In this document: one piece after another, positions 1-64,000 of the stretch
Numbering within the stretch: position 1 is the stretch's first letter
Layout: each line of letters starts with the position of its first letter
Assembly (NCBI GenBank): GCA_051294905.1
Contig: CM119373.1
Location: 1,118,001 to 1,182,000, forward strand
Source of the DNA: Botryllus schlosseri
Lineage: Eukaryota
DNA length: 64,000 bases
Direction: 5' to 3'
Translations under genes and position numbers: made by a program
The notes under the pieces: generated by a model
Seen by the model: the letters and a program-made list of their open reading frames with translations, nothing else
The model's database searches: none
Told to the model about the DNA's origin: nothing

Positions 1-490
1 CTGATTTATATGATCCCTAATTCGAAGGTATAAGGCATGACAATTTTCGCAGCTAACTCCAAAAAGTCCACCTCGTCGTCATAAAGTGCTTCTAAAAGCG
101 CTGGTGAATAAATTGTGAGTTTCGCTTTACAGCAGCGCGTGGGAATTCAAAAATCCAAACATATCATTTAAGTGGTGTATGCCGGTAAACCTAGTTTCAG
201 CTTCAAGTTTAAATCTGTCCAAAGCTTGAAACATGCATCGTCTAACTTCTTCAACAACACTGAGGCCAGCATTTTCTGATTGTTCGCCACGCATTCTCCT
301 TTTTCGGCGATTTCTCCGAACAATCGGCTATTTCGGAGTGGTTCCATCGCCATGTTAACATATTAATTCGTGTTTTCGGAATCAGCGCGACACCAGCTTT
401 CGATTGAGACCTGTTTGATTAAATTTTAGCTCGCGGGACGCCAGCTATAGGACTACCAATTACGTTCTTTTAGCCGGTTGTGTACACTGT

Positions 491-745
491 GCCGAGCGAG
501 ATAGTGTAATGGTGATGCGTCCGGCTTCTCGCTCGGTGGGTCGCGGGTTCGATACCCGGCCGGGTCAGACCAAAAACTCGAAAACTGGTATCCGCAGTTA
601 TCCCGCTAGGCGCTAAGCGATCACGGAGGAGAAAAAACGGGGGTGCAGACTAGATGACCTTACTATTAGGTGCGTATCGCATCTCCGTCGTCAAAGCATC
701 TCGATGGTGTAGGCGAAAAAGAATATCATATCTGTCTCTCCATCT
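491..745 (+). mobile_element. tRNA-derived SINE (Meta-domain-like core)
   Basis: Pol III A box TAGTGTAATGG (502-512) and B box GGTTCGATACC (546-556), then GGGTCAGACCAAAAACTCGAAAACTGGTATCCGCAGTTATCCCGCTAGGCGC, which resembles the MetaSINE core as I recall it. 3' boundary approximate. Confidence 0.7.
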
Positions 746-835
746 CTCACTGTGCAGCCTCATTTTGCCACCCCCTTGGAGCCTGGCGCCCCTGGCGCAG
801 AGCCAGAACCGCCAAGTGGCTGCTACGCCACTGGT

Positions 836-2270
836 CATGTGTACTGGAAATGGCCGTCCCGAGTATTTTTCTGCACAGAATCGCCGCGGCAGCCGCCCTC
901 TTAGTTCTGCCTATCCCGTCATAGAGTTGACTCGCCACCTCCGTACTGTGCGACGATGACATCGCTATATGATATTGTCCCTTGTCGTCTAGCGAACTCG
1001 CCATCATCGCGACTATTTTACGGAGATGCTGGTACGTTAGGCGGATTTCGTGGCGACCGAGATATTCGACGACACAAACCGATAAATTTCGGAACGGCTT
1101 GCCGTTCGAGTTTCGCAACGCTACCTCCTCCCGCGACAAATGCAAGTCTGGATTTGTTTGCTTGGATTTGTTTGCTTGCAAATCTGAATTCAAAGAGGTT
1201 TGAGACCACTCCATTACACGTTCATATCTTCGTAGCACCTACCTGTTTGAATCGGTCATAGTCTTGTTGACCCATTACTAACAAACCCCGATTTGAAGGG
1301 CAATTGTTGTGGTTCCCTGTACGACTAACATCGACGGATCGTCAACGGAACGGACCGCGTGGCCAAGCTCATATCCGGTCACTCTACGGAAATATGACGA
1401 TCTCGTGCCATTTTCGCGGCCAAGCAATCGCGCACGTTTTCGTCCGTTATCGGTTGATGAAGGTTTCGCTTTTGATCATTCTAAAAATAACACGCCTATT
1501 AAACTTCAAACTGTACGATATAAAATCTTGGTACGAAACTTTTGATATTCGGCCAATTTTCATTGATGTTCATGTCGAGAGACAAACGTTTCTCATGCTG
1601 GCGCTTTTTCCTCATATTGGTCGCTCTTGAGTACGTGACAATGATTTGTAACGCTCTTAGTTGGTTGTCCGGCGACACGTTATCCAATATCGCCGGATGC
1701 TGCAGACGCGCTAATTCCAGAAATCCCTTTAGCGACGCCAGGGTTTCGAAAATCGTGCTTGCGGACAGTCTTCCATCGGCGTTACAAATATACGTTACTA
1801 TTGTTCCGGCCCGTCTACCACAAACTTCTTGAAAACCAATTTCAGTTTGCTGACGACAATTTTTGTGTTTGCTTGGCAAGCGATTGCACTTGGCGATGCC
1901 TCTCGTACCTGTAACCAAGTGACACATTACTATCAGAGTTACTCACGCTTGAAAAGTCGGACTCGAAGGTCAACTTTTGAAAATTTCCCTTGTAGGTGTC
2001 GCAACCTACCCCAAAGCCGTCCCGTATTCTATCCGAATGGGTAATCCTCCGGTGCGTTGCTATACAGGCCGTGGCCACTGATCTCGAACAGAGAGCATAC
2101 CGAGACCGTGGGCGACATTGCTTGATGTCTTGCCTGGGCTCGCGCAAGTAGCGAGCATAGACGATATGATGCAAAGTGCTACCTGAGTGACACCTGCGCC
2201 GCCATACTTACGGCAACAAAAATGATCAGATGAAGCGAATGGAAACATAGCAACAAAATTTACCACAACA
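836..2270 (-). pseudogene. Tyrosine recombinase (integrase-family) pseudogene, intronless and frameshifted
   Basis: Stitched minus-strand frames give STIFETLASLKGFLE...LLGRENGTRSSYFRRVTGYELGHA (catalytic R, ~1398-1414)...ALRNSNGKPF...LTYQHLRKIVA (HxxR-type, 1017-1028)...IAMSSSHSTEVASQLY (H ~945-953, Y ~921-929). The order R..HxxR..H..Y matches tyrosine recombinases. 5' boundary uncertain. Confidence 0.7.
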
Positions 2271-2899
2271 CATGAACACTAAACCAAAATATCGCGTAGT
2301 AAATCGAAGCAACTTGATTTTTGTATAAAGAAAATGATAAAAGAAACTAATGTCTTTCAATATTCACGATACATAAATCCCGTCAGAGTCATGCTAGTGC
2401 CGGAGCTTACATATCCAGTAGCTTAGGTAGCTAGCATTCGTCCTCTTCCTCTTCCTGCAACGACGTCGCATGTTGATGTTCTAGGACAGGGGTTCTCAAA
2501 GGGTGGGCCATGGCCACTAGTGGGCCAGTTATTTGGGTGGGCCACAGAGCTATTTCTAAAATTGTAGCATTCGTGAAAGTTTGGTTGCATTTTATTTGTT
2601 CATATTAAAAAAGTATACTGATGTTATCGAATTTTCATCCGACTCTGAGACTTAGTGGCACGTATGTAGTCACGAATGTACAAGTCGAAATAGGAGGGGA
2701 TACGGCGGCTTTTGCCCCCCCCCCCCCCCCCGCTATGCCAACCTCCGGCCAACAGCAACGAAAATAATTTCGATTATATAACTGAAAGTTAATGCTGAAA
2801 TATCCAAGTATTCCGGCAGGGTCATAATGGATTGAGGAGTTAGCACAGCACATTATTCTTCGGAGTCGGTCAGCGGTAATCTTCAGCAACTAGTAGAGA

Positions 2900-3720
2900 A
2901 TTTGAGAGAACATTGCTCAATCAATCGCGGCATCGACAGGAAATTACCGCGATTCACCGCAAAAAAGGCAACAGAGCCCATCGAACGAACAACCAAGAAT
3001 ATTGATATCTATCTCACTGGATTGGTCCTATTTCCACCCACCTTCAAAAACAATTGATTTCCGCAGTCAGTAAGTGTTACGACACATTGAAAACTAATGT
3101 GATATTTACGATAACGGAACTGCTCCCTTCAGCATGCAAAGACGTGCTTCCAGCACTTCGAAAAAGTAACGTAGTGTATGAATTTAAGTGCCACTGTGAT
3201 TGTGGTTTCGTATCAAGGACGTCGAAGCATTTGCAGGAACGCATAAAACAGCATGTCCCTAGATTTATCAAAGTACGTGCGTGCATCACGCTCCGTGAAA
3301 AGCTCACCCTTGACTCATCCGCTTTAGCTTGACGTTGAGCGTTTAAAGGTCATAAATTCTGCCATTGGCAAACATCTGTTGGATAATGCCGCCTGTGCGA
3401 AAAATTATCGAGACGACATATTTCGCATCATCGTGAGGGGCCGCTCACGCTTTCATCTGTGTGCCTAGGGGTCGACCTTTATCAAAATAAATCAGCCCAA
3501 ACTTCGTCAACAAAAAGAGTTCATGTATCACCTTAAAATTGTACATTGAACGCTCTCTTGTCATGCTGGTAACGTCATATTTCGAGATACGATTGTTAAT
3601 GCACAAATGTTCTTGCCGACTCTCTACCAGTCACTGACGATCATCACTGACGAGTGTCAGCCGAAAATATTTGGGTTTCATTTCAATATGAATATACTAT
3701 ACAATTGTATATTGAAGCTC
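2900..3720 (+). mobile_element. Penelope-like retroelement 3' fragment (GIY-YIG endonuclease plus terminal repeat)
   Basis: ORF 3054-3332 KSNVVYEFKCHCDCGFVSRTSKHLQERIKQHVP continues after a break as SAIGKHLLDN...FHLCA.STFIKINQPKL.QQKEF, typical of a PLE GIY-YIG domain. The downstream sequence is shared with other copies in the window. Confidence 0.85.
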
Positions 3721-4799
3721 TGTGTCTGCAAGAAACTCTCTGGTCATATCTGTAAAATTTAGAATGAATTTAGTATTACCTAGGATATATAATAATAATT
3801 TATCACCCTCCCTAATTCGGAGAATTGGTAATGAAAAATACATTGTTTGAAAGCAATTTAGACCCCAAGTAATGAATCAAATATTATTGAATAAAATATG
3901 TTAGGTACGTCCGCCATAAACTCTGCTTTCAATGTATATGCTACTTACCACCCATACATCATATTTCTTTCTTAAATAGGATTGAAGGATTTAATGCATG
4001 ATTTACAGCGATAAAATGTGAACATCACAAATGAACCATGCTGAATTGAAAATCTTCGCGCCAAAACCAGGCTTGGCAGTTATCACCCAATAGCTTTCAA
4101 AATAAGTCGTGCGTAAAAATAAATTCATCATAATTTCTAACGTACTTCTGGTAAGTAACATATCATATCAAAGTTGGCTTCGACATATCTGTCCATGATA
4201 TGTTATTGTTTGTGTTATTATGTTAGTTATTCTAAATAACTTTACAGAAACACTGCTGAAACTAGCGCCAGTATTGATTCTGTTATACTGGAGCCGGCCC
4301 TCGGCTCCTGTGACTTGGTAGGCTAATGATTAGTTCTCTGATTTCAACGTGTATTTATAGTTGCCCTATAAGGACTACTCGTGCTGTTGAGTTGTCTCTT
4401 CTGCAATAAAAGTGTCGACATCGATGACACGAAAAAAATTCAGATTTTCGTACGGATGCACACGGATGCAGGGGACAAGTTACAAAAAAAAGTAGCCAGA
4501 ATATGTTTTTAAGGTATAAGGTATGGGAATCGGACTGAAAACCTGGACTTTTTAAAGTCGGTCAATTCTGAACAACCCTAATGTATATATATATATAATC
4601 TCGTCGTGACCACCAAGTTAGAGCCACTTTACTGGTTAATGGCTGTATTCAAGCAATCTGTCATCGTAATTTGACTATTTGAGAATAAGGGTGCGGTAAT
4701 GCTTACTATCTTTAATTAAAAAGTTGAACATTCCAGTTACAAACAAAGGCATGGATTAGGCTGGGATTTAGAGCCAGCCTTTGGCATAATTTTACTACT

Positions 4800-5470
4800 A
4801 ACTTTTGTATTTAAAATATCTTCAATATACAATTAAATAGTGTATTCATATTTAAATAAACCCGAATATTTTCGGCTGACACTCATCAGGGGTAATTGTC
4901 AGGAACTTGTAGCGAATTGGAAAGAACATTGGAAAGAACATTGTATATCAACAATCGTAACACAAAATATGACGTCACCAGCATGAAATTTCAAACGAGA
5001 AAGCGTTCAATGTACTATTTTTCAGGGGGTGCACGAACTCCTTTTGTTGACAGAGTTTGGGTTGGTGTATTTTGATAAGAGTCGACTCCAAGGCACACAA
5101 ATGAAAGTGTGAAGGGCCCCTCCCAACGACGCGAGATCTGTTGCATCGATAGTTATTCGCACTAATCGGATTATCTAATAGATGTTTGTCGATGGCAGAA
5201 TTAATGGCCTTTGATCTGTCAGCATCGAGCTTAAGTGGATGAGTTGAGGGTGAGCTTCTCATCGAGCCTGATGCACGTGTTCCCGTGTTCCATTTTGGTT
5301 TATGTGTTCCTGCAAACGCTTTGACGTTCTTTCTACGTAGCCAGAATCACAGTGGCACTTATATATACCAAAACTACATTACTTTGTTAAGTGCAGGGAG
5401 CACGTCTTTGCAAAGTGTCTGCAGGAACGCATAAACCAGCATGTCCCCAGATTTACCAGAACACGTGCAT
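4800..5470 (-). mobile_element. Second Penelope-like 3' fragment, inverted relative to the first
   Basis: ORF 4975-5262 NSAIDKHLLDN...HFHLCALESTLIKIHQPKLCQQKEF is homologous to ~3350-3550. The segment 5420-5470 is a short piece in the opposite orientation. Confidence 0.85.
4861..4892 (-). ncRNA. Minimal type I hammerhead ribozyme in PLE terminal repeat
   Basis: Minus strand reads CCC-CUGAUGA-GUGUCAGCC-GAAA-AUAU-UC-GGG: full core, CCC/GGG stem I, palindromic AAUAUU stem III, UUC cleavage triplet. Confidence 0.75.
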
Positions 5471-5789
5471 TTCATTTTATATTTATACTGATGTGTTACA
5501 CACTGGCTATGCTATGAGGAAACCTAGCCATTTCAATCTAGGAATGTGTTTTCGCAGTGAGACTATATTGTGATGATATCAAGGGACAAAAATTGATGCA
5601 ATAACGATGATGGTAGCAATAGTTTAACATTTTCAGGATAATTCTCATACTGATTATATATTATAGCCGGTTCTGCCTAAAATATTTCGCATCAAAATTT
5701 ATCGATGTTTTTATTCAGATCGATATCTTGTCAAGTCTCATAATAGACCTTATATATACTCAGCTTTAGGCATTTGGCGTTTTGAGAAG

Positions 5790-6620
5790 AATAATGGTAA
5801 TCAATTGACATTACGATGCATTCTGATACTGAAAGCCATACGTGTGAAGTTTGTGGAAAGGGATTTGCAGTCAAGTGTAGACTCGATGCTCATATTGCTG
5901 TTCATTCTGGTGTCAGAAGCCATGAATGTGGAATTTGTGGGAAAAGATTTACTGCCAAGCGTAGTCTCAATACTCACATTCCTATTCATTCTAGCGTCAA
6001 GAGCCATGAATGTGAAATTTGTGGAAAGGATTTGCTATCAAGGCTGATCTACATACTCACATATCTATACATGCTGGTGTCAAAAGCCACAAATGTGATG
6101 TTTGTGGAAAAGGATTTGCTCGGAAACCACACTTGAAGAATCATTTTAAAATTCATTCTGGTGATATCTGTGGAAAAGGATTCGCTTCCAAGCAGAGACT
6201 CAATACTCACATTCCTATTCATTCTAGCGTCAAGAGCCATAAATGTGAAATTTGTGGAAAAGGATTTGCTATCAAGGGTGATCTAAAAATACTCACATAT
6301 CTATACATGCTGGTGTCAAAATCCACAAATGTGATGTTTGTGGAAAAGGATTTGCTCGGAAACCACACTTGAAGAATCATTTTAAAATTCATTCTGGTGA
6401 AAAAAGCCATGAATATGATAACTGTGGAAAAGGATTTGCTTCCAAGCAGAGTCTCGATACTCATATTGCTATTCATTCTGGCATCAAAAGCCATAATTTG
6501 TGGGAAAGGATTTGCTTCCAAGCAGAGACTCGATACTCATATTGCTATTCATTCTGGCATCAAAAGCAATAAATGTGAAATTTGTGGGAAAGGATTTGGT
6601 GTGCAGCGTTTCTCAAGGTA
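5790..6620 (+). pseudogene. C2H2 zinc-finger array (~9-10 fingers), frameshifted
   Basis: Repeated CxxCGKGF...L..H...HSG.KSH units spread over several frames (ORFs 5816, 6019, 6369, 6397). Internal duplication ~5960-6160 / 6200-6400. Confidence 0.9.
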
Positions 6621-6729
6621 ACCTGATAATTTCATGACTGAATGGCTGGAATCCAGAACAAAAAGTTATTTTAGAACAGAACAGCTCTAGTGCTCAGTTT
6701 AATTATTATAGATAACTAACCTACGGATA

Positions 6730-7820
6730 GATGCCCAACACGTGATTCACGGTCGAACTTCTTTGAACAGGCGATTTAGAATCCGGAACAGAATTCAATC
6801 AATCTCAGGCTATAGTGGAAATTCTTCATGACTGGGAAATTGAAGATGATCGATTTGCGATGTGTTTCGATACAACAGCATTAAACACAGGAAAATTCAA
6901 AGGCGCGTGTATTTTGCTGGAAGCATTGCTGAAACGACCACTCCTCTGGACTGCATGCCGTCATCATGTTTATGAAGTGATTCCCGTCTTGTGTGCTTCA
7001 AGGCATATTCGGAAAATCGACTGGCCGATGTTGATGACGATTTGATTAAATCACGGGATACATTGAATCGAGAGGGTCACGTGATAGGAGAAAAGGCGAC
7101 GGAAGGTGATATGTCTTGTTGACACGAGCCAAATTGGATGAGATCAGTGGTAGTGACTACGGCCTTCGAGACGACTACTAAGAGTTTGCTCTTTCCAGTT
7201 GCTATCCTGACGAAGCACCGTTTTCCTACTTCAATTTCTGGAAACCAGGACCTCACCACAGAGCAAGACGAATGTCTACGGCAATTTATACTTGAAGATG
7301 CTGCTTCTTCAATACCAGTTAGGACTTGACGACAGCACGCTCATGCTGCTGTAGATGTTTTGTGATTTTAAAGCGAGTATTCGTGCTTATTGGCTGCAAG
7401 CTCCATCGGAGGCTGCATACAATGATTTATAATTTCACAAAAAATGCTTGGATTCTCAGTTGCCTCCGACCCACTGAGTGCATTTCTCAACACTGTAATC
7501 GCTGCATTCAATACCCACTTGTGATACTTATCGGAGGAGCTCATTTCCTTTGCTTTATGTTCGAAAAATTTAAATGCTGATGAAAAAGCATTGTACGGTG
7601 AACGAATCTATGATTCATATAAAAGGTGTATTGGTATATCAATATCAATGCCACCCCAGAAACCTGTTTTTCCAGCTGTTTCTGGCGATACCGAATTTCC
7701 CCATCTGGTGGGTGCCGACTCGACCATTATGTTCAAAATAGTTAAATTCAGTTTGGAGGACATGAAATTTATGCAACATCCCTCGTTGAGTTGGCCGAGA
7801 TTTCCAAAATATAAATGACT
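6730..7820 (+). mobile_element. Degenerate DDE transposase, hAT-superfamily-like (possibly hATm)
   Basis: AMCFDTTALNTG...GACILLEALLKRPLLWTACRHHVYEV shows a catalytic D plus the CxxH motif. The rest is broken by stops and frameshifts. Confidence 0.7.
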
Positions 7821-8169
7821 TGAAAATGTAGCGTCACCGTTACATATTGTAATGATCCAGCTGTCACGTCTTCCAAATAATCATCTGTAGCACGCAATGC
7901 CAGATTGGCACTCGAAAACATGAAACTCGGACAAGAAGCAAGAAAAGGTGCAGACAAAACCAGAAAAGCCAAAATCGAAGCCGAAGAAGCTAGCATCGCA
8001 GCTGAGCTTTCCCGATGCGTTCAATCACTCCCCGAATGCTGTTACCATTTATAAATGCGCTCACGTCAGCCACATTAATATGCCGGTTTCCGACACAAAT
8101 GATGTCGATTCGGTCATTCGGAATGATTTCCTAATGCGCTACCCCAGCAGTAATTATCTCCACAGATAG

Positions 8170-9140
8170 TCTTGCAAAACGGCACGAGCGACGACAAGCC
8201 TACTGGAGACTGTATCATAAGGAACACATACGTTGATGACATACTCCATTCATCAGATGATCTCGAGACCTCTATCGAGATCATCGAAGAACTGCGAACG
8301 CTTTTCGCACATTACGGATTCAATCGGACAAAATTTGCCAACGGTAGTTCTGCGATTATGTCACGGATTCCCGGAGAAACCCGCGCTTCCAATCTGGTTG
8401 ATCTCGACTTCGCGAATTCAGATAACTAGCGAACGTTGGTTGTTATCTGGAACGGGAATGAAGACACTCCGTGCACGCACTAACATCGTACCCAAGCCTT
8501 TCACCCGCAGAGGCATTGCAAGTCATATCACACAGATCTTTACCACATTCGGATACCTGAGCCCGTTCTTGCTAAGGCAAGGGCACACCAATCGACGATA
8601 GTTTCAGTGCGAAGTGGAGCAAATGCGTCGAAAGGCTTCCATTTCCCAGGTCTTACAAACCACCACGATTCTCGCTTGTGGAAATTCAACTACAGGCTTT
8701 TGCCGATGCTAGTAAATCCGGTTATGCAGCCTGCTGTTATTGTCGTCGTTTCGAGAACTCTGACAAATGACACGTCGACATTGCGCTCAGAGGCGTTTTA
8801 TAAGAAAGACGTTATGAAAGATGTTGACTACAATTTTGACACTGTTCACTACTGAACCAACAGTAACTCGGTGCTTCAAAGCATCAGGTGTATTTCGGCA
8901 CTTTCGTACATCAACGACTGCTCAAGATTCGTGCTCTGTCGCTAGTCGATCAATGGCGGTATGTTTCATCCGCCAATAATCCAGCGGATATTGACTCAAG
9001 TGGCGTAATGCCTCATCGTTGGCAGCTCGTAAGAATGAGGTTCCAGGGGCCGACTTTTTGCTCAAGCCTGTCGAATCATGGCATGGACACAACAAAGCTC
9101 ACCGTTCCAAAACAACAATCGAACCAGTGTTTTTGACTTT
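8170..9140 (+). mobile_element. BEL/Pao LTR retrotransposon pol fragment (RT end, RNase H)
   Basis: IIRNTYVDDILHS, KPFTRRGIAS, FADASKSGYAACCY (out of frame, ~8698-8740) and QWRYVSSANNPADIDS are BEL/Pao-type motifs. Confidence 0.85.
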
Positions 9141-9242
9141 TGTGTAATATATATGTAATGTGTGTAATATAATCATATAATATAATAATCCAGCGGATAT
9201 TGACTCAAGTGGCGTAATGTCTCATCGTTGGCAGCTCGTAAG

Positions 9243-9691
9243 TAGGGCTGGGCAAAATCGAGTACTTGAGTGATTCGATTCTGAATCACGTAATATGCTT
9301 CGAGTCGAGTAATCGAGTATCACTCATTATGACGTCATACCAGAATGTAATATGTAAAAGTTCAAATATGTACCCTTAACGTGACCACAAAGAATATAAT
9401 GGCTGTTATCCATCACATTAAAGATACTTTGGTATCTTTTCGACCATACCGATTCCATTGCACTTGGCGACAATGTTGTGAGTTGATCATGACTTCGGCC
9501 AATCAAGGTTTCAAGGCTTCAACAGTGAAAATTATTATCGAAACTATAATTCTCGTTGATAAATTAACTTTCAGCTGCGAGGACCATATAATTTCAGTAC
9601 TCGAAAAAATCGTATTTTACTACTCGACTCGAATCATTAAAATTATTACTCGATTCAGATTCGAGTACTCGAATCATTGTGCCCAGCCCTA
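9243..9691. mobile_element. hAT-type MITE
   Basis: TIR TAGGGCTGGGCA...TGCCCAGCCCTA with perfect 8-bp TSD CTCGTAAG (9235-9242, 9692-9699). The empty site is visible in the duplicated copy near 9025. Confidence 0.92.
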
Positions 9692-10591
9692 CTCGTAAGA
9701 ATGAGGTTCGAGGGGCCGACTTCTTACTCAAGCCTGTCGAATCATGGCATGGACACAACAATCGAACCAGTGTTTTTGACTTGTGTGTTTGTGTAATATA
9801 TATGTAATGTGTCCTAAGCAATTACCAAATCCCAGATTTTGGCATAATGATTTGAAATTACAGTAAGGTATGCCACATTACCAGTTGATAGGCAAAAAGC
9901 AGAAGCAGCAACCTGTTGTTCATACAATGTTATCCGAAATGTCTTACTACACATATACAAGACAGATCAGATATTATTTATATAACAGTACTTACTCATT
10001 GACTGCATCATCTGGAAAATTTATATATATTTATATTTATACATATTTTCGTGTCCATTGATATTCCCCTTTTAGTTATGGATGATATCGTAATCGTCAT
10101 TTCCAACAAAGCATACTGTGTATGTGTAGCTAAATTTAAGCACTATGCCGATACCTTTAGCAAAACATTACGACACAAATATAACCATGCATAGTACATA
10201 TCGATTTGCGCCATGTTCGTATTCTGGAGACTCCTAGGTAGCAAGTAGGTAGCTAGCAGTCTTCATGACGAAAAATGTAACAAGAAAAAAATGTTTAGGC
10301 TCCCTATGCCAGTCATTATTTGTAACTTTCTCCTGTTCATTTCCAAGACTAGGTTTCTTAGTGTAAGCGGTCATCTAGATATGGCGAAATTGGCTATTTG
10401 TACGGGCACTTTAGGGTGAAATAACTCAAAATAATGATGTAATTCATTCATTTGCTATCTGGTACCACATATCAAGACCCTTTTTTGAAATTCAAAATTT
10501 TTCATTTTTCACTCCACCCTACTGTGGAGCTCACGTTTTATGCACATCGCGGTCATTGTTTTGAATAGTAATAATGGTCTTCGATTTAGAC

Positions 10592-12521
10592 CAGTGTTTC
10601 CCAACCCCGAGTCCGCGGGCTCATTTGAGTCCGCGGAAGGTCCTTGGTGAGTCCGCGAACACAGGAATTTTTGGTAACTTAATCGGCACACACAGTTGAC
10701 AGATTGTCGACTTGGTATTTCCTCGTGTTTTTCAATGGAAAGACGCCAGTCTCATAGCGAATTTAATAGTTTAGGTAATTTTATATCGATAAAACCTTGA
10801 GAAACGATCGTGGATCCTAATTTAGGGGTCTGCTTACTTAGTTTCAGATTGAGAAGTCGAAAATCCACGGAAATATCAAAATTTTCAATCTTTTCTTCCA
10901 CTTCCGATATGATTTCGGAACGTGTAATTGACAGACCTACGGGGCTCGTTCACTTTCGGACCAAAGTCATTGCAGCCTTACGGATAAAATAGCTTTTTGG
11001 TCCGAAAGTGAACGAGCCCCGTCCTGGTCCGGTTTCGTCAAATTCCGATTTAAGATTAGGCTGCATGATTCGCAAAATACCAAATTCCGATTTAAGATTA
11101 GGCTGCATGATTCGCAAAATACCTATGTTGATATGTTAGTAACCTTAATAGCTGTCATCAAAAAAAATGCATAGATACCTCAAATATGTGACTGGCGCCA
11201 CTCAACCGGAATAGTGCTTTCAGAACTACATTCATTGCAGTAGAATTTATTACCTCGGTGGCTTTTCGGGTTTCCCTTATCAAGAATTAACGGCACCATA
11301 AAAAGGAGAATTAACGGCACCATAAAAAGGATAAAGAGTTTGTATACAATCTTTAAATATTCCATTAATATATTCCGCTGATTGTCTGTGTAACGACTTC
11401 TGAGTATTGTATAATTTGATTCTCTCTTATCCCTTTATTATGACTACCGGAGTACCGGTACAGCTGACTTTGGACAGCTACCGTTCCTTTTTATTATTGC
11501 ATTGTTACGTCAAATTTTGCCAATTTGGATTTCGTTTGAATCTCTTGAATCTGAATGCATGAGCAGAGATAGCATAAAAAATTTACAGCTATATATATGC
11601 AATTCCCGATCATGTTGACCGATTCAGTCATGGATTATGGAATATTTTCGCGCTTCGCGCGGTTTATTCGAAACAAGGCGGCTAACTGAACGGTACAAAA
11701 ATTTCGCTGAGAAATAGCGGTAAAAAGGTATCGGACGGGGGGTCTGGGGGTAAAGCCCGCCAGAAGTTAGGTTTATCGCCCTGTGGGGCCCAAGACCAAC
11801 GTTTTGCTATTGAAGGGTGGGGGGGGGGCTGACGAAGTGCTGTTACGGTCCTGCACATAGGCACATTGCACAGGTTTCCGGCGCGATATACGCTGAGTGT
11901 TGGTAATTGATTATGGCGACTTGTTCATTTACAGACTATTTGGAAAATGACAAATCGTAGGGACATGTGCTAATCACAGAAACAATCTATAGTTGTCTAT
12001 TATAAGTAGAACTCGAGATGTGGACTGCATTACTGAACAGTTGCTTGAATTGCAAAGCCGACAGATGTGGAAAGACAGGTTTAAGAGAGCTTCCTTGACT
12101 CAATTTTAGCCAAATGTGCAGTCGATGAAGCATAGTCTTTCAGATCTTTGTTAGCAAGTTGCAACAGCTCTTTTGCTATTTCCGACCACATCACCTTCCT
12201 GTGTGAATCTGGCTTTTCAACTCTGACGATGAGCAAAAGAAGTATAGCAATAGACTTCAACCGGAAGATGACATCAGATGTAGGCCTACATTGACAACCA
12301 TAATTCCGGAATTCCATAAACTTGTCAAGCAAGATCAAGGACAAGGCTCCCATTGAGTGTGGGTTGAGTGAAAAACAGTGCTTGCTTTTTTGTTGATACC
12401 GCATTACACTCTCTTGGATAGAAATCAAAAAAACTATTTTTCGGTAATATATAGCTTGAGTCCGCGGATATACTGGCGGGCTTGAGATGAGTCCGCGGGT
12501 CAAAAAGGTTGAGAACCACTG
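10592..12521 (+). mobile_element. Non-autonomous hAT (Buster/Charlie-like) element
   Basis: CAGTG...CACTG termini, perfect TSD ATTTAGAC (10584-10591, 12522-12529), subterminal GAGTCCGCGG repeats and a transposase C-terminal remnant (FPTT..CESGFSTL..SNRLQPEDDIRC..QGQGSH*) at ~12170-12357. Confidence 0.9.
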
Positions 12522-12699
12522 ATTTAGACTGATGTCTTGGTTATGAATAAGTTACGATGGCCTTTTTCTGAGACAAGCGAGTCTCAGTTTCAAGCGATAT
12601 GGGTTTAGGTTTGAGTAGGTTATGGTAAGCATATTTCGTTTCGAATCGATTTTGCAGCAGAAAAGCCTCGAAGACCTAATGTGTGGCTTTGCGAGGAGA

Positions 12700-12900
12700 G
12701 GAGTCGGATTGGCGGCGATTCCCAGAGCGATGCGAAAAGGTATTCTGAAAGACCTTCATGCTGGTCACAGAGGCATTTACAGTTTCAAAGCGCGAGTCCG
12801 GTTAATTGTGTATTGGCAATATATGAATGAGATCGAGTGGTCATGCAAGACAAGTCATATCAATTATGCATAAAAGGTCGTCCACCATACAAAGACTGTC
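12700..12900 (+). mobile_element. Gypsy-type integrase zinc-binding (HHCC) fragment
   Basis: AIPRAMRKGILKDLHAGHRGI...KARVRLIVYW.YMNEIE..CKT in ORF 12622-12873. Confidence 0.7.
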
Positions 12901-12955
12901 CAAACCTACAGAGCCAGTTGAGCATCTTTCCATAATAAATTACGCATTCGAATTT

Positions 12956-13423
12956 ATATCTAATATACTATTGGCGATTATCCTGGCAGTATGCGACGTT
13001 GCAGATGAAGAATTATACCAGTACGTCGGCTGTAGCGTGGCACTGCCTTGTAAGGGTGTTTACAGTGACGATAGTCGGTTTAACTTGTCAAACGGCATCG
13101 TCTACAAATTGTTCAAGGATTCGCAGAATATTGTTGAAGTAACCATGGTTAGAGACAACCTCACCAAACAATTTCAGCCAGTTGACCCAGAGGTGGAAAA
13201 ATCTTCCGACCGTACCGAGTGCAAGGAGCATGAGATATTGATAAAGAATCTGAAATTATCAGACGGCGGTCGAAACACATGCACAGTACATACCCCATTC
13301 TATGCCAACAGCGTATCTACTGTTTTAACCGTTGAAGAACGCCCCGATATGCGCATGAATTTCACCTGCATCGTGAAGCCATTCATCCACTGGAAGCCGC
13401 GCGAAAAATCTCTGGCAACATAA
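12956..13423 (+). pseudogene. Intronless immunoglobulin V-type domain protein, probably decayed
   Basis: Signal-like ILLAIILAV, B strand VGCSVALPC, E/F strands ILIKNLKLSDGGRNTC (DxGxYxC with Y>N), G strand TVLTVEERP, then the start of a possible second domain FTCIVKPFIHW. ATA sits where a start codon would be expected. Confidence 0.65.
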
Positions 13424-13473
13424 CCACGCTTACCACTCAGGGCACCTATCAATTCATTGCTAAGAACGAGAAC

Positions 13474-14247
13474 GGACTTCACCAGAATAGGCATATAGCG
13501 GCATCTGTAATCGGTGAGCTATGTCCGTGTTCGGTCCTATCATATTGCCCATTCACGAATGTACTTCCGAACCGCGAACCTGATTCAACATTCGGATTGC
13601 CTATAGTGACCAGGCCCTGGTCGAACAAGGCAAATGTTGACTAAGGCTAGGCCCGACCCGAAAATGCAGTGACATTTGGAGAAATAATGTGGTATTAACG
13701 CCTTCAAACACACTCCACAAACTGAAATACGCAACTCGGCTCAGTTATACAACTGCCTCTTACGGAAGCACCGCTTCAAATGAGCGAGCTTGCCAGTTTG
13801 CGTCTTCGACCTGTCAATGTCGAAAAACGTCTTGCCAGTTAATTTACCACGTTGTGAAAATTTGCTGCGGGCCCAAGCGGACCGGAACTGCATCGAAGTT
13901 ATTGTCGTAACCACTGTATTAAACTCTTTTATTGAACACTGTTTTCAAGCATTCGGAATGTTAAATTAGCCACCAACAAACGAACCAAAATAGGCTATTC
14001 TTCAGCAACCAACGTGGCTATTCTTCAGCAACCAATGTGAGGTCAAAAATGTTGTTCCCAGAAAATCTGTTGGAAGAATATTTATTTTCTGCTGCACCAC
14101 CGAGGAAAGAGAGACATTTATTGATTCTTCCCATCAAAAAGAAAATCACACTAGAAGGAAACTTAATTGTCCGGGACAGGGTGTGATCGATGTGACTCTG
14201 GCTAGAGTCAACTGGTCTGATTACCCCGTGCATCCAACTATTACAGA
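13474..14247 (+). repeat. ~770-bp dispersed repeat, copy 1
   Basis: Aligns by eye along its length, with many substitutions and indels, to 47160-47925 in the same orientation (GGACTTCACCAGAATAGGCATATAGCG...CCAACTATTA). Confidence 0.85.
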
Positions 14248-14329
14248 TGTTATTTAGGAATGCGGTTGCGATAAATATCGTAGGTGGTTAGTTTATCGAG
14301 TATCTACATCATTTTGCGTCTCCATGCTA

Positions 14330-14440
14330 CTCAAGAGTGGTGAGCGCCTAACCGGAAAGCCACGGCCATAAGTTTTACGATCTAATCTTTGGTCTGTGTG
14401 ACGACTCTGGCAAGGCCGGGGCTTGAACCCACGACCAATC
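14330..14440 (-). mobile_element. tRNA-derived SINE fragment related to the 491 copy
   Basis: Minus strand GGTCGTGGGTTCAAGCCCCGGCC (B box)...CAGACCAAAGA...TTTCCGGTTAGGCGCT. Confidence 0.55.
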
Positions 14441-14837
14441 GTGGCTTCAAGATGACGAGATGACCAAAACGTCATCTCGTCGATGTCGTAGTACAAATTT
14501 CGAGTCATTAGTAATTTTACATTACTCGCAAACACGCATCTTGCCTTTTCGAAAGCACCACCTCTGTGGAAGTATAAAAAGTATTTTCACTCTCAAATAA
14601 ATCTCAGCAGCCTCTTTGATAACTTTTCAGACCTTTCATATCTACTTCTACTTGTAAATGAGTAGGAATAATTATCACGATCATTTTTATCCTACTTGAG
14701 TAGTTACGTAGACTACTTTGACCCAATCTATAAGCTAATTCTGCACTTCAACAATCTTTTTTTGATGATGAAATACTAATTTTTTATTCGTAATTGTGGC
14801 CGATGAAAAGTAGTTTGAGATGTACTTCAACAACACG

Positions 14838-15310
14838 TAGGGCTGGGCACAATGATTCGAATCTGAATCGAGTATTAATCTGAATGATTCCAGTCGAGTA
14901 GTAAATCACGATTGTTTCGAGTACTGTAATTATGCTCTCATCATCACTGAAAGGTAATTTATCAACGAGAATTATAGTTTCGATACTATTTTCCACTGTG
15001 GAAGCCTTGAAACTTTGAATAGCTGTATCGCAGCATACGAAACATAGTACAAAGCCACGGACGTTACTGGAAATAACACATTTCTGAAGTCATGACCACC
15101 CCACAACATTTGTCACTGAGTACAATGAGATCGGTATGGTCGAAAGAATATTAACGTAATTTTAATGTGATGGATAATAGGCATTGTATATTCTTTGTGG
15201 TGGCACGAAAGATACATATTTGAACTTCGACATAATACATTATGTTATGACTTCATTACGAGAAATACTCGACTCGACTCATGACACGTGATTCAGAATC
15301 GAATCACTAA
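14838..15310. mobile_element. Inverted, one-end-truncated copy of the 9243 MITE
   Basis: Starts TAGGGCTGGGCACAATGATTCGA and is the reverse complement of ~9265-9691. Confidence 0.8.
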
Positions 15311-16210
15311 GGGTGGAGGCCAAAAATATAGATCAAATAAAAGATCTGGGGATTTTGCACGTTGCTGGATTTTCTGCGGGCCAGAAAGGTAGATTAGTAA
15401 GATTCTGCCAGAACCGACTGATTACAGACTGCTGCTTCTTGATCCTGGTCGCCACCAGGATTAAAGTCTGGATTAAGGTACACAAGCATATAAATTTGTG
15501 CGAGGTTCGTAATAGTTAGGATATTGTAGTTTGGAAATGCTTTTCTGAGGTTCGTTATAAAGACAATGAAGATTGCATGTTGGCGATATTTTGTTACCGG
15601 TACCCAATTGTGCTTCTCCTTATTGACTGATGATCATGTTATTACAGAATGTTCAATGATAATTGCATACAAACTATGTAATAAACGAGTTCCGCCGTCC
15701 TCTTGCATTGGAAACAATCAACCAAGCCGTGATATGCCACATCACCAAACATGGCAAAAAACAGAATAGCAATTGAAGGTTGCTTCAAAACAAGAGAAAG
15801 TGTCAAAACTGAAAATGACAGAAGGCCTTCAGAACATTCAATTGGAAGAGTGACTGAAGATACGGTATCTGACCCGGTGACTGTTCTATTTATTTCAAGG
15901 TAAGTTTGTAGACATTAATTATATCCATAATAAGGCGCATATCAGTAAATTAATGCTTAAAGCTGTCATACCAGCACAGGTTCAGCCACTTGAACATCAT
16001 TTTGAAAGTGATTCCACCGTATTGTCTGTAGTTACTGCAGAAAATCAATCATGCAAGTTATTTTGCAAGATAGTAATGAGAACTTGTTCGATACATTGAC
16101 CACATCGAGATGTGCTCTCCATGATGATGATCGGTTCGTGTCAGAGGCAACTCTTCTCGTTATTTTCATCACTACATTTTGCTAACACATAGTTACAATC
16201 CTGTAACAAT

Positions 16211-16603
16211 GGAGCCTGACCGATTATATCGGTTTGCAAATAGTATAGACTCGATATCACTCTTTGAAATAATTATAGTTATCGGCCATTGGAAATGAAT
16301 AACTATGGGCAATTTTCGTTACGTCACAGCATGTTGATAGGAAGTCCACTAGACTGAGAATATTGATATATTCCACATAAATTACACTTTACAGGTGTGC
16401 TGATACAGCATTTCTAGTTTATTTCCTGACCAAGTATAGCATTGGCTGTAAAGCTGTTCAAATAGATGCTCTGAAGTTTTTTTAAATGCACATTTTGAGG
16501 TATTCCACACATTTTCAATATGGGCTATAGTAGTTATCGGTGAAGGAGTTAGATATTGGTTTTATCGGTATCGGCCAAAAACTTCAATATCAGTCGGGCT
16601 CTA
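16211..16603. mobile_element. MITE rich in ATCGG/CCGAT motifs
   Basis: Imperfect TIR GAGCCTGACCGAT...ATCAGTCGGGCTCTA, related to 51578-52116. Confidence 0.55.
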
Positions 16604-17373
16604 GTATACAATACAATGAAAACTACCAATTCTGCACTTTGTGATCAGCTGGTTGCAAAATACAAGTTTTTGATGACTAGAGACTGACCGATTATTGGTT
16701 CACCGCTCATATCGAATGGATACCATACTTGGAAACAGATATTGATATCAGCCATTAGAGAGGAAAAAATATCAGTTGGATTAGACGGGACATTCTAACT
16801 GGTAGTAAAACTGATAGAAATAGAAGTAGTCCAACACAAGGCACTTGAGTATGCAGTGTAATTAGGTAAAACCTGTAAATATCGTTTTTACAGCTTTATA
16901 CTTGGTTTAACCATGACCTTGCTTATAGAAGAAAAACCCTTTGTTTCGGTGAAATCTCGCCTATTATCTCCGTATCGGTCAACTTTTACCCCTTAAACGT
17001 ATGATAAATACTTCGGAACTAGTGCACTATACACCAACATTACCCGTTCATGGTGATCACCTTATTGACTCAATCTTTCCACACGTCAACCTTTTTCTTT
17101 TATTGTTCTCTCGAATTGATATTTCATGACTCACCAGATTTCTAGTTACGAGGTTTCAGTTTTTCCCGTTTACGCCCATTACGTAAAATACTTCATTAGA
17201 TACCTATTACATACGATGCGCCGCCGGTTTATTTTTGTACGCCTTATACCTATCGCAATGTTACTTCTAAAATTACCAAATTTATCACACCACACTTCAC
17301 TTCTTCCATAAAACAAACTATGAAAATCACGTATTTATCTCCAAATCTCAAACACCCATTCTTACCTTCAGAT

Positions 17374-18027
17374 TTAGTCATTCTCCGTTGTGTTCCGTAT
17401 TACTCTTATCGCCATCCATTGACTTGTTCCGTTTCGTCTCCTCGTGTTCCTCATACGACTTAAGGTTCTACGTCGACGACACCTTATACAACCTACCCAT
17501 AACACAATCAACAGAGAAACCAACCCTGTTACCACCATTATTACAACCACTGGTTCCACGATAGGTATCAGATTCGCACCCTCCATAATCATCCTATCGA
17601 TCAAGGATAATCCTCTTACCTTATACCCACCTTCCATCATCACCAGTTCGTGCAGCCATCGAGTATAGTTGTAGTCTACGAAATCTGTGGTTGTCTTCCC
17701 CACGGGGGTTCTTGATAGTCGGTAATATTCAGGTTCGGGTGTTCCCAACCTTTGGTTTTTCTTCCCAGGCAGAGGTGATGCGCCAGCCATCGTTGACTCC
17801 AAGGTAGTATTCATTAGTTCGACACTGCTCGAGGACGAGTCGTCTTTGCCGTCTCCTGTTGAATACAAAACAGTTGTTTCGGTACTTACCTTGTGGTTGT
17901 GGTCCGGGTTTTGGTAGTCCGTCCCGATGTCGATTCCGTCATCATCTCTGGAGTCCTGCAGAGCGTCTGCAGTGGTAACCGGATGCACTCGCGTTGTTGT
18001 GGATGTTTCACCAATGATTTTCGTCAT
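17374..18027 (-). CDS. Ser/Thr-rich type I membrane protein (env-position ORF), possibly 5'-truncated
   Basis: Open 217-aa frame with a Thr/Ser/Asp-rich region, a hydrophobic segment PVVVIMVVTGLVSLLIVLWVGCI and a basic stop-transfer RCRRRR. Confidence 0.6.
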   Translation of the reverse strand: MTKIIGETSTTTRVHPVTTADALQDSRDDDGIDIGTDYQNPDHNHKVSTETTVLYSTGDGKDDSSSSSVELMNTTLESTMAGASPLPGKKNQRLGTPEPEYYRLSRTPVGKTTTDFVDYNYTRWLHELVMMEGGYKVRGLSLIDRMIMEGANLIPIVEPVVVIMVVTGLVSLLIVLWVGCIRCRRRRTLSRMRNTRRRNGTSQWMAIRVIRNTTEND

Positions 18028-20200
18028 TCCGTAGGTTTGGTTTCACGCGCGAAGAGTTTGCAACTGTTGCTTCCCATAAGTCGCATCAGTTGGTTTGACA
18101 GTTTTATACTCCTCCTTTTTGTTAGCCATCGATTTCGATCGTCTTCCTTGCACCAGCCTCGCTTTCATCCGCCATTGTATTGTAAGGGGTGGCAGATGTT
18201 TCAGCGCTGTAGTGCTTGGATCATAGTCTTTCGCCGCTGGAGTTACCCACGTCGGACATTAGTAAGCGATCATGTACACTTCTTGGGATGGGGGTTTACC
18301 TATGACGTCCGTCTTGCTACTATCGAGTGCGACTCGCCTTGTCTTGTAGTCTTTCATTTATTTTCTCATGAACAACAAAAATAGCCAATTTTCATTTGGC
18401 AAAACCTTGTTCAATAATACCAAAATCAGGTATTATATCTATTGCTTCCTTTAGTGCTTTCGCCTGACCCTCCCGCGTCAGGTTATAGGGGCCAGAAACG
18501 AAAGGCTTAGTCGATGGGTCCTTACGTCCGATGTCGCATTGGTATTTCATGGATTGGGGGGCGCTGAGTTGGCCCCGCAGGCTATCAAGTTCGGAAGCAA
18601 ATGGATCATAAACGGCTGTCAAGACTCCTTCAGGAATGGCGATATTTTCTAGGCCAGCCAAAAGTCAGGAGGTTTGTATGACAGTTTCGCCAGTGCTACC
18701 GATTGTGCACAGAAACTTTCGAGTTCCGTCTTCACGCTGGGACTGGTGTCTTGTCGTAAGGTTACATAGTAGGCCCAATGCGAATCTCGTGATGAACGGG
18801 GTTTTGGTGTTGGTGGAGAGAGGGCGAGGTTTTTCGTTGTCAGCGGGGATTCCCAACCTATTCAATCTGACCTCTGATCTCGGCGCGTGCCCACGCCTAC
18901 CGTCACGCCGGCGGATTCGGTCGCCGCGCGGGGGCCCGTTTCTGGGGAGACGTGCATCTTAAAATCCCCAGACTACTTGCCGGTCATGACCGGACATGTG
19001 TCCGGTTAGGCGGTAACAGCTGCTTTGTTTGGGAAATTACTCATAACTGTGGCTGTCGTCATGCATCTATGGGCCGAATTGTTACAGTTATTCGGACAAG
19101 TGCATCCACGAGAGCTTTCAGGACCAGTTTTCTCGTGCAGGTCCTTATTTACGTCAGCCGGGATTCCGCGCTCGACGTCTTCATTATTGGTGCCGTCAGG
19201 GATTCCTGACTCGACACATCTTTAGTTAGTGCCAGCAGTGCTAACTGACCCGACACTTTCTCGACTAGTGCCAGCAGGGGCTACCTGACCCAACACTAGG
19301 GATTTCCCATATTTTTTTGACCTTTTGGGAAAGAAGGTAAGACAGTTGCCGTCGTTAGATCGGCGTATTTATGATTGGTGCCAGCAGGGATTCCTAACTC
19401 GACACATTTCGCGCCAGTGGTGATTACCATCTCGACACTTGCGCCAGCGGCAACGGCCTGCGGCGACACAGACAACGTGCCGGCTCGACGCTTATCTGGT
19501 TTGCAGCTTCCATCAACCCATTATCGGTTACAGTGTCGCGAAGACTGCTTCCGACTTTGGTTCCGTCCCGTTGATCACACGAGATCCCGTCATGAAGCGT
19601 TACTAAAGACAACCCTTCGTTTGCATTAGGCGGAGATTCAAATTCAGTCGCTATGTTTGGTAATTGTTGTACATGATCAATCCATTTTAGACCTACAATA
19701 TCGAGAGGTCTCCTTCCTCGATCGCAAATGGAGCCGATAGTCCGTCGAAATTGATTATTACTAAGGAGTCAACGTGGGAGGAGTCACCTATATCACGTAG
19801 TTTCATGTCTATAGGTTGTCGCTCCTCCCAGCTTGGCGGGTATTAGGTTTCTACGACGTTTTTCAATTTGAGGACGCTTCCCGTGTCGGCGCAGAAAACC
19901 CCAGTTGTGATCCTTCGATGATCTTTTCTTTTCATAGATTGGCGTTCGCAGATAGTAAGGAGGTAATCGATGTGTTCGTCTTCAGACTCTCCCCCGTCCA
20001 CTGAAATTGCCAAGAAATGACGCTGAGCCCCAGAAGACCAGTTGGTGCCTCCATTTGATTAGAGTGTAGCTTCATGGCGCTTGCCATGCAAGTATTCCAC
20101 ACTTGGTTCGATTTACTTCACAGAGCTCAACCACATCTCCTGGCTTTTCCACATTTTCCCACACCCCTTATACAACCCAGTTTTGTCGACGTTGATTGCA
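17374..20200 (-). mobile_element. Internally deleted Gypsy-like LTR retrotransposon with a 3' membrane-protein ORF
   Basis: PBS TGGAGGCACC (20053-20044, complementary to a tRNA-Thr 3' end), a Cys/His knuckle-like CRWRKCRDGNHHWREMC near 19400-19460, the RT start KPFVSGPYNL...GIIE (18392-18661), then the ORF at 17374-18027. LTR boundaries not resolved. Confidence 0.65.
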
Positions 20201-23200
20201 GCATTGGTTGCAGATTGATCGAACGAAGCAGTGACCTTGGAAGGTCCAGCGGCTCAAACTATTCATACAATAGACAAGCCCCTTGGCTTAATTCAACCAA
20301 CATATTCCAATAATTATCATGCAGACAGCAATGAAGTATCTATGCAAAACTCGGTTAAGTTGGCACACGGAACATACGTCAATCACAACACGAGTCAAGA
20401 TTTAACCTATTCATATTCATGCACGATTAATAACAGTTCAATACTCCAAGGTGTGTTTACACCATAAATGTGACGGTATTTCCTGCCGACAATATACATG
20501 CATAAAATATACAAAAAATATGCCAATCGATGCCATAAAAAAACAATACCACACAGAGTTCAAGTTGACCAATTTGCCGACCACCTTGTTTATAAGAGTT
20601 CCCCAGTCTTCCAGATGCAGATATCAAACTGCAATTAGTCCAGGAACCGACCCCTTGTTTGAGTCGTTACTACTTAGGATCATCAAGTAGCCTACTTGCG
20701 TGCTGTCGATTCGGAGATCGGGCATTCCAAGTCCAACAGAACGCAGGGTTTGTTGAGGGTTCGTTGTAACGATATCCCGAATGCAATACCTCTATGTTCT
20801 TGGCTCTTTCCATCTTTAGCTCATCGGCGTTATGGAGCGATTCCAGCAAATTTGATCGAGCTGCTTCATTTATGTATGCATTGCAATTTCGGTTAGCAGT
20901 CGCACCCATTTCATCGCGCTGCTTTATTTCTGTATACTTGGCAACTGCAGCAAGCAGCCGATCCAATCAATAGCATGTCAAGATTTTTCAGAGGGACATC
21001 GGAACATCACCCTTCAATCTCAAAAGACGTCAAACCCTTTCACAATGCCTCCGTCAATGTCCGGTTTTCTGGATATAGTCTGCTACTGGATGCTTCGTTT
21101 GGGGCTCTGTTTCAGACTGGCGGATTTACTTGGCATAGAGTCACAAGTTCGCCGAAACTAGCGGACGCACCGATGTCGTCTTTATATGCAATAATTGGAT
21201 ACTACAACTGATTGTACAATTCATGTGGACATCATACATGGCATAGATATGCATACATATATCAGTCATACTTCGGCTCACTGTAAAAGCTCGCATACAT
21301 GAAAAAATGGTGGCGCCATTTTTGGTAAAGCAAACTGATGGTATAGCTAACACCTAACATGCATACGACACAGTCCCAGATAAGCACAAAATGATACCAT
21401 CTCACTTATAATAGTCATATGTGAACCAATATCCCAATTGTAATCATGCTATATTCCTTAATCTCCAGTATTGGTGTGCTTAAGCTTTTTTATTCATTCG
21501 TATATATCGTGCTTCATAGGCAATAGACTAGGCTTATCGCGAATTTCGAACTCACATATGCTCCAATGCGTTACCCCAAGAGGTCTTTAAATACCCATGT
21601 TACTATTGTCTTATGGTCCATTACACATCAAATTTTCAAACTTTTGTCCCGTTGGGGTGAAGGGTCCTGACACTAGTATAGGGGCGGGGCCAGTTATGAT
21701 GCCTTATTAATACCTACAGTTGTAGTACTCGCTATTAAATTACTGCAGTAACAACCAACTATTCTCATATTAAATGTTCATAACTTATACCTATCTAAGA
21801 CATGTTAGCGTCATCTTAAAGCAATATGATGGTAGATGTCAAAGATTAGGTAAATGCAGTACTTGAACAATATAAGAAAGATAGGCGTCACGTTGCAATA
21901 ATACGTCATAGTAAACCCTCCCATGAAAATACCCTTTTGCAGATTGATTTTTGCCAATACAGTAAACTTCATAGTTCATACACGTCATGATTGCAATACG
22001 ACAAAATGGCGCTCGTCAGGCGCATTCACTTCGTAAAGTGAATACGCGGACAAAGCGGGTTTTAGGCTAGTGTCATATTCCATCATCGACACATCAGTTT
22101 CGAAAAACGAATGTGTGGATAAGTTCAACCATGGGTTACTTTTCTAAGGTCTTTATATTAGCAGTACTGGCCTGAAGTATTCCTTATGTTATAGGCCTAG
22201 TAATTCCGGTTATATAATATTTCTGTATTTATTGTAGTTGGTGCCTAAAACGTTTTGGAAAGTCTGTCGATATTCTTGGTCTAAAGACCAAGGTATCGAT
22301 CCATTATTTTAGTAGCCCTAATCGTTTTGGAAAGTATATCGGTCTTCTCCAGGGTCTACCACCAAGGTACCGAGGTAGCAATTTGAAATCCGTTGACATT
22401 GTTGTTTGCGATTAGATAGCCGGCAACTATACTGGCGCTTCAGCGCTAGGACGTAAAATCGACACAAGGCCCCGATACACATGACAACACAAAATGGACA
22501 CAGTAGCCAACGAACTGGCTCGCTGCTCCTTGACCATTTACAGCGTCTCCACAGGGGCATTGACGTCCTGATCAGAATGGTATTGAGTGTATTGACCTTG
22601 CCGGAATAGTAGCGCTTGTGACGTTCAGATATAGTTAAATATATTTCCATTTCGAGTCAGACCCAGACAACTAGAAAATTTTCAGCTTTTCCGAATTAGA
22701 TGAGTTTTAGAGCTACACAGCTTTTTCAAATTACGTTAAAATTAGAATTAGATTACTGGCATTTCGCTCTAATTCCGTGAGATTAGACGACTATAATTAT
22801 TTAGTTGTCCAAGCCTGGTTCGAGTCGCCTGCTGGCAGTACCAATAATAAATCCAATTTGACTTTGTCCTTGTTATTACTTAATGCGACAAGTGGGTATA
22901 TTTCTGAAGCTATTTTTGAGTTAGTGCGTTTCATCAATCTGTCAGCGGGGTAAATTGTCCTCAAAAACACTAAACAAGAATGCTCTAAAATGCTGACAAA
23001 ACCATGGAATATCTAGGTATAAAGGCACCCGCCTTATTGTCGGCATAAATATGCACAGCGAACGGCACATATTTATTGACGCACTGCGATACTACACATT
23101 TACAACGCCGCAACATACCCTACGGAAACTTTATCGCCGCTAGTGATTATTTTTCATCCTCACTAATTCTTGGTCCTAGTTCGTCCCATGTAAGCTTACA

Positions 23201-23741
23201 CGAAATAGTAGAGTGTTTTTCGGCATATTCAAATCTTGACTGGAGTCAGGCTCACTTTCAACTAGACACTTTCATCACGCCAAATCTGTCGCAGCCAATT
23301 ACTACACGCGACAGGATAGTTAGTACGACTGCCCTGGATCGCAGTTTCGTGGTGTTTTGAAATGATGAAAATATTATTAAAACTGATTGACTAAACGCGG
23401 CATAAGCACTCATCATTTCCTGCTTTTATATCTCTAGACATTAGTATCTTTGGACTTTAATTAAACTATACTAACTGTCCTACTCGAATTTTCGCGTAAA
23501 TGAATTACATACCTTTCGTATTGATTATTCGAGCGGGTTTCTGCAGATATGGATCAATACCGTTAAGCATGATCCGTTTTGAATACTATCGATAAAATGT
23601 GTTAATATGGTGTAGCCTTCTTTGTTTCATCCATGGCGACTAGGACTATATACCGCGCATGTTTGAGAACAAACGGCAATATTCGCGAAGGATTTCATAT
23701 GTCATCACCCATTCGAATTACAACAGAATATGACTGATATC

Positions 23742-24999
23742 CAGAGGTGGTCAGTCACGAAGTACTCCTACTTTTTGGAAGTATTCAAGTAGTTTTCCTC
23801 TACTTCTAGTACTTATTCAAGTAGATCTGATTTTCTCTACTTCTACTTCTACTTCGTAATATTTTGTGATCTACTTATTTACTTTTCGCTATTTTCAGTT
23901 TGTCAAGTAGAAGTAGTCTAATTCCCCAATACGAACGATAACTTGAGGAATTCCGCGGCTGTTTTCATGGAGTACCAACATTTAATATTCATAAGAGTCA
24001 AGTAAAGCCCAGAAATTTTATTGCGCTTCGCGCATAGTAGTAATGGAGTGACAAATATGTTTTCATGAAAGTATCAGTGAATGTAATTTAGGTACCGGAT
24101 TGCTTGGTTCCTCTCACACCGCATTGTCGTCCTTATCAAATATTTCATCACAGTAAATATGGCCCACCACAACGTTTGAAACTACCGCTTCACAATCTAG
24201 CAATTGCCTATCATATTGTAATCTAGCAGCCCCTTACGTGTCTTGATAATCTGGAAAATCCAGCCTTTTTTAACGTTACACCTGTTTTAGCAGATGACCT
24301 TTTAAGCTTTGTAGACAAAATACAGGAAATATATTCTCCGCTTTTTAGAAGTGGTATTTGTATTTCATTTTAATTGCGAGTATCATACTTTTACTTTCAT
24401 AGATGTTAAAGCATAAACACATGTGTAGTAATGCCTCCATTTTCCGAAAATAAAACTAGCCTACACTAAACATAACTTTTGCGATCCACAATATTTGTTA
24501 TTAACGTATAATAATCACGCAAGGTGATGTAACCGTATCCGATACATTTTCTACGTATTGCTCTTCGCCTAAACTTGGGGCCTTATAATATGGGGTAGGG
24601 CGCCATCCCATGATATTCCCTAAAAACGGGGTGTTCCAGTAAACAAAAGATAACTATCGCATTTTCATATCAGTACTATAATTTGCATCCCATGATGCGA
24701 AACAATAGTTATTATGTCGAAAGTTGATACCTCCTGGGATGCATCAATACGAATCAAGCTCCCTGCACGGGCCGCATAGCTCAATTCGCAGCTTTTGACA
24801 GTCCATGCGAACGAATTAAGACTGTTTTCAAAACTACTTACTTACTTGAGTAGATATAAAGTCAGTTAATTCTACTTCTACTTCAAGTAGTTTTAGGTGG
24901 CTTATTGAAGAAGTACTTCTACTTGTACTTGAGTAGATTTTTCCGACGCTACTCCTACTTCTACTTGAGTAGCTTTCTTGACTACTTTGGCCACCTCTG
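23742..24999. mobile_element. hAT-type MITE (CAGAGGTGG family), complete
   Basis: TIR CAGAGGTGG...CCACCTCTG, perfect TSD CTGATATC (23734-23741, 25000-25007) and TACTT/AAGTA subterminal repeats. Confidence 0.92.
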
Positions 25000-27174
25000 C
25001 TGATATCATCCATAAGTCAGTTTTTCTTTTCTTTAGCAATTGTCATATAATTCGGACCCTCTCTGTCTTTCAGCGTTCCCTTTATTTGAATTCAAAACGA
25101 CTATCACTTTTTATACAGTTGCACTATGTTCCAGAATAGCTATAACCATAAACTCTTGTGACCTCAGCACAGTGTGGAGATCAAACCACTACCTTCGAGT
25201 CACGAGTCACCTTGAGACATTACACATTTCGACCCGAGCCCAGCCAAGTAGCCTACCGTCAAGTCATCATTCAAGCCAAATTGAATTTTCGAAGTATGCA
25301 TGATTGCATGATGATGCAAAGTCACTACACTTTGCCAACTGGGTGTAGGACAAATTAATTGGTCATTTATCTTGAATCAAATACTGAATAAACTTAAATA
25401 TACATACGCTCTGATCTTCGATGACGTAACCTCGGTGTAACAATGCCAGCCTCGTCCGTGCGTAGATGCGGTCTGTCTAAGCTTCAATTCCTCCGCTTCG
25501 TGTTGGAGTCCGAATTGGACTGGCTAGATGGTGATTCGAGGCTGCTTATATGCATTTCTGTTTCAAAAACAAACAAGGACTTCCCTGCCAAGAGCTGGCT
25601 ATAAGTTTCGGGCCCAGTTCGTGATGAGTTATTTTCTTTTTAATCTTTTTATGAATCACAGTTCGTGCTGCAGCCGCGGCCATTAACTAATTGTTTTCGG
25701 CTCTATCAGCTACCAAAATGGCACAGCTTCGTGTGCGAGTTAATCTCCCTCATCATTATAAATGACCCATTATAACGACTTCGTGCACGAGCAGAAATGA
25801 CTAAGTGTCACGATTCGGCCTCGGCTCCTTATTTGGATAGAAACATCGGTCGCCCTTTTTGATTTTGTGCCAACCCAATACATTGCAGTACCTCGCTCGC
25901 TGCAATCACCTTTCCCCCGCTCAGGGAAATACATTACCTTTGGGTTGTCAGTCCTTTTACAAGCTTACTCAGCAACCCACACACAACAACGTCTAACAAC
26001 AAGAATTCTTCAATTCGGGTTTTCATGCGAAGCCTAGCTGGAACTCCGGGATCCTAGTATTTTTAGGCGTCAGAGGCATACCCTGTACGACCTTAGCTTG
26101 GCTGGCCCATAATTGGTCGAAGCGACGACCTAGCGCATCACAAATAGCCCCCCTTTTTTATTAAAAGGGCGACTTTTGTTCATATATTTCTTTAGGTCGC
26201 CAGCGGGCGCTGTTGTTTCATTATGCGCACACGAAATTCATTCGAGGCTCTCCTAAACTGAATTATAGCATAGAGCAGTGCTCTTCAACCTTTTTCGACG
26301 TGGTACACCCTTTTAACGTTTGCTCAAAACTCGTACACCCCTGGTCTTCAAAATGACTTTTTTCCTCAAATCGTACTGGCTACTTGATAAAATTGGTAGG
26401 TTACCTAACTTGCCTACACACCAAATTTGGTTCAATTCCAACCAGTAGCCGCATGGCTACGGGACAAGAAAGTTGCTATTTATTATATAAAAATAAATAA
26501 CGAAAAATGTGAAATTTTTCTGTTGTCTATAAAAATGATGTTCTTCAAATTTGATTCCATTCCAACCAGTAGAAGCGGAGTTATTGCCGTCAAAAAAATT
26601 GGATTTGAATAAAATAGTATTTGGTCACAGAGTTTATTCGCAGCCAGTTAGGCCGCCAGCCACGCAAATTGGAATTTATTTCGTGTCAGCCCCAAAACAG
26701 CATGACATTACGAACGATAATCAACCTAAATGTAACAGTATTGGGGAGAAAGTAAGTGAAGCTACTGCTGCAGAAGCGGTAATTCAGATCAGCGATGATA
26801 GCAGGCGCACCAGCCTACTGCGTATCAGGCCTGCCTCACACCACACACAGTCGATAGTAGCACATGGGCTGGAAGAGATGTCAGTAACCTCAGATCGTAT
26901 GCCGCTATACACAGTCTATTGTCGCTAATTGGCATCACTAATAACAAAATACTAAATTGCAAATGTATGGCGAAAGATTGGATATAAAATCGGCATTTTA
27001 AAACAAAAGGGTTTCGATTTCAACACGGAAGGTGTTTCGACCCTGGCTGGCTACGTCACTTCATTCATGTGCATTGCGGTATTTATTAACGCCGGGTAGG
27101 AAGTACCGATTCAAGACGTCTGAGCTATCGCGGCGGTTTCCTCGAAAATCACTTAAAGACAAATGACTATAGCT

Positions 27175-28471
27175 CAGACCTGGGCAAAGTGCGGCCCGCG
27201 AAGCCATCCTGTGCGGCCCGCGAAAGGTTGCTTGGAATTCTTAACATACAACCTGCTTTTTTAACGATGATGCGTGGACTAAAATTTAGGCTGTATCAAC
27301 TAAACAGACAATTCGTTTGCTTTGAAGCCTGTTCATTAATATGTCACGACTACGCTTCCTACATACCTTTCATGCGTACTCCAGATTCAAAATAAAGGCA
27401 TTGTGGCAAAGCATGAGCAACAATTAAATCCATAAGAAATCACTCTTTCCATAGTTTAGATCAAACCTTCTTAGTTGCGATTGTTACATTACGCATTATA
27501 CGGTACGAGTTTCAAATCGTAACGTGAGGCGTTTCCAAATCTGTAGTTGGTAAAACCAGTCAATCAGTGCTCGCCACTGCTATATGACTCATCAATCATC
27601 ATCATCATCATACCTAATATCTATCACCCATAAAGGATGAAAGTTCATGTCAAAAAGAGGAAATCGAAAGCTGAAATTCATAGAGGGTTTAGCGCACTAA
27701 TATTTGTATACTGGAGTTAGGGGTAGACCCGTCATTTTAGTTTTTGCCAATCATGTCGGCGGAAGTAAGGGTTTGAATTATGACAAAAACACAAATCTCT
27801 CGGTCAAGAGAGGGCGAACTTCAGGAAAACTGCAAACTTCGCTCAACATCAAGGCTATTCGAGCTGCACACTACTCGGAATACAGCGACCAAAGCGACCA
27901 AAATTTGTACTATCCCATATACATTTCAGTGCAGTGGCTCTCGAACTGGGGGCCGCGAAAGCATCTGAAGGGAGGCGCGAAGCCGAAGTTAAATGTATTT
28001 TTTTTTTCGCGCCCCGCGCGATCTACTCCAAGCTCATAGTATAGTTATTGCTCTGTGTATTGTCCAAATTTGATATTATAGAATTCCCTCATCAACAACT
28101 ATAACCTTCCACGGCATTAAACCATCCGTTGGATTGGGCGTGAACATTTTCACTATCATGAAGCGGGGCGTTCCTAAAATAAGTTCGAGAACAACTGTTT
28201 TAGTGTCTTAATAGAAGAACGTCGATAGGGGTTTAAAAAGAGTTAAAAACGTATCATATTTAACATTGTTTCGAATCATGACGGCAGATAGCTATTTCAT
28301 TAATTAACCGCCACTTTCTCATTAGCTAACATACACTGAGCAGCATATATTAACAATATAATTTAGAAATTGAAACACACTGGATAATATAGCTAAAAAT
28401 TTCCACTCGGCCCGCCAACGTATTATCTACTTCTCATTTGGCCCGCGGAGTAAAATAATTGCCCACCCCTG
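27175..28471. mobile_element. hAT/Charlie-type MITE (middle layer of nest)
   Basis: CAGACCTGGGCAA...TTGCCCACCCCTG termini, GCGGCCCGCG subterminal motifs and perfect TSD CTATAGCT (27167-27174, 28472-28479). Confidence 0.9.
27932..28197. mobile_element. hAT-type MITE (inner layer of nest)
   Basis: CAGTGGCTCTCGAACT...AGTTCGAGAACAACTG with TSD TTTCAGTG/TTTTAGTG (7/8). Confidence 0.82.
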
Positions 28472-30189
28472 CTATAGCTGAACACATGTTTGTTAACTGC
28501 ATACTTTCCAACACCAAACGGAACCATTGGTCTATTGCCGACGGCTAAATGAATAGGAGAAATATTTGCTTATGACATCACAATCAAGCGGTGTACAGTA
28601 TTACCCAGGGATATCCAGAAGTCTAGGAGTTCTAGATATCCCCGAGTATTACCTTTGAGATAACATCGTACCATATTGCTCATTAACCTGTGCGTCAACC
28701 TGTACTGACCCATACATAAACCTGCCTTTGTGATAGCTAGCCATCGGCTCATTGTAATTCGGATCTGGTACACCCCTGTACACCCCATCCGAGTGGTACA
28801 CCCTTTTCAAATTCTGGTACACCCTAGGGTGTACGACCACCTCGGTTGAAGAGCACTGGCATAGAGAGTACCGCACGAATAATTTGTATCTTCTTTGTAC
28901 GGGCGAAACCAGAATACATATATTCTTGCGCGCTGTGTCAAATACATGCGACATCATATGCCAACGATTGTTAACACACGGCGTTGATCACCCGAATTTA
29001 GTGCGAGTTTAGAATCCTGGACTATTGTTGATTTTCCTGAGGTGAATTTATTGAAATTCAACGTCGAGTTAACTTTATGTTTTCTTTCACCGAATAGTTG
29101 CAAAATTGCGGAGTTTAAAAAGGTGTTAAGATGGGATGGTGTTTGATTTGTGATCAATGCATTTTATTCAAACTCGTCTTACCGTATTTGATCCATAAAT
29201 GATCATAACAGTAGTTTGTGACATCGGCGGCCTAACAATCAGCTTCCTTTAGGCTACTGATGTGCCGTGAGTAGTTATTGTAATCGCATCTCTTTGGTAT
29301 CGAGTTTACCGTATGGCAGCGATTATGAAATTTGACTCCTTATAACTTCCTGAATTCGCATCACATCAAGCGCTAACCGTTATTTTGAAATATGTGGTTG
29401 CCGTGAATCATAGGCTACCGCTGTCGACCTCAAACTCCGCTTTATTTAAAATTGCCGACAACTTATTCCACTCGTCAACTTTGTTTGTTTCTGGCAAGTA
29501 TTGTTGGTACACGTATTCTACATTAATAACTTCAAGTTCAGAATACTCCACTCTACAATTCTACCATTTTCTTTATGCTTACGCGTCAAATTTTGGTTGT
29601 GTTAAATTCATTTGTTCCATATAAGTTCAAATAAACTTTAATAAAATATATGCCTCGTCATAACACACTTCTTTTACAACCATTCTCTCGAATTTCATAC
29701 AGTGTTCACCGTGTAACAGAGGGTACTAGGTATATGAGAACCAATACTTCTTAATAAAGTTATGTTTCATTTTTTTTTGCTGTCCGATTGTTAGTTTGCT
29801 TTGCTGATAGTAATGTTCCAATTTATAATGTTGTATTCTGTTATTAAGGTATCGTTTTCATCGTATTTTACCTTATAATTGTATTATAATGTTAGGCAAA
29901 ATCGTGCTTCATCCCCTGGCACGTTTTTGGTCATAACTTTTTTTCCCCAAGGTAAAAAAAATGACAAAACCCATCATTGAAAAGCTGATAAAATTATCTT
30001 TCCAACGGTATATAATACGTCTGCATAAGAACTTTTTCTAGGTTGAACCAAAATTCTACAGAACTATTACTATACGAATCTTCGATAGCAATTCACATAT
30101 TAAAACCTACCACAATTCTGAGAAAAAATAGAAGTACTTCATGACTGTCACCACTGCGTTCTACGTCAGTCCCACAAGTCTAGAAACAA

Positions 30190-31461
30190 TGCAAAGATGT
30201 CCACATGCTATAGTTATATTCATTTATGTTTATTTCACATCGTTTACACGTCACGGCCTCTCCCATTTTCGATGCAATTCAACGGTGATCCATCGTTTGA
30301 TTGACGATTCCGCAGAACATTTGGGCGTTTAGTCAACTCCAACTTCGTGATGGGGTTTCTAATAATCGGACGATTGAGATTTGGATATGTGTTTTCGATG
30401 CGTCGCCCGAATTCGACACCTTTCATACGAAGTACGTACTCGCATTGCGGAAACCATTTAGCATGTTCCGTCCAAACCTCGTCTGTCCGGTCCCACCGAA
30501 GTCCACCATTGCTGTAAAAACATTTTGTCTTGTCCGAATCGATGTAATAAAACCCCGCATTTGCTAGTTGCTCAACGCTAGCATTGATTTTAGCGGGATC
30601 CCAACCTTCGTCGAAGGTTGCTATTCTTCGTGACAAGGACGACATTACAGGATTCGCGGGGTTTTAGGCAAGGGAATAGTTCAGCAAGATAGTGTTTTTC
30701 ATCCTCGGAGGGCTCATCTGGTTCTTTCACATTGATAGTGAGCCGTCGTATTTTCTCGTGAAGCAAGTCGTCCAAATTCCCGCGGTCGTGCTCAGCTAGT
30801 GCGATATTTCCTGAAAAGCTACCACGCGCGAAAGTACATTTTGGAAAATATGTGTAAGGTGTATTTCCGATACGTCGTCTATGGGTTTCCAGTTGCGAAG
30901 AACACCGAAGCAGCTAAAGCACTGCGTTCTGTCTAAGTTACCGAGATAGAAAAACCCTTGTTTCGCCAACTCGCCTACTGCGTGGGGTATTGGATAGCTA
31001 GGCCATTTCTTGAAGGTTTCGCGTCGCTTCGATTCCCTTTTCAAGTCGAGGTTCTTAATCAAACACGCGTGTTCTCGGTCAATGATATTCGCAAGTTTTA
31101 TGTCGCTGTTATTGACTTGCGGTGTCTCGATTTGGAGCTTAAACCCCCGTAATAGACTCCTGAAGTTCGATCTTTCAACGGGAATATTGAATACGTGTCG
31201 AACACAGCTCGCTTCGTGACAACTTACATTCGAATCCTTTTCAACCCATTTTTCGAGTGAAATACTGCATCCGAAACATTTAATTTTGTCTTCGAACCCT
31301 AGCCAGTAATATCCGTCAGATGCTAAATCTGCACGTTTTGGGTATGATAATCTCGAAAACCTGGCGAACGTTGCGAGTCTATATAATTCGGAGAGGTGAG
31401 AGCCCGACGCGATATATACACATCCTTGTACTGGCGGATCCGGATCGAAGTGTTTTTCCAT
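30190..31461 (-). pseudogene. Inhibitor of apoptosis (3 BIR + truncated RING), intronless, frameshifted
   Basis: BIR1 ELYRLATF...KIKCFGC...W...H...C; BIR2 RRETFKKWP...LAKQGFFYLGNLDRTQCFSC...W...H; BIR3 RRIATF...LANAGFYY...KCFYS...EHAKWFPQC; RING remnant CKRC...ACGHLC near 30250-30190. Split across ORFs 30796-31461, 30590-30775 and 30244-30645. Confidence 0.92.
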
Positions 31462-33302
31462 AACAGTCTCTCATTTTGGGAAACTATTTGAGAAATATAT
31501 CATCCTAAAAACACACAAAACCATTACTACGAATCTTCGATAGCAATTCACATATTGGCAACAATAATGTCATTTGCTGTGAATTCAAAACCATAGGTGA
31601 ATATTGAAATGTCACGAAGACAGAGCTCGTTCTCTGGGTAATTTTTAATCTTAGGTGCTGACTTTTTCCGGCAAATTACCATCGCCAAAGGAGCGATACA
31701 AGACACTTAATGTCAATACAAAAACGAACGGACAACATAATTAGCAGGACTTACCTTGCAAATATGCGTATTGCATGAAAACAGATTGTTTTCAGACAGC
31801 AATATGGGAGACAGGTGTTTATTTCCATCGACAAAGAGCAGTTGGCACGCACTTGGTTATCACACTGATATTTCATAAGGAGATCCGATATCGATAAATA
31901 GCATTAAATGTGCGAACAATGCAACTGTTACTGGCCATATCGATTCATAAACAATATTCTGCTACCACGACAACTTTTCAAGTGACTCAACGTTGTAATG
32001 CTCACTCTTAGTATAGGTATTTGAATAAGTTTTTATGTATGGCATTCGATTCTACCGTCATATGTCTTAGTTCAACAACTTGGATACGAATTATAGCTAC
32101 ACAAACGTTTTATAGTCGAGAATCTACTGTTTGGGGTAGTCACACAAGATCAGAACTATAACGAATCGCACCATTTTCACGAACGTCAGCGTTGACATCG
32201 GAATATTCTGTAATCCATTATAGATCACAAGCTTCTTTTCACGAGTTTCATTCTCACATCGGGAGATCAGTAATAATCGGCTCTATGTCGTCGCTTTCGG
32301 GAATATACAAGGAAACACTCCGAAATAGAATATTTATAATAGAGAGGTAAACAATCAGATTTGACCATCTTCTCATATGGTTATTCGATCAACTGCCATG
32401 GACGCTCTCGATACACCAGCCTCTGAATTACAAGGCATCGGTGCTGTATTCCAAGCCATATATAAGAGTCTCGTATAATAATGCACGGCGGTTTCCGCTG
32501 AATATTTGAGACACACATTTTTTTTTTGACCGTCACGCTCTGCAAGAGACCGTATTTTAATGCTCAACGAAAATGATCCCCTAAAACTACTTGAAGTGGA
32601 AGTAGAATTGACTGCCTTTACATCTACTCAAGTAAGTAAGTAGTTTTGAAAACAGTCTTAATCTGTTCGCATGGACTGTCAAAATCTGCGAATCGAGCTA
32701 TGTGGCAGGGGCAGAGAGCTTGATTCGTATTAATGCATCATGGGAGGTATCAATTCCCGACAGAATAAGCATTGTTTCGCATCATGGGCATGCAATTTAT
32801 AGTATTGATATGAAAAGGCGACACCAACACTTTGTTTACTAGAAGACCCCGTTTTTAGAGAATATCATGGCATGGCGCCCTGCCTTATATTATAAGGCCC
32901 CAAGTTTAGGCGAACAGCAACACGTGGAAGTTGTATCGGATACGGTTTCATCACTTTTACGTGATTAGTATACGGTAATAACAAATATTGTGGATCGTTA
33001 AAGTTATATTTATGGCCGTATTACGAAAACAAGGATTAATTCGAGAATTGCGTAATACTCGGATAGAAACTCGGCCTACAGTAAACTCCGGTTGGTATTA
33101 CGAAAAAAATGTAATTCGTCGCCTACTCAATACTCGCATTACATGTAATTCGCGTCATATATCTTGGTCATATTTGCGATACCGGTACATGAATTTATCG
33201 TTACGCGAGCGGTTCGTGTTTTCACGGTGATTTTCAGCATCAATGATCGATTGATCGGTCATACCTGGCTCATCTTATAGAACAACAAAAGGAGCATGTC
33301 AC

Positions 33303-33892
33303 TATAGAAATTAAACATGGAACGGCAACGACCGATTTTGCAGCTTCGTTCCGCTTCGCCGAGGCTGGAGTGGAGAGTGGTTTTGCGTAAGCGACTGTAG
33401 GATTTCTGGCAATCCAAAAGCTATCTTCCCGGGCACAGAAGTTATTGAATATGGTCTTGATCGAAAGCCACTGCTGCACCGATTCCGAAAATATAAAGTA
33501 AAATAATGATCAGGCACTGATCCACCTAGAATCCGTCCTCCAAGTCGAAATATCGGCATTGTTCGAACAATCGGAGAGTCGCAATGAGTCATTGTTATGG
33601 TCATTGTGTTGCGGTTACCCGATTGTTCTGAACAATGCCGATATTTCAGACTTGGAGGACAGATTCTAGGTGGATCAGTGCCTGATCATTATTTAAATTT
33701 ATATTTTCGGAATCAGTTCAACAGTAGCTTTCGATCAAGACCAGATTCAATAATTTCTGCGCTCGGGAAGATAGCTTTTGGACTGCCAGAAATCCTACAG
33801 TCGCTTACGCAAAACCACTCTCCACTCCAGCCTCGGCGAAGCGGAACGAAGCTGCAAAATCGGTCGTTGCCGTTCCATGTTTAATTTCTATA
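33303..33892. mobile_element. Foldback MITE (near-perfect 590-bp palindrome)
   Basis: Arms ~33303-33585 and ~33608-33892 are reverse complements, flanked by the direct repeat ATGTCAC (33296-33302, 33893-33899). Confidence 0.88.
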
Positions 33893-34224
33893 ATGTCACT
33901 ATAGATAACTCAGGTAATACATTCCATTTCGATGGTTGCCCGTACGTACAGTAGGGTGCCAAATTTGGGAATTTGGGAATATTTCAAGGCTGTTTCGCAG
34001 TATGTATTCGTGTACCTAAGGAACAGTTCAGGATTACTAAAGGAAGCATATGATGTCTAACGATCAATAAATCGTTATCTTGCAATAAATTTTGAGTTAC
34101 GCTACTGCATCTGCTATCGTTACAAAACTGACGGCGGTGTAAACCTTGCTGTGGTGAAGCTATTACTTTTTAACGATTAGCTATTTTTCTTAGTTCTCTA
34201 GTTCATAGCCACAAGATTTTAAAT

Positions 34225-34890
34225 ATGGATTCAAGTGTTGAAAAGAGGACAAACTATTCAGAGTATGAAAAAGAGTTTTTGCTGAATTTGGTGGAAAAGT
34301 GGCCTATATTAAAGGACAAATCAACAAATAAATTTACAAACAATTCCAAGGAGTTGGCCTGGACAAAGATTCAGGTTGAGTTTAATATGGATAGCCATAC
34401 ACGGCAAATTGACAATTGGATGAAGCTAAGAGCTCAATATAAGAACCTGAAGGCAAAGGCGGGAAAAGAAATGACAAAGAAAATGTGAAGACTGGTGGTG
34501 GATCCTTCAAGGATAAAGAATTAACTCCAATTTCGCAGCAGTTTTGTAGGCCTACTTCTTTTGCCACTCTTCGGTGTACATTGGCATCACTCAGTGAACA
34601 TTGAAACATATCTCAATCTTGAATTGAAATCGGAATATATTATTGCTGCATGAATTTTGTGACAGAACAACAACAGAACAAGACATATTGGTATCTTTTC
34701 AGATGATACGTCGATATCTGCACCTCCTAAACCAACCTGTTCTGGAAAGAGGAAACTTGCTCAGCAGTCTAAATCCCGGAATGAGCTGTACAGATTGCAA
34801 GCAATCAAACTAAAAAAACAGATAGAGCTCCTAAACAAAAAGCTGAAATTGGCAGAAATGGAACTTGAACAGCGTTCCATCAAAAAGTAG
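34225..34890 (+). pseudogene. Harbinger Myb/SANT-like DNA-binding protein
   Basis: KRTNYSEYEKEFLLNLV...KELAWTKIQVEFN...LRAQYKNLKAKA. The expected KTGGG is out of frame near 34488. Final coiled-coil exon 34703-34890. Confidence 0.85.
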
Positions 34891-35974
34891 ACGTGATTAA
34901 TAGATATTTTTGAAGAGTCGTAATGCTCGTTCCTAACAGCTTCATTATTTCGTTTTAGCCAGCACTGTTCTTTTGTGATTTAATATATTTTCTTTATTGC
35001 AATAGAATTGGATCCATATCGCCGCTGTGGAATCAAAGTAGCTATTGGCCATTTTTGTAAGATTTTTATTCTCTTTTGATAACATCATGGCCATGACCAT
35101 GTCTATTTTTGTGTGTCACATTGTTTCTAACATGAACATGGTCAAGATATGACCGAAGAAAATTAGACACGTTCGATTCCAGAGCGATAATACGTTTGTA
35201 TTCCAATACTGTGCTGCAAAGGGCTAATTGTCGAATATATTTTTGTACTGTGGTTCTACTTTGCTACTGCTAAAATGTCTCATTACTAGAGCGATTTTTT
35301 TACCTAAAAACGGCTGCTTCTGCTTCACTTAAGATACTGCAGTATGTTGAGTGTAACACCACATCAACCTAAAATTTGTTGCATTTGGCGTTTATGATTC
35401 ACAATAGGCCGTCTAAAGCGGTAGGGGCTACACAAGCTGTAAAATGTCAATAAGTTCACCGAGAGCGCAGGTGAAACGAATGCAGGTTGCAAAAAATTTC
35501 GACATTATTTTGACAATATTGACATGTTGGATATATTGCCATACTCATTACCAATGTCATGCTGATTATACTGTGCTTGCTTATATGTTTCTTTGTTCTG
35601 CCACTCAATAAAGTTTCTTTGTGCTGGGCTGCTGCTCAATAAAAGAGTGCTTCAGACATCTAGTATTATTCATTCCACTGCAGGTACCATTTAAATCAGC
35701 AATAGCAAACAATCTGTAGAATTGTGACAAGGTATATTTACTAGTAGTAACTTGTCAATATGTATTTCAGTAGTAAGATAAGAACCATGTCAAATAGCCA
35801 TTGTATCATTGTAACGGAATAAAATTTCCAAGATTAATCCAATTTGAAGGCTTATTTTTGCTTATGTCAGGGAGATTGGAGATTGAACAATGGAAATTGT
35901 TTTTTTAGGAAACATCTATTCAAAAACTGTACAGTTATCTTATCATTCGCAACTGCACCACATCACATTCGGTT

Positions 35975-37520
35975 CTACGCAGATGAAAAGTGCAATCTTA
36001 TCAGCTGCTGACGGATCGCAGAAGCTTGTGCGTAGTCTGTACACTGGCCTTGTGGTGTAGAATCACTAGGATCCATTCCATCATCTGTAAATTCATCAAG
36101 TGATGCCTCGATCATGCCACGTTGCCTGAGAAAGTTGTATATGCAGACGCAGGCTGGAATCACGTTCAAAGTTGTGTCGACTTTTAACCTCATGCCTGTT
36201 TTCAGGCAGGAAAATACTCGCTTCAAAACACCAAACGCGCGTTCGATTGTCAATCTGGTCTTTTTGTGGCTTCTGTTGTAACACAGCTCAGGCTCACGCA
36301 AAGGATTGCGTAACGGTGACATTAGATAAGTAGTCAATGGGTAGCCTTGGTCGCCAAGCAACAGTCCATTTGAGGTCGACTGGCTTTCCAGATAACCATA
36401 TAATGCAGAATTATGGAATATCCTTGCATCATGTGTCCGTACCATTTTGCACAAATGTTCGTAAAGACGAGTCTTGCATCACATACAGCCTGAAACATGA
36501 ATGTATGTATTAGTATTGTGAATTACTATTCTATACATCACTTGCATCACTGGACAAAAAAAATTTCATTAAATAGTTATTTTTAAACCACAACAAACAC
36601 CCAAACCAAATTGTATGGTGTAACGTCATGTTTTGTTTGCTAGGAATATTTGCATTATCATCAAGGCAGCAACATAATATGGGGGCTCAGTGTAGTTAGG
36701 CCTACTTATCAGCAACAGCATGACCAATTGACTATCACTAGGCAGTGTTCCCCATGAATATGTCAAAATTTATGGCATTTATGATTGGGTTAAGGTTGCG
36801 GTAGAGGTAACGGTAGAATGTTCCTATCATACCCTATACGAATTATAAATTATAATTATTTTAGTGCAGGTGTTGCCGATATACATCATTATAAACTTCG
36901 GTTATGATATTCACCTGGCAGTTTATGGAAAAGTAACCTTTTCGGTTCCTGAGCCGTTCTGCATTTTCACCACCTGGGCTCTGGATGCGAACATGAGTGC
37001 AATCAATTGCACCTATTACATCTGGAAATGATGCAATAGAGTAAAATTCTTCCTTTACACTGTGCAAGTTCATTTGTGGCCATCGTACGAAAGTCCCTAT
37101 ATTACCAACTATGACGGCCGAAACCTGTGAAAAAAGTACTGGATTTGCAAAAGAACAAACAATCAATCACTGTCAATTCATTACCTCTTTGATCACATTA
37201 GATACAGTCGGCTGCGAAATACCTTCCAAATCAGCAGAAAGCAATTGGAATGACCCACTGCTTGTGAAGCGTAGGAATATGAGCATCTTATGCAGTATTG
37301 GTAGGGCAACACCTTTTCTAGAATGCCTGAAGTCATTCTGAATGACTGCAATAAAGTCATGAAGACCTTGTTTTGTAAAGCGATACCGTTGTCTAAATTC
37401 CGCATCTGTGTTCTTTTCCATCGGGTTCTGCAAATCCGCCAGTCGACGTTTTGGCACTCTTTCAACAGCTTCGCCATCATATTCCTCCTCACAAAACCTC
37501 ATAAACTCCAAAAAGTCCAT
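35975..37520 (-). pseudogene. Harbinger (HARBI1-like) DDE transposase, 3 exons, one frameshift
   Basis: Exons 37520-37185, 37124-36915 and 36489-35975 with GT-AG introns in phase 0. Motifs FRQRYRF, GAIDCTH, NRKGYFSINCQ, THDARIF, LLGDQGY, TIERAFGVLK. Frameshift near 36437 (WYG/THD). Confidence 0.92.
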
Positions 37521-39601
37521 GTTATCGTCAGCAGTCGCCCAATGCATCTATCGGGAACCCGGACAATGATAGATTATTCCCCGATTTCGGAGACTTGCAT
37601 TTTAACAGTATCTGGGTCTCACAAAGCGCAGAAATTGATTTCATAATACCATCGCGGCTCAGGTGGCGCTCGGTATTACGAGAGTCGGCGATGTGTGACC
37701 GCAAGTAATGCCCGTCTTACAAAAACACTATTTTAATACGAAACAGAGGATAACTTCGCAAATTATCCTTAATTCGAGTGTTACATTCGTTTCGTAATAC
37801 GGGCATTAGTGTAGCTTTATTTTCGGAAAATAGAGGCATTACTACACTTGCTTATATGCTTCAACGTGTATCTTCTGCAGACAAAAGAACTAAAAGTAAT
37901 TCGAACTTGAAGTATGATACTTGCATTGAAATACAAATACCACTTCTTAAAATCGGAAAATACATTGCATGTCTTTTGTCCATAAAACTTCAAAGGTGAT
38001 CTGCTAAATCAGGTGTAACGTTCAAAAAAGCTGGATTTTCCAGATAAGCATAGGTAATTGCTAGATTGCGAATCGGTAGTTTTAAACGTTATGGTGGGCC
38101 ATATTTACTGTGATGAAATATTTGATATGGGCGACAATGCGGTGTGATAGGAACCAAACAATCCGGTATCTAAATTATATTCACTGATACTTTCATCAAA
38201 ACATATTTGTCACTTCATCACTACTATGCGCGAAGCGCAACAAAATTTCTGGGCTTTACTTGACTTTTATAAGTATTAAATCTTGATCCTCCGTGAAAAC
38301 AGCCCCGAAACTTCTCAGGCTAGCTTTCGTATTGGGGGATAAAACTACTTCTACTTGATAAAATGAAAATAGCGAAAAGTAAGTAAGTAGATCACAAAAT
38401 ATTACGAAGTCAAAATAGAAGTAGAGAAAATCATATCTACTTGAGTAAGTACCAGAAGTAGAGCAGAACTACTTGAGTACTTCCAAAAATAGAAGTACTT
38501 CGTTACTGACCACCTCTGACCGTTACTGTATTGTAGCTGTTCTTGGGAGAATTTAGTGTATCATTGTCAGTTTATTAATATTTTCATCGTTTCAAAACAC
38601 TATACAAAACTGCGATACAATGAAAGACATAAGGCGTCGAAACGAGTTGGAGCTTGGAGTAGTCATTGAAATCAGACACCCACCTTGGCATAGGTAAAGT
38701 AGAAAAGAGGAATGCCCACCGAATGAAAACTAAAGCAAAGAATATGAAAGGAAAGCGACAAAATGAGGTGGCATGGGGCGGAAAGCCAGATCGATATGTT
38801 AGGTCGTGGTCCGATAATCTGACTAGTATTCTAGTGTGTATGTGTGCGTGACTATTGTTATGTCTTTGTACAATGCATGTCGATCGCTGCTTCATCGCAA
38901 TGTTTTTTTTCCAATAACGCTTTGTGCTTGGTATTGTAGCATGGTACGAATGTTCGACTATATTTTCAGACTGCGCATGATTGTTTCCTGACATGAAGGA
39001 TTGTTTACCGCGGCGAACCGTCCAAGATCGCACCGTCGTAATCAATATTCACATTTCCATACACCAAATCGCCCTTGAATGCGTTAGCCGATAACGACAA
39101 ATCTTGTATTATTGCCGCCTTAAAAGATGGTTCGCTTGCAAGATTGAAAATATTAGGAATGAAATTTACATATCTCAATATATTGAAAATACGTCCTACT
39201 GGAGTTGATAGCATGGCGGGTAGAGTTTGATTCGTTGTTTGTGATATTCATGGGGCTTGTAGACTACTAATACGGTCATTTACACCAGGATGGTTTTCGT
39301 CATTTGTGTCCCTTAGCTACCGACTTGTAGCACTGCCCACTTCTGAGCTTCTAGAAGGCGTCGCTTACACGGATTATATGAAAAATAGGAGCCGGATCAC
39401 CGATTCATTGCACCACTTCACAAGCGATTGTGGACAGAGACAATGGGAATTTGGGTCGCAGGCTATAATCACTCAGCAAGTACGTCTATTTGCCTAGAGA
39501 TAAGTTTTTTATCACTCGAATATAACGCCAAATATTCCCAAACTCATATTCAGTGAAATTAAGCCATTCCACCAATATCCTACGTAACGAGGCGAACTTT
39601 T

Positions 39602-40282
39602 CCGATACGTCAGCGTACAATGGAATCGAGTATCGTATAGTTCTCAATACAGGAACCACATCGACGGAAGAGTCACGAGTCAGAAGAAAATGACTACGTT
39701 GATATAATTAATCCAAACAAGTATTTTAAACCCCGACTGACATCATCGTATCACGCTAGATCGATCACGGCTGATTTATGGCCATCACTTGCCAGCGCAA
39801 TTAATCCACCAGTAGCATGTAAAATTTAAAACATCTGTTTCCGGATAAGCGTAAATCCAAATGTAATCCAGTAAAAATCATCCAATACGCTGTACTCCAA
39901 TCCGAATTCACGCTTATATGTATAGTATACGAGCCCCCGATTCGTCGGCGTACAATGGAATCGAGTATCGTAGTTCTCGATACAGGAACCAGATCGTTGT
40001 AAGAGTCACGAGTCAGAAGAAAAAATGACTACTTTGATGTAATTGATACAAACGAGTATTTTGAACTCCGACTGACATGATCGCATCACGCTTGATCGAC
40101 CACGGCTGATGATTTCATGGACAATGGACATCATTTGCCAGCGAAATTATTTGGCGAGTAGCATGTAAAATCCACAAATCCGGGTCCGGATAAACGTAAA
40201 TCCAAAAATAATCCGGTAAAGATCCTCCAATGCGTTGCTTTTCCATGCAAATTGACGTTCGTTTGTACCGTATACGAGGCTC
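39602..40282 (-). repeat. Diverged tandem duplication (~340-bp unit) within a decayed orphan ORF
   Basis: 39602-39935 and 39938-40282 share CGTACAATGGAATCGAGTATCGTA...GAGTCACGAGTCAGAAGAAAA...GGATAA.CGTAAATCCAAA. Confidence 0.85.
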
Positions 40283-41056
40283 GCTGCTGGCACATACGCC
40301 ATCTACTGTCCTGAGCTGCGGCAAGTAGCTTTGGACGACGTCAACAACCGCTTGAACATGGCGGCTAGCAAGTAGCAGCAATCGAACCCCATATGATTAT
40401 TCAAAACTGTATGCTTACAATCATATCAATGTGATATACCATGGACTCAATGACACAAACGAGTTTGATTTGATAACACGTGCACCACACAGATAGCTTG
40501 CAGTCACACTCGATTGAACCGGAAATCATCGATCGAGAGATCCAAGAGAAATCAGAGTACACACCATAGAGATCAAGAAAGATTCGATGATCATACGTGG
40601 AAAATTACAGCAAAGAATACGATAACTTCGATATTACTCGCTTGATAATAAAATTATATTCACCGCAAACGAGTTTTGACACGCAGATAGCAACCTTACT
40701 CAATTCCAGAAAGCGCGACACGATAGGACAGCCGGGTTTTGAAATCAACAGGCAGAACCAGTGATCAATCCACTCATAAATAACGAGTCACGCCACAACC
40801 GCGAGAATTACGTCACAAATATTACACCAAACTCATTTCAAACGGAAATCAAACAGCCACATATCAATCAGATCGCTTGCAGCAATCCGTCACGAACTGC
40901 AATTCTGCAAAATGCGTAAGTCCGTTATCCTTTGTTTCTTTATTTTATTAGAGATTTTAGTTTCTTTAAGTTAAAAGACGATATGCGTCTATATCCACCA
41001 TTTCTCTACTACTGACATTTTCCGGAAACAACAACCGGCTTGTAGTAATAAAGTAA

Positions 41057-41505
41057 CTAATAACACTGGACTCTCCTGAAGCTAACCCGCGAGAACCTAA
41101 CCACACGCTTACCGTATGACTCATCTCTGTTTATCCCAAGATTCTGTCCGGGAGATCTTGCAATGGTCTCAATATCTAAACCTTTACCCACCGCGATAGA
41201 GGTCAACGTACCTCGAAGGACTTCAGCGACAAAGCTCAACAATTCCATGGCCGGTTCCGAGCTTAGATCACTGGCTGTTTGTGTATCGCCACTCTGATTA
41301 ATGTTGCTACTTGGAAACGACGGAAATTCGGTTTCAGAAACGATGTTCGGTGCGGACTGTTGCTGTTGCAACGTTCGTTTCGCGTCCCAGTAATTACTGT
41401 TCGAGTTGGTCATCATTGTGTTACGTTTGAACTCTTGTCGGCATCGTGCGCGTCCTACGTAACTCGCGGAGTGTGAACCTTCACGATTTACACAGTATGG
41501 TTCGT
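41057..41505 (-). mobile_element. Non-LTR retrotransposon ORF1 C-terminal fragment
   Basis: PYCVNREGSHSASY resembles a decayed CxxCxGxHxAxxxxC knuckle, followed by ETEFPSF. The ORF start is an artefact of a MITE end at 41512. Confidence 0.55.
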
Positions 41506-43199
41506 TTAGACCAGTGGTTCTAAACCTTTTTTTCTCCAGCGCTCCTTTCAAAAAATATCAATTCAGATTCAAGTATACTCGAATTATTGTACAAACTACT
41601 GGATTTTCAAAAAGCTCAACTATAGAACTATACCCGATTCAACTGAACACCGCCGAAAACCACGACACATGATTTCTAGTTGTTCGGCAACTAATATTTT
41701 TTTTTCAAATGTGCAACTAGAACTAGAACTACTGAATTTCAAAATCTGTAACTAAAACTAAAACTGAACTTTCACAATTAGCAACTAGTACTATTACGCC
41801 TACTCAATTCTCAAAACCTGCAACTAAAACTAGATCTTTGAACTTTCACAAATAGCAATTCTACAACTGCTCAATTCTCGAAATCAGTAACTAGAAACTC
41901 AAAACCGTTATTTAGTTGACAATCAATCTATACTAATTTTTTAGTTTTTGCAAGTCTGTGCCCATCTGGCCCTCTCTCAAATCTCAATATAGAAATGTTT
42001 CCTAACCTCGTCTTCGCGTACAAGGGCGAGAAGGATGCCAGCCATATATGCATCGCATGCTTCAGGCAGTAAGGACTGCATGCTTTGACTTCACCAGATT
42101 TACTAGTGGCGTAACCAGAATTCAGGTTATCCAGACTACCGATTACCGATATCGAAGGTTACCAGTCACTAGTAGCGTAACCGATTTCTGGTGTCAAAGG
42201 TTACTGGAGACAGGTAAACCTCCTGCCACTGCCTGAATTTTTCTAACAGTCTGGAATTGCGCCGTAGTGGAATAGTACTTGACTTTCCATTCGGACTGAT
42301 TGATATCGAACATTTTTACGTGTTTTGAATCAACGTGGTTGCAATCAATACAGGTAGCACGTGTTTTCATCTCTAACCCTTAACCGCGTCAGTCCATTAA
42401 ATCATTTCGTGTTATGAATCGGAACGATAAGCCATGCAAACGGGTTCTTCTACATGCAGCAATATGCGAGAAAATTGGCGACCGTATTAAACGCCTCTGG
42501 ATGGTGGATGTTCAGGAGCAGCTCAGCAGGTCTCCAGGTGACAGTGCGAGACCATGACGGAAGACAGGCTGAAATTTTTACATCACCGACGCCTCTCTAC
42601 GACCTTGACGGCCATCTTGGACTAATTGTACCGCCTATCGTGAATACTCATGCGGTATACCATTATGATAATACATTACGCTATGGTGTTGTAGCTGGGC
42701 CGCGGTCGTCAATCTTATACAGGGAGAGAGGCACGACGCATGTTGTTGACCCGCGCCGGTGTTTACTTCATCAATAATGAAATAGCGCAGACAATGGACA
42801 TTGTGGCGCACATTAACCTTATGTGAGTATTAATTAGCGGCGTCATCGACGAGGTACTATATTTGAAGGTTCTGTCGAACTGACGCTGCGCTGCCACCTA
42901 GACTGGCGTGTATACTAGGAGCCAGGCGCGCCGCACCATGGACCGCACAACTCCATGCTGTCAGTCAAGGTTATACGGAATTCGACAAGAAACCCCCGTT
43001 TGGCGAATGGGAGTTCTATCTCACGGGCAAGATGGGCTACCCGGTCTTACTCAGTCTCGTGAATAGGAGCTGCCATCAGTGGCCGCAGACTGTTGGCGTT
43101 CGTCACCATCGCGCTCTCTTGGCTTGACGCAAGCGTCTTCGCTCGGCTAGCACAACGGCGGACGAAGGCTTTCAAATGATAAACGAAAGCAATCGGGTA

Positions 43200-43871
43200 T
43201 GAGCGCTACTCTTATATTGGACAAATGCTGACTAGGGCTCAGACTATGGCGTGTCTTTTCTGCGCGGTTATTGAGGCTCGCGGCAACGGACTTTCGCGCC
43301 ACATTTCATTTTCAAGAGGACGCCGGTAGCGGGAAAGACCTTGCTATGTGATATTTCATTCCCGCCGCGTATTTCCAGTCTAGTTCCGCACGATGCGTCG
43401 GGTGTGGGTCAGTTACACATGGACTCACACTCTCGCGTGTTGAAATGCGATGACGCAGGTCTATATTTTTGGGGTCATTCCGGCATGATGTCGGCCGTTG
43501 AGCAGATGTTCCATGGGTCATGGTCGGCCAAGACACGCGGGTCGAAACAAGCCAACGGTTTAACTGTGGTCGAAGCTACCACCAATGCGCCTGACCCATT
43601 CACGTTACTGGTTGAATGTGGAGAAAATCGAGAGGCTTGGGAAAGACGTTTTCTAGTGTTCGAATTAACCGGACATTTTGTCCCGCGTCTCAGTAGCAGG
43701 CCGATTTCTAGCGCGACGTGCGAGTTAATATTAGACCGACTCGTAGCCGACCTCGTCCGCGCCGGCATTGCGGGCCTAGAACAAGACTTATGCGCCGATC
43801 ATTTTCGCACGGTTTCCGATTACCACGCCTGCCTCACCAACATGATGATGGCCGTATCAGACTATAGATAA
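43200..43871 (+). pseudogene. Superfamily 3 (viral-type) helicase, frameshifted at Walker A
   Basis: FHFQEDAGSG|KTLLCDI (Walker A, 43304-43350, one-base shift), VLKCDD (Walker B), MFHGSWSAKTRG (B'), VEATTN (motif C) and AWERRFLVFEL (Arg finger), with the compact SF3 spacing. Confidence 0.75.
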
Positions 43872-44057
43872 CTAACCTACGGATAGATGCACAACACATG
43901 ACTCACGGTAGAGTGATGCGACAACAGCAGAGTTGTTGTCGCTTCATGGCATGAAACGGGAGCGTAATTGCTAATCCCACTGATAACGACCCAAGCACTC
44001 AAATTAAATATAGTTGATCTTATTTGAAAGCTACAGACACGCTGATTCTTATAATAT

Positions 44058-45296
44058 ATGGTACGTTGTATTGGAACATACAATTATAGTCAGGACCAAC
44101 TGGTTACATTACCTCATGTTCCTTTCAGACGAGACGGCCTAGAATTACTGGGCAGAGCAACTTGATTGCCTGCCCCGGATTAAACTGGTGGTTCGCCGGT
44201 ATCAAAAGCAAGACCATATTATTGAATGATCTATATTAATAAAGACTACATTCTATGATGACTTTTCGATAGTGCAAACGGGGACTGCTCGTCTATGTCG
44301 ATAATAAATAACCACAAACCAAGGTTAGGTGCTAACCATCTGTATTTTGGGTGGATAACCCCTTACCGGTATGTTGATGTTCGCGAGTGGTATACGGGAA
44401 ACGCACACACTTCATCAGGCTAATGCCACCCCCGTCCGGTACGATAGCGGTATGTCGTCACGATGGTCAAGCCACTGCCAGTTCCGGCGTTGATTACTAA
44501 TGTTCAAGTGGAGCGACTGTGCCATTTACGGAAAAAAGATGGACGAATACGCCGGTATTCCGGAAATATGCGAGATTGGTGGGTTGATCAAGGAAATACG
44601 TAAGCTCACCGACGAATGTGTGGACCGTGGCCACGACAGACATACTGATAAGGAGTAAGTGCTGCTTTGTATAGTACTTGTATAGACACGCCAATGGTGT
44701 GTGTTGAGTTAGTATAATATGCAGCTATCATGGATAATGATAGGCATAATGTTATGTTACAGCTCGATGAAGGACGACTCATCAGTCGATATGGGATTGA
44801 CTATCTCTACTGTAGAAACACGCAGGTTTGTACACACAGTATATCGCTTGACTGTCCTGTACACGGTATTATTAAAAAACGATCGTGCGTTTAGTTGGGA
44901 CCCACAGCTTTCCACGGGCGGAGCGGGTGGTACCGACCGTGCCGAAGATGAATTGTGAGCATTTATTATACGATAACATTTATAATGGTGTCGACAATCA
45001 CTAAAACATTGCAGCGATGAACCCGTGTCCGACCAAGGGGAGCCCCGTGCCGTGGCGGCTCATATCGGCGAGCATGGTACGTCGTATTGGAACATACAAT
45101 TATAGTCAGAACCAACTGATTACGTTACCTATGTTCCTTTTAGACGAGGCGGCCTACAATTACTGGACAGAGCAACTTGATTGCCCGACCCGGATTATAC
45201 TGGTCATTCACCGGTACCAAAAGCAAGACCATATTGTTGAATGATCTATATTAATAAAGACTACATTCAATGATGACTTTTCGATAGTGCAAGCGG
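44058..45296 (+). repeat. Pair of ~225-bp paralogous orphan coding segments
   Basis: 44058-44281 and 45074-45296 are direct, diverged copies (…NYW.EQLDC..RI.LV..RYQKQDHI.E). Confidence 0.85.
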
Positions 45297-47159
45297 GTCC
45301 TGAACAGACGGCAAGCTGTCGTCAGTCAATGCGAGCATAATTATTATGAATGGTTTTCCTTGCGTAGTTTGCGCAATATTGCACAGAAACAGTCGCAATC
45401 AATAGCTGTCGACACAACCTCTACCACATTTAAATGTTCACCTTTACAGGAGTGACGCGATCCTCAAAACATACGCATTGATGCTAGGAGTCATTCGACG
45501 AAAACATGCTGTGTTATAGCTAGCTTGTAATTACTGACACAGAGTTCCTCAAAACGAAAGGCTATATACGCGTCGACTGACCATAGAACACACATGCGCG
45601 ACTATATGTGTATGTCAAATCACCTCAGACTCCGTACACCATCACCAATAAGACAGCAGCGGGTCTATATCCTATGGAGGCGTACACCTGCGTATCGACA
45701 TGTGGACGGGTAATATCAACCACCAATCGTCGCTGAGGAACAAGTAGTCAGCTATAGTTGAATGTAGTGCTTGTTATTCGTTGCTCGTGAATGCTGACGT
45801 GATATTCGACCACTCTATTACTCGTATATATATTTACTAATGTATGGGAACCAGGAAAATATACAGGATCAATATTCAGGCATAAGTGTAACAACAGTTA
45901 ACATTGTCGTGTATTATCTATCTATAGGTATCGGAATGATACGTAAACGAGAATAACATGTCCATGGACGTATAACGTATATATAACAAGATGTGTTACT
46001 GGCCTTCAATGTGCGTATCCATTAGGTGTGTGTGTGCCCATAAGGAGTCCGTGCTAATAGTTACCGGTATCCAGCCGGTGGGATGACATTCGATTCGTGC
46101 GTCTACCTGGAGTGTTGTGCTAGCGATAAAACTCCACTGTACTGTGCCCTTACCACAGTGTACATGTACATTTGCAATCGCCCGTGCCTTCGCTACTTGT
46201 AAACATGTAGTTTTGTATTTCAACGTGTTGTAGTAACACCACAGTGTGTGGATAGGTCGTGTTAAATGTTCATGATAACATAACGAACGTATCTGCTCAG
46301 ATTTGTAACGGGATGATATACTGTTAATGGAGGAGTATACCGATCGGTAAGTCGTTGTTATAGTTATACAACGTATGTATATTCATGCAACGGATTAAAT
46401 GTACCGTCCCGTGCAAACACCGGTATTGTTATGTGTGGATGGTGACGTGCTGCCATCGCGACCAACCCGACGATAAGTTAATGCTACCCATCGACGAATT
46501 GGTATCAACATGGACGCAGGTACGCGGTCGTGCAGACCCGACTTTAGGCATTATATCAGTTATATACGTCTGGGACCGGTGACTGACGACTAGTGTGACC
46601 CGCGTGTACTCTAAGGTGGCGTGGGCACTCGAAAAATCACGTAACTGTCACGCCAAGAGACCCTCGACGACTTTGTTAAAAGGCGAAGTCGCTATTGCTT
46701 TTCGTTGATTTTAACTATGTTCCATTTCGAGTTGGGTGACATAATTTCGCATGGTATATTTTGATGCTGTCATATCACGCTGTACCAAGTTTCAAGACTA
46801 TGGCTTTATGACTAGCGTATCTAGTAGATCAGCGCGCACCGATATATTGTCGACTTTGATAACGGAATTACTATGATAATCATTGAGTGACGATACTGAA
46901 ACTTACTGCGAAGCTGCATAACACAACCATGCCAAATTTCGTCATCCATATCGGTATGAAACCCTTTAAAAACTCACAGATACAAATATCAAATTTTGCG
47001 AAAATTCCATTAGGCGGTAGGCTCATTACGACATCAGCGCACGCGGACCCTTGATACTCGATATGGGACCTTAACTCGGAGTGGGAAATCTATTATAGTC
47101 GATTCCAGTATGGTCGACATCAAGAGTAGACCCGTGAACTAGTATTGAAGTCCAGTCCA

Positions 47160-47925
47160 GGACTTCACCAGAATAGGCATATAGCGACATCTGTAATCGG
47201 TGAGCTATGTCCGTATTGAGTCCTATTATGTATTTGCCCATTCACAAATGTACTTTCGAACCGCGAACCTGATTCAACACTCCGATTGCCTAGCCGAACA
47301 AGGCAAATGTTGACTAAGGCTACGCAAGTCCCTAAAATGAAGTGACATTCGGAGAAATGATGTGGTATTAGCGCCTTCAAACAGACTCCACTATCTGAAA
47401 TACGCAACTCAACTCAGTTACACAACCGCCCCTCACGAAAGCGCCGCTTCAAATGAACAAGCGTGTTAGTTTGCGTCTTCCACCCGTCAATGTCAAAAAA
47501 CATCTTGCCAGTTAATTTACTACATTGTGAAAATTTACCCCACGTAGCTGCGGGCCTAAGCGAGCCGAAACAGCATCGAAGTTATTGTTGTAACCACTGT
47601 ATGAAACTCTTTTGTTGAATACTGTTTTCAAGCATTCGAAATGTTAAATTAGCCACCGACATACGAACCAACATTGGCTATTCTTCAGCAACCAATCTGA
47701 GGTCAAAAATGTTGTTGCCAGATAATCTATTGGAAGAATATTTATTTTCGGCTGTACCACCGATGAAAGGGAGACATTTATTGATTCTGCCCGTCAAAAA
47801 GAAATCACACTAGCACACGGAAATAGTAACAAGGATACTTAATCCCGGGACAGGGTGTGATCGATGTGGCTCTGGCTAGGGTCAACTGTTGTGAAGATTA
47901 CCCCGTGCGTCCAACTATTAGAGAT
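47160..47925 (+). repeat. ~770-bp dispersed repeat, copy 2
   Basis: Direct homologue of 13474-14247. Confidence 0.85.
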
Positions 47926-49579
47926 ACACTATACACTACACATCCTTGAGATACGATTTAAGCCTGCGCCGATGGTTACCAAGTAATTTAAACTAGATCA
48001 AAATTCGATTGAAGTCATATAAGAAGTTTGGTTCAAGTGAGTGAGTATCGACCACAATGAGCAGTGTATAGAACAGAGATAGATACTTTTTCCATTTGAT
48101 TACTTCTCATAGTTTACGACAACGTAAGCTCCGATCACTTCGTTTGTGGTCAATTTATTTGTGATAGAACAATGGAGACCCAGTAAAACGCACAATCAAC
48201 GAGTCATTGCTCACTCTCAAAGGTCACACCAGCGTATCGCGCACAATCCGAATATAAGCAAGATCAGCCATTTTTTATCGACAATGTTACTTGATGACTT
48301 GAAATTGACTCGCATATTTTGCTTTGAGTCACGAGTTAATCCACATTTCTGAAACGTCGAGTCAAGTCCTACGAAAAAGGTGACTCAAGTCATCCCAACA
48401 CTGCTCCATACCCACTGTGCGCGATGCAAATTCCGTGCTTTAAACATGAAAATAAAATGTCAATACTCCAAACAGCCCCGAAATTCCTCAGGTTATCTTC
48501 CTGATTTGAGGAATAAACTACTTCTACTTGACAAGATACTACGAAGTAGAAGGGAATTAGATATACTTGAGTAAGTATCCAAGTAGCTGAAAACTACTAG
48601 ACTACTTTCGTTACCGACCACCTCTGGGTATTTTATGACTTCATCGACAATGCAATTTGCAGACTGCCGTGGGTTTGTTAAGAACCACATACGGCACCGT
48701 CAAACATTCGACTGCTGTCCTGTCCGCAGTCTACCTCACAAAATACTGCAACGACTCATGCAAAAAAATGAATTTTATTGAAGAACTTGTTGCGGTTGCG
48801 GCTGGAGTATCGTTGGGGTAAGGGTAACGAATGCAGGGCTTTGGAGCAGGAGCAGTTCAACATTTATGGCTGCTCCAAAGCCCCGCCTCCGATACCATAA
48901 CCCTAACCGTTCATAGAAGTCATAAATATCGGCATGTTCATATGGAAACCAGATAGTTGGTGACTTTTTGTAAATCATCAGTTTCCCAAATCTTTCACTC
49001 AGGTTGCTGGGATGCCTGTAACAATTTTTCCGTTACAGAGGATGCCGAGAGGTGAAAGAGGTTGAGACCCACAGGCTGGCGCAGTGAAAGCAACGGTAGC
49101 TCTGTCTTACAATGCCGAAATACAAGAAAACGTGCTGCACCAATGTGCAGATATGACTTCGGAAGCCTTCAATTGGAGCGATGCGTTGACAATCTGGAAG
49201 ACCAGTGTTGAATTTACTTAACATTAAAGATTGCAGCGAACATCACTCACGAACATCTATGTCATCCAATTCGAAACCAACAGCAACTAAGGCATATTCA
49301 ACACCGACATGTACGATTTTGAGGGGATGAAGCCAGGAATCTCCAACACGTAGCCGGCGAGGAACCCCAAGTAATTCCGTTGCGACGTCGGAAACTTGAG
49401 GCCCAGCACCCAGTAGCACGACACCAACGCCGCGAGCGCAGTTCGCATGTCCTCGACACCGGTGATTTTCACCCCGTCTACGGCTACGTGGATACGTCCC
49501 GAGCAGTCGATCACAATTGTAGGAAAAGGCGCCGTCAGTGCTTTCTTAAAAGAAAACCATTTTCACAACAGTTGATCAT

Positions 49580-50089
49580 TAGGGCTGTTAAAAAAAAACT
49601 ATTTTTCCTGAATCTTGCTGGCCAGGTGATTAAATCGTTAGGTTGCCTTAAAAAACGACGCACATAAAATTTGAATTCATTCTAACCGCCCCGGTGATCG
49701 CGGATTTCATGCAGTTTGAAAATTTCGAATTTACTGAAAATTGCAAAAAAAATTTTTTTTTATATTTTTCTGTCAACCATATGAAATTGTTGTCTTCTAA
49801 CACAAATGCAAAATAAATTTGACTCAATTCCAAGCCGTAGAAGCCCAGTTATCTGAGTTTGTCGATAATTCTTGGAATATTATCGACAGATCAAGGATAA
49901 TCCCAGAATTATCAAGGAAAAACTCAAATTTGGCATTTTTCAGTAAATTCAAAATTTTCAAACTGTAAGAAATCCGTGATTAGCGGTAGGGGTAATTCAA
50001 ATTGGGTGTGCGTCGTTTTTCAAGGCAGCCTAACGATTTAATCACCCAGCCAGCAAGATTCAGGAAAAAAAGTTTTTTGAACAGCCCTA
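49580..50089. mobile_element. hAT-type MITE with long imperfect TIRs
   Basis: TAGGGCTGTT...AACAGCCCTA with TSD TTGATCAT/TTGCTCAT (7/8) and arms complementary over >100 bp. Related ends at ~26345, ~50222 and ~58152. Confidence 0.85.
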
Positions 50090-51527
50090 TTGCTCATACA
50101 CTACACAATTACGCATGTTACAATACATTTTTATTCCACCTGGGGTCGCAATATCACCAATGCTCATCACGATATTCATGTCAATCTGACCAGAGTATAT
50201 GTTTGTACAGTACAATGCACAATAGGGATGTTCAAAAAGACCCTTTTAAGCTTTCAACACATTTTACTGGTTACTTGATAGAATTGTTAGGTTACCAAAA
50301 CACCAATTTTGGGTCAATTCCAACGTCCGGAAGCTAAGTTAGTATAGTAGAAAATTTTAGATTTATTCAATAAAAATACACCAGCCAAGGCTGTGGCAAC
50401 AAAAAAAGTTCGCGTATCATCTAAAAATAGTGCAATGAAATAACTCGTATTCGACATTTCATGCTGGTGACGTAATATTTTGTGATACAATTGTCGATAT
50501 ACGACAATCTTTTGAATTCTCTACTAGTTGCTGACGATTATCAGTCGAAAATATTTGGGTTCATTTCTATAGGAATATATTTTAGGAAAAATTTATCGTG
50601 CATCGTTTTTCAGACAACATAACAATTTCATGGGTCAGCCAGTAAAATTTTAATTTTTTTAATATTCATTAAATAAATCCAATACATTTTTCTCATACAG
50701 CAAAGCCTCAATACGTTGAATTGCAAAAAGAAGTAGTATTTAAAGAGCTTCTCGGAGATACAGAACTTATCATTTCAATATGAATATACTATCCAATCAA
50801 AAGTAGTGTGCAGTGCTTTTTCGGCAACCAAATAAATTATAAAGTAGGCAGTAAAAACCTATTTTGGAACAGGCCTATTGTTCATGAACAGTGCAAGGGG
50901 GGGGGGGGGCAGACTTTATTTTGGGAATCAGGAAAGTTCAATAATTGGAAATTGGGTAGGAAACTAGTACTGGCACAAATAAAAACAAAAATATTCTGGT
51001 CACTCAGCTTACATCTCCTCGCCATGTAATGTTACGCACATTCACGAGCTCCGCCACTGCTAATACAAAGAAGGTGTCATCCAGCTCTGAAAACAAAATA
51101 TGTATGAGAATTGGTCAGAGACAGTTAATGATGCTAACTCTTAGTGACAAAGAGTGTATAATTTCGGTACTCGAAAAAAAAAACGACTTTTCTTAGTGGA
51201 CTCGAATCATTGTGCCAGCCTTGGCACTTGGTAACAAGAAACTACATACAGATATCACGCTAACGTCACAAGATTACCGTCCAACAACGTCCAATAACTC
51301 AGAATCTCCGATCGTTGCGAAAATCCGTGGGTTACGAAAGCTTTGATTCTATTCAGTTTACGTTTCTCGATTTCATCCATTTTCTTCCGGAGATCAAAGT
51401 TGACGATATCATTCATTTCCTTGAGCATCTGAAGAACAGCTCACAAGTAACGGCATGTAATGTTTTAGTATAAACGATACGATTGTTAATTTGTTCTTTA
51501 CAGCCATCTATTGGTAGCTGACAATTA

Positions 51528-51560
51528 CCCCTGACGAGCGTCAGCCGAAAATATTCGGGG
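51528..51560 (+). ncRNA. Minimal hammerhead ribozyme, copy without adjacent PLE ORF
   Basis: CCC-CUGACGA-GCGUCAGCC-GAAA-AUAU-UC-GGG, with the same flanks (gctgacaattacc...tcatttcaatat) as the PLE copies. Confidence 0.72.
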
Positions 51561-51577
51561 TCATTTCAATATCAATT

Positions 51578-52116
51578 TAGAGGTCGACCGATTATCGACA
51601 TGGCCGATTCTCGAGGCCGATATTTAGAGATTTCCCGATTATTGATAACAGCCTATGAAGGTCGATATTTTATATTTTAGAAAAATTCAAAAATTTCGGG
51701 AATTCAATGCACCATGTTCTCAATCTCAAGAAATCGACGACGCAAAGGGCGATATACGACAGATTTACCCTTTGCAGGACGAGTTTAGCTGGGTTGCATG
51801 CAGAGAAACTATGCTTCCTGCATTGCAATCTACCGAGTGATCTGCAATTCTGTATCACATTTTGCTTTTTGGGTTATCCCAAATTTCATCGAATGTGCAC
51901 AATTAAGCAATTAATTCTTTTCAATTTCAGTTGTCTCGTTTGTTGTTCAGCTTTCTGTGGCATGTACAAGTGCCATCTTGCCTATTATATAATATTTATG
52001 GTGAAATTGTTCTCTGCTCCTTTCATATTAATATCGGCCTATGATATCGGTATCAGCCTTGTGAGTAAGCCGATATATCGGTATCGGCCTGTAAAAATCA
52101 ATATCGGTCGACCTCA
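51578..52116. mobile_element. MITE inserted just downstream of a hammerhead copy
   Basis: TIR TAGAGGTCGACCGAT...ATCGGTCGACCTC with CCGAT/ATCGG subterminal repeats. TSD not clean. Confidence 0.75.
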
Positions 52117-52654
52117 TTCAATACAGGCTACTATCCCATAAAAATAGCTTGAACGCCCGCTGTCTGTCAATTAAATAACCAAATACGGTCAAGGTTCACG
52201 AATAATTCGATACAAAGCTTCGTCGACGACAAGTAAGTAGGAACAAGTACTTGAAACGCCCGAATAAATTGTAATCTGTGATTAGTACGCTTCCTGCGTA
52301 CATCTCATTGACATCCGGCGCTATCGTTACCAGCCTGAACTACAGGCCCGGCATGATTTGCCTGCTATCTCAACTTGTGGGATTGTCAGGGTGGCAACCA
52401 AGGCGAGGCTCCAAGCCACAGGTCAATCTCCGTTTTATAATTTTGCCTCAAGACATTCTCAATTCACCACCCAGTCAAGTCCGAGTTCAAGTCATTGTGT
52501 TGACTGTTCAGTTTCTAGTTAAAGTCTTGTTAAACCCACTTTTTATAACTCTGCTTGTTGATATCGAATGGTTGGCAATTATAATATACTAATTTTCCTC
52601 ACTTTTAGCAGTTTCTGGTCGCGTTTCCAAGTATCAGTACCCATAGACGAAATC

Positions 52655-53550
52655 CAGTGTTGGGATGACTCGAGTCATGACTTGACTCGAGTCAGACTCG
52701 AGTCACTTTTTCGTATGACTTGGCTTCAATCGAGTCACTTTGCTAAAATGACTTGACTTGACTCGGCGTATCAGAAATATGGATTGACTCGTGACTCGGA
52801 GCAAAATTCACGAGTCAATTTCAAGTCATCAAGTAATCAATGTCGATAGAAATCACTGCATCTTCTATATGTTCGGATTGTTCGCGAAACACTGATGTAA
52901 CCCGTGAGAACGACCAATCATTCAATGATCGCGCGTTTTATTGAGCCTCCATTGTTCTCTCACAAATACTTTGACCACAAACGAATTGTTCGAAGCTTAC
53001 AGCTTACATTGTCGAAAACTTGTAATAAAGTGAATTAATAGAAAATTTCTATTTCTGTTCTTCGTTCTTACCTTACCTAAACGTCTTGTTTCATTGAAAT
53101 TGAAATAGTTTGTACACTCCTCAACCAATGGCACGGACTCGAAATGTATCATATCAATATGTATAAATGAGTAATGTATTGCATCTTCTCAATTCGTTTC
53201 TCCATCCTCTATTATGGCTGGCAACTATAAACTGAGGGTATGCAATTACTTACGTAGTTTAACAGTTCTACGTATATGTGAGCGATACTGCGCCTTATTT
53301 CTTGTATATTCAACTGTACATATGTTGATCGGTGCAGAATCAATGACCGCTCGATCTGTAATTCAGACAGCTATAGCAAAATGCAATGATTTAGTCATGC
53401 TTCATTCTTCGAAAAGGCAACTTGACTTGAAATGTGACTTGACTCGTGACTTGACTCGAGTCACCTTCGAAAATCGATTGACTTGACTTGACTCGAGTCA
53501 AAATGTGAAATGACTCGTGACTCGAAGGTAGTGACTTGATCCCAACACTG
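52655..53550. mobile_element. hAT-type MITE (GACTCGAGTC-rich)
   Basis: TIR CAGTGTTGGGAT...ATCCCAACACTG with perfect TSD ACGAAATC (52647-52654, 53551-53558). A partial inverted copy ends at 48403. Confidence 0.92.
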
Positions 53551-54994
53551 ACGAAATCCCAATCGTGTAGCTACTTTACTATTCTTCAAGACTACAATGA
53601 AATGTCGGTCTTGGTCGTCTGAGTCTCGAGTCATTGGACTTGGTTCGAGTCATGCGCAATGACTCGAGTCCAAGTCGAGTCAATACACAGATTGACTCCG
53701 GTCGAGTCATTTCCGTATTTTCAGAAAATGACTCGAGTCGAGTCGAGTCGAGTCATCAGAAAATCGTTCGAGTCATTACAACCCTGGCGATTGTTATGCC
53801 ATACTGGCTCAAGACTGACAGCGTGAAATTTGAATAACTTGGAATCTGCGCAATTGGCCACGAACAGAATTAAATTCCGCACAAATTACCATCTACAGCA
53901 ACAGGTTGCTCTTCCCTGATCTAATAGTATACATACGGTATGTCTTACGCCTAGTTTGAATCCGCATTCCAGTTGTTGAGTCTTTAACATTTCTGACAAA
54001 TTTCCCCAAACTTGTTTGAAAATAGCAAAAAAACATTGAACGGGACATCAATTTATTTCACGGTAGGTTGCACTGAGACTAATCCTAATGCTGGTAGTGA
54101 CTACAGAGAGCACGGCGTCGTTCTGTACTGACATTCTGAATTCGATCGGTTTTGGAATTGAATAAATTGTGTTTACTTAGGGTAGCTTAATTGAGGGCGA
54201 AACCGGGCAACTTATATTGCATCTAAATCTGTCTTAGGCAGTGCAGTTCGCCAAATATTAACTAACAACAGCTACCCAACGCATCGAACTTTAGGTTACT
54301 GCAAAGCTGTGAAGTAATGAATGACTTACACGTGGGAACTTCTCCAAATTTTCAAAGAATATCAAAAATTTGCTCAATTGAAGTTGAAGTCAGCCTATAC
54401 TCCGTTGAGCGCGAATGCTGGAGTTAGAATTTGGCGAGATTTCTTGAATACGAAATAAGTTTCATCTTTAACAATCGTCTTCTCAGAATGATTGTGAAGC
54501 ACATTTTTAGTCAGAATTCATACAGACGCGGTTAATTTCTCGCGCCCCCCAGGTTGAGAACTCCTGTACTAAACGATCGTCGCTAACAACAACAAAAAAC
54601 TCTTGACACTAACCTATTTCGCTTCGAGCAAGCATGGATACTCCTCCAGGATTCGACAAGTTGTCATAGCCTGAGCAATAGCGGCTCTCCTGTTGGCAAA
54701 AGTCCTTTTCATGACGTTCCCAATGAATATTTGACAAGGGGCTTCTTTCTTCACTTCGGCGCGCAGACCGTTTATCAGGGCCGACATCTGCTCACGGTCT
54801 TCAAATTCGTCGCCGTAAGGCTGGAATCGCAGAAACGAGTGAAATATTAATAGAGAAATTGGCTTTTCAACCGTATTGAGCATCAGTTGCATTTTTTTTT
54901 GTAAAATATATTTCATTCGCACAAACTAACCGAAAATTGTAATACAAAAAGAAGTTATTGCAAGTTTTTGAAATTCTCTATATGCTGACAATTG

Positions 54995-55027
54995 CCCCTG
55001 AAGAGTGTCAGCTCGAAAACCTTCGGG
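54995..55027 (+). ncRNA. Diverged hammerhead ribozyme copy
   Basis: CCC-CUGAAGA-GUGUCAGCUC-GAAA-ACCU-UC-GGG. The core is kept but the stem III palindrome is lost. Confidence 0.55.
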
Positions 55028-55049
55028 TTTTAATATATTTATGATATGA

Positions 55050-55620
55050 ATATACTTTTAAAAATAATATGAAAATGCAACATTTATTTGTTCCGATGTG
55101 CAACAAATTTGCTCCTATGTAGCTTAAGCTATCAAGTGTCCCATTAAAAAGGCAGCTATTTTCGCTTGTTTTGATTTTAACTACATCACTAAAACCCTTC
55201 TCGGCCAAACAAGTTGTCGGGTTTTGTACAAGAACGTCTACTAGTGCTTGGATGGCCAGGTCTTAAAATCTGTTCAGCCCTTCTATCCAAAATACAGCGT
55301 ATTTTTCACGAGTGAGAAATGCTTGCAGGAAGAAATCGATTGAAAATAATTTCCAAACGATCTAGGAGAGTAGGCACGTTAGAGCTCGCTACCTGCATGA
55401 TGAGACGTTGCTCTTTCTCCAACTTATGTCTCGCGAGCATATGAAAACAGCAAATGAACTCACGATACCGTGTGTTCTGCCCTTTAGCTCAATCTAACTT
55501 GGGAATTAATAACAGTTTAATAACGTTAAAGCAGCTTTTACGACTACCACCAAAATCTGTGTTTTTGCGGCATCTCGCGACCCGAGCCTCACACATGAAC
55601 AGGAATTCATTTTTATTATT
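55050..55620 (-). mobile_element. hAT (Buster-like) transposase C-terminal remnant
   Basis: NPTTCLAEKGFSDVVKIKTS near 55160-55230 resembles the hAT dimerisation motif FPTTYLCExGFS..IKTK. Boundaries unclear. Confidence 0.5.
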
Positions 55621-58600
55621 GCAGTGGTATGCTACGATTTTACGGACATGCATGACATACAGAACGCGCACACCACAATTCTATCCAACACAGCTCAACA
55701 AAGCATGTCTGACACACGCGATTTCATATTAGGGTGAATTAAATTACTATGCGTCGCAGTTGTACTACTGTCTACTCAGATTGCAAGAACGGGAATATTC
55801 CGCGCCGACAACGGAGCATATCCATATCGAATGGTTCGACAATCCAGCCTCGATCATTTTTGGCCAAAGTTTTGTCGACGCTTATGTTTTGGCACCGCAT
55901 TTTATCAGAGGTTTGTTGGCCAAAACTTTACGTCTTCATTTGACCCGACGCAGAAGGGGTTAGCCTCAAAATGAATGTGTGTCATCGGGCTGAACTCGCT
56001 CGATGCACACGCCTAGTCCCAACACTAGCTCATCTCAATGGTCTTCGACCAGGTTTTCCATTCGGACCAATCTTATGAAGTCTCATGATGATGCCGTATT
56101 TTCTGCTTGTCTCACTTATTGGCTACAGTACCCAACACAGTGACCTTTGATATGTAAATAATATCGCAGGATTTTTGCAATTAATTCATCAAAACTACAT
56201 ACATATTAACACATAGGCATCTGACACCGTGTTGACCCAAAATTATACCCTTTGTGGTCCATATTTTAATAAACCTTGATGGGGTAAAAATTTGCGTCAC
56301 AGTAACTTGCAAATGTGAGTCTGTAATGATGTGCCTCGCACTAATCGAACAGTTATTACGAAAAAATGATGATTGGTTAGCGAAAGAAAACAGAAAGTCA
56401 ATTTGACGTCATTTTTCCAGCCTGTCGTGGGCTCAGAGGGGCTGATATACTGTATAGTGTATATCTGCCACTACACCAGCTTCCAAACCAGGCGGTACGT
56501 AATAATTATAGTCGAAAATATTAAATCACTAGAGCTTGTGGGAGCTACGATCGGTGGTGCAAAGTTTGTACGATTGCGTCACAACTACAAAAGTTACACT
56601 GACCTCAAATTCCCTATTTGGTTTATTTTTTCTATTCCATGTTACAAAAATTAGCAATAATTACGATTTTCATTCGCACTTGATTCGCACCACCTTCTTC
56701 ATGGCTTTGAAACTCGGCATATTATTAGATGACATCATTAGGATATACCACACAAATCTTGACACCTATCTCGATATAAAACACCTTCAAACTCAACATA
56801 TAACAATACCGACTTTTGGATTGAATCAGTGCTGCAAATCGGTCGTCATTAACAAAGTCGACTACTTAATCAGAGCTTGACGAACGTTAATCACCGTCAG
56901 TGTCCACACCACCTCTGATGACACACTGCTCTAACCACGATAACATCAAGTCTCATTGTGTCGCACAAACTTGCAGCAAAAATCCAAAACTCACATGACT
57001 GGGGTGTTTCCATCTCGGAGTAGTTGCGGTCGTACATTTCTTTGGGCCTCCAAACTTCCATCGCATCGCTCGCTGGTTCCTGTCGACCATATGCGATCTG
57101 CGGTACCCCTTCAGTTTATCGCGCAGCTGCTGATGCCACGATTTCTGAGTTGGGAAAAGTGGAAAATCATCTGCTTTTCACAAATAGCTACAGTTTTTTA
57201 CCAAATCAAGAATGATAGCTACACAGGTTTTTCCAAATTAAACTAGAATTAGATTTATAGATAGCTGGCTACGCAGATTTTTTTACCAATCGGACCAGAT
57301 TGAGAATAATAGCTGTACAGGTTTCTCCAAATAAAACAGGAATTAGAATCATGGGTACAATTTTGTTGAAAGTAGATCACAATGAGAATTATTGAATTCG
57401 TAAAAACTTTTAAATTGAATTAATCTGCTGTAGCGTTCTGAGAAAATCTATAAATTTGATTAGAACTAGAAGGACAGCATGGAAGTATTCCACAAATTAC
57501 ATTACAATTAGATTACTCGCATTTTCACCGAACTAGTCCTTTCAGAATTTTCCGTTAGTCCAAGTCTGTAATAGAGCATGCTACAATGCTACAACAATCC
57601 TTGAAAAACTAAATGTTTGATGCATTGCGCCATCGAAGCGTAACACAGCATCAGATGTTCAGCATCAGGGTTCGCGGGACACTTTTCAAATTCCGTAGCG
57701 GTAGTGAGCCGCTTCACCGCATGGATCAAATATAGAGACACGCAGTAGGACACACAGCGTAGCAACCACGTTTACGAACTTTACGTCAGTACAACGGGCA
57801 TAGTTGCCGCATCAAATGTCCACTTACGTGATAACATCCGTTAGTTGGGTACTTGTCACGCAGCATTGGATATTTTGTAACCAGCCTACTGCAGACCTCC
57901 GAATACTGGCGACTCGTCGGGTATCTGAACGGAATAAAATGATATGCTCTACACCAGTAGTTCCCAACGAGGGCGATTTTGAGAAACAAGGGGGCGAAAA
58001 TTACAGAACGTCCCTTGATATTTAGGGGATATGCGGTACCGATGGATGAAGAATTCGAAAATGATCTCTGGCCCCCAAATCTTCAGCCGATAAGAGCAGA
58101 TCTTTGGCTGGCTCAACACTTTGATACAAGCTCTCTACCGGGTATGTATATTAGGGCTCTTCAAAAATGACTTTTACTCTCAAATCGTACTGGCTACTTG
58201 ATAAAATTGTCAGGTTACCTAATTTAAACCTACACACAAAATTTGGTTCAATTCCAGCCAGTGAAAGCGGAGTTATTGCCGTCGAAAAATTTGGATTTGA
58301 ATAAAATAGTATTTAGGTGAGCACAACTATAATATATAAACAAAGAATGGGTCAACGAGAATACTATTTTATTTAAATCCAAATTTTTTGATGGCAATAG
58401 CTCTGCTTCCACTAGTTGGAATTGAACCAAATTTGGTGAGTATCGTTTCTATAGACAACCTAACATTTTCATGGGGTGAACAGAAAATTTTCAAATCTTT
58501 TGTCACTCATTTTTATATAATAAATAGAAACTTTCTTCTCCTGTAGCAAAGCGGCTACTGGCTGAAATTCAACCAAATGCGAGGAAATATTCCGCCAGTC

Positions 58601-61112
58601 GAAAAAGGTTGGGAACCACTGCTCTACACAGTACAATTGTCGGTGGCCTGGCAGCGAAATGCAAGTAAATATCTGGGATGCCCTCCCCCAATCTACTGAT
58701 ATATTGTGCATGACCCTAACCAAGTCATGTGACTTGAGACTAGGACGGCGCGGACAGACATTTCATTGCACCTTCAAAAAATAGTAAAGTTACCAGATTA
58801 TTGGTATCGTCTGTCAGTCCTGATACTTGGAAAATAGGGCCAAAAACTGTTGAGACTGGGAATAATTTCTACATCATGAATGCGCGCCATTCTATATCAC
58901 TCGACAAGAGTTGAAAAAATTGGATTCAACAGGATTGAACTGAAAACGGAACAGTAAACACAACGACCTGGGCTTGGACTCGAGTCACAACACTATGACT
59001 TGGACTCGATCTTGTAAATCAGTGGTTCTAAACCTTTTTTTCTTCAGCGCCCCCTTTCCAAAATTGCCTGGGTCTGGCGCCGCCCCTATTTTGAGGACCG
59101 TTTAGTAAAAAACAATTGCTAAGTGGTCGGAGTCCGGTTTCGGTTTGGGACTTTACTATGAGACCACTCGACTAGTTAACAATATAATTGTATGTGCTGT
59201 TTTCGGGATCAAATCAAGGTTGTATAACAACCACACGAGTTACCTTGTATGGCATAAGACGCTTTCCATAAGTGCGTCCACGATAGCTAAGCGCTGAGAC
59301 CGCTCTATAACTCCGCGTTTTTTCATCGACAAGCATTGAGACAGTTTGGGAGTTTCGTAGGAATCCAGCCAACAATATTCTTCTGCACAAACAATTTCGT
59401 TCAACATCATCACGAAATCGTAACAGTCAATAATAATTACCGTCCGAATCACTTGGGGCGGGAGAGTTTTGTAACGATGGCGGCGACATTGCTACATCCA
59501 CCGCAGTGTCATCTTAAACAATGACGGAAATAAATGATTCGTGCTACATTACTTGAAAATTTCCCGTAATAGAGTAGTTGTGAATTATATCTCTTTGCAT
59601 TCCTCAAAACAACTTTTTTGAATTTGACTGCCTTGCATACTCGATAAAATTGCTAGGCCGCCTACAGAATGTTGCACGACAATTTAGGCCCAATTCCAAC
59701 CTATGCAAGCATTTCTACATAAGAAAAAAGTCTTAGATTTATTTAATAGGAATTAATATATAATTTTTTCTGAATTAACTGACTGACCCCATAAAATTGT
59801 TAGCACAAAATTCTGGATTTGAAAATTATAGATGTACGGTTTAGTATTTATTGCACATCTTACAACATTATGCAATGTTGCTGACATCGATCATATCACG
59901 ATACCTTCTTCCTCGATTCCCAATTCTTCTGCCATAGATCCATTGTCTTCGGTATCCTCGTGTGACGCAGTGTCCGACCCCGTTGAGGTTACCGTTTCCA
60001 CCCTTGGGCCGGAGTCTAGTCAGAAAAATAGCAACATTTTTCAGTCAATACTGGAGACCAGGGGTGGCCAACCTTTTCGCTATTCACAGCCGCATTTCAA
60101 CTACTCATTTGGCCTATACGTCCGCATCCCAGGGCATAGTCATAATTAGCAATGCTGGACGCCAAATACCCATGTTAGAGTGTCTATGTCCAATTCCGGT
60201 GAACTAAGGACTGATCTATTTAATAATGTAGGTTTGCTATAAACACTAAAATCGGGAATGGTGACAGGTTATGTTGGCGGACGATGCATAACCGCAGATT
60301 CTCTTATCAATTTTCTCATTGATAATCGAAGTTTTACACATTACAATCAAATATTTATCCTTTCTCAACCCATGTTATCGTATTCACCGGTAGAGTTGCT
60401 TTTGTGCCGGAGTGCGACGTCAAAAAGTGCTTCGAAATATTGACTTCTCGTCTGTTATAGCCCGTGCGCCTCGAAGACATTTGGCCGCCGATCGGCGTTT
60501 GGCCTCTGAGCGGGTTTAACCCTACTCATGACTTGGACTCAGATGTGACTCGGTGGTGAATTGAAAATGACTCGACTTGACTCTAGACAAAACTATAAAA
60601 GTGAGATCGACTCGGAACCTTGCGACTTGCAAGAAGCCTGATAATTGGTTTAAGAGTTTTGAAAAAAATTGCCTTCAATACATTTAGATGAAATGTTGGG
60701 TGACATGTCGATACCTTCTTCCTCCATACCCAATTCTTCTTTCATAGAACCATTTGCTCCAGGATCATGTTGTGACGCAGTGTCCGACCCCGTAAGGGTT
60801 ACCGTTTCCACCATTGGACAAGAGTCTAGTCAGAAAAACAGCAACATTTCTCAGTCAATACTGGATACAAGGGGACATTTCAACTACTCATTTAGCCTAA
60901 TCTATTTTATGATATAGGTTTGCTATAAATAACGAAATCGGGATTGATGACACGTTATGTTAGAGGATGAAATATTAATTTCTTCCAACTCGGTCGGGCC
61001 AAGTTTTGCCGAAGAATTGGTTAATTATTTCAGGGATACATAATTATATAGGTAGGCTATAACAGATGCCATCGTTTTCACTGTTGCGGATTGGTCTTAA
61101 AAAACACATCGA

Positions 61113-63471
61113 AGAAGTGGTCAATGTAGTTAAGAAAGCTACTCAAGTAGAAGTAGCAACAAAAAAATCTAACGAAGTACAAGTAAAAGTGCTTCTTTCA
61201 TGAGCAACCTAAAACTACTTCGAGTAGTATTGACTGACTTTAAATATAGGGGAGAGTGGGTAGGTATGGGCCACCAAATCTTACAAAGCTATAACTTGGC
61301 CAAACTTGGTCTAATATTGCTAAATTTCGGTATGTACGATCATTAGTTATATGGCTAACTATTCCTGGTAGGATTAAGCTAAAATACCCATGTATTTGGA
61401 AGTGACATCAAATTTTGTAACAATACATCATTTTTGTAAATGAAAAATAGGCTACGAGGTATGGGCCGGGGGGTGGTGAGGTATGGGCCACTGTCTGTAT
61501 TGAATCAATAAATACCATTCATATCCCGCAAACCTCAACTCTTGTCACAGTTACCAACAGTTTGTATATACTGATATAAAGCTGGGCTGGAAGTGGACAA
61601 TTCATATATTTCAGTTCCCGTATTCATCGTAAGCCATAATGCATAACGAAACAAGATATCTATAAATATGTAACATGAAAATCACTACCAAATCATGCTT
61701 CTTTCGCCTCAACTAACCCATCAAATCCAAATGTCACAGCTCTATCTCGTATTTAAGTGGGAGTGACAAACCATGATACATATTCGAGCATATGACATAC
61801 TGTGCTCACAAACTTTTTTCTTCTTCATTAAAGACAGTACTGGAAAACGATTTTGAAATCTTTTTCATGTGAGACTCATCCCCTGTTTTTCCATATACCT
61901 GTTTAATGTAGCTCTACCAATTTTGTACTGACGGCATGCTTCTCTTTTTGATACCTCCCACGCTTCAACGTTTCATATTGCCAAGCTCAGATCTGATTAT
62001 GAAAACTTGCCATTTTATGGGTTTCATGATTTACTTTCAAGTGATTGTATATGGGAGGGATAAGACCAACACCTTCTGTATTCTAGAGATAAATATATTT
62101 AATAGGATCAATCAAATATTGATTTCAGGTATATGTTATGCTGGCCCATACCACAACCTATTGAGGTATGGGCCGGCCCATACCCCAATCTTCTAAAAGG
62201 CCCATACCTCAAACACTCCATCTTGAGGATTCTTACCATAATTTCAAGATCCGAGAGATTGACAAAGCATTAAAACTATACTCTATAGATAGCATATTTC
62301 AATAGCTTTCACACCATAAATAAGTCTAATCCAAACATGCACATATGTGAACTCAAACCCAAATTCCCTATTTTCAAATAAATTTACTTTAGACCGCAAA
62401 AATTATATATCTCTAGCTAAGTCAAAAACTCCGCTGGCCTCATGGCTGTGAGTAACATGGGTAAGTCTGGAGCCTTTTTCTAACAATCACACAGCTTGTC
62501 AAGCAAATGTGATGTCACAGTCACCAGATATGGCAGTGGCCCACACCTCAACAGTGGCCCATACCTACCCACTCTCCCCTACTCAAGTAAGTAAGTAGTT
62601 ATGAAAACAATCTTAATTCGTTCGCATGGACTGTCAAAAGCTGCAAATGGAGCTATGCGGAGGGTGTAGAGAGCTTGATTCATATCGATGCATCCCAGGA
62701 GGGGTCAATTTTTGACAGAATTAGTAGTCGTCCACATCATGGGATGTAAATGATAGTATAGATATGGAAATGCGATACTAATCCTCTGTTTACTCAAACA
62801 CCCAGTTTTAGGGAATATCATGGCAAGGCGCCCTCCCCCAGTAAGTAATTAGAACTCAACGTATAATACTCGTAATTGAAAGAAAAATACAAATACTACT
62901 TCTAAAAAGTGGAATATTTTGTCCAGAAAATTTTAACGGTGGTCTGCTAAAACAGGTCTAACGTTAAAAATGTCAAAATCCACATTTCCAGATTAGGACG
63001 CGTCATGAGCTGCTAGCTATAATAGCTAATTGCTAGATTGCGTAACGGTAGTTTCAAACGTTATTGGTGCCCATACTTATTGTGATGAAGTATTTGATAT
63101 AGGTGACAATGCAGTGTGAATGGAACCACGCAACCCGGTAGCTAAACTATATTCAGTGATACTTTCATGAAATCATACCGGCCACTTGATATCTACGCGC
63201 AACAAAAATACTGCGTATTACATGACTTTTATGAAAATTGAATGTTGTTACTATGTGAAAGTGGCCTCGGAATTCCTTAGGCTATCTTTCTTATTTGGGG
63301 ATCAAACTACTCCTACTTGACAAACTGAAAATAACGAAAAGTAAGTAGTTCCCAACATATTACAAAGTAGAAGCATCGAAAGAAAGATCTACTTGAGAAA
63401 GTACCAGAAGTAAAGGAATACCACTTGGATACTTTGAAAAAGTAGAAGTACTTCTTTGCTGACCACCTCTG
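61113..63471. mobile_element. CAGAGGTGG-family MITE, third copy, interrupted
   Basis: 61113-61248 plus 62580-63471 match the reverse complement of 23742-24999 and end in GACCACCTCTG. Confidence 0.85.
61249..62579. mobile_element. Tc1/mariner/pogo-type non-autonomous element
   Basis: Perfect 26-bp TIR GGGGAGAGTGGGTAGGTATGGGCCAC with TA TSD (61247-61248, 62580-62581) and internal GGTATGGGCC repeats. Confidence 0.9.
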
Positions 63472-64000
63472 GTAATAGAGTATTTTTGAATGATATTTCT
63501 TTGCTCAAAGCAGTTCGATCGAATCTCGTCAGGACGAATCGTCAACCATTGCAAATTTTACTCGCTAGTCTACGTGATAGAATTGCTAGGCCGCCAAAAA
63601 AATGTTGCACGCCAATCATAGGCGCCGAACGCTAATTTTCCTTAGGTAGCCTATGCGAGTTCGATTACGTCACAAAGGAATGATGTCATGATCCGACGGA
63701 ATTGATAATTAGGGTTAATATAGCATCAATTCATTAGGGTTAAGTACATGCATAAATACCGATTATGCAATATCTTCGTGTCAACAAACTTGAGCGTATG
63801 ATAAGCTTGTCAACGAGTCCGGAAGTGCTGTCAATTAGCGAGTCCCTGATCGCTAGCGAACAATTATATACGCCGCTTATCAATGCGAATACGTAACCTC
63901 GGCGACGATTTGCGCAAGACAAAATGTCCGAGTTGTTATGGAATCTGTTCTATAATGGCACCGATTTCAGGTGGTTCAAACCTTTCTCGTCTTTTACAAC

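Follow-up and report, generated by a model that had tools for sequence, protein, structure and literature searches.

Foldback elements are distinguished by very long inverted repeats, and Crypton-type elements, which are tyrosine-recombinase (YR) DNA transposons, provide the comparison for a YR gene that stands alone. For viral-type replication genes, the closest systems are the NS1 proteins of Parvoviridae, endogenous parvoviral elements and CRESS Rep proteins. Vertebrate Mavericks are described as having 5'-(AGT)2//(ACT)2-3' ends together with target-site duplications (TSDs) of 6 bp (PMC8097293), and an IAP gene is annotated in at least one adintovirus genome (bioRxiv 10.64898/2026.07.28.741253); a literature search combining 'Polinton' with 'BIR domain' found nothing. 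Here, these systems are compared with a stretch of 64,000 nt of Botryllus schlosseri DNA (GCA_051294905.1, CM119373.1:1,118,001-1,182,000, forward strand), referred to as the window. All genome copy counts given below are lower bounds ('at least'), since the genome search scores only the best candidates.

A sequence-only reading of the window had taken a series of ORFs between 1 and 46600 for the remnants of one integrated virus-like element. The listed ORFs exist, and virus-derived DNA is indeed present, but its sources are two or more unrelated lineages of differing ages; a single integrated element is contradicted by the copy number, the age and the termini of its supposed parts, and, as that reading itself had reported, no capsid, polymerase or termini of such a virus were found within the window. 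Our data instead favour, with a probability of about 0.7, a TE nest at 1-46600 where at least three unrelated lineages, mobile or viral, have left adjacent fragments. These are probably an arm of a Maverick/Polinton-family element (element P), a dead NS1/Rep gene and a dead tyrosine-recombinase-like gene, the remainder being ordinary high-copy repeat and one single-copy Ig-like ORF. We take the parts as independent because their ages differ (copies of element P are 92-99% alike, versus 72-89% for the Rep paralogues in DNA), because the 39 other scored ends of element P all lie more than 50 kb from any Rep match (51 kb in the nearest case) and because, in a tblastx comparison of the window with 21 related loci, only YR, Rep and a non-coding repeat, family B, were common to both besides TEs.

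A palindromic element of probable Maverick/Polinton type with an IAP gene

Element P is a palindromic element, of which the window holds a single arm (29743..41013, +) with its inner end at 29743 and its outer terminus at 41013. The arm is split by a 4.8-kb nested insertion (33013..37811) and picks up again at 37812. The earlier treatment of 28870-32560 and 38520-40400 as one unit is borne out for 29743-33012 and 37812-41013, which are contiguous in other copies; the stretch 28870-29744, which had been counted with the IAP unit, is the end of a high-copy repeat (19900-29744). Copies of element P are dispersed over many chromosomes, mostly as inverted pairs: 29743-32560 gave 556 candidates, the best 40 of which were scored at 94-99% identity, and copies of 38400-41013 are 92-99% identical. 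A search for termini gave 78 candidates, and the best 40, the window's included, resolved into 16 inverted pairs with spans of 12.1-39.1 kb and eight single ends. The short copies are giant palindromes of 12-16 kb overall, in which two ~7 kb arms flank a spacer of 150-430 bp.

The TSDs were read from four full copies, the window copy being a single arm; 6-bp duplications were found in all four (CCTACC, CTTGCT, TATATT and, with one mismatch, AGTGCC/ACTGCC). All four have the ends 5'-AGTAGTAGAG...CTCTACTACT-3', and the window terminus at 41013 and eight of eight termini read finish in ...CTCTACTACT. The ends thus show 5'-AGTAGT...ACTACT-3', the Maverick/Polinton signature, and the inverted repeats at the termini and the TSDs of 6 bp are likewise those of adintovirus-type elements. 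Two long inverted arms around a short spacer also recall foldback elements, but the ends and the TSD length indicate a Maverick integrase and not a classical foldback family.

The likeness extends to core genes in a pair spanning 39.1 kb, whose termini are 85-86% like the window's. Its middle 26 kb encode, besides a BIR ORF (E 1.9e-18), an rve integrase with a chromodomain (PF00665, E 4.4e-13), and a frame of ~1290 aa in this pair contains DxE, Nx3YD, Yx3D, DxxALY, Kx3NSxFG, TDTDS and KxY, which we read by eye as motifs Exo I-III and Pol A-C of a family-B polymerase; the frame gave just a sub-threshold Pfam match to Pox_F12L (E 0.0012) and no relevant match in a PDB sequence search. Unlike in Mavericks, a double-jelly-roll capsid, a packaging ATPase and an adenain-type protease were not identified by Pfam even in this relative, where the scan gave nothing for ORFs of 425, 299, 238 and 155 aa and a PDB sequence search gave nothing for the 425-aa ORF. 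A further difference is that the common form of element P is a near-perfect palindrome without core genes; a Pfam scan of the ORFs found neither polymerase nor integrase in the window arm, and, except for BIR, the genes of the 39-kb relative have no similarity to it. On the basis of the termini, the TSDs and this one larger relative, element P is probably a young Maverick/Polinton-type palindromic repeat. Its short copies, having neither polymerase nor integrase, would depend for movement on autonomous relatives, whose rve integrase would act on them in trans and produce the 6-bp target duplications.

Each arm carries one intronless IAP gene with three BIR domains, and the IAP that had been noticed in the window is this gene (30244..31470, -; PF00653, E 1.6e-17 and 4.6e-28). 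The window copy is broken by indels and in-frame stops, with 2-3 gap openings relative to three other copies of 96.6-98.6% identity, in one of which the 408-aa frame is still open; no RING finger was seen in the translation. The product would block host-cell death while the element or virus replicates. The outer modules of the arm (38400..41013, +) comprise the 'orphan' ORFs (38584-40396, -), which matched no Pfam family, an internal tandem duplication (39602-40278) and the terminus.

A dead gene probably related to parvoviral NS1 and Rep

The SF3 helicase proposed from the sequence is confirmed: the P-loop ORF at 43275-43871 (+) carries SF3 motifs and forms the helicase part of a decayed NS1/Rep-like gene (42251..43847, +). 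At its N terminus this gene has a degenerate part resembling a nuclease (42418-42777), and by the fold of an intact paralogue it is probably of the HUH nuclease plus SF3 helicase type. The genome contains 8-10 DNA paralogues, and the match in the window is interrupted by three TGA codons and one TAG. The motifs in the alignment are GAGKTLL, KVDDA, ITTN and RRF (Walker A/B, motif C and RRF), and the window gene still has VAGKT, KCDDA and ATTN. For an intact paralogue modelled with AlphaFold (pLDDT 61), the best PDB match is AAV2 Rep68 (E 1e-6, 420 columns); residues 237-475 of the model match the SF3 helicases E1, NrS-1, Rep40, NS1 and D5 with Z 10-11.7, compared with 9.1 for ClpA, and the top matches in a viral structure library are denso/parvovirus NS1 and CRESS Rep. 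By fold, AAV Rep68/Rep40, B19 NS1 and densovirus NS1 are the closest proteins, and the order of domains agrees with them in Rep relatives, which carry RxRxWAFTT, HxHGII and YxxK (HUH motifs I-III) followed by the SF3 helicase.

A profile of the family found only 86 matching proteins among 1.84 billion representatives. In metagenome contigs, the ORF adjoining Rep has a parvovirus PLA2 domain of VP1 type (PF08398), above the cut-off in three of the five tested, and a PLA2 motif is present at 9/25 metagenome Rep loci. Departures from Parvoviridae are also evident: the capsid gene lies directly upstream on the same strand at most of these loci (downstream at one), Pfam searches at E up to 1-10 brought up neither an NS1 nor a Rep model for the family, with sub-threshold DUF5906 matches in 5 of 40 distant members, and the window gene has neither a capsid gene nor hairpins. 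No PLA2 capsid gene was found in the window or at the own-genome Rep loci examined; the B. schlosseri genome contains a capsid-like ORF that includes a stretch rich in glycine. The sole hairpin candidate, the 602-bp palindrome at 33297-33898, was rejected as a high-copy foldback MITE (2032 candidates, 97-98% identity) belonging to the nested insertion in the element P arm. The modelled fold, together with these neighbours, makes it probable that the gene is a dead NS1/Rep gene from a poorly known parvovirus-like lineage that entered the genome many times or was duplicated there.

It seems unlikely to us, although several observations speak for it, that a viral NS1 gave rise to a spliced host gene present in many copies and that the window gene is one of its dead duplicates. 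Paralogues that are 49-51% alike in protein keep open frames of 304-454 aa, and three of them have an N-terminal piece starting with MANE and a second, exon-like conserved piece in another frame; moreover, the window's subfamily (WW.F and G[HR]LGLIV at the nuclease motifs, judged from sequence motifs) has lost the conserved HUH histidines, and no capsid gene occurs at its examined loci. The earlier description of the backbone ORFs as intronless holds for the IAP gene of element P and is doubtful for the helicase, in whose paralogues the conserved stretches of peptide fall in different frames. However, most Rep copies are broken, they lie in repeat-rich islands adjoining other mobile genes, and splicing is also compatible with a parvovirus origin, as parvoviruses splice their transcripts too.

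The YR-like gene and its association with Rep

The claim of a tyrosine recombinase survives in part. A decayed YR-like gene is present at 836..2207 (-), with three broken ORFs (747-1238, 1499-1942 and 1842-2207), whereas Pfam (no PF00589 or DUF3504 match) and a PDB profile search (no solved recombinase) gave it no support. It belongs to a low-copy family with 31 DNA matches over 836-2157 (64-89% identity), and its ORFs share 43% and 36% aa identity with ORFs at C1:13.17 Mb. The family has an invariant motif, ...YQHLRK...SSSHS..VA...YDG; in the longest paralogue we read by eye TGTR, TKSK, QHLR and SSSHS-x7-Y, an order that fits R...K...HxxR...H...Y, and the window gene retains only the last three. 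In the Atlas, the clusters nearest to it are integrases (score 0.95), which serves as a lead only. As in Crypton-type transposons, the gene stands alone, with no reverse-transcriptase or LTR match in the surrounding Pfam-scanned ORFs, and the motif order of the longest paralogue agrees; unlike in Cryptons, those Pfam domains do not match and copies also occur in tandem arrays near contig ends. We regard 836-2207 as a likely dead member of a tyrosine-recombinase-like gene family.

Rep, YR and family B tend to occupy the same genomic islands. Family B (44051..46611, +), a non-coding low-copy repeat interrupted in the window by an insertion at ~45407-46225 and holding 137-bp tandem repeats in some copies, directly follows Rep both here and at C3:8.88 Mb and adjoins YR at several loci. 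Of the 15 Rep loci outside a Rep-rich cluster on C3, five have a YR-core match no more than 50 kb away, far above chance expectation (binomial 1.4e-7; distances of 10.6-42.2 kb), or 4 of 14 when a C1/C5 duplicate is counted once (5e-6), and such proximity is also seen at about six loci inside the cluster. The co-occurrence at other loci on which the sequence-only reading was to be judged is therefore found for YR and the helicase, but not for the IAP. This pattern is consistent with a larger composite unit without delimited boundaries, and in this respect it counts against our preferred reading of unrelated lineages.

Such a unit could be one undescribed integrating element of ~10-45 kb containing Rep, family B and YR without the IAP, a proposal to which we give a low probability. 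The functional version, in which a parvovirus-type Rep would replicate the element, a tyrosine recombinase would insert it and the window would hold an old, rearranged and TE-riddled copy, is equally doubtful. Besides the co-occurrence, the shared Rep-then-B order of the window and C3:8.88 Mb speaks for it, as do the presence of all three at the latter locus in the same orientation within 9.4 kb and a block of at least 21 kb with Rep, YR and B, whose copies at C1:13.16 Mb and C5:20.77 Mb are 99% identical. This block, however, holds common repeats and fits a segmental duplication, and the order and orientation of the three parts show four arrangements among loci, so a common element is doubtful. 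At C3:8.88 Mb, YR and B are 97-98% like the C1 copy and Rep is 88% like it, so Rep and YR+B differ in age; no YR-like ORF occurs at any of 25 metagenome Rep loci (contigs up to 11 kb), many of which have a capsid gene; the contig with the largest YR array has no Rep match; and no termini or TSDs were found. More doubtful still is the general claim that the linkage represents an undescribed animal mobile element, decayed and rearranged in the window; if true, it would be of a so far undescribed kind, pairing an ssDNA-virus replication protein with a tyrosine recombinase that inserts the element into the chromosome.

The single-virus proposal and the surrounding repeats

A single large integrated DNA virus as the source of all listed segments, IAP, Ig and orphan ORFs included, is highly improbable: the pieces do adjoin (the element P terminus at 41013 is only 1.2 kb from the Rep start at 42251) and IAP genes are known from large DNA viruses and from the adintovirus cited above, but the IAP/orphan part forms a family apart, which has termini and TSDs of its own and is much younger than the Rep copies, three of the segments are common repeats, no other examined locus combines the parts, and the closest Rep paralogue, on C1, has no IAP or Ig sequence in the surrounding 100 kb.

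The proposed Ig-domain protein is a single-copy ORF (12827..13423, +) with a weak Ig-like match (Ig_2, E 0.0054; 17.4 bits, where the cut-off is 27); no other genomic copies of 12956-13470 were found, RNA depth over 12836-14123 was 0 in all four runs, and the ORF has no link to any other part. Three 'backbone' segments are ordinary TEs, because 1-835, 19900-29744 and 43851-44058 are high-copy repeats. The first of these (5217 candidates, best 40 scored; other full-length matches 88-92% identical) is a dispersed repeat that contains the supposed backbone segment at ~1-480. The second is large and young and contains both 20190-21350 and 22300-22650 without interruption: the query 19900-22800 was wholly covered, uninterrupted to 22752, in a search with 2168 candidates (best 40 scored, 92-99%). 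Its 28870-29744 end is 99% identical to copies such as that at C12:12892497, which lies 4.4 kb from a C12 copy of the 19900-22800 repeat; this suggests that the repeat extends to 29744, with 22800-28870 probably included, judging from that one C12 copy. The third is a MITE-like repeat of ~200 bp with many genome matches (87-92%), often arranged as inverted pairs. The Harbinger genes seen earlier are also present (34174-37547), as a Myb-like gene (34174-34485, +; Myb_DNA-bind_5) and a DDE_Tnp_4 gene (35975-37547, -), both recognized by Pfam within the insertion that splits the element P arm.

Virus-like fragments and an IAP-bearing Maverick lineage

Fragments of two known kinds of virus-like element, both of them unusual variants, lie in the window together with a recombinase-like remnant. 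What the sequence-only reading observed is partly correct. It had joined the coding segments between transposable elements (TEs) into one buried virus, an interpretation that is not supported, as copy number, age and termini set the parts apart; fragments lying side by side in a TE nest are easily mistaken for a single giant virus, and these three properties are the means of telling them apart. Copy numbers were obtained from searches of the 495.5-Mb assembly in which only the best candidates were scored, so that all counts are lower bounds.

The same reading was right to place the IAP segment and the segment of "orphan" ORFs in one unit, because the corresponding parts (window 29743-32560 and 38400-41013) lie about 1 kb apart in copies on other chromosomes and are split in the window by a MITE and a Harbinger element at 33013-37811. 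The first part is 94-99% identical among 556 candidate copies (best 40 scored), copies of the second are 92-99% alike, and elsewhere the two form mirror-image pairs around a spacer of 150-430 bp. The outer terminus of this arm of the palindromic element, element P (window 29743-41013), is at 41013. Target duplications of 6 bp flank all four full copies whose ends were examined, one of them with a mismatch, and all eight ends examined terminate in ...CTCTACTACT; according to PMC8097293, Mavericks terminate in 5'-(AGT)2//(ACT)2-3' and are flanked by perfect duplications of 6 bp. When the terminal 163 bases were used as a query, 78 candidates were found, and the best 40, including the window's own, resolved into 16 inverted pairs, 12.1-39.1 kb across, and 8 unpaired ends, among which is that of the window.

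The 39.1-kb pair on another chromosome (C7:29901528-29940618; L073-L075) carries a Maverick-like gene set, as judged from its middle 26 kb. This interval encodes a chromodomain-bearing rve integrase (E 4.4e-13), a BIR ORF (E 1.9e-18), a frame of about 1290 aa in which family-B polymerase exonuclease and polymerase motifs were read by eye and for which Pfam gives only a sub-threshold Pox_F12L and PDB sequence searches nothing relevant, and several ORFs of 155-544 aa without assignment; no capsid, ATPase or protease was recognised there by Pfam and PDB sequence searches. The BIR sequence is the sole similarity between the interior of this relative and the P arm of the window, whose IAP gene has three BIR domains and a broken frame. 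Three other copies of the window's IAP are 96.6-98.6% identical to it, and one of them retains a 408-aa frame. An IAP has been annotated in an adintovirus genome, according to a 2026 preprint (bioRxiv 10.64898/2026.07.28.741253), and our literature search found no paper pairing "Polinton" with "BIR domain". Element P is of interest as the product of an IAP-bearing Maverick lineage from which palindromes with two arms of some 7 kb each arose.

A parvovirus-like Rep pseudogene and its lineage

The gene at window 42251-43847 (+) had been read as an SF3 helicase of the same virus; the SF3 fold stands, and the gene is now assigned, on the basis of structure prediction, to a parvovirus-like NS1/Rep pseudogene that is separate from the IAP-bearing element P. 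The model of an intact paralogue (pLDDT 61) best matches AAV2 Rep68 over both domains (E 1e-6), its residues 237-475 match SF3 helicases at Z 10-11.7, and densovirus/parvovirus NS1 and CRESS Rep head the list from a viral structure library. The motifs RxRxWAFTT, HxHGII and YxxK occur in its relatives. Pfam and PDB sequence searches recognised nothing past a P-loop, a homologous-protein search gave a single match, and a profile returned only 86 proteins from 1.84 billion representatives, among them an uncharacterised protein (XP_039269095.1) from another ascidian, Styela clava; scans of IMG/VR with three Rep relatives as queries found no relative.

The window copy has three TGA and one TAG codons within the match, and its 8-10 DNA paralogues among the best matches of the genome search (72-89% identity) are all broken. 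At the protein level there are at least 45 matches, some with frames of 403-563 aa at 29-74% identity. In the subfamily to which the window copy belongs (window 42418-43871, L035:2517-4166 and L025:755-2790, the latter two being paralogous loci), the protein starts with MANE, the HUH histidines are lost and conserved peptide pieces are spread over different frames; the missing histidines and the change of frames may point to introns or domestication.

Some Rep copies of B. schlosseri have directly upstream a capsid-like ORF with a glycine-rich stretch, which is absent from the window. Its closest Atlas clusters are ssDNA-virus capsids (0.91-0.94), which serves as a lead only, and its single-sequence structure model (pLDDT 31) gave no evidence of a fold. 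Rep was also found at 25 metagenome loci (L048-L072), whose contigs derive from animal DNA, because they also carry piggyBac and Pao elements. At these loci a parvovirus PLA2 domain was detected in three of the five neighbouring ORFs tested, and the PLA2 motif is present in 9 of the 25. In most of these contigs Rep is immediately preceded by the PLA2-capsid ORF, whereas in L054 this ORF is downstream; such positions fit either copies joined head to tail or a circular genome near 5 kb in size. The Rep/capsid lineage, with about 30 loci in the B. schlosseri genome as a lower bound, is of interest as a neighbour of the parvoviruses that has no curated sequence model and is rare in public data.

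Linkage of Rep with the recombinase-like gene and family B

The recombinase-like gene, YR (window 836-2207, -), has at least 31 DNA matches in the genome over window 836-2157, and a longer paralogue shows 36-43% identity to its ORFs. An invariant block, common to four members of the family, is spaced in a way compatible with the HxxR...H...Y region of recombinases. The Atlas neighbours of YR are integrases, which serves as a lead only. Searches of Pfam, PDB and protein databases gave no named match (none among longer proteins, two unnamed with a profile), and a recombinase is the probable identity. Twelve YR copies, equally distant from that of the window, are arranged in tandem on C30 (about 16-213 kb), roughly one every 17.7 kb, and others lie near contig starts (C3:16364, C3:24714, C4:24203, C22:30144, C9:7604 and C49:8750); the array and these copies may represent a subtelomeric repeat unit.

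We considered whether Rep, YR and family B, a non-coding low-copy repeat at window 44051-46611 (+), constitute one element. The association of Rep with YR is statistically strong: with the Rep-rich stretch C3:4.7-9.3 Mb set aside, five of the remaining 15 Rep loci have a YR-core match within the 50-kb threshold, at 10.6-42.2 kb (chance 1.4e-7, or 5e-6 with a 99%-identical C1/C5 pair counted once). In the window, and likewise at C3:8.88 Mb, family B lies directly 3' of Rep; it adjoins YR at several loci. However, the three occur in four different orders and orientations, their parts are unequal in age at C3:8.88 Mb, YR is beside Rep at none of the 25 metagenome loci, and no termini were found for such a unit. 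The linkage of Rep with the recombinase remnant is real but structurally loose; should it reflect one element, the replication module of an ssDNA virus would reside in animal chromosomes in a way that is new. For element P, all 39 other scored ends are more than 50 kb from any Rep match, and in tblastx of the window against 21 loci YR, Rep and B were the sole common sequences apart from TEs.

Two larger repeated stretches were observed around these genes. C1:13160860-13179755 and C5:20756497-20777899 share a block of at least 21 kb with Rep, YR and family B at 99% identity, with one residue of difference in the 403-aa Rep frame; the block was either duplicated recently or is itself a mobile unit of very large size. 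Between C3:6.59-6.84 Mb and 8.41-8.62 Mb, matches to Rep, the capsid-like ORF, family B and YR repeat with a uniform spacing of about 1.8 Mb, which points to a large segmental duplication within the Rep-rich region.

Ordinary repeats and isolated reading frames

Window 1-835 is a high-copy repeat whose copies are 88-92% alike and stop at about 835 (5217 candidates, best 40 scored), and window 19900-22800 is an unbroken repeat with copies 92-99% alike (2168 candidates, best 40 scored). On C12 a copy of the latter and a 99% identical copy of window 28870-29744 are 4.4 kb apart, from which we infer that one large young TE would extend to 29744. From these repeat copies, three segments that had been assigned to the viral backbone (1-480, 20190-21350 and 22300-22650) are ordinary TE, and so are the initial 875 bases of a fourth. 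A further high-copy repeat of about 200 bp occupies 43851-44058.

Two other repeats had been candidates for parts of a Rep unit. The 602-bp palindrome at 33297-33898, considered as a parvoviral terminal hairpin, also lies directly 5' of the C1 Rep paralogue, but it was rejected as a foldback MITE, of which there are 2032 candidate copies, 97-98% identical. Window 38560-38820 and 39224-39374, considered as a conserved 3' portion of the Rep unit, is probably a small independent repeat, because similar sequence is downstream of Rep at the loci L002 and L005/6 but upstream at L032.

The Ig-like ORF (window 12827-13423, +) is single-copy in the genome and weakly Ig-like, and its RNA depth was zero in all four runs (6-13% of each sampled). 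Its end is followed after 50 bp by a direct repeat of about 770 bp (13474-14248), which is 82% identical to 47160-47925, with most of the studied region between the two. Over window 600-19900 the RNA reads contain no splice joints, and 91-98% of them continue into unlike sequence, which marks these as repeat-derived; for window 42251-46600 a search of sequencing runs listed none with RNA. A 222-aa ORF at 17374-18042 (-) combines a Ser/Thr-rich part with a single hydrophobic span and a basic tail; Pfam gives no match for it, and its RNA depth is very low, reaching about 1-1.6 in one of the four runs. At 5801-6569 (+), a C2H2 zinc-finger array (zf-H2C2_2, E 1e-13 to 1e-15) runs over overlapping frames and contains tandem repeats; it resembles TE cargo or a zinc-finger gene in decay.

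Follow-up and report, generated by a model that had tools for sequence, protein, structure and literature searches.

A decayed tyrosine recombinase gene of Botryllus schlosseri and its relatives in rDNA-bearing elements at telomere repeats

In a 64,000-nucleotide stretch of the Botryllus schlosseri genome (G000:C3:1118001-1182000, in the following the window) a preliminary description had recognised the motifs of a tyrosine recombinase (YR), split into fragments by the open reading frame track, and had proposed this gene as the best candidate for an integrase of the surrounding virus-like DNA. The locus raises the question whether a genuine recombinase gene is present here and, if so, to which kind of element it belonged. 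The genome searched comprises 495.5 Mb in 219 contigs and includes TTAGGG arrays.

The recombinase gene in the window

On the minus strand the motifs NGTRS (starting at 1412), QHLRK (1031), SHS (953) and SQLY (932) indeed follow each other in the order R, HxxR-like, H and Y. They are, however, not spread over three frames as had been thought, but lie in a single frame with stop codons between them; frame switches are present in the upstream parts of the gene. When the genome was searched at the DNA level with this stretch, 31 matches including the query itself were obtained, the other 30 having identities of 64-89%; with one exon of an intact copy as query, 62 candidates yielded 55 matches. 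Since there are 30 further genomic matches and since R, H-x-x-R, H and Y fall on the conserved positions of the family, the motifs are more than a chance occurrence. The N of NGTRS is a change private to the window copy, the relatives having mostly S or T, and the pattern "N.xRS" given in the preliminary description is therefore accidental.

The homology extends from 834 to 2157. Of the extent of 836 to 2270 originally assigned to the gene, the segment 2158-2270 is outside the gene and belongs to single-copy unrelated DNA at 2158-2465. The splitting of the reading frame track was correctly noticed and has two causes, namely introns of about 60 nt and decay. For the alignment (Table 1) we used as reference the natural copy L022 on contig C30, which is a sister of the window copy.

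Table 1. Features of the recombinase copy and of the helicase-bearing remnant in the window
Feature	Position	Strand	Remarks
Right part of a 1809-bp insertion (G000:C3:1117025-1118833)	1..833		15-bp inverted ends
8-bp target-site duplication, one copy	834..841		same 8 bases at the far junction, L025:8517-8524
Second catalytic-domain exon	835..1183	-	His 1026-1028, Arg 1020-1022, His 948-950 and Tyr 921-923 kept
Intron (61 nt in sister copy)	1184..1242	-	GT..AG retained
First catalytic-domain exon	1243..1480	-	13-, 22- and 1-nt deletions; Arg 1401-1403 kept
Intron (60 nt in sister copy)	1481..1538	-	donor dinucleotide not GT
SAM-like core-binding domain exon	1539..1908	-	two 1-nt and two 3-nt deletions
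5' part of an intron of about 64 nt	1909..1946	-	37-nt deletion removes the 3' splice site; spliced in run X9 (sister copy)
Remnant of the second mapped exon (Cys/His, zinc-finger-like by eye)	1947..2156	-	210 of 214 exon bases align to L022
Single-copy DNA, not part of the gene	2158..2270		inside the extent first assigned to the gene
Rearranged remnant of a clade II-type helicase-bearing element	42890..46611		matches the element on C5; 41 kb from the YR copy

The window copy is dead, as is evident from its frameshifts, lost splice sites, a stop codon, a lost lysine and an insertion. The gene is 5'-truncated, the homology ending at 2156-2157, and there is one in-frame stop among exons 2-5. In addition to the deletions, the second catalytic-domain exon is thrown out of frame by a tandem duplication of 14 nt at 1149-1178. 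Five of the six catalytic residues are retained; the missing one is the conserved Lys (position 1303-1305). The last catalytic exon is interrupted by the 1809-bp insertion, which is probably of the hAT type as judged by the 8-bp duplication and the end motif, and because this insertion splits the gene its 3' end is outside the window. The remaining part of the gene lies at G000:C3:1116251-1117030 and likewise contains stops. A short repeat at 545-748 of the window, presumably a tRNA-derived SINE-like sequence in which no tRNA was called, also cuts the 5' side of a dispersed copy in L069.

Closest to the window copy, with 88.7% DNA identity, is another dispersed and broken copy, located at C3:8.99 Mb. 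Four dispersed sister copies retain a piece of spacer repeat (about 76%) just 5' of the gene, and the window copy has lost this flank. In itself the window copy is an ordinary pseudogene and the interest lies in its family: the window almost certainly holds a dead YR relic of a family of telomeric elements.

A spliced and conserved recombinase family

Splicing and purifying selection are both evident in the YR gene family. In L022, GT..AG introns of 58-64 nt are predicted, and five such joints (58-64 nt) are spliced in transcript contigs of the runs X9 and X18, whose RNA status is presumed; a sixth intron is hinted at only by loose ends of the X9/X18 contigs. The contig from run X9 hardly differs from the C30-type copy. 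In the raw-read data only 15 reads (X23) and 34 reads (X21) were obtained, with no joints listed. Measured against the C30 unit (L022), dN/dS is 0.12-0.26 in all nine other copies and 0.31 in the window copy.

The encoded protein combines Cys/His motifs that by eye resemble zinc fingers with a SAM-like domain and the YR catalytic domain. For the SAM-like domain PF02899 gave E=0.017 on the sister copy and a C2H2 profile gave E=0.03 on a relative, both below the cut-off, the Cys/His motif being read by eye. A tree of exon 5 (29 rows, 126 columns) splits the helicase-linked YRs (clade II) from the window and telomeric copies (clade I) at 97/96, and the YRs of clade II are about 40% identical to the window copy. 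In the alignment R, K, H-x-x-R, H and Y are conserved in this order across both clades. R, K, H-x-x-R, H/W and Y are the catalytic residues of Cre and lambda Int.

Two structure models, both of modest quality, were compared with known folds. The first was made from the natural frame of the clade II relative L045, with X at two intronic stops (pLDDT 67). Its best Foldseek rows in the PDB are XerH, the Tn1549 integrase and Cre with E values of 2.4e-3 to 5.5e-3 and probabilities of 0.99-1.00; no PDB match reached E<=0.001. In the VIA comparison the top 25 rows all belong to the YR/TopIB superfamily, and the matches to XerA (Z 11.5, rmsd 19.1, 243 residues aligned) and XerH (Z 10.8, rmsd 7.4, 272 aligned) span both domains. 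The second model, the catalytic domain of the clade I relative L039 (pLDDT 57), shows the same ranking with Z up to 7.1, the match to Cre (Z 7.1, rmsd 3.2, 121 aligned) being middling. Among viral structures the rows for the L045 model are phage integrases and VLF-1; no nimaviral protein is among the BFVD rows listed, which excludes nothing. Both the H-x-x-R motif and a match over two domains distinguish recombinases from topoisomerases, and for this reason we favour a recombinase. Judged by its modelled fold, the family is a tyrosine recombinase with a core-binding and a catalytic domain resembling Xer, Cre and the Tn1549 integrase. The identification as a YR is thus upheld by the fold of a natural relative together with the conserved R-K-HxxR-H-Y residues; the fold matches come from natural relatives, whereas no Pfam YR profile scored above the cut-off for three read-through frames of the window or for the relatives.

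Atlas neighbours (score 0.93) carry PF00589 on 29-37% of their members. Weakly similar, at rank 12 with a score of 0.92, is a group with the catalytic domain of telomere resolvases (PF16684 on 64% of the members). A protelomerase was considered and rejected, the TelK and TelA structures ranking well below Xer and Cre. The structure of QRICH1 reached Z 5.7-5.8, below or level with the Xer/Cre rows. Neither DUF3504 nor DUF3435 gave a Pfam match at E<=1; for DUF3435 a negative result is not decisive in so divergent a family. Searching the PDB by sequence gave no match for L039 and one irrelevant match for the family profile, and the PHROGs search gave nothing meaningful. Outside this genome HMMER found only five homologous fragments, all unnamed, among 1.84 billion representatives. 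A search for proteins of near-full length gave just four exon fragments, likewise unnamed, word-indexed protein searches showed no long relatives (weak evidence) and scans of viral and metagenome contigs showed no relatives.

Intact relatives at telomere repeats

Inspection of the neighbourhoods of the relatives showed intact clade I copies in telomeric rDNA-bearing elements and clade II copies near helicase ORFs. The intact clade I relatives lie in elements of 14-23 kb which are bounded by CCCT in register with TTAGGG arrays, the YR gene sitting at one end, back to back with rDNA-derived parts. In a genome scan a 20-nt motif of the right end occurs at 20 places and the left-end motif at 16 places, the control giving 0. 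Outside arrays the right end continues into CCCTAACC in 8/8 cases; these CCCTAACC tracts range from about one unit to many, and some consist of only one or two units with different DNA behind. All three left ends outside arrays abut long telomere arrays. Copies bounded on both sides measure 15.7 kb (C2), 22.8 kb (C4) and 14.0 kb (C114), and in these as well as in the array copies CCCT is found at both ends. In the arrays on C30 and C132, 12 of the 13 junctions have the arrangement right end-CCCT-left end with four bases shared, one of them being visible over 5 nt only; at the remaining junction 31 telomere units separate the ends. No clear lox-like inverted arms were seen by eye around the end-to-end junction.

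A second subfamily (C9, C49, C16) with 58-59% identity in exon 5 has a fixed end of a different sequence, which likewise adjoins CCCTAA at 4/4 places. The copies on C3, C11, C16 and C22 are without a left end and look telomere-healed, and those on C22 and C11 share their downstream flank. The contig C30 has not been placed on a chromosome, and the C16 copy is preceded by a gap in the assembly. Internal telomere arrays at G000:C16:22219323-22223697 and 22270577-22271050 flank element copies and main-class rDNA; one of them comes directly after a gap of 100 N, and they are possibly chromosome-end pieces placed internally. In 23 frames scanned from two intact elements no Pfam match above the cut-off was obtained, and the YR is the only enzyme found.

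Bodies derived from rDNA were mapped in the copies on C2, C4, C9, C11, C16, C22, C30, C49 and C114, and the copies at the start of C3 have only satellite and spacer-repeat pieces. The bodies consist of rDNA spacer, 5' ETS and rRNA genes that have decayed to differing degrees. The C30 unit of 16.7-18.9 kb, arranged head to tail in an array, contains 18S, 5.8S and a 28S of 1.7 kb, the 28S of the main rDNA having 3.7 kb. The divergence between this unit and the main rDNA amounts to 3.0% in 18S, 1.9% in 5.8S, 4.3-5.4% in 28S, 16.6% in ITS1 and 12.7% in ITS2. Because the 18S changes are clustered and the Rfam scores are nearly equal (1670.5 versus 1675.5), this rDNA either diverged under constraint or was partly converted by the main rDNA. 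A test for compensatory changes in three 18S stretches was mixed with 2 two-sided changes, 8 one-sided changes and 5 broken pairs. In the C22 copy 18S and 5.8S are about 100% like the main rDNA and telomere repeats cap it at 28S nt 915. In C2, C4, C114 and C11 the 5' ETS and spacer repeats are 93-97% like the main rDNA and the rRNA genes are only scraps of 70-79%. A YR gene in every main rDNA unit was ruled out, the main array on C28 being without a YR match.

The assembly holds two classes of rDNA, that of the elements on C30, C132 and at C16:22226410-22230873 and the main class on C28, C13 and at C16:22.27-22.29 Mb. In the former, 28S nt 1064-2874 and 2945-3144 are missing, and the 18S sequences of the two classes differ by 3%. 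A 45-nt piece of 28S (nt 2490-2534), which presumably lies just upstream of the R2 site, is repeated 3-5 times at 94-100% in L097:5866-6254 (C4), with equivalents on C2, C114, C9, C49 and C16, where the other rRNA remnants are at 70-79%. A main-class unit (G000:C16:22274506-22280962) carries a 6.45-kb insertion at 28S nt ~2567-2573, which we take to be the site of the R2 retrotransposon. At L057:4850-4983 a 134-nt piece of 28S interrupts a dispersed YR copy; the piece presumably ends at the R2 site, as the 5' end of an R2-type element would.

Movement of the family and alternative readings

From this one assembly, in which no excised circle, empty site or new insertion was seen, we consider it rather probable that the YR family moves as a telomere-targeting element. 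The YR would recombine the CCCT at either end to release a circle in which the two ends meet, similar to a Crypton, and would then recombine this junction into (CCCTAA)n tracts, the C30 array being a concatemer of such units. The element may have originated from a YR cassette lodged in the rDNA spacer which took neighbouring rDNA along, and sequence may still pass between it and the main rDNA. Functions of the rDNA spacer in replication or as promoter could possibly serve the amplification of the concatemers, the spacer staying 93-97% like the main rDNA while the rRNA genes decay. The window copy would be an older stray relic of the lineage of telomeric elements with its ends lost. Because neither telomeric end is present, the window copy and its dispersed sisters are tied to this mechanism by descent only. 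The end-to-end junction could also have arisen if one deletion had joined two CCCT copies and the product had then been amplified in tandem in the ordinary way. The complete scheme of an animal YR element with a captured 45S rDNA body, CCCT-core circle, concatemers, integration into TTAGGG tracts and a fossil copy in the window is put forward tentatively, and in its entirety we regard it as doubtful.

Among known systems the family appears, by description, to work most like a repeat-targeting Crypton (CryptonV). In the accessible text on Cryptons excision as a circle and reintegration are proposed (Kojima and Jurka 2011, PMC3212892; Barua and Muszewska 2026, PMC13465315), and some CryptonV are described as targeting microsatellites (PMC8869645). 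Likewise, here the YR is the sole enzyme found, a 4-bp direct repeat at both ends matches the target, the circle model fits the end-to-end junction, and the target is a specific repeat as in some CryptonV. In contrast to Cryptons the Botryllus element is 14-23 kb long, carries rDNA and satellites, has the telomere repeat as target and forms a concatemer array; no match to DUF3504 or another Pfam YR profile above the cut-off was obtained, and no named Crypton sequence was among the protein-search matches. The YRs of endogenous nimaviruses that target telomeres or 28S, as far as described in the available part of Kawato et al. 2023 (PMC10871703), share the insertion in telomere repeats and concatemers separated by telomere tracts; their architecture of C2H2, SAM-like and YR domains resembles the one suggested here by matches below the cut-off, and the 28S-targeting group has multi-exon YR genes as here. 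Insertion in telomere repeats is found for the intact relatives of our family but not for the window copy with its lost ends. The nimaviral YRs, however, are part of viral genomes of about 280-400 kb (same source), whereas here the elements have 14-23 kb and no viral genes were found in them, and the protein, structure and contig searches gave no sequence link to nimaviral YRs.

Pokey, a piggyBac DDE transposon of Daphnia, resembles the family in carrying repeats derived from the rDNA intergenic spacer, but according to the accessible text it has a DDE enzyme, inserts in 28S and carries short spacer repeats only (PMC10946416). Table 2 of the same paper has no element carrying 18S-5.8S-28S, and its available text is without tyrosine recombinases. 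The fungal Starships, in what is accessible of PMC13465315, likewise are large elements with a terminal YR, DNA captured from the host and short direct repeats; they differ by being fungal, the DUF3435 captain gave no match here, and the cargo here is rDNA. DIRS and Ngaro elements also use a YR integrase, but no RT or RNase H was found in the Botryllus elements and their ends as mapped are neither split direct nor long inverted repeats. The preliminary view that this is not an obvious DIRS element is supported, since RT and RNase H were found neither in the 54 of 61 window ORFs scanned nor in the 23 intact-element frames. A published description of a Botryllus YR-rDNA telomeric element was not found in the literature outside Repbase Reports and most subscription papers.

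If the proposed mechanism is true, a spliced eukaryotic YR that recognises TTAGGG would stand out as a rare case of a telomere-specific recombinase in a non-viral setting, and an element bearing complete rRNA genes would offer a testable mechanism for the frequent location of rDNA at chromosome ends, that is, an enzyme-driven route by which rDNA and variant 18S genes are seeded there. It would also account for the divergent 18S classes in one genome (3.0% in 18S, 13-17% in ITS), a possible source of error in barcoding and assembly.

The main alternative is that the enzyme does not move the unit. The YR gene could be a passenger in subtelomeric repeats derived from the rDNA spacer, spread by ectopic recombination or break-induced copying and telomere healing. 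The clustering of the copies at chromosome ends speaks for this, as do the several copies without a left end that are telomere-capped elsewhere, e.g., C22 within 28S, and the ample homology which the spacer repeats offer to the main rDNA; moreover, in fission yeast rDNA reaches chromosome ends without a recombinase, as stated in the accessible part of PMC5959237. It speaks against such passive spreading that two subfamilies with different ends both halt at the same CCCTAA register, that right ends precede very short tracts with unrelated DNA behind, and that the gene is spliced and under purifying selection, and we hold this explanation to be unlikely. Expression and purifying selection would equally suit a YR that became a host gene for telomeres or rDNA arrays, e.g., for resolving fused or circular forms, of which the window copy would be a pseudogene, and the weak similarity to the catalytic domains of telomere resolvases points the same way. 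A mobile family is nevertheless the better fit to the many dispersed dead copies and to the related clade in large helicase-bearing elements; no single conserved locus was seen and homologous fragments outside the genome are limited to the five mentioned above, so that a host gene appears very improbable.

The role first suggested for the window YR, integrase of the virus-like DNA around it, is largely refuted and we regard it as most improbable. This proposal has in its favour that the window contains a remnant with a P-loop ORF (43275-43871), which has 47 matches in the genome, the intact ones lying 10-24 kb from YR genes of the family on C1, C5 and C16, and that three clade I copies in the crowded region of C3 at 6.9-9.0 Mb lie 12-25 kb from helicase matches. 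By its Walker A/B/C motifs the ORF is tentatively labelled an SF3 helicase, a label with no support from Pfam, PDB or PHROGs. Off C3, however, all four copies with a helicase partner belong to clade II, whereas the window copy is clade I, as placed by exon 5 only. There is no helicase match on C2, C4, C9, C22, C30, C49, C114 or C132. The matches to the C5 element are confined to 42.9-46.6 kb of the window, save short scattered ones which we read as common repeats, and none is near 834-2157 or in the 38 kb to its left. Remnants of BIR, Ig-like, zinc-finger and Harbinger-type sequences lie between the YR copy and the helicase remnant, and no capsid or polymerase family match was found in the window ORFs scanned. 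It is thus unlikely that both were parts of one shared element in the window. What stands of the original proposal is the kinship, in that the same YR family serves helicase-bearing elements; for the window copy, being dead and of clade I next to a remnant of clade II type, it is unsupported.

Decayed YR and helicase-like copies of both clades form a dense cluster at G000:C3:4.8-9.2 Mb. In the window itself an inverted pair of ORF remnants at 2869-5470 (3006-3332 on the plus and 4975-5346 on the minus strand) matches a repeat in L066; we assume a GIY-YIG-like motif in them, for which there was no Pfam support. Two BIR (inhibitor of apoptosis) ORF pieces at 30244-31470 are probably one broken or spliced gene. 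A Myb/SANT-like ORF and DDE_Tnp_4 pieces on opposite strands at 34174-37547 presumably represent a decayed Harbinger-type transposon, and at 5801-6598 there is a frameshifted C2H2 zinc-finger array with a period of 84 bp.
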